Below the pieces are notes generated by a model. The model did no database searches, was not told the DNA's origin, and was given only the letters and a program-made list of their open reading frames with translations. A stretch of 63,329 bases of DNA from an uncultured Clostridia bacterium (lineage in GTDB: Bacteria; Bacillota; Clostridia; TANB77; CAG-508): positions 1 to 63,329 of the forward strand of contig CALXJX010000005.1 in assembly GCA_944388735.1 (NCBI GenBank), in the 5' to 3' direction. This document shows positions 1 to 63,329 of the stretch, in pieces. How positions within the stretch are numbered: position 1 is the stretch's first letter; every line of letters starts with the position of its first letter. Position numbers and translations under genes: made by a program.

Positions 1-9678: not shown

Positions 9679-9893
9679 GTAACAATTCAGAGGTCAATGA
9701 GGCAAAAGTGCTTTCTTGAGTAAGCTTCGAATGTGCCGTGTAATAGATGTATAAATTCTTAGCTTAAAGTAACTGAGGAAGCGTGATTAACGAGAGGCTC
9801 GGTTATTTTAAGCTTAGAATTTGTAGTCTATGGAACAAGCCGAGAAGATTGCGAAAGAAAGCACTTTTGCCTCATTGACCTCTGAATTGTTAC
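9679..9893 (+). repeat. Nested palindromic element (NPE), full copy
   Basis: Termini GTAACAATTCAGAGGTCAAT / ATTGACCTCTGAATTGTTAC, unique self-complementary arm GAGGCAAAAGTGCTTTC, and a conserved core CGAATGTGCCGTG...CAAGCCGAG carrying an inner 87-bp hairpin. Flanked by the direct repeat GAAAACTT (9671-9678 and 9894-9901). Confidence 0.8.
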
Positions 9894-9903
9894 GAAAACT
9901 TTA

Positions 9904-10599
9904 TTACTTACAAAATCTATGCCTACCAATAGTAACAGTCATTGGTCTAGACCATATCCACTTATTAGTTGCTGTTGAAAGATTAAAATAATATATTGCT
10001 CCATAGCTTGGGTCCCATCCATTTAAAGCATCTTGAGCAGCTTTTTTAGCAGTTGAATCTGGTGTTAAATTAATTTGTCCATCTCTTACTGCATCAAATG
10101 CCCCAGACTGATATATCACTCCTGAAATCGTATTTGGAAATGAACTACTTTTGACTCTATTCATAACTACTGCACCAACTGCAACCTGTCCTGAATATGG
10201 TTCTCCTCTTGCTTCTCCATATATGACTCTTGCAAGTAAATTTAAATTGTTGGAATTGCTTGAGCTACTCGATGAACTAGATGAATTTGAACTATTATAT
10301 ATTCCCATTGCTTTTAATGTTGCAGGTCCTGCAATTCCGTCTACTGTCAGTCCATTTTTTCTTTGAAAATATTTCACTGCCTCTAATGTTTGACTCCCAT
10401 ATATTCCGTCTATATTTCCATTATAATATCCCCACCTTTTCAACTTTGTCTGAATTTGGGTTACTTCATCTCCTCTTGAACCATACTTAGATAAAGCTTC
10501 TACTTCATTATCTGTCGAAAAAATTAATATTAAAGCTATAACCAATATAATCGTTACTAAAACACTTAATATTATGAGCTTTTTCTTATTTTTTAACAT
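9904..10599 (-). CDS. sleB: Spore cortex-lytic enzyme SleB-like (PG-binding domain plus SleB hydrolase domain)
   Basis: GDEVTQIQTKLKRWGYYNGNIDGIYGSQT (PG_binding_1), a poly-Ser linker, and YGEARGEPYSGQVAVGAVVMNRV (SleB domain). The start was chosen at the ATG at 10599, which has an AGGTGG RBS. Confidence 0.8.
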   Translation of the reverse strand: MLKNKKKLIILSVLVTIILVIALILIFSTDNEVEALSKYGSRGDEVTQIQTKLKRWGYYNGNIDGIYGSQTLEAVKYFQRKNGLTVDGIAGPATLKAMGIYNSSNSSSSSSSSSNSNNLNLLARVIYGEARGEPYSGQVAVGAVVMNRVKSSSFPNTISGVIYQSGAFDAVRDGQINLTPDSTAKKAAQDALNGWDPSYGAIYYFNLSTATNKWIWSRPMTVTIGRHRFCK

Positions 10600-10718
10600 A
10601 TAAAAAAACCACCTATTCATAAAAATTTCATTTACATTTATTTTTATCAATATTTGGTTTATTATACATCTTTTTATTAAGAAGTTTTTAAATTATTCTA
10701 TGCCATATAAAATGATGC

Positions 10719-11741
10719 TCAGCAATACCTACAAAGAATAGATTCTAGCCCTATTTGCAAATCTATATTTCCGATTTTATAATTGTAGTCTAAATCTCTT
10801 AATCTCTGTAAAATTAATTGTAACTCATTTTCTTGAAAATAACTAGCTTGTGTTTTGTATTTATTAACTAAAAATATTTGATTTGGTTTTAAATTCAAAC
10901 TCTGAGCAATATCTTTTTTATAATTAATAGCTAATTTTGTCAAATATAACTTTTTAAAGTGATTATATAATGTTATTAATATTTTTTGCAATGGCTCTTT
11001 TGTATATATTAGATTTTGTAAAATTTGCAAGGCTTTTCCTACTTGTTTTTTTCCTAAATTATCTGTTAAATCAAATATTACACTTTCTATCTTTTTTATA
11101 GATAATTTATCAATGTCTTGCTTTTCAATTTTACCACCTTCACCTGCATATTCTATCAATTTTCTGATTTCATTAATCAAATCTTGCATATTTGTTCCAC
11201 AACATTCAATAAAATATCTTAAAGTTGCATCATCAATTTGTACTTTATATCCTTGGCAAATTCCTTTTAATCTTTTTTCTATTTGAAGTGGCTTTTGATA
11301 GTCAAATTTGCATGTTATTCCAAGTTTATCTATTGTTTTATATAAATCTAATTTTACATCAACATCATCTTCTATAAAAACTAATACTACACTTTTATTT
11401 ATCTCTTTTATATTTTCTTCAATATATTTTGCAATATTTTCTCTTAGCTTTTGCATTTCTACATTTTTTCTTTTTCCGTCTTTTTTTAGTATTCCTGTAT
11501 TTCTAGCTATTATTAGTTTTTTTTCATATCCAAACGCAGGAGTTTCAATATCTGAAATAATTTGATTATAATTATTATCATCAATTGTTATATAGTTAAT
11601 TCCTTTTATACACTCTCCAAATAGTGTTTTTACCTTTTTTAATGATGTTTCTAATAAAAACAATTCTTCCCCACATAAAAGATATAAACTATGTAATACT
11701 CCACTTTTTAATTCTTTTTCTAAATTTTCAATAGTTATCAT
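10719..11741 (-). CDS. holA: DNA polymerase III delta subunit
   Basis: 340 aa. N-terminus LHSLYLLCGEELFLLE and overall length are typical of HolA. Confidence 0.75.
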   Translation of the reverse strand: MITIENLEKELKSGVLHSLYLLCGEELFLLETSLKKVKTLFGECIKGINYITIDDNNYNQIISDIETPAFGYEKKLIIARNTGILKKDGKRKNVEMQKLRENIAKYIEENIKEINKSVVLVFIEDDVDVKLDLYKTIDKLGITCKFDYQKPLQIEKRLKGICQGYKVQIDDATLRYFIECCGTNMQDLINEIRKLIEYAGEGGKIEKQDIDKLSIKKIESVIFDLTDNLGKKQVGKALQILQNLIYTKEPLQKILITLYNHFKKLYLTKLAINYKKDIAQSLNLKPNQIFLVNKYKTQASYFQENELQLILQRLRDLDYNYKIGNIDLQIGLESILCRYC

Positions 11742-11863
11742 TTTTTATTTCATTCCTTTATCTTAAGCACATATAAGATTTTTCTGTATATAACAAGTTT
11801 AAACTACTTATATTCGTGCAATAATTTTGAAATATTTTTACACATCTGGCGAAGCTGCTTTCT

Positions 11864-12349
11864 TTATAATTTCTGTGCAAATTTTGCTGAATGTGCATGA
11901 CAAATTCCTATCGCCATACTATCTGTTACATCGTCTAATTTAGGTAGCTTTTCCTCATTTAATATCATTTTTACCATTCTTTGTACCTGAATTTTGTCTG
12001 CTCTTCCATATCCTGTTACTGCTTGTTTTACCTGAAGAGGTGTATATTCATATACATCTACTTTTCTTATCCTAGCAGTCATTAAGATAACTCCTCTTGC
12101 TTGTGCTACGTTTATTGCAGTTTTTGCATTATTGTTAAAGAATAATTCTTCTATTGACATTGCTTCTGGTTGGTATTTTTCTATGATTTCATCTAAGTCA
12201 TAATAAATTTTTTCTAATCTCAATGGAAATGATTGTCCTGCATCTGTTAGTATTGCTCCAGATGTTACTAATTTAAATTTGTTTCCTATATAATCTATTA
12301 TACTATACCCTGTAATTGCAAATCCTGGGTCTATTCCTAATATTCTCAT
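11864..12349 (-). CDS. ruvC: Crossover junction endodeoxyribonuclease RuvC
   Basis: MRILGIDPGFAITGY... 161 aa, with RuvC catalytic acidic residues. Confidence 0.9.
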   Translation of the reverse strand: MRILGIDPGFAITGYSIIDYIGNKFKLVTSGAILTDAGQSFPLRLEKIYYDLDEIIEKYQPEAMSIEELFFNNNAKTAINVAQARGVILMTARIRKVDVYEYTPLQVKQAVTGYGRADKIQVQRMVKMILNEEKLPKLDDVTDSMAIGICHAHSAKFAQKL

Positions 12350-12370
12350 TTTGTACCTCTAATTACTTTA

Positions 12371-12484
12371 TTTTCTAGCTGAGGAGATAGATATTATTTT
12401 TTGAACTTATCTCCGAATGTGCCGTGGCATAGCAAGCCGAGGAGATAATGAAAAAAATAATATCTATCTCCTCAGCTAGAAAAT
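12371..12484 (+). repeat. NPE, mini-core copy (no inner hairpin)
   Basis: Arms TTTTCTAGCTGAGGAGATAGATATTATTTTT and their complement enclose TTATCTCCGAATGTGCCGTGGCATAGCAAGCCGAGGAGATAA. Confidence 0.75.
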
Positions 12485-12505
12485 AATAAAATTGAACATC
12501 ATCTA

Positions 12506-14545
12506 TTATTTATTTAAAATAATCCTGAATACTTCTGAAACACTCCAAGCTTGTGCTATTGCTCCTTTTGGCAATTGTGGCTTTTTAGAATCATAAATCT
12601 CCGCTATACTTCCTATACATCCATTTTCATTTAACTCTTTATTAAATGTTTTTTCTGTTTTTTCTATAAACTTATTTAACTTCTTTTCTAAAATCTCTTT
12701 TTCTTCGTCATTCTCTGTATATTTTATCATATTTTTCAAAGCATCATAATATAGACCTAATAGCCAAGTCCAAGTTATTCCTTGATGATAGCTTGTATCC
12801 CTTTTTGCCACATCTCCCTCATAAACTTCAACATAATTTTCTTCACCTTTAGCTAATGTTTTTAATCCATAGCTATTTAAAAGTTTTTTATCTACTACTT
12901 CTATTATTTCTTTAGCAATTTCCGATGTTGGCTCTATTACTGGATATGTCATACTTAATGCAAATAATTGGTTTGGTCTTATTTTTTCATCTCCTAGAAC
13001 ATCATACAAGCATTTATTTTTTGCATTATAAAACTTCTCTTCAAATGCACTTTTACATTTTTGAGCTAATTCCTTATATCTTCTTGCTTTGATAATATGC
13101 CCTGTATCACGGGATAATTTCTCCATAATTTTATTGGCATTATACCACATAGCATTTATTTCTACTGCCTTTCCACTTCTTGGAGTTACTGCAATTCCGT
13201 CATATTTAGCATCCATCCATGTATTTTGCGTTTCTTCTGTTCCTGATACAATTAAGCCGTCTGTATCTAAATAAATATTATTACTATCTACGTCAATGCC
13301 ACTACAATACTTTTCTATAATCTCTTCTAATTTATCGTATAGTTCCTGTTTTACAAATTTTATATCTCCTGTATATTCTATATATTTTTGAATTTGTTCA
13401 AACAATAATAATGAAGCATCTACACTATTATATAACGGTCTGTTATCATATCCTGAATATCCATTTGGAACCAAGCCATATTTTATATCTCTTACCATAG
13501 TCAATAATACTTCTTTTGCTATATCATATCTTTTAGTTACTAATAATAGTCCTTCAAATGCGATAAGAGAATCTCTTCCCCAATCTAAAAACCAAGGATA
13601 ACCTGCAATAATTGTATGTAATCTAAAATTTGGTCTGTATACAATAAAGTTGTCTGTTGCAAGAATTAATTGTTTAATTAATTCTTCTTTATTAATTTGT
13701 TTTTTTGTTTTCTTTTTATTTTCTTCTATTAACTCTGTATTTTTTATTATCTTATCCAATCTCCAAATTTCTTTATCTATCATATCTTGGACATCAATTT
13801 CTTCTATATTATCTTCTAATGAACATACAAAGGAAATATTTTTTTGTTCTCCAGCCTTTATTTCTACTTCATATATACCTGGCACACAATGATTTTCTTC
13901 TGGATAAAATCCTCTTTTTTGCTCTTCGACATAAAACATGTTACGAAATATGTCGTTTTCATGTATAATATAATTACCTTCAGACAAATTCAGATATATT
14001 GGAGTTTGAGAGTTTCCATTCAAAATTAATTTAACCTTTGCATTGTGCACAAATTGTTTTACTTCAAAATGGTCTTCATTATTTAATGTATGAAAATCTC
14101 TAAAGTTTACAACAGGTGCTAAAGTCAATTTTGCATCTTTTTCTCCGTTTTTTATTTTATAATATATTCCTACTGTATTTTTTTCGTATTCCATACATAT
14201 TGTCTTAGTAATTTCTACATCTTGTATTTTATATTTAAAAGTTGGCAAATATTCTTTCTCAAAAGACTCTTGATATTGATATCCTTGAGAAATATATGAT
14301 TCGCATAAATTAGTATAAAAACTATATTTTTGACCTTCTATTTCGATAGATTCGTCTAACTTTGAAAGTATTAAAAATCTTCTAGCTGGTGGTGTTAATG
14401 GCGCTATTAGTAGTCCATGATATTTCCTTGTATTAGCCCCTAAAATAGTTGAAGAACTATATCCTCCTATTCCATTTGTTATTAACCATTCTTTGTTTAA
14501 TCCATTTTCTATATTTAGACTTTCTTTTGTAAATTTCATTTTCAT
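12506..14545 (-). CDS. Glycogen debranching enzyme (amylo-alpha-1,6-glucosidase family)
   Basis: 679 aa. N-terminus NGIGGYSSSTILGANTRKYHGLL and C-terminal GDE-type (alpha/alpha)6 region motifs. Confidence 0.7.
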   Translation of the reverse strand: MKMKFTKESLNIENGLNKEWLITNGIGGYSSSTILGANTRKYHGLLIAPLTPPARRFLILSKLDESIEIEGQKYSFYTNLCESYISQGYQYQESFEKEYLPTFKYKIQDVEITKTICMEYEKNTVGIYYKIKNGEKDAKLTLAPVVNFRDFHTLNNEDHFEVKQFVHNAKVKLILNGNSQTPIYLNLSEGNYIIHENDIFRNMFYVEEQKRGFYPEENHCVPGIYEVEIKAGEQKNISFVCSLEDNIEEIDVQDMIDKEIWRLDKIIKNTELIEENKKKTKKQINKEELIKQLILATDNFIVYRPNFRLHTIIAGYPWFLDWGRDSLIAFEGLLLVTKRYDIAKEVLLTMVRDIKYGLVPNGYSGYDNRPLYNSVDASLLLFEQIQKYIEYTGDIKFVKQELYDKLEEIIEKYCSGIDVDSNNIYLDTDGLIVSGTEETQNTWMDAKYDGIAVTPRSGKAVEINAMWYNANKIMEKLSRDTGHIIKARRYKELAQKCKSAFEEKFYNAKNKCLYDVLGDEKIRPNQLFALSMTYPVIEPTSEIAKEIIEVVDKKLLNSYGLKTLAKGEENYVEVYEGDVAKRDTSYHQGITWTWLLGLYYDALKNMIKYTENDEEKEILEKKLNKFIEKTEKTFNKELNENGCIGSIAEIYDSKKPQLPKGAIAQAWSVSEVFRIILNK

Positions 14546-14577
14546 TCCTCCATTACTTTTCTGTGTATTTCTTTACA

Positions 14578-16272
14578 CTATCTATCTTTTGTTTTTATTC
14601 TTTTTGCGTTTCTAGTATTTGTCTTTGTATTGTCTTTATAACTTTTTTCCTCGTAGTTATTTACACTATCTAAATTGCTTTGCATTTTGTTTACTTTTGT
14701 TTGTCTTGAAATTTCTTTTTGATTTTCTTTCTCTTCTTTTTCTACCTTTTTTAATTTTTTAGCAATATCTTTATCTATCTTTACTTTTGATTTAGCATCA
14801 GCTTCTCTAATAGAAGCTATCCTGTCACTATATTTAGTACTAAATTTGCTTTTTCCTTTTTTAGAATCTTCTTTATGTCTTCCTTCATTTTTCCCCTCAT
14901 TTTTCTTTTCTTTTTTCTCCATAGCTTTTTTTATCTTATTTATTCTTTTTTCTTCTCTTAGTTTGGTATTTAGCATCACATATTGAGGGTCGTTTTCTTT
15001 ATCTTGATATTTTAAGTCATCACAAATTAATTCGATTATTGATGTAGCAACTAAATTAGGATCATGTCTAATATGTCCATTTGAAATCATAGATAAATTT
15101 CTTTGTAAAAATCTAATTCCTTTTACTTTATCAATGTCTTGCTCAACTAAATCTTGTCCTTCTAGATTATATTTCTTTATAAATTCTGGAATAATTTCTC
15201 CTGTATCATAAATACAATAATCAACTATTCCTTGTCCACAATGCTCTATAATAGCATTTAAATGGTCTGACACCCCATAATTATCTGTTTGACCCGGCTC
15301 TGTCATAATATTACTAATGTATACTTTAATTGCTGTACTTTCTTTTATAGCTCTTGCTACTCCATTTACTAAAAGATTTGGTATAACATTTGTATACAAA
15401 CTTCCAGGTCCAATAATTATACAATCAGCATTTTTTATTGCATCAATAACTCCAGGTGCTGGCTTACAATTTGACGGACTAAGATATATTCTACTAATTT
15501 TTGTTATCTTTTCTGAAACAACTTCTGGTATTCTTGATTTTTCTTCCACAACATATCCATTTTCCAATTCTGCCATGATATTCATCTCGTCTAAAGTTAC
15601 TGGGATAACTCGTCCTATCATATTTAAAACTTCATTGCTTTTTATAATAGAATCTTCAAAGTTTCCATTTATGTCTTTCATTGCAGAAAAATAGATATCA
15701 GAAAAATTTAGTCCTCTTAATTTTCCTTTTGAAAATTCATAATTAAATAATTTATCAATCTGTCCTTCTTTAGATGCTAATGATATAATACTATCTTTTA
15801 TATCTCCTAATGGTAATACTTCTAGCTCTCTTCTTGAATTAGACATTGCTTCCCCGTAATCTGATACTGTTACAATAGCAGTCAAATTACTTGTGTATTG
15901 TTTTAATCCTGATAAAACAGTATTTAATCCTGTTCCCCCGCCTATCACAACTATATTAGGGCCTTGGTCATATACTGTTTTGTCAAATATTAATGATTTT
16001 ACATTAACATTTTTCTTTTTTTCCATTCTTTCATCTGTTGACTCTATTAATATCTCTAACGTCCTTTTATTTAAAAATATTAAACCTAAAACTATTGCTA
16101 CAAAGCCAACAACAAAAATTACAACAATTTGTCCAACTTCTTGAAATGATATTTCTTTCATTACTAAAATTTTAGCTAGTCCATAGCAAGCTAAAATAAT
16201 TCCTACTAATATTAGAAATATCCATCTTTTCATTTTATTACTTGATTTAAACCAGTGCACTAATCCTTTCAC
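14578..16272 (-). CDS. yvcK: YvcK/CofD-like gluconeogenesis/morphogenesis factor with N-terminal TM segments and a long K/E-rich tail
   Basis: Core motif VVIGGGTGLNTVLSGLKQYTSNLTAIVTVSDYGE. Two hydrophobic helices lie at the N-terminus. The C-terminal part is a long low-complexity, Lys-rich extension. Confidence 0.8.
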   Translation of the reverse strand: MKGLVHWFKSSNKMKRWIFLILVGIILACYGLAKILVMKEISFQEVGQIVVIFVVGFVAIVLGLIFLNKRTLEILIESTDERMEKKKNVNVKSLIFDKTVYDQGPNIVVIGGGTGLNTVLSGLKQYTSNLTAIVTVSDYGEAMSNSRRELEVLPLGDIKDSIISLASKEGQIDKLFNYEFSKGKLRGLNFSDIYFSAMKDINGNFEDSIIKSNEVLNMIGRVIPVTLDEMNIMAELENGYVVEEKSRIPEVVSEKITKISRIYLSPSNCKPAPGVIDAIKNADCIIIGPGSLYTNVIPNLLVNGVARAIKESTAIKVYISNIMTEPGQTDNYGVSDHLNAIIEHCGQGIVDYCIYDTGEIIPEFIKKYNLEGQDLVEQDIDKVKGIRFLQRNLSMISNGHIRHDPNLVATSIIELICDDLKYQDKENDPQYVMLNTKLREEKRINKIKKAMEKKEKKNEGKNEGRHKEDSKKGKSKFSTKYSDRIASIREADAKSKVKIDKDIAKKLKKVEKEEKENQKEISRQTKVNKMQSNLDSVNNYEEKSYKDNTKTNTRNAKRIKTKDR

Positions 16273-16363
16273 AATTGTTTCATCCTTCCATTGTAGTATT
16301 TAATTCTTGTTACTTTTTTAATAAATCGTAAAATTATAATTTAAACTTATCAAAATCATACTG

Positions 16364-17281
16364 TTATTTTCCTATAAATTCAATTTCTAATTCTAAGTCT
16401 TTATTATATTTTTCTCTTATCTTTTCTTTTATGTATTTTATAAGTTGCATAACATCTTGTGCAGTTGCATTTCCTTTGTTTATAATAAACCCACTATGTT
16501 TAGTTGATACCATTGCTCCACCTATTGTGTATCCTTTCAGTCCTGCCTCATCAATTAGCTTTGCTGTAATAAAATCTTCTCCTCTTTTAAATGTACTTCC
16601 TGCACTTGGATATTCAATTGGTTGGTGTTCTCTTCTATATTTTGCGTATTCGTCCATTTTTTCTTTAATTTCTGATATTTCGCCTCTTTGTAATTCTAAA
16701 ACAGCTTCTAATATAATATATGCTTGTTGCTTAAAAATGCTTTTTCTATAAGAAAACTCTAATTCTTCATTTGTAAATTCTCTTATATTTCCGTCATAAT
16801 CCATACATTTAACTGATTTTACGATGTCTTTCATTTCTTTTCTGTATGCACCTGCATTCATTTTTATTGCTCCACCTATAGTTCCTGGAATCCCTGATAT
16901 TTCTTCAAATCCTTTTATTGAATTCTTGCATAAATACTGTCCTAACTTTGCAATCTTATAGCCTGCTCCTACTTTTACTTCTATCTTTTCATCTTCTTGT
17001 GATATTTGTATATCTTGAAATTGTATTAACAAAACAATCCCTTCGACTCCTTCATCTGATATTACTACATTACTTCCATTTCCCAAAATGGTTAGTGGAA
17101 TATTATTTTCTTTAGCAAATTGTAAAATTTCTTGTAATATTTTTTCATCATCTATTTTTAACAAACATTCTGCTTCTCCGCCTATTTTAAATGTCGTATA
17201 ATTTTTCATCGGTACATTCCATAATATTTTTTCTTCTGAGATATTTAATCTTTGAATTTGTTCCTTTTCTTTTTTATTCAA
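16364..17281 (-). CDS. murB: UDP-N-acetylenolpyruvoylglucosamine reductase
   Basis: 305 aa. FKIGGEAE, LGNGSNV and GSTFKRG motifs. Confidence 0.9.
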   Translation of the reverse strand: MNKKEKEQIQRLNISEEKILWNVPMKNYTTFKIGGEAECLLKIDDEKILQEILQFAKENNIPLTILGNGSNVVISDEGVEGIVLLIQFQDIQISQEDEKIEVKVGAGYKIAKLGQYLCKNSIKGFEEISGIPGTIGGAIKMNAGAYRKEMKDIVKSVKCMDYDGNIREFTNEELEFSYRKSIFKQQAYIILEAVLELQRGEISEIKEKMDEYAKYRREHQPIEYPSAGSTFKRGEDFITAKLIDEAGLKGYTIGGAMVSTKHSGFIINKGNATAQDVMQLIKYIKEKIREKYNKDLELEIEFIGK

Positions 17282-17296
17282 GGTTAATCTCTCCTT

Positions 17297-17788
17297 TTAT
17301 GTATTATCAACAGAATACATATATAATGCTTTTCCTGACGGTGTTACTTTTTGTGTTTTATTTATAACTTCTCCAGTTTCATAATTTACTATATATTCGT
17401 CCTCTGTATCTGTTATTCCTAATTCTTTTAATGCAGATTTATCTAAAAGATAATAATTTTCTGGACTCGCTGTATCTTTTAAACTTACTGTTACACCTTC
17501 TGTATTTTGAGAATTAATTTCCCCTATTATAGTATTAATTTCTGAGAAATCCGTGTATGGTGTTCCCGGATATTCTTCGTGTGTCAAACTTGCTTTTGTT
17601 TTTCTCTCTAATAATGCGTGATTTACCATGTCTAATTCACTAATAAATTTATTGTCTTTTGCCTCGTCAACACCTTGTAGCCCCATATTTATCGTTATTC
17701 CTGCAAGAATTAGCATAATAACTATTGTTATAACTAATGCTATTAATGTAATTGCATGTTCGTTGTTTTCTTGTACTTTTATTATCAT
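17297..17788 (-). CDS. Pilin-like protein with a prepilin-type hydrophobic N-terminus (orphan)
   Basis: An AGGAGG RBS precedes the ATG at 17788. Sequence MIIKVQENNEHA-ITLIALVITIVIMLILAGITI resembles a type IV pilin/pseudopilin alpha-1 helix but lacks the G|F..E signature. Confidence 0.35.
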   Translation of the reverse strand: MIIKVQENNEHAITLIALVITIVIMLILAGITINMGLQGVDEAKDNKFISELDMVNHALLERKTKASLTHEEYPGTPYTDFSEINTIIGEINSQNTEGVTVSLKDTASPENYYLLDKSALKELGITDTEDEYIVNYETGEVINKTQKVTPSGKALYMYSVDNT

Positions 17789-18115
17789 AAAATTACCTCC
17801 TAAGTACATTATTTATTAAAAATTTATATATTTTTAATAATTCTTTTGTTTTTTACAGCATAGAAATTTATATTTCAATAATTAATTTATAGCAGTAAAA
17901 AAATTATTCTTCTCAATTGCCCTCAGCACTGAACTGTTGCATTAATTTAAATAATTTTATTTTTATAATCTAAATCTTTTTATAAAATCTACTTTAATAT
18001 ATCATTTTTTTTCCAGAATTACAAGTTATATTTAACTTTTTTCGCCTAAAAGCTTTATTTTTTGCTTATTTTATAGTATAATAATAATAGATTATTTTTT
18101 TAGGAGGATTTTTTT

Positions 18116-18568
18116 ATGTGGCAATTTTGGTTAATTGCATCAGGAATATTTTTTATAGTTGAAATAATAACAGTAGGTTTTTTAGTTTTTTGGTTAGGAA
18201 TTGCAGCATTAATTACAATGTGTGTTAGTTTTTTTGTAGATAATATATTTATACAAGCAGTTGTATTCATTATATCTTCTGCAATTTTAATATTAGCAAC
18301 AAAACCTTTTGTAAAAAAATTTGTACACAATAATAACGGAACAAAAACTAATGTATTTTCTATTGTAGGAAAAAATGCAATTGTTACTAAAGATATAAAT
18401 TCAATAAATGGAACTGGTCTTATTAAAGTAGATGGTGAAACTTGGTCTGCTGAAGGTAAAGATGGCTCTAATATTGAAAAAGGAACAGAAGTAGAAATTT
18501 TAAAAATTGACGGAGTAAAAGCAATTGTTACCCCTACTTCTGTAGCAAAGAAATCAGAAAAAATATAA
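18116..18568 (+). CDS. NfeD-family membrane protein
   Basis: N-terminal TM helices plus a C-terminal OB-fold-like GLIKVDGETWSAEGKDGSNIEKGTEVEILKIDGVKAIV. Precedes an SPFH gene, which is the classic pairing. Confidence 0.75.
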   Translation: MWQFWLIASGIFFIVEIITVGFLVFWLGIAALITMCVSFFVDNIFIQAVVFIISSAILILATKPFVKKFVHNNNGTKTNVFSIVGKNAIVTKDINSINGTGLIKVDGETWSAEGKDGSNIEKGTEVEILKIDGVKAIVTPTSVAKKSEKI

Positions 18569-18577
18569 AAGGAGGAT

Positions 18578-19507
18578 TTGATTATGGTATTTTTATTAAT
18601 ATTACTTGCTATCATTTTGATTATAGCATTTACATCAATAAAAATCGTTAAACAATCTGAGGTGTACATAATTGAAAGATTAGGTAAATTCTATAAAGTA
18701 GCTGATGCTGGTCTTACAATTATCATTCCATTTTTTGATAGAGTTAGAAGTGTTGTAAGTTTAAAGCAACAAACAATGGATATTCCACCTCAAGGAGTTA
18801 TTACTAAAGATAATGTTACAATTACAATAGATACTGTTGTTTTCTATCAAATAACAGACCCTGCAAAAGCAGTTTATGAAATTCAAAGCTTGAAAAAAGG
18901 TATTGAATACTTAGCTATCACAACAATTCGTGATATTATTGGTAAAATGGATCTAGACGAAACTTTCAGTTCAAGGGATAGTATTAATGACCGTTTAAGA
19001 GTTGTTCTTGATGAAGCAACTGATAGATGGGGATGTAAAATTGATAGGGTTGAAATCAAAGATATTACTCCACCAGCTGACATCAGAGATGCAATGGAAA
19101 AGGAAATGAATGCAGAAAGAAATAAAAGAGCATTAATTCTAGAATCAGAAGCTCAAAGACAATCTGCTATTACTATAGCAGAAGGTAAAAAACAAGCTGC
19201 TATATTAGAAGCTGATGCAGATAAAGAAGCTAAAATAAGAAGAGCTGTCGGTGAAGCTCAGGCTATTAGAGAAGTTGCAGAGGCTAAAGCTAAAGAAATT
19301 CAATTAGTTTATGACGCTATGAAAAAAGCTGACCCTACTGATACTTTAGTACAATTAAAATCTCTTGAAGCTCTTGAAGAAGTTGCAAAAGGCGATGCAA
19401 ATAAAGTATTTATTCCTTTTGAAGCAACTAGTGCATTAAGTAGTTTAGGTGCTATTAAGGAAGTTATGACTGATGATAAGAAAAAAACTAAAAATTCAGA
19501 TGAATAA
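18578..19507 (+). CDS. SPFH/band-7 (stomatin-like) protein
   Basis: 309 aa. TM anchor, SPFH domain (IIERLGKFYKV...TKDNVTITIDTVVFYQI) and an A/E-rich coiled tail. Confidence 0.85.
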   Translation: MIMVFLLILLAIILIIAFTSIKIVKQSEVYIIERLGKFYKVADAGLTIIIPFFDRVRSVVSLKQQTMDIPPQGVITKDNVTITIDTVVFYQITDPAKAVYEIQSLKKGIEYLAITTIRDIIGKMDLDETFSSRDSINDRLRVVLDEATDRWGCKIDRVEIKDITPPADIRDAMEKEMNAERNKRALILESEAQRQSAITIAEGKKQAAILEADADKEAKIRRAVGEAQAIREVAEAKAKEIQLVYDAMKKADPTDTLVQLKSLEALEEVAKGDANKVFIPFEATSALSSLGAIKEVMTDDKKKTKNSDE

Positions 19508-19530
19508 ATTTTATAATTTAAAATAAATAA

Positions 19531-19560
19531 AAAACCAACTCAGTATAGAATTGGTTTTTT
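19531..19560. terminator. Bidirectional intrinsic terminator between convergent genes
   Basis: AAAAACCAA-loop-TTGGTTTTTT, flanked by A- and T-runs. Confidence 0.6.
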
Positions 19561-19566
19561 ATTTAT

Positions 19567-19902
19567 TTAATTAGATACCCACCTCAACATTTTGATATCT
19601 TTATATTTTGATAAAACTGCTCTATATTTATCATATTCTTCTTCCCATAATTCGTCTGGTATTTTATCAAATGCTCTAAATACTTTTTCTGCTTCTGATA
19701 AATATATTACCTGCTCTTGTGGAGTCATTCTTTCATATTGTTTAGCAAATTTATATAGTTTGTCTAATGTTTGGTTTGCTTCTATAAAACTCCAAAAGTC
19801 TTTTACTCTTATTCCAAATAATCTTATTTGTGCAATTGCAAATGCTACTAACCCAAATATTAAAAATACAAGTATATATATTGATGCTAATATCACTGCC
19901 AT
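19567..19902 (-). CDS. Hypothetical membrane-anchored protein
   Basis: 111 aa. One N-terminal TM helix. No family recognised. Confidence 0.4.
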   Translation of the reverse strand: MAVILASIYILVFLIFGLVAFAIAQIRLFGIRVKDFWSFIEANQTLDKLYKFAKQYERMTPQEQVIYLSEAEKVFRAFDKIPDELWEEEYDKYRAVLSKYKDIKMLRWVSN

Positions 19903-19986
19903 TTTTTATCACCTCTATTAGTTCTCTACTTTTGTACATCTTTATTATACCATATTTGGAACAATTTTGTAAATAGCTATGAAAAA

Positions 19987-20058
19987 AGTAATAGCTCAGA
20001 GGTCAATAGATGAAAAATGTTTTTTTTCATCTATCGACCTCTGAACTTTGCAATTACT
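19987..20058. repeat. NPE-related empty hairpin (termini only, no core)
   Basis: GCTCAGAGGTCAATAGATGAAAAA / TTTTTCATCTATCGACCTCTGAAC shares the CAGAGGTCAA terminus of the NPE family. Confidence 0.6.
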
Positions 20059-20137
20059 ATTCATTAATTTTTATTTAACTTTTTTAATAAAATATGTTAT
20101 AATTTCAATATTGGAATATGAAAGGAAAGTGATTACA

Positions 20138-30338: not shown

Positions 30339-31220
30339 TTAATCTTTTTTATATATTTCTTTTAAAATATTATAAACTGTATCTTTAATAAATTCAGCTG
30401 TTGTAACTGGTGCTACTTTTCCAGGTAGAGCTAATGCCCAAATCAATTTTAGATTTTTTTCTTTAGCAACTTTTTTGTCTATTCCACCAGGATTAGAAGC
30501 TAAATCTATTAATAATGCCTCATCTTTTACATATTCTAACTTCTCTTTATCTAATATAATATGTGGAACTGTATTAATAATAATATCATATTCTGATAAG
30601 TTCTCTCCTAAAGCATTAATATTTGTAGCATTATGTCCATAAGCCCTTATCCACGCTAAATCCTCATCTTTTCTAGCTGCACATGTTACTCTAGCAGATA
30701 ATCCAGCCATTTTTCTTGCTAATACTTTCCCTATTCTTCCAAAACCTAAAATTAATACCTTACTTCCATGAATTATTTTATTAGTATTTGAAATCGCTAT
30801 TTCTATAGCCCCTTCTGCTGTTGATATAGTATTTAAAACTGCTAATTCTTCTCTCTTCATAATGTCAATTATCTCAATATATTCATCGTTTGCCAGATCA
30901 TAAACATCTGGCGTTATAGTTCCTGCAATTAAAATTTTCGCATTGAGCTCGTGCATCAATTCTCTAATTGAAATTACTTGGTCACTAAATGGTGTATTTA
31001 TTTCCTTTCCATTGCTAGAGAATGGTATAGGACCAATCACTACTTCAGATTGTTTTACAGTTTGGCTCAATTTATCGCAAAAAGTTACATTTTCACAATT
31101 TTTTAACTCTTCTGCTTTTTCTAGTCCATAAGTATATACCTTATTTCCTTCTTTTGCAAGAATATTTGCTAATTTTATAATTCTTAAATCTCCGCCAATT
31201 ATAGCAAAATTTGTACTCAT
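30339..31220 (-). CDS. dpaA: Dipicolinate synthase subunit A
   Basis: Collinear similarity to SpoVFA: IIGGDLR, NTISTAEGAI, HGSKVLILGFGRIGK, LASNPGG, ALPGKVAP. The ATG at 31220 is preferred over the TTG at 31229. Confidence 0.8.
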   Translation of the reverse strand: MSTNFAIIGGDLRIIKLANILAKEGNKVYTYGLEKAEELKNCENVTFCDKLSQTVKQSEVVIGPIPFSSNGKEINTPFSDQVISIRELMHELNAKILIAGTITPDVYDLANDEYIEIIDIMKREELAVLNTISTAEGAIEIAISNTNKIIHGSKVLILGFGRIGKVLARKMAGLSARVTCAARKDEDLAWIRAYGHNATNINALGENLSEYDIIINTVPHIILDKEKLEYVKDEALLIDLASNPGGIDKKVAKEKNLKLIWALALPGKVAPVTTAEFIKDTVYNILKEIYKKD

Positions 31221-31328
31221 AAAATTCAATTCCTTTCTAATTTTATTTAAATTTTACGCAAGTAAAATCGTATATAGTTTCTATAAATTTATTATATTGA
31301 ATTTTCAGAATTTTATGAGTTTTTTTAT

Positions 31329-32606
31329 TTATTCTTGTATTTCTTTTTGATTTTGTTCTTCCTTTTCATTTATTTGTTCTTCTTTAGATTTTCCTTTTAG
31401 ATTTCTTTTTAATAAGTTTATATCATTGTAACTTAAGTTTCTTGTTATTTCAACCATTTCTTCCAAATGCTCTTTAGCATTTATTTCTTTAGTTTGTAAC
31501 TTTTTATTATTTGATTTTCCTTGTTTATCACTGTTTTCATCATGTTCATCTATTTCTTTATTTTCTAAATTAAATGGTATCGAAATTTTCCCCATAATTG
31601 GAATAAATATAGGATCTCTTTTTACTTTCTCAACAATTTTTTTATGATTGATATCAATTGCAGTAGTTATATATTGTATAGCTGTATCTTTTTCACCTTT
31701 TATCAAATTAATTTTTGCCAGTTCAAAATATGCATCTGCTGATAGCTCATCTTCTTCTATCGCCTCAATAAATCGTCTTTCTGCTTCTTCTAAATCTTTA
31801 TATATTAAAGCTATCTCCGCTAATGAATATTTAGCATTATATAAAAGAGCATTAATTTCTGCTGCCTTTTCATAGCATATCTTCGCATTTTGAAAATCAT
31901 TTAACATTGTATATGCTATACCTAAATTATAGTGCAATTCATAACTTGTTGGATTATGTTTTAAAGCTTCTTGATATACATTCACAGCTTCTTTATACAT
32001 TTCTTTTTCTATTAAAATATCTCCTAATAATTGTGTTGCTTCAAGCATTTCTGGCTTTTTATTAATAAGTGCAAAAAGCATCTCTATTGCTTCGTCTTTT
32101 TTATCTAAATTATTTAACAAACCAGCAACTTTATAATACGAATCATAGTCTTTTTTGTTAATGTCAATAGCTTGTACATATTCATCTATTGATTTTCTCA
32201 TTCCACCTTCTTTTTCATATAACTCTGCTAATAATTTATGCCCTTTATAACTTTCTGGAACTTTTGTTACTAAATTAATTAAATATTGCTTTGCTTTTTT
32301 ATCATTTTCAATCATTATAAAAAATTTCGCCATAAATAAATTTGTAAATTCAAGTAGTAAAAATCCCTTATATTCCATAATAATTACTATTAAAGGTAAA
32401 ATTATTGAAAACACATATTTTAAAAATAAAAATACTATATTTAATTTTATATTAAATAATACTTCTACAAAATTTATTGCAATTCCTACTGCTTCTATTA
32501 TTAATAAGATAATATAACTTGTATCATTGTTTTTTATCATTTTGAAGAACATATATACAAATATTGCAAGAGCTATTACTGTAAATATAAGTTGTTCTAT
32601 TATCAT
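31329..32606 (-). CDS. Membrane-anchored TPR-repeat protein
   Basis: Several N-terminal TM helices followed by multiple TPR-like repeats (..YYKVAGLL.., ..AVNVYQEALKHNP.., ..NAKICYEKAAEIN..). Confidence 0.65.
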   Translation of the reverse strand: MIIEQLIFTVIALAIFVYMFFKMIKNNDTSYIILLIIEAVGIAINFVEVLFNIKLNIVFLFLKYVFSIILPLIVIIMEYKGFLLLEFTNLFMAKFFIMIENDKKAKQYLINLVTKVPESYKGHKLLAELYEKEGGMRKSIDEYVQAIDINKKDYDSYYKVAGLLNNLDKKDEAIEMLFALINKKPEMLEATQLLGDILIEKEMYKEAVNVYQEALKHNPTSYELHYNLGIAYTMLNDFQNAKICYEKAAEINALLYNAKYSLAEIALIYKDLEEAERRFIEAIEEDELSADAYFELAKINLIKGEKDTAIQYITTAIDINHKKIVEKVKRDPIFIPIMGKISIPFNLENKEIDEHDENSDKQGKSNNKKLQTKEINAKEHLEEMVEITRNLSYNDINLLKRNLKGKSKEEQINEKEEQNQKEIQE

Positions 32607-32624
32607 TTTTTCCTCCTTTTATTA

Positions 32625-32687
32625 TTGCCACCCGGGACGGGTTCATTTGGCAATTTTTTGCCACCTGGGACAGGTTCGTTTGCCACA
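32625..32687 (-). repeat. Two tandem G+C-rich hairpin units (family 3)
   Basis: TTGCCACCCGGGACGGGTTCATTTGGCAA (32625-32653) and TTTGCCACCTGGGACAGGTTCGTTTGCCACA (32659-32687). A third unit in the opposite orientation lies at 34534-34568. Confidence 0.6.
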
Positions 32688-32689
32688 TA

Positions 32690-33118
32690 TTATTTTATTG
32701 CATTTCTTGCCATTTCGTCACATCTATTATTAAACTCATTATCGCTATGTCCCTTAACTTTTATAAAATTCACTTTATGTATTTTAGTAAGATTATATAG
32801 TTCTTGCCAAAGTTCTTTATTTTTTACTGATTCTTTTCCTGATGTTTTCCAATCATTTTTTAGCCAGTTATATATCCATCCTTGTTTAAATGCGTTTACT
32901 ACATAAGCACTGTCACTATATAAATCTACTTCACACGGAAATTTCAAGAGTTTTAATCCTTCAATCACAGCTGTTAATTCCATAATATTATTGGTAGTGT
33001 TTTTGCTCCCTCCTGATATTTCTTTTTTATTTCCTTTATACATTAAAATACTTCCCCATCCTCCTGGTCCAGGATTTCCTGAGCAAGCTCCATCTGTATA
33101 TATTACTACTTTTTCCAT
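32690..33118 (-). CDS. rnhA: Ribonuclease HI
   Basis: [17 protein letters not shown]..., [14 protein letters not shown] and [16 protein letters not shown] (DEDD residues). Confidence 0.9.
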
Positions 33119-33138
33119 AGAATTTCCTTTCTTTTATT

Positions 33139-33206
33139 CCACGGCACATTCGTCAATAACTTCAAATGATAATCCCCCAATTCGACGAAACATTACCGAA
33201 ACCTAA
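33139..33206 (-). repeat. Half copy of NPE family (inverted relative to 3151-3217)
   Basis: CCACGGCACATTCGTCAATAACTTCAAATGATAATCC... is the reverse complement of the CGAATGTGCCGTGG half-core plus arm. The partner arm is missing. Confidence 0.6.
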
Positions 33207-33295
33207 ATTACTTACTAATTGCGTTTTTCTTTTTAATATGATAATATTATATCAGTTAATTTTAATTTATACAATATTAAAGGAGAAGTTTTTTC

Positions 33296-34525
33296 ATGGG
33301 AAAAGTTTTAGGAATAGTTGCAGAATATAATCCATTTCATAATGGGCATCTCTTTCATTTAGAAGAATCAAAGAAAATCACAGGTGCTACATACACTATT
33401 GCTGTTATGAGTGGAAATTTTACTCAACGTGGAAGCACCTCTTTAATTGATAAATGGTCAAAAGCAAAATCAGCAATTGAAAATGGAATTGACTTAGTTA
33501 TAGAGCTACCTGTTTTATATTCTATATCTAGTGCTGAAAATTTTGCTGAAGGAGCTATAAAAATTTTAAATTCATTAGGAGTAGTTGATTACATATCTTT
33601 TGGTGCTGAAACTTCTAACATTGATATTTTAGAAAAAGTCGCTGATATATTATATCGCGAACCTAAGGAATTTAAAGCAATTTTATCTCATGAATTAGAA
33701 AAAGGTAATTCTTTTCCTAAAGCTAGAGAAAACGCTTTATTAATGTACTTAAATGATATTAAAACTTATTCTAATATTTTGTCTTCTCCTAATAATATAT
33801 TAGGAATTGAATATTTGAAAGCTTTGAAAAAATACAAAAGTTCTATTATTCCTATTTGTGTTCATAGATATGAAGCTGAATATAACGACATTTCTTATAC
33901 AGGCAATATCGCTAGTAGTACAGCTATTAGGAATATTGTAAAAAATAATGGATTAAATATTTTGGGTAATTTAATGCCTCCTCAAAGTTATTCTTCTTTA
34001 ATAGATAGTATTAAAGTCGGACATGTTGTTCCTGATATTTCTGTTTTTGAACGAGAAATTATATATAATTTGAGAAAAATGTCTTTGGCTGATATTGCAA
34101 ATTTGCCTGACGTTAATGAAGGTCTTGAAAATGCTATTAAAAATGCTACCAATTCTTGCAATAGTATTGTTGAATTTTTAAATATTATTAAGTCTAAAAG
34201 GTATACTAATACTAGAATTCAAAGGATTTTATTGTATTCTTTACTTGGTATTACGAAAAAAGATATGCAGATCTCCAAGAAAGTAAGTCCCTACATAAGA
34301 GTTTTAGGCTTTAATGAACGAGGAAAGTTTATCGTTTCTGAAGTTGCTAAGGCAAATCCTTCTCTTCCTATTATTACTTCTGTTAAGAGATTTGTTGATA
34401 ATAATAAAAATAAAAATTTAAATATCCTTCTTGAGAAGGATATTTGGGCTACTAATGTTTATACTATTGGTTATGAGTATGATTCTTGGAATAATTTAGA
34501 TTTTACTCATAAGTTGATTTGCTAA
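33296..34525 (+). CDS. tmcAL: tRNA(Met) cytidine acetate ligase TmcAL (YlbM/UPF0348 nucleotidyltransferase)
   Basis: N-terminus LGIVAEYNPFHNGHLFHL. 409 aa. Confidence 0.8.
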   Translation: MGKVLGIVAEYNPFHNGHLFHLEESKKITGATYTIAVMSGNFTQRGSTSLIDKWSKAKSAIENGIDLVIELPVLYSISSAENFAEGAIKILNSLGVVDYISFGAETSNIDILEKVADILYREPKEFKAILSHELEKGNSFPKARENALLMYLNDIKTYSNILSSPNNILGIEYLKALKKYKSSIIPICVHRYEAEYNDISYTGNIASSTAIRNIVKNNGLNILGNLMPPQSYSSLIDSIKVGHVVPDISVFEREIIYNLRKMSLADIANLPDVNEGLENAIKNATNSCNSIVEFLNIIKSKRYTNTRIQRILLYSLLGITKKDMQISKKVSPYIRVLGFNERGKFIVSEVAKANPSLPIITSVKRFVDNNKNKNLNILLEKDIWATNVYTIGYEYDSWNNLDFTHKLIC

Positions 34526-34533
34526 AAAGTGCA

Positions 34534-34568
34534 ATTGTGCCAAATGAACACGTCCCCAATGGCACAAT
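34534..34568 (+). repeat. G+C-rich hairpin unit (family 3) between convergent genes
   Basis: ATTGTGCCA-AATGAACACGTCCCCAA-TGGCACAAT. The loop is homologous to the 32625-32687 units. Confidence 0.55.
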
Positions 34569-37135
34569 TATTTTGTTATCCATTTAACTAAATTCAAATT
34601 AGCTGGTTCAAGTAGCATTTCGTGTCTAGGCATAACTCTAAATGTATAACCATAATTTCCACCTGTTGTCAACTCTATTTTCGTTGTAAAATAGTATTTT
34701 CTATTTTCCTCATCTGCTTCTGTTAATTTCATTGGGATAATTTTAACATCTTCCACAACCCCGTTATCTAATATTTTCCCATAGTATGCCTCAACAGTCA
34801 CATTATTTACATCAACATTTGGTAGTTCTACTTCGCATCCTACTTCAATATTATTTCCGGCATCAATTGTAATGTTATCTAAGTTATTTACTTGATTTAT
34901 TTTAATGTCTTTCCAATTCATATATAAATCTTTTTTCCAAGAATTATATTGTGCAACTTCTTCTATATCTTCATAATATTTTTTAGTCAATTGGCATAAT
35001 GGCATATATAGCTTCTCTGTATAATCTACCAACATTCTAGCTGTACTATATTTTCCACCTGTTGTCACGATTGAATTTTTCATTAATTCTAGCCATTTTT
35101 CTGAGATACCATTTTTATTTTTATCATAATATGTTGGTATGATTTTTTCTTCTAATGTACGATACATACTTTGGCTATCTGCAACATCTTGTGCTTCATA
35201 AGAGTCATATTCTGCATTTGTTCCAATTGTCCATCCATTAGTTTGTGTATATCCTTCAGCCCACCAGCCATCTAGTACACTGAAATTTATTACTCCATTT
35301 ACTGATGCTTTTTGTCCACTTGTTCCTGATGCTTCCATAGGTCTTCTTGGATTATTTAACCATACATCTACACCGCTTATTAAATATCTTGACATGGCTA
35401 TATTATAGTTTTCAAGTAAAAAGATTTTTCCTTTAAATTGTGGCATCATTGATACTTCGTGAATATATTTTATTAAGTCTTGACCTTCTTTGTCAGCAGG
35501 ATGTGCTTTCCCTGCAAATATTATTTGAACTGGTCTATTTTCATTATTTAGTATTTGTGTTATTCTTTCTAAGTCTTTAAATATAAGCGTTGCTCTTTTA
35601 TATGTTGCAAATCTTCTTGCAAATCCTATAGTAAGTGCTTCTGGATTTAATTTTAAAACTATTGCATTTATTTCTTCATAGCTATATCCAGATCTTCTTA
35701 ATCTTTCCGTAGTACTATCTTTTACTAATTTAATTAATTTGATTTTTCTATCTATATGAACATTCCAAAGTTTTTCGTCTGGTATATTTCTTACTTTTTC
35801 CCAAACAGAGTCTTTGTACATATTATCTTGCCAATATGGCATCATATATTTGTTATATAGTTCTTTCATTCTTGGAGCAAGCCATGAACATGTATGAATT
35901 CCATTTGTCACATAAGTTATTGGTGATTCATTTGCTGCGATTTGTGGCCATACATCTCCGAAAAGTTCTCTTGAGACTGCTCCATGAAGTTTACTAACTC
36001 CATTTTTCAATCCTGCTATTTTTAATGCCAAAATTCCCATGTTAAATCCTTGGTCAAAATTTGCATTTGGTTTCATTCCTAATTGTAAAAATTCTTCTCT
36101 ACTTAATCCTAATCTTGGCCAAAATTCTTTAAAATATTTTTCTACTAATGCAACAGGGAAAATATCATTTCCCGCTGGAACTGGTGTATGTGTTGTAAAT
36201 ACTGTTTTTGAACTAGCTATATCTCTTGCCATATCAAAAGACACTTGTTTTTCTTTTATTATATTTTTTATAATTTCTAATGTTAAAAATGCTGAATGCC
36301 CTTCATTCATGTGGTATACAGTAGGTTTTAATCCTAATGCTCTATTTAATAAATTAACTCCTGCCATTCCTAGGACAATTTCTTGACGGATTCTCATTTC
36401 TTGGTCTCCACCATATAGTCTTAATGTTACATCTCTATCTTCTTCATTGTTTTTTGGAATGTCTGAATCTAATAAATATAATTTTACTCTTCCTACATTT
36501 ACCTGCCATACTTTTAAATATAGCCTTCTTTTAGGGAATTTTACATATATTGTTAAGTCATCCCCTTTTTCATCTTTAACTGTATTTATTGGTAAATCAT
36601 ATAAGTCAATATTGTTATATTCTGTTTCCTGTTGCCCATATCCATTTATTTTTTGATGAAAATATCCATTTTTATATAATAGTCCTACTGCTACTAATGG
36701 GATTCCTAAATCACTTGCTGATTTTAAATGATCTCCTGATAATATTCCAAGCCCACCTGAATAAATAGGTATAGTTTCATCTAACCCATATTCTGCTGAG
36801 AAATATGCTATTAAATCATTTTTGTTTTCTGGATATTTGTTTGAAAACCAAGTATTTTTACTGTTCATGTATTTGTCAAAATTTTCTGCGATTCTATCAT
36901 ATTCTTTTAAAAATAGTATATCTTTTGACGCTTTTTCTAGTCTATCTTGTGATACTTGCTTTAAAAATTTTATTGGATTTTTGCTAGATTGCTCCCATAA
37001 GTCTCTGTCTATTTTTTGAAATAATCTTAAAAATTCTGTATTCCATGACCACCATAAATTATTTGATATTTCTGTCAATTTTTCAATTCTTTTTGGCAAT
37101 TGTGGATTGACTGTAATTCTATTAAATATATACAT
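34568..37135 (-). CDS. glgP: Alpha-glucan (glycogen/maltodextrin) phosphorylase, GT35
   Basis: 855 aa. YFSAEYG, GGLGILSGDHLKSASDLG, and a PLP-site region PMEASGTSGQKA. Confidence 0.9.
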   Translation of the reverse strand: MYIFNRITVNPQLPKRIEKLTEISNNLWWSWNTEFLRLFQKIDRDLWEQSSKNPIKFLKQVSQDRLEKASKDILFLKEYDRIAENFDKYMNSKNTWFSNKYPENKNDLIAYFSAEYGLDETIPIYSGGLGILSGDHLKSASDLGIPLVAVGLLYKNGYFHQKINGYGQQETEYNNIDLYDLPINTVKDEKGDDLTIYVKFPKRRLYLKVWQVNVGRVKLYLLDSDIPKNNEEDRDVTLRLYGGDQEMRIRQEIVLGMAGVNLLNRALGLKPTVYHMNEGHSAFLTLEIIKNIIKEKQVSFDMARDIASSKTVFTTHTPVPAGNDIFPVALVEKYFKEFWPRLGLSREEFLQLGMKPNANFDQGFNMGILALKIAGLKNGVSKLHGAVSRELFGDVWPQIAANESPITYVTNGIHTCSWLAPRMKELYNKYMMPYWQDNMYKDSVWEKVRNIPDEKLWNVHIDRKIKLIKLVKDSTTERLRRSGYSYEEINAIVLKLNPEALTIGFARRFATYKRATLIFKDLERITQILNNENRPVQIIFAGKAHPADKEGQDLIKYIHEVSMMPQFKGKIFLLENYNIAMSRYLISGVDVWLNNPRRPMEASGTSGQKASVNGVINFSVLDGWWAEGYTQTNGWTIGTNAEYDSYEAQDVADSQSMYRTLEEKIIPTYYDKNKNGISEKWLELMKNSIVTTGGKYSTARMLVDYTEKLYMPLCQLTKKYYEDIEEVAQYNSWKKDLYMNWKDIKINQVNNLDNITIDAGNNIEVGCEVELPNVDVNNVTVEAYYGKILDNGVVEDVKIIPMKLTEADEENRKYYFTTKIELTTGGNYGYTFRVMPRHEMLLEPANLNLVKWITK

Positions 37136-37248
37136 TTTGTTTTTCCTCCTTTGTATTTCATGACTTTTTCTATCGCAATTTTTATATTTATATTATCTAT
37201 TAAATATATATTTTTGTCAAATGTTTTTCGAAAAAAATTAGAAAATTC

Positions 37249-37466
37249 CGTAATAATTCAGAGGTAAAAGCTGGGATAATCATTTCTTGAGCAAGATTCG
37301 AATGTGCCGTGGAATAGATGTATAAATTCTTAGCTTAAAATAACTGAGGAAGCGTGATCAACGAGAGGCTCGGTTATTTTAAGCTTAGAATTTATAATCT
37401 ATGGAGCAAGCCGAGAAGATTGTAAAAGAAATGATTATCCCAGCTTTTACCTATGAATTATTGTAC
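37249..37466 (+). repeat. NPE, full copy
   Basis: Termini GTAATAATTCAGAGGTAAAAG.., unique arm CTGGGATAATCATTTC and its complement, and the conserved core with inner hairpin. Confidence 0.8.
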
Positions 37467-37512
37467 AAATCCATATATGACTAAGATAAAAATTGATTTT
37501 TCATATAGAAAA

Positions 37513-37545
37513 TAATAAGAAGGCTTTAGTAAAGCCCTCTTATTA
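37513..37545 (-). terminator. Hairpin downstream of the 85-aa ORF
   Basis: AATAAGAAGGCTTTA-GT-AAAGCCCTCTTATT, immediately after the stop at 37557. Confidence 0.5.
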
Positions 37546-37556
37546 TATACGGAATC

Positions 37557-37814
37557 TTAATTATCTTCGTCCTTGTTTCTAAATTTTGACTCTAATAATA
37601 TCAAGCAAAATATTGATACAGCAGCACCGATTATGCTACCTACCCACATTCCAATAATAATCGCTAATATTATTATTCCAAATTCTCCTTGGCGGGATAC
37701 TCCATAGCCAATAAGAGCTCCAATAAACGCTCCTGTTACTGCCATAACAAAGAAAATCGAAGAAGATATTTGGCTGTTATACTTTTCTAGTCTTTTGCTT
37801 TTCCGTCCCTTCAT
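37557..37814 (-). CDS. Small Gly-zipper membrane protein (85 aa), bracketed by two NPE copies; contains CGG-A at codon 4
   Basis: GGGAGG RBS 9 nt upstream. Two TM helices rich in GxxxG (GAFIGALIGYG, GMWVGSIIGAAV). Codon 4 is CGG followed by A (37802-37805). Confidence 0.5.
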   Translation of the reverse strand: MKGRKSKRLEKYNSQISSSIFFVMAVTGAFIGALIGYGVSRQGEFGIIILAIIIGMWVGSIIGAAVSIFCLILLESKFRNKDEDN

Positions 37815-37971
37815 AAAAATACCTCCCTTTATTATTAATATTTATTAATGAACTGGATTAATACCAGTAATAAAAAGGATTTTATCTGCAAATGGCTATT
37901 ACCATATTAATATAATTATATCTTATATTTACATAAACTTCAACAATTGAGCATTACTTTTTTAATAACTT

Positions 37972-38188
37972 GTAACAGTTCAGAGGTCAATAGGGAAAAA
38001 TATGATTTCTTAAGTCGGATTCGAATGTGCAGTGGAATAGATGTATAAATTCTTAGCTTAAAATGACTGAGGAAGCGTGATTAACGAGAGGCTCGGTCAT
38101 TTTAAGCTTAGAATTTATAATCTATGGAGCAAGCCGAGAAGACGAAGAAAGAAATCATATTTTTCCATATTGACCTCAGAACGGTTAT
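37972..38188 (+). repeat. NPE, full copy
   Basis: Termini GTAACAGTTCAGAGGTCAATA / TATTGACCTCAGAACGGTTAT, unique arm GGGAAAAATATGATTTC and its complement, and the conserved core. Flanked by AATAACTT (37964-37971) and AACAACTT (38189-38196). Confidence 0.8.
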
Positions 38189-38194
38189 AACAAC

Positions 38195-40924
38195 TTATTC
38201 ATCTTTAGTTGTGTTTATTTTAAATAACTTAAATAGCTCTACAATTAATAATGGAGCAAATATTAAACATACTAATTCAATGATATTTCCTACTGGTAAT
38301 AATGGTATGCTAAATATACTTCTTAATGCTGGTATTGCTAAAATAATAAACATCAAAGCAGCTGAGCCTAATACAGCCCAAATTAATTTACTATTATTAA
38401 ACACTTTTGTTTTAAATATTGATTTTTTATTATTTCTTATGTTAAATACATGTACAAGTTCAGATAATGCAAGTGTAACAAAAGCCATTGTTTGACCAAC
38501 TTCTATTTTTGACTCGTCTAATGTCAAACCGTCTATTGGAGTAGTTGTTGTTGCTAATCCTATCATAAATGCTGCTAATGTTAATAATCCTATCATTACA
38601 CCTTGATAGATAACTCTCCATGTCATTCCTTTTGTAAATACACCTTTTCCCGGTTTATTTGGTTTTCTTCTCATTATATCTTCATTTGCTGGATCAAATG
38701 CTAATGCCAAAGCTGGTAGTGAGTCTGTTACTAAATTTATCCATAATATATGAATTGGTAACAATATTTCTAAATGAGTAATATCTGATATTCCAAACCA
38801 TTGTGCGAATAACGGTGTACAAAGTGTTGCTAAAAATAATACTACTATTTCACCTACATTACTTGATAATAAAAATTGTATAACCTTTAAGATATTGTCA
38901 TATATTCTTCTTCCTTCTTCTACTGCTGATACTATTGTTGCAAAATTATCATCTGTTAATATTACATCTGCCGCTTCTTTTGCTACATCTGTTCCAACAA
39001 CCCCCATTGCACATCCAATATCTGATCTTTTTAGTGCTGGGCTATCATTTACCCCGTCACCTGTCATAGCGACAATTTCTCCATTTTTTTGCCATGCCTT
39101 TACAATTCTAACTTTATGTTCTGGTGAAACTCTTGCATATACAGAATATTTTCTCACATTTTTTTCTAGTTCTTCATCAGACATTTTTTCTAAATCTTGA
39201 CCTGTTATTGCTTCGTCTTCATTTTCTAGAATTCCTAATTTCTTTGCTATTGCTGTAGCCGTTATCTTGTGGTCTCCAGTTATCATAATTGTTTTTATTC
39301 CTGCTGTTTTACATTTTTCTACTGCTTTTTTTGCTTCCTCTCTTGGTGGATCTATCATTCCTACCATTCCTATAAATGTTAGATTATTTTCCATGTTTTC
39401 CATTTCTTCAGTAGTTGGTTTATGATCTATTTCTTTATACGCACAAGCTAGCACCCTTAATGCTTCTTTTGCCATTTCTTCATTTTTTTGTCTGATTATT
39501 TCAGCATATTTCTCTAAATCTGATTTTACTTCTCCATTTAATAAATAATTATTGCATCTTTTTAATAATTCGTCTACTCCACCTTTTGTATACACAACAT
39601 ATTTTCCATTAAATTCATTTACTGTTGTCATTAACTTTCTGTCAGAATCAAAAGGTATTTCTTGGACTCTAGGCATCATATCGTATATACTTGGCTCAAA
39701 ATCTAGTTTGAATGCCATATCTACTAATGCTGTTTCTGTTGGGTCTCCTGTTAAATTTCCATCTTTAGATATTTTGGTATCATTACATAGCATATTTGCA
39801 TATACTAATTTTTTTACATCTTCATTATTATTTTGCTCTTTATAATCTTTAACATCTTTTGTTTCAGAATTTATAAAGATTTTCTCTACTGTCATTTTAT
39901 TTTGTGTTAATGTTCCAGTTTTGTCTGAGCATATTACTGTTGCACTTCCTAATGTTTCAACTGCTGGTAATCTTTTTACAATAGCATTTCTTTTTACCAT
40001 TTTTTGAACACCTATTGCTAGAACAATTGTTGATACTGCAACTAATCCTTCTGGTATAGCTGCAACTGCTAAACTTACTGCTGTCATAAACATCTGAATT
40101 GGTTCTTTTCCTTGAAGTAATCCTATAAAGAATATAACCACACATATTGCAAGTGCTGCAATACCTAATGTCTTTCCTAATTTATTTAGTTTTTGTTGTA
40201 ATGGTGTTTCTTGTTTTTCTGTACTATTTATCATTCCTGCTATTTTTCCAACTTCTGTTGTCATCCCTGTCTCTACAACAATTCCTTTTCCTCTACCGAA
40301 TGTTACCAAACTTGAAGAGAATAACATATTTAGTCTATCTCCAACGCCAACTTCTGTATCTTCAATTTTTTCAGTATTTTTTTCTACTGGCACAGATTCT
40401 CCTGTAAGAGAAGCTTCCTGTGATTTTAAATTTACAGCTTCTATAATTCTTAAATCTGCTGGTATATAGTCTCCTGTATCAAGAACAACTATATCTCCTG
40501 GTACTAATTCTTTTGCAGGAATTACTGTTACTTCTCCATTTCTAACTACCTTTGATGCATGGTCTGTTAATTTTTGCAAGGCTTCTAATGATTTTTCTGC
40601 TTTTGCTTCTTGACTTACTCCTATAATAGCATTTACAATAACTACTATTAATATAATAATTGTGTCTGTTATTCCTTCTCCTTCAGCTATTCCAACAGCT
40701 CCTGAAACTATTGCTGCAATTATTAGTACAATTATTGAGAAGTCTTTAAATTGATCTAGAAATCTTTGTAGTAAAGATTTCTTTTTTGCCTCTTTTAATT
40801 GATTTAAGCCATATTTTTCTTGTCTTTTTTGAACTTCTTCTGTCGTTAACCCTTTTTCTAAGTCTGTATTTAGTTCTTTTTCAACATCCTTTACTTCTTT
40901 GTTAAACCACTTGATGTTTTCCAA
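38195..40924 (-). CDS. P-type ATPase, P2 (Ca2+-transporting) type
   Basis: 909 aa. TGES, AIPEGL, CSDKTGTLT, MITGDH and TGDGVNDSPALK motifs. N-terminal Cation_ATPase_N-like segment. Confidence 0.85.
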   Translation of the reverse strand: MENIKWFNKEVKDVEKELNTDLEKGLTTEEVQKRQEKYGLNQLKEAKKKSLLQRFLDQFKDFSIIVLIIAAIVSGAVGIAEGEGITDTIIILIVVIVNAIIGVSQEAKAEKSLEALQKLTDHASKVVRNGEVTVIPAKELVPGDIVVLDTGDYIPADLRIIEAVNLKSQEASLTGESVPVEKNTEKIEDTEVGVGDRLNMLFSSSLVTFGRGKGIVVETGMTTEVGKIAGMINSTEKQETPLQQKLNKLGKTLGIAALAICVVIFFIGLLQGKEPIQMFMTAVSLAVAAIPEGLVAVSTIVLAIGVQKMVKRNAIVKRLPAVETLGSATVICSDKTGTLTQNKMTVEKIFINSETKDVKDYKEQNNNEDVKKLVYANMLCNDTKISKDGNLTGDPTETALVDMAFKLDFEPSIYDMMPRVQEIPFDSDRKLMTTVNEFNGKYVVYTKGGVDELLKRCNNYLLNGEVKSDLEKYAEIIRQKNEEMAKEALRVLACAYKEIDHKPTTEEMENMENNLTFIGMVGMIDPPREEAKKAVEKCKTAGIKTIMITGDHKITATAIAKKLGILENEDEAITGQDLEKMSDEELEKNVRKYSVYARVSPEHKVRIVKAWQKNGEIVAMTGDGVNDSPALKRSDIGCAMGVVGTDVAKEAADVILTDDNFATIVSAVEEGRRIYDNILKVIQFLLSSNVGEIVVLFLATLCTPLFAQWFGISDITHLEILLPIHILWINLVTDSLPALALAFDPANEDIMRRKPNKPGKGVFTKGMTWRVIYQGVMIGLLTLAAFMIGLATTTTPIDGLTLDESKIEVGQTMAFVTLALSELVHVFNIRNNKKSIFKTKVFNNSKLIWAVLGSAALMFIILAIPALRSIFSIPLLPVGNIIELVCLIFAPLLIVELFKLFKINTTKDE

Positions 40925-41126
40925 ATTAATCCTCTCCTTTTTTCCTTATTTTATCCATTTTGCAAAAATTTATAATTTTAAAATGTTAAGCTTATATAAC
41001 TTTTATCATTTGATTAAAAGTATCATTCTACAACATTGATTGAAATAAATTGTTTTATACTATTAGTTTGTATGAAATAAATTTTCAATCAATAAGTTTA
41101 AGTCAGAATTATTGGTTTTAAACTAC

Positions 41127-41172
41127 AAAAAGACCTTTAAAAGGATTTTTTCAAATTCCTTTTAAAAGTCTT
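41127..41172 (-). terminator. Long hairpin plus T-run downstream of tRNA-Glu/obg
   Basis: AAAAAGACCTTTAAAAGGA ... TCCTTTTAAAAGTCTT. The minus strand has a T-run after the stem. Confidence 0.5.
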
Positions 41173-41282
41173 GCTTACTATTTAATCGATAGCTTACTAA
41201 CCAGATATATCATATCGCGAATGTTGATTAGTAATTTGAAGCTACTCCCTTTTAATTTATTACTTTTATCTAATTTTTTCTT

Positions 41283-41357
41283 TGGTGACCCCTACGGGAA
41301 TCGAACCCATGATTCCACCTTGAGAGGGTGGCGTCTTAACCGCTTGACCAAGGGGCC
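41283..41357 (-). tRNA. tRNA-Glu (anticodon CUC), encoded CCA
   Basis: Reverse complement GGCCCCTTGGTCAAGCGGTTAAGACGCCACCCTCTCAAGGTGGAATCATGGGTTCGATTCCCGTAGGGGTCACCA. Anticodon stem CCACC/GGTGG with loop CTCTCAA. Confidence 0.85.
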
Positions 41358-41417
41358 TTTAATTAATCTATATATTTATACCATTTTTTTTTACTTTAGT
41401 CAACTACTTTTTTTAAA

Positions 41418-42699
<1,282 letters not shown>

Positions 42700-42825
42700 T
42701 TCTTCCTCCTTACTAATTTATTTGTAATCGTAAAATTAGTTCAAGATTATATTATAAATTACATTTATAATGCTTAAAGTTTAATATTACTTAAACTACT
42801 AAAATAATGAATTTCTTTATTTAAA

Positions 42826-43836
42826 TTACTCAAAATAATCTAACATCATAGCTTTTTTTACTTTCTTCATTGTTTCTTGTGCAGTCTTTCTTGCCTTAGC
42901 AGTTCCTTCTATCAAAACTTTATCTACTTCTTCTGGATGTGCCTCGTAATATTCTCTCTTCTCTCTTATAGGTCTTAAATACTCTATGATATTGTTAGCT
43001 AATTGCTTTTTACAAGCTACGCAGCCTCTTTTTCCTGCTCTACATTCTTCACAGACCACTTTTACATCTTCTGGTTTTGTAAATAATTTATGATAATATG
43101 CAACCATACAAATATCAGGATTTCCTAAATCATCTTTTTTTATTCTGTTTGGATCTGTTACAGCACTCATAACCTTTTTCGTTATTTCTTCTTCAGAATC
43201 AGCTAAATATATTGCATTTCCTAAAGATTTTCCCATTTTTTCGTTTCCATCTAATCCTTTTATTCTCTTTCCTTCTGACAATACAATTTTTGGCTCAACT
43301 AGAACTTCCCCATAAATACTATTAAATTTTCTTACAATCTCTCTACATTGTTCTATTAATGGTTCTTGATCTTCTCCTGCTGGTACCAATTCTCCTTCAA
43401 ATGTTGTTATATCTGCTGCTTGACTTACTGGATATCCTAGAAATCCATAAGTTACACTTTCTCCAAATAATTCCTTTTTTTGTGCAATTTCTGTTTTAAC
43501 TGTTGGGTTTCTTTGAAGTCTTGCTATTGTCACTAAATTAGAATAATATACCGTTAACTCTGCTGTTTCTGGTATCATTGACTGTATATATATTGTCGTT
43601 TTTTCTGGGTCTATACCACAAGACAAATAGTCAATTGCTAGTTCTCTTACATTTTTTCTTACTTTTTCTGGATTGTTAAAATTATCTGTTAGTGCTTGAA
43701 CATCTGCAATTAAAATATACATATCATATTTTCCACTATTTTGCATTTCTATTCTTTTTTTTAAAGAACCAAAATAATGTCCAATATGTAATTTTCCTGT
43801 TGGCCTATCACCTGTTAAAATCCTCTTTTTGTCCAT
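42826..43836 (-). CDS. trpS: Tryptophan--tRNA ligase
   Basis: 336 aa. GKLHIGHY (HIGH) and KMGKS (KMSKS) motifs. Confidence 0.85.
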   Translation of the reverse strand: MDKKRILTGDRPTGKLHIGHYFGSLKKRIEMQNSGKYDMYILIADVQALTDNFNNPEKVRKNVRELAIDYLSCGIDPEKTTIYIQSMIPETAELTVYYSNLVTIARLQRNPTVKTEIAQKKELFGESVTYGFLGYPVSQAADITTFEGELVPAGEDQEPLIEQCREIVRKFNSIYGEVLVEPKIVLSEGKRIKGLDGNEKMGKSLGNAIYLADSEEEITKKVMSAVTDPNRIKKDDLGNPDICMVAYYHKLFTKPEDVKVVCEECRAGKRGCVACKKQLANNIIEYLRPIREKREYYEAHPEEVDKVLIEGTAKARKTAQETMKKVKKAMMLDYFE

Positions 43837-43931
43837 TTTTCATTATCACCCTTTCTCATACTTACTTAAAATTCTTTTTATTTTAATATTTCTTTATCTA
43901 TAATTTTAATATTTCCTTTTTCTTAATATTC

Positions 43932-45296
43932 TTACATTTCTGCAATTAAGTCATAATTGTCAACATATATTATCTTACATTTTATAAATTTATTTATAAA
44001 TTTTTCTGGGTTTTCTTCGGCATTGTTTTTTATGTATACTAATCCGTCAATATCCGGAACATCTTGCATAGTTCTTCCTATATAATATCTTCTGTCAAAA
44101 GACATATCTTCTATTAAAACTTCATACTCTTTTCCAATTTTCTTCCTTAAATTTTGATTCGAAACTTTCTGCTGAATTTGCATTATCTTATTATATCTGC
44201 TTTTCTTTGTATTTCCGTGTATCTGGTCTGGCAACTTTGCTGCTGGAGTGCCTTCCTCTCTTGAATACATAAAAGCTCCTAACTTATCAAATTTAGCTTG
44301 CTGAACAAACTTACACAATTCTTCAAAATCTTCGTCTGTTTCTCCTGGAAATCCTACCATTAAACTTGTCCTTAATGTCACTTCTGGTATTCTTTCTCGA
44401 ATTTTTTCAATTAATCCTTGGATTTGCTCTTTACTTGTTTTTCTATTCATTTTTTTTAACATGTTATTAGCTATATGTTGAACTGGAATATCAAAATATT
44501 TTGCTATTTTATCATTATTAGCAACAAATTCAATTAACTCATCTGAAATTCCTTCAGGGTAAGAATACAAAAATCGAATCCATTTTAATTCTTTTATTTT
44601 ACTCAATTCCTGCAATAGCTCTGTTAATTTACTTTCTCCATAAATATCAATTCCATATTTTGTTGTATCTTGTGCTATCACTATCAACTCTTTAATTCCT
44701 TTTTTTACTAATGCTTTTGCCTCTTGTAAAATATCTTCCATTTTTCTGCTAACAAAAGGACCTCTTATATATGGAATTGCACAATATGTACACCTATTGC
44801 TACATCCTTCTCCAATCTTTAAATATGCATAATTCTTACCTGTACTTATTTCTCTGTTTAAAAATTCTTCTTGTGTTAACATCGGCATTGGAGATATTTC
44901 AGATATTTTCTTAATTGACTTCGTTTTTGATTTTTCTACAATTCCTCTTTTTATTAAATCTTCAATTTTTTCCCATATACAGTCATATTCATCTAATTTT
45001 ATAAATAAATCTACTTCTGGTAATGCTTTTTGCAAATCATCATAATATCTTTGGACTAAACATCCCATTACAATTAAATATTTGCATTTTTGCTTTTTAT
45101 ATTCGGCCATTTCTAGTATTGTATTTATTGCTTCTTCTTTTGCAGAATCAATAAATCCACACGTATTTATAATAATTATATCTGAATCCTTTTCTTCATT
45201 CACAATTTCTAATCCGTGCTCTTTGCATATTCCTATTGTTGCTTCTGTATCAATTAAATTTTTACTACATCCTAAGTGTACAAATCCTATTTTCAT
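43932..45296 (-). CDS. rimO: Ribosomal protein S12 methylthiotransferase RimO (radical SAM MTTase)
   Basis: KIGFVHLGCSKNLIDTE, NTCGFI, CSNRCTYCAIP (CxxxCxxC) and a C-terminal TRAM domain. Confidence 0.8.
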   Translation of the reverse strand: MKIGFVHLGCSKNLIDTEATIGICKEHGLEIVNEEKDSDIIIINTCGFIDSAKEEAINTILEMAEYKKQKCKYLIVMGCLVQRYYDDLQKALPEVDLFIKLDEYDCIWEKIEDLIKRGIVEKSKTKSIKKISEISPMPMLTQEEFLNREISTGKNYAYLKIGEGCSNRCTYCAIPYIRGPFVSRKMEDILQEAKALVKKGIKELIVIAQDTTKYGIDIYGESKLTELLQELSKIKELKWIRFLYSYPEGISDELIEFVANNDKIAKYFDIPVQHIANNMLKKMNRKTSKEQIQGLIEKIRERIPEVTLRTSLMVGFPGETDEDFEELCKFVQQAKFDKLGAFMYSREEGTPAAKLPDQIHGNTKKSRYNKIMQIQQKVSNQNLRKKIGKEYEVLIEDMSFDRRYYIGRTMQDVPDIDGLVYIKNNAEENPEKFINKFIKCKIIYVDNYDLIAEM

Positions 45297-45343
45297 TTTT
45301 AACCGTTTCCCTTCCTAAAGTAATGAATCTTTCCTTTCGCACA

Positions 45344-46528
45344 TTAGTCTCTATGACTACAAATATGTTTTCTTGTCAATTCCATTAAATCTAATTTTGT
45401 AAATCCCTCTACTTGTGTTTTGGCTCTATCTTTTCTTAATTCTAATTTTAATAGATTTTCTATTTTATTTTTATTTTCTTCTTTTTGCATATCTATATAG
45501 TCAATAATAATTATACCTCCGATATCTCTTAGTCTTAATTGTTTAGCAATTTCTATAGTGGCTTCTTCATTAACCTTATATATAGTTTGGTCTAAGTTTT
45601 TTGTACCTGTATATTTTCCTGTATTGACATCTATTGCTGTTAAAGCTTCTGTTTTATCTATAGTGATAAAACCTCCACATTTTAGCCATATTTTTCTATT
45701 TTCTATTTTTTCAATTTGTTTTTCAATATCATATTGGCTAAAAATTTTATCTGTTGATTTCATTACAATATTTAAATCCTTATATTCTTCATTATAATTT
45801 TTTATTTTTTCTATCTTATCATACTCTTCCTTATCATTTACTACTATATTTTTTAAGTTTTTATCTGCAAGATCTATTAAAATTTTCTCTATGATATCTT
45901 CGCTCTTATATAATAGTTGTGGCTTATTTTCATTTGGATTTATGCTAGTTTGTATTATTTTATTCCATTTGTTTTCTACATATTTTATATCTTTTATAAT
46001 TTCTTGCTCTTTATTTTCTGCTGCTGTTCGTATTACTGCACCATTTCCTTCTGATAAATTTTTTCTTACTAAATTTATTAATCTTTTTTGCTCATTTTTA
46101 TCTTCTATTTTTTGAGATATTGTTATTATATCTGTATTTGGCATTAACATTATGTACTTACTTGGTAAGTTGATATGTGTTGAAATTCTTGCTCCTTTTT
46201 TTTCATTGCTATCTTTTTTTACCTGTACTAACATTTTTTGTCCAATCTTTAAAATGTCTTCAATTTTTACATCTGTATTTTGCTTTTCTTTAGTTTCATC
46301 TACTTTAGGTAAAATATCTTTTAAATGTATAAAACCATTTTTTTCTGTCCCTATATCTACAAATGCCGCTTGCATACCTTTTATTATGTCTTTTACAATT
46401 CCTATATATATATTTCCTTCATTTCTATTTGACTCATTATTTTCCTCGTAATATTCTTCCAATATACCATCATTTATTAATGCTATATATTTCTTGCCTT
46501 CTTCTTTTTTTATGTTTAATTCTAACAT
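45344..46528 (-). CDS. rng: Ribonuclease E/G family protein (short form)
   Basis: S1 domain (GNIYIGIVKDIIKGMQAAFVDIG), then catalytic core motifs (AIDVNTGKY, IIIIDYIDM). Confidence 0.75.
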   Translation of the reverse strand: MLELNIKKEEGKKYIALINDGILEEYYEENNESNRNEGNIYIGIVKDIIKGMQAAFVDIGTEKNGFIHLKDILPKVDETKEKQNTDVKIEDILKIGQKMLVQVKKDSNEKKGARISTHINLPSKYIMLMPNTDIITISQKIEDKNEQKRLINLVRKNLSEGNGAVIRTAAENKEQEIIKDIKYVENKWNKIIQTSINPNENKPQLLYKSEDIIEKILIDLADKNLKNIVVNDKEEYDKIEKIKNYNEEYKDLNIVMKSTDKIFSQYDIEKQIEKIENRKIWLKCGGFITIDKTEALTAIDVNTGKYTGTKNLDQTIYKVNEEATIEIAKQLRLRDIGGIIIIDYIDMQKEENKNKIENLLKLELRKDRAKTQVEGFTKLDLMELTRKHICSHRD

Positions 46529-46603
46529 TTTCTATTTTCGCTCCCTTTATTAATAAGTAACATTATTTTTTCTATGTTTATATTATAAATTGTTTTATAA
46601 ATT

Positions 46604-47161
46604 TTAGTTATATTTATTCATTGCATTGTCTATTCCATTCAAAATAATATCTACAACTGCATCTTTAGCTAATGTTGTTGATTTATCTAATTTACTGAAT
46701 TCTTCTTCAGGAACATAACCAATTACATAATTTATCATTTCTTCTTTATTAGCTGGCTTTCCTATCCCTATCCTAATTCTTGAAAATTCTTCTGTTCCTA
46801 AACATGATATTACTGATTTCATTCCGTTATGAGAACCTGAGCCTCCTTTTTTTCTTAGTTTTATTGTTCCTATATCTATGTCCATGTCATCATAAATTAC
46901 AATTATGTTTTTGAAGTCTATTTTATAAAAGTCTACTACTTCCTTTATGCTTTCTCCACTTAGGTTCATATATGTTTGAGGCTTTAGTAATATGACTTTT
47001 TCTTCTTCTATTGTTCCTGTTCCTATTAAACCTTTAAATTTGTTTTTATTGATTTTTATATCATATTCTCTGGCTAATTTGTTAATAACATGAAACCCCA
47101 TATTATGTCTGGTTCTATCATATTCTTTTTCTGGATTTCCTAGGCCTACTATTAAGTACAT
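46604..47161 (-). CDS. pth: Peptidyl-tRNA hydrolase
   Basis: MYLIVGLGNPEKEYDRTRHNMGF... 185 aa. Confidence 0.9.
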   Translation of the reverse strand: MYLIVGLGNPEKEYDRTRHNMGFHVINKLAREYDIKINKNKFKGLIGTGTIEEEKVILLKPQTYMNLSGESIKEVVDFYKIDFKNIIVIYDDMDIDIGTIKLRKKGGSGSHNGMKSVISCLGTEEFSRIRIGIGKPANKEEMINYVIGYVPEEEFSKLDKSTTLAKDAVVDIILNGIDNAMNKYN

Positions 47162-47340
47162 TTTTAATTTTTTTCCTTTCTTTTTATTTTCTTTTTTGTA
47201 TTGTCTTCTATTATTTTTGTAATATAACTATTTTTTCTATACTATTTTACCTTGTTTTTGCCTTTTTTTCAAGCTTTTTTATTTAATATAATAAAAATAG
47301 AATAATTTTTCAAAGGTTAACGGGGGAATAATTTTTCAAC

Positions 47341-47366
47341 AAAAAAAAGCACCTAAGTGCTTTTTT
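47341..47366. terminator. Intrinsic terminator after spoVG
   Basis: AAAAAAAAGCAC-CTAA-GTGCTTTTTT. Confidence 0.6.
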
Positions 47367-47375
47367 ATCTATAAA

Positions 47376-47657
47376 TTATTCTGCTGATTCCTCTGTTCCT
47401 TCAGCTTCTGGAGCTTCATAAGCTTCTAATATAGCTGTTTGAATTTTTTCTCTAGTTTCAGCATTGATTGGATGAGCTATATCTTTGAATTCTCCGTTTG
47501 GAGTTTTTCTACTTGGCATAGCTATAAATAATCCATTTTGGCTTTCGATAACTTTGATGTCATGAACAACAAATTCATTATCGAATGTTACAGAAGCAAC
47601 AGCTTTCATTCTGTTCTCTGAATTTACTTTTCTTAAACGTACATCTGTGATTTGCAT
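47376..47657 (-). CDS. spoVG: Septation protein SpoVG
   Basis: [38 protein letters not shown]... The start was chosen at the ATG at 47657 (GGAAGGCGG RBS). The 27-codon upstream extension in the ORF track is unlikely. Confidence 0.9.
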
Positions 47658-47799
47658 TTTGCGTGCACCGCCTTCCTTAAGTTTTAAATTTATTTGTACA
47701 TATCCGTTAATCTTATGTACAGTTATATTATTCTCCATAAATTTATTTTATCCTTCTTTTTTTTACATTTTTTATAAATAAAATTTAATAAATTATAAT

Positions 47800-47925
47800 A
47801 ACAGTTCTCAACCTCTATAATAAGCTAAAAAATGTTGATATATTAATATTGAAAAAATTTATAAAATATTAATACATCAATATTTTAAGAAGTAATTTTA
47901 ATATATAAATTGTAACGAACTACTA
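47800..47925. repeat. AT-rich palindromic element (family 2), second copy
   Basis: Contains CCTCTATAATAAGCTAAAAA (47812-47831), identical to 6830-6849, plus internal arms AAAATGTTGATATATTAATATT / AATATTAATACATCAATATTTT. Confidence 0.55.
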
Positions 47926-48012
47926 CTTAAAATTTCCAAAAAAATTGTAAAACTATTGAATTTTTCAACATATAATTATATAATCAATCTATTATAAGGA
48001 GGATGTACAAAA

Positions 48013-49395
48013 ATGCCAAATATAGAAAACATAAAAAAATATAAAAATATACATATGATTGGAATCGGCGGAGTTAGTATGAGTGGAATTGCTGCAATTT
48101 TAAAAAATTGGGGTTTTCATATTACAGGTTCAGACACATCTAACTCCGAATCTGTTCGACTTTTATTAGATAGGGGTATAAAAGTAACAATTGGTCATAA
48201 TTTAGAAGATGTTGCAGCAAGTGATGTAGTAGTATATTCTGCAGCAGTAAAGCAAACTGACCCAGAAATTCTTGAAGCTAAAAGATTAAATATACCAACT
48301 ATTGAACGAGCTGACTTTTTAGGTGAATTAACTCGTTGCTATAAAGATACTATTTGTATCTCTGGAACACATGGAAAGACAACAACTACTTCTATGGTTT
48401 CATTATGTTTTATAGAGGCTTTAAAAGATCCTAGTATTCAAGTTGGAGCATTTTTAAAACCTTTGAATGGAAATTATCGTGTTGGAAATAGTGAACATTT
48501 TATTATTGAAGCTTGTGAATATGTCGAAAGTTTTTTAAAATTTAGTCCTAAAGCCGAAATTATTTTAAATATTGATAATGACCATTTAGACTATTTCAAA
48601 ACTTTTGATAATATAAAAAGTGCTTTTATTAAGTATGTAAAATTGTTACCTGATGACGGAATTTTAATTATAAATGGTGATGATTCAAATTGTTTGGACT
48701 TACCACAATATACAAATTGTAAATGTATTTCTTATGGAATCACAAATAAAAATACGGACTTTTTTGCAGTAGATATTGTATTTAATAAAGATGGTTTTGC
48801 CGAATTTGATGTATATCATCATAATCAATTTTTTGACAGAATAAGTTTATCTGTTCCAGGAATGCATAATGTTTTAAATGCTTTAGCTTGTATATCTTTA
48901 TGTACAGAATATGGAATTGATAAAAAAGATATTAAGAATGCTTTATTAAAATTCACAGGTGCACACAGAAGATTTGAATTTAAAGGCAAAATAAATGGCA
49001 TTGCTAGTGTTTATGATGATTATGGTCATCATCCAACAGAAATCTTAGCAACTGCCAAATCTTTAATGAATAAAGAATATAATAAATCTTGGGTTATTTT
49101 TCAGCCACATACTTACAGTAGAACTAAAAACCTTTTAGATGATTTTGCTAAAGCTTTATTAAATTTTGATAATATCGTCATTTTAGATATTTATGCTGCA
49201 AGAGAAAACAATGTATATGGAATTTCTTCCAGAGATTTAGCTGATAAGATTTCTTCTTTTGGAAAAGATGCTAAATATATTCCAGATTTTGATGATTGTG
49301 TTTCTTATATTAAAGAAAATGTTCAAAAAGACGATATTGTTATAACTCTTGGTGCCGGAACTGTTACAGAAATCGGTCCTTTACTTGTAAACTAA
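48013..49395 (+). CDS. murC: UDP-N-acetylmuramate--L-alanine ligase
   Basis: IHMIGIGGVSMSGIAAIL, GTHGKTTTTSM. 460 aa. Confidence 0.9.
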   Translation: MPNIENIKKYKNIHMIGIGGVSMSGIAAILKNWGFHITGSDTSNSESVRLLLDRGIKVTIGHNLEDVAASDVVVYSAAVKQTDPEILEAKRLNIPTIERADFLGELTRCYKDTICISGTHGKTTTTSMVSLCFIEALKDPSIQVGAFLKPLNGNYRVGNSEHFIIEACEYVESFLKFSPKAEIILNIDNDHLDYFKTFDNIKSAFIKYVKLLPDDGILIINGDDSNCLDLPQYTNCKCISYGITNKNTDFFAVDIVFNKDGFAEFDVYHHNQFFDRISLSVPGMHNVLNALACISLCTEYGIDKKDIKNALLKFTGAHRRFEFKGKINGIASVYDDYGHHPTEILATAKSLMNKEYNKSWVIFQPHTYSRTKNLLDDFAKALLNFDNIVILDIYAARENNVYGISSRDLADKISSFGKDAKYIPDFDDCVSYIKENVQKDDIVITLGAGTVTEIGPLLVN

Positions 49396-49397
49396 AG

Positions 49398-49674
49398 CCT
49401 TGAACTTTGGGGACAGTCTTTAAAGTTCAAAATAGTAACATTTTAAAAGAACTAAATGGCAAATTATACTTTCTTGAACAAGCTTCGAATGTGACGTGAA
49501 ATAAATGTATAAATTCTTAGCTTTAAATAACTGAGGAAGCGTGATTAACGAGAGGCTCGGTTATTTTAAGCTTAGAATTTATAATTTATGTAACAAGCCG
49601 AGAAGATTGTGAAAGAAAGCATAATTTGCCATTTAATCTCTTTGAACTTTAAAGACTGTCCCCAAAGTTCAAAG
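49398..49674 (+). repeat. NPE, full copy embedded in an additional ~33-bp outer palindrome
   Basis: Outer arms CCTTGAACTTTGGGGACAGTCTTTAAAGTTCAAA and their complement, inner arms AAATGGCAAATTATACTTTC and their complement, and the conserved core. Sits between the convergent murC and spoIVB stops. Confidence 0.8.
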
Positions 49675-49686
49675 TTCGCCCAAAGT

Positions 49687-63329: not shown

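Follow-up and report, generated by a model that had tools for sequence, protein, structure and literature searches.

Integron attC sites are sequence-variable hairpins at gene 3' ends that keep their pairing and a few unpaired features and act with one-strand specificity; their outer boxes (GTTRRRY) are conserved, they stand in cassette arrays beside an integrase, and they are not known to make duplications. Neither attC recombination nor the single-strand transposition of IS200/IS605 elements is known to make target duplications. The bcr1 repeats of the Bacillus cereus group preserve pairing through compensatory changes, vary in distribution among strains and are flanked by short direct repeats (PMC3184786). 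Correia elements occur in two size classes of 155 and 107 bp, and the orientation of ERIC sequences influences their effect on RNA (PMC2229807). IS66 transposons have inverted repeats of 20–30 bp beginning with GTAAGCG and 8-bp duplications (PMC11946415), while REP/BIME sequences are G+C-rich palindromes of 20–40 bp with a GTAG or CGTC head (PMC3733652).

Bacterial repeats of such kind are, in short, already known, and the family described below is a new example. It was found in a 63-kb window (the whole stretch of DNA analysed), which is a metagenome scaffold with a GC content of 28% from a Clostridia-like spore-former. The best reading of the repeats is a single MITE-like family rather than a pile of independent insertions, and we put at roughly 60% the probability that they are non-autonomous DNA transposons (MITEs) forming a family specific to this lineage, ~215 bp long and folding end to end into a single hairpin.

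Copies and remnants in the window

Overall, the 63 kb contain 12 copies and remnants, about one per 5–6 kb, comprising five full, two mini, two terminus-only and three left-half forms. All nine copies listed in the first-pass annotation were located where it had placed them, but the three left halves were absent from its list. Within the window, box1 (GAATGTGCCGTGG) occurs at 8 sites with at most 2 mismatches (0.11 expected), box2 at 8 (0.96 expected), the 27-nt loop at 5 (0 expected) and the terminus TTCAGAGGTCAA at 11 (4.6 expected). Family members are 64–217 bp long, ORF-free and dispersed, like bacterial MITEs. Almost all of them lie 0–50 nt downstream of a stop codon; their earlier description as intergenic and mostly placed at gene 3' ends holds. 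Most are oriented antisense to the genes on either side, and a look for internal promoters gave none that was consistent among the elements.

All five full copies lie on the plus strand. The copy at 9679–9893 (c1) consists of GTAAC terminal repeats, variable arms, box1, the inner hairpin and box2; it starts 11 nt past the sleB stop and has the 8-bp duplication GAAAACTT on either side (9671–9678 and 9894–9901). The most diverged copy (c2, 26271–26480) has degenerate ends (ATAAATTTTTCAG...), arms matching at 37/37 positions and no recognisable target-site duplication at its flanks. An approximate duplication, AAATTCC/AAATCC, accompanies c3 (37249–37466), and c4 (37972–38188) is bounded by AATAACTT (37964–37971) and AACAACTT (38189–38196), this duplication overlapping the stop codon of a P-type ATPase gene. 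The left terminus of c5 (49434–49640) is decayed (GTAACATTTTAAAAGAAC) and its right terminus mostly gone; around it, after murC, stands a host hairpin (49398–49674) formed by CTTGAACTTTGGGGACAGTCTTTAAAGTTCAAA and its complement.

Both mini copies retain arms, box1 and box2 without the inner hairpin. In m1 (12371–12484, plus strand; the gde-ruvC site) GTGGCATAG is joined to CAAGCC; here, other strains carry the complete core between identical arms. The junction of m2 (21017–21125, minus strand), GTGGAA joined to ATGGAGCAAGCC, is unlike that of m1, and m2 is unchanged in all three other strain contigs found for its site. The terminus-only form e1 (19987–20058) has terminal repeats and a short arm hairpin, the core being absent, and the other, e2 (29335–29398), lies between perfect 8-bp duplications (AAAACAGA, 29327–29334 and 29399–29406). 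Of the left halves, the one at 3160–3222 (plus strand) comprises a degenerate terminus, arm and box1 and is cut directly after box1; the one at 33129–33200 (minus strand), cut at the same point, forms the region immediately upstream of the rnhA start codon; the third is a degenerate left-arm remnant at 47300–47340 (plus strand, TTCAAAGGTTAACGGGGGAATAATTTTTCAAC).

Ends, strain alleles and the mode of spread

Terminal inverted repeats of 19–30 bp with a GTAAC start border c1, c3, c4, e1, e2 and a copy in the strain contig L011. They are degenerate in c2, c5, m1 and m2; clean GTAAC ends and target-site duplications are both missing from c2, m1 and m2. Duplications of 8 bp flank c1 (8/8), e2 (8/8), c4 (7/8) and the L011 copy (7/8). 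A duplication of fixed length (8 bp) and terminal inverted repeats, both characters of MITEs, are found in this family. The terminal repeats vary between copies, symmetrically in both arms. A second repeat family of 84 bp is represented at 6816–6899, where the terminal repeats measure 12 bp (GTTACTATTCAC/GTGAATAGTAAC) and the 8-bp duplication is perfect (AATTGCAT), and again at about 47797–47916; its end motif, GTWACWATTC, is akin to that of the main family, and duplications of 8 bp are common to both.

Element presence varies among strains at four sites. The L011 copy, situated in the spoVG-murC spacer, is missing from the six other alleles of that spacer, and c1 is missing from L020 and L021. 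For the murC site there is one filled allele and one element-less allele with the repeat TCTTT at its bounds; in this second allele AAAGTTCAAA is missing as well, although L011, a more distant strain, retains it, which is in line with a deletion. An exact empty site with a single duplication copy was not recovered, the element-less alleles being divergent or deletion-like.

Nesting is visible at the outer level. Both c5 and e2 occupy the tip of a larger inverted repeat of the host, that of e2 at 29308–29338/29414–29444. Strain contigs L011, L013 and L014 have the hairpin after murC with no element in it, and the outermost arms of this hairpin, previously counted as part of the element, belong to the host; L016 has a different sequence after the same hairpin tip. 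Moreover, the L011 copy has inserted into the terminus of a half copy that predates it, and a copy in L001b holds a ~180-bp foreign insert within box2.

The copies would be mobilised by a DDE transposase acting in trans with 8-bp staggered cuts, and the insertions would persist chiefly in 3' intergenic DNA, at times in terminator-like hairpin tips. Neither the 63-kb scaffold nor the short strain contigs yielded a transposase whose ends match. The sole transposase-like gene of the window (27963–29096; Pfam Transposase_31, YhgA/Rpn-like) has no matching repeats around it and a single context only. The search for a cognate Y1 transposase of the IS200/IS605 type, as had been suggested, returned none among the window genes examined, and elements of that type, which have subterminal hairpins in place of terminal repeats and no target duplication, are also excluded by the 8-bp duplications and terminal repeats; no integrase, Y1 or HUH gene was seen near the copies examined. 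The GTAA end and the 8-bp duplication point weakly to the IS66 family as a possible source of the transposase; no IS66-type gene was seen in the 63-kb scaffold and the short strain contigs.

Membership of an Rfam family already described, held up earlier as a possible refutation, did not emerge: the Rfam 15 covariance models gave nothing at gathering score in the window except two tRNAs, and permissive scans gave only generic matches to long-hairpin miRNA precursors, far below threshold. Plasmid and phage sequences contained no match to the element. A survey of 185,579 species genomes gave a single further contig with the element and the JGI metagenomes gave one, and a genus-level relative had zero copies in 18 kb. 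The element is confined to essentially one species, and this narrow spread together with the high density is more in keeping with selfish DNA than with an RNA conserved across many lineages.

Fold, stem covariation and competing readings

A plain MITE model leaves two features unexplained, namely why conservation is much higher in the central loops than in the stems and why the arms are perfect even in the old-looking copies c2 and m1. In fold computations, full copies form a single hairpin (−105 kcal/mol, z = −16), the body of the ~215-bp element being a ~100-bp hairpin, and three unpaired modules (box1, box2 and the terminal loop) are near-invariant. Complementarity of the variable arm segment reaches 97.4% with the partner arm of the same copy, compared with 48.4% when it is set against arms from different copies. 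Of the earlier claim that the arms are always perfect palindromes, the near-palindromy survives while the perfection does not (mismatches are present in c4, c5 and m2). Likewise, the arms diverge from copy to copy as claimed but look related, two groups being visible by eye (GGGAWWATCA-like and GGCAAA). The halves at 3160 and 33129 have ~80% identity, arm included, as read off the alignment; two halves at different loci with the same arm suggest that the arm sequence is inherited along with the element.

The covariation set comprised 10 sequences from 7 loci, including three strain variants of the m1 site and two of the c1 site. Paired cells amounted to 95.8% (88.8% in shuffles), and 24 of the 62 pairs had changed on both sides (11.2 in shuffles); 0 of 500 shuffles reached either value. 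Compensatory changes are spread throughout. On the box1-to-box2 strand, G.T outnumbers A.C among the stem mismatches by roughly 13 to 3 (hand count). In the gde-ruvC strain series, which spans strains 1–4% apart, the inner hairpin's right arm reads CTCGGTTATTT, CTCGTTTATTT and CTCGTTTGTTT opposite an unchanged left arm, the steps being compensating changes; uncompensated polymorphisms occur as well. The strains recombine (one contig differs by 19% in holA and by 0.4% in ruvC), and the direction of the allele changes therefore rests on sequence logic and not on a tree. The initial proposal of a long stem under pairing constraint with conserved loops, for which a covariation check on the arms had been advised, fits the compensatory changes, the stepwise series and the G.T bias. 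Pairing would be kept in the single-stranded box1-to-box2 strand, either through selection or through arm-to-arm copying.

It is rather unlikely that the element functions, or has come to function, as a structured or cis-acting RNA, read box1-to-box2, with loops binding protein or RNA and stems free to vary if paired. Such an RNA might serve as an mRNA 3'-end stabiliser, a terminator or a processing site. Invariant loops beside covarying helices speak for it, as do the position of almost all copies shortly past stop codons, one invariant U.G pair and the excess of G.U over A.C on one strand, against which the GC skew of the window should, by reasoning, push; the top-strand fold is also 15 kcal/mol more stable than its complement. 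Judged by eye, box1 and box2 beside helix P2 may form tandem sheared G.A pairs of a kink-turn/loop-E-like kind. However, the antisense orientation of most copies, the want of a consistent promoter or an Rfam match, and the restriction to essentially one species all count against this RNA, strains lose or truncate copies without visible consequence, and the terminal repeats and duplications show spread as mobile DNA.

A role for active copying in keeping the arms complementary, with one arm of the folded single strand templating its partner at transposition or in place and the invariant loops as handles for a fold-recognising protein, is improbable by a further degree. In its broader form, which we doubt more still, a folded single strand is the form in which the element moves or persists, with one arm templated by its partner, leaving the arms complementary whatever their sequence; fold-back synthesis at transposition, mismatch correction in an extruded hairpin or a structure-specific recombinase as with attC could each do this. 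Such copying agrees with the contrast of 97% and 48% complementarity, the perfect arms of the most diverged copies, the stepwise approach of the gde-ruvC right arm to its unchanged partner, the symmetrical variation of the terminal repeats and the one-strand bias of mismatches. Yet the 8-bp duplications fit double-strand DDE integration, integrase, Y1 and HUH genes were not seen near the copies examined, uncompensated polymorphisms are also present, and the gde-ruvC series could run in reverse, via conversion from other copies. If arm copying with the loops as protein handles were true, the family would represent mobile bacterial DNA whose shape, and not its sequence, is recognised, yet which makes a target duplication on integration.

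The short forms bear on the remaining alternative. At the gde-ruvC site, alleles with the same arms have a full core in seven contigs, a mini core in three and the left arm only in one, the last bounded by the 8-bp direct repeat TATTATTT. Three mini copies (m1, m2 and one strain copy) have three different junctions, three left halves end at most 5 nt from the base of the inner hairpin, and e1 and e2 retain, by eye, traces of arm and of a TTTCTT motif, so that a central deletion fits them. Because of the shared arms and the three junctions, deletion is the best explanation of the mini, terminus-only and half forms, which are then not uninvaded empty shells; the long palindrome would be unstable, with deletions near the inner hairpin or the centre producing these forms. 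A Russian-doll history, in which an 87-bp hairpin entered a box1/box2 element, this the loop of a GTAAC-ended hairpin MITE, and this in turn host terminators, is as a whole improbable, for although conservation climbs inward (termini excepted), as expected of younger inner layers, and the outer nesting is genuine (c5, e2, the L016 hairpin tip, L011 and L001b), site-specific insertion should give one junction instead of three, the full allele is the majority at gde-ruvC, and the inner layers are bounded by neither duplications nor terminal repeats.

Significance and relation to known repeats

If the window is typical, the family that we interpret as MITEs would account for a few percent of a small genome. 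Its copies provide 3'-end hairpins to many genes and break metagenome assemblies; contigs L009, L010, L015 and L001 all terminate inside a copy. The family is a natural case for palindrome persistence and decay and for stem complementarity despite sequence drift, with alleles representing successive steps available inside one species.

Compared with the REP/BIME features (PMC3733652), a ~215-bp, A+T-rich element with a GTAAC head is unlike them, and this assignment was rejected. The likeness to attC lies in a variable paired hairpin with kept unpaired features, in one-strand specificity and in the position at gene 3' ends; attC is, however, conserved at the outer boxes and the present element at its centre. 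An assignment to integron attC was also rejected, as the right end GTTACGA misfits GTTRRRY and the copies lie among housekeeping genes, with duplications. The resemblance to IS66 covers the 8-bp duplication; the repeat length fits as well, but of the repeat start only the four bases GTAA are shared (GTAAC here, GTAAGCG there). The ERIC/IRU sequences of enterobacteria are likewise full-length imperfect palindromes in intergenic transcribed regions, but they are 127 bp long with TA ends, unrelated in sequence and spread over many genera, while the present family belongs to essentially one species. The Correia/NEMIS elements of Neisseria also have inverted repeats at their ends, a transcript that forms a long hairpin, and two classes differing by an internal segment (155 and 107 bp, here about 215 and about 115 bp); they differ in their TA duplication, 24-bp repeats of unrelated sequence and uniform classes, the junction here being unique to each mini copy. 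Similar to bcr1, the element is a dispersed intergenic Firmicute repeat of ~150–200 bp with short direct repeats at its flanks, a distribution that varies among strains, paired structure and compensatory changes. Sequence similarity between the two is absent, and bcr1 has 5-bp direct repeats, a cruciform-like fold and known transcription, whereas the present element has 8-bp duplications, GTAAC ends, one long hairpin and three invariant unpaired modules.

Architecture and occurrence of the hairpin element

The nine copies reported in the first-pass annotation were all present as described when the sequence was read at each place: five full copies (c1 to c5, at 9679-9893, 26271-26480, 37249-37466, 37972-38188 and 49434-49640), two mini copies without the inner hairpin (m1, 12371-12484, between gde and ruvC; m2, 21017-21125) and two terminus-only copies (e1, 19987-20058; e2, 29335-29398). 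From the outside inward, a full copy consists of the terminal repeat GTAACARTTCAGAGGTCAA, a variable arm of ~15 nt, TTTCTTGAG with the short variable helix P2, the unpaired box1 (GAATGTGCCGTGGAATAG), an inner hairpin of ~30 bp with the 20-nt loop GAAGCGTGATTAACGAGAGG at its tip, and the unpaired box2 (ATGGAGCAAGCCGAG), after which the complements of P2, arm and terminus follow. The whole copy is predicted to fold as a single hairpin at -105 kcal/mol (z = -16), and its complement strand at -90 kcal/mol. The motifs occur in the window well above chance frequency. Moreover, profile search and alignments added three left halves, at about 3160-3222 (plus strand), 33129-33200 (minus strand, directly upstream of rnhA) and 47300-47340 (plus strand), bringing the total in 63 kb to 12 copies or remnants. 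Orientation was shared by 8 of the 10 copies with readable direction, which is not significant.

The window corresponds to a metagenome scaffold in ENA, has a G+C content of 28% and carries spore-former housekeeping genes (SleB, SpoVG, SpoIVB, CtsR, MurC, RuvC). Among 185,579 species genomes, the 21-nt loop sequence was found in one other contig only (L001), which has three element copies and A+T-rich, firmicute-like content and belongs to a MAG labelled Rickettsiales; one JGI/ENA metagenome contig also matched the element. It was absent from the 18 kb examined of a genus-level relative (MurC 83% identical), and a literature search with the box sequence gave no match.

On the minus strand, recG is split into overlapping frames (7553-9286 and 9270-9623; 117 + 577 aa), likewise in strain contigs L017-L019, while L021 encodes an intact 681-aa RecG; in the split form, the gene may be a frameshifted pseudogene, or the split may be tolerated. 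The obg gene (41418-42350, minus strand) looks N-terminally shortened: of the GTP1_OBG domain, its 310-aa product has just the end. In strain contig L011, obg (3186-4467) is in two parts, of 383 and 33 aa, with a left-half copy directly adjoining its stop codon. Copies c3 and c4 (37249-38188) lie in the same orientation on both sides of an 85-aa membrane-protein gene (37557-37814), and the ends of two metagenome contigs with this gene fall within the flanking copies; the arrangement could be a coincidence or a composite unit.

Flanking duplications and proposed mobilisation

Perfect 8-bp repeats flank c1 (GAAAACTT) and e2 (AAAACAGA), and repeats matching at 7 of 8 positions flank c4 (AATAACTT / AACAACTT) and a copy in L011 (TCCAAATT / CCCAAATT). 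The L011 copy lies within an older half copy, in its terminus, and the six other alleles of that spacer lack it. A second repeat family (84-120 bp) is represented by an 84-bp copy at 6816-6899, whose ends are GTTACTATTCAC/GTGAATAGTAAC and which has the perfect 8-bp duplication AATTGCAT, and by another at about 47797-47916. Since its first ten bases resemble the main family ends (GTWACWATTC), the comparison suggests that one transposase may serve both families. IS66-family elements have repeats of 20-30 bp starting with GTAAGCG and 8-bp duplications (PMC11946415); a link between them and the main element is a lead only. No transposase matching the element ends was found among the window genes. 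A YhgA/Rpn-like gene (Pfam Transposase_31; 27963-29096, minus strand) lies ~240 bp from e2, and was ruled out as the mobiliser, being without flanking terminal repeats and occurring in one genomic context only.

Strain alleles and the origin of the short forms

Strain contigs were obtained by exact-protein look-ups and are 1-4% apart. The aligned distances show that the strains clearly recombine, and a tree-based direction of allele changes was dropped for this reason. Across L017-L022, holA (939-1961 in L021) is ~19% different in one contig, with the adjoining ruvC differing by 0.4%, a pattern which indicates recombination with a divergent lineage inside the population.

In the gde-ruvC spacer, the arms are alike in every contig carrying the element. 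The full core is present in seven contigs (L005, L018, L019, L022, L023, L025, L026) and the mini core, with the junction AATAG/CAAGCC, in three (L017, L020, L021), counting L017, the window's own source scaffold, which is identical to the window allele. One contig (L024) retains the left arm only, with breakpoints in the 8-bp direct repeat TATTATTT. At murC-spoIVB, L012 carries the filled allele; in its place, L013 and L014 show the plain hairpin GGGGACAGTCTTT-GAACTTT-AAAGACTGTCCCC, with breakpoints in the repeat TCTTT. The long outer hairpin is kept in L011 around an unrelated interior. The L013/L014 allele is best read as a deletion, because the stem segment AAAGTTCAAA is missing there and kept in L011. 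In L016, other sequence occupies the same hairpin tip: past the murC terminator tip (1640-1695), unrelated sequence (GTACTGAACCCAAAAAGTTGGACAC...) continues up to the contig end, and probably represents one end of a different mobile element located where c5 lies.

Three minis, each from another locus, all differ in their junctions (GGAATAG/CAAGCC, GGAA/ATGGAGCAAGCC and TGAA/GAGCAAGC), and the cut ends of three left halves lie ≤5 nt from the base of the inner hairpin. Copies e1, e2 and m2 were unchanged in the other strains found. Taken together, the strain alleles, the differing mini junctions and the half-copy ends argue that the short forms arose by decay of the full element, whose presumed fragile point is the base of the inner hairpin. 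The left-arm-only allele of L024 raised the alternative of an insertion making an inverted copy of its flank. Deletion is preferred because the breakpoints coincide with an 8-bp direct repeat, the retained arm aligns with the left arms of other copies, and a stem segment retained in a more distant strain is missing from the element-free murC allele.

Arm pairing and the nature of the element

In the variable segment, the left and right arms of one copy are 97.4% complementary, vs. 48.4% for a left arm and the right arms of other copies; for whole arms the values are 82-96% and 58%. RNAalifold, applied to ten aligned sequences that represent seven loci, predicted 62 pairs, and compensatory double changes occur in 24 of these. 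Paired cells amounted to 95.8% (88.8% after shuffling) and double-change pairs to 24 (11.2 after shuffling), neither value being equalled in 500 shuffles, and partners slid out of register were only 38-49% paired. Two halves from different loci are ~80% identical over arm and P2 (read from the alignment), and by eye the arms form loose groups; to judge from such sequence comparison, the element's arms are inherited along with it. At the gde-ruvC copy, pairing also seems to have been re-established in situ: the inner hairpin has an unvarying left arm among strains, and its right arm is CTCGGTTATTT, CTCGTTTATTT or CTCGTTTGTTT, with two, one or no mismatches, respectively. Transition mismatches on the box1-to-box2 strand are mostly G.T, in ~13 independent cases vs. 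3 of A.C (manual count from tables); the GC skew of the plus strand is strongly negative, which by reasoning would favour the opposite bias.

Overall, we consider it somewhat probable (roughly 60%) that these repeats are a family of MITEs, i.e., non-autonomous transposons, whose entire body is one hairpin. The element would be mobilised in trans, its insertions would be tolerated mostly directly after genes and would sometimes fall in the tips of host hairpins, and it would decay through deletion. The MITE reading leaves two points unaccounted for, namely that the central loops are far more conserved than the stems, and the complementarity of the arms. Selection on the fold of top-strand RNA or DNA, correction between the arms and conversion between copies are candidate explanations.

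The first-pass annotation had also proposed a history of hairpin-loop insertions stacked inside one another, which holds for the outermost layer and a few secondary insertions and fails for the box pair and the inner hairpin. One such secondary insertion is a foreign insert of ~180 bp inside box2 of an L001 copy (about 3095-3280, minus strand), with the boundaries ...ATAGAACAA/TAGCGGGC...CTATAACTGAC/CAAGCCGAG. Because its junction sequence recurs before box2 in an L011 half copy (9630-9660), box2 seems to be the target of another small element.

A known RNA family was not matched in four scans covering Rfam, and the likeness of hammerhead and twister core motifs to the loops failed by eye. A consensus scan for an internal promoter gave no consistent site; the candidate TTGAGY-17-TGKAAT was ruled out, as the key A is missing at position 2 of its -10 hexamer. 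The idea that the variable arms are guides or captured sequence was dismissed, no arm having a second match within the window, as was a phage or plasmid origin, given zero matches in viral contigs, plasmids and phages.

Each trait of the element is precedented in known repeats that have no sequence relationship to it. The bcr1 repeats of Bacillus cereus show compensatory changes and a distribution varying by strain (PMC3184786). Correia elements come in two sizes, 155 and 107 bp, distinguished by an internal stretch of 50 bp, and ERIC elements are imperfect palindromes over their whole length, with RNA effects that depend on orientation (PMC2229807).
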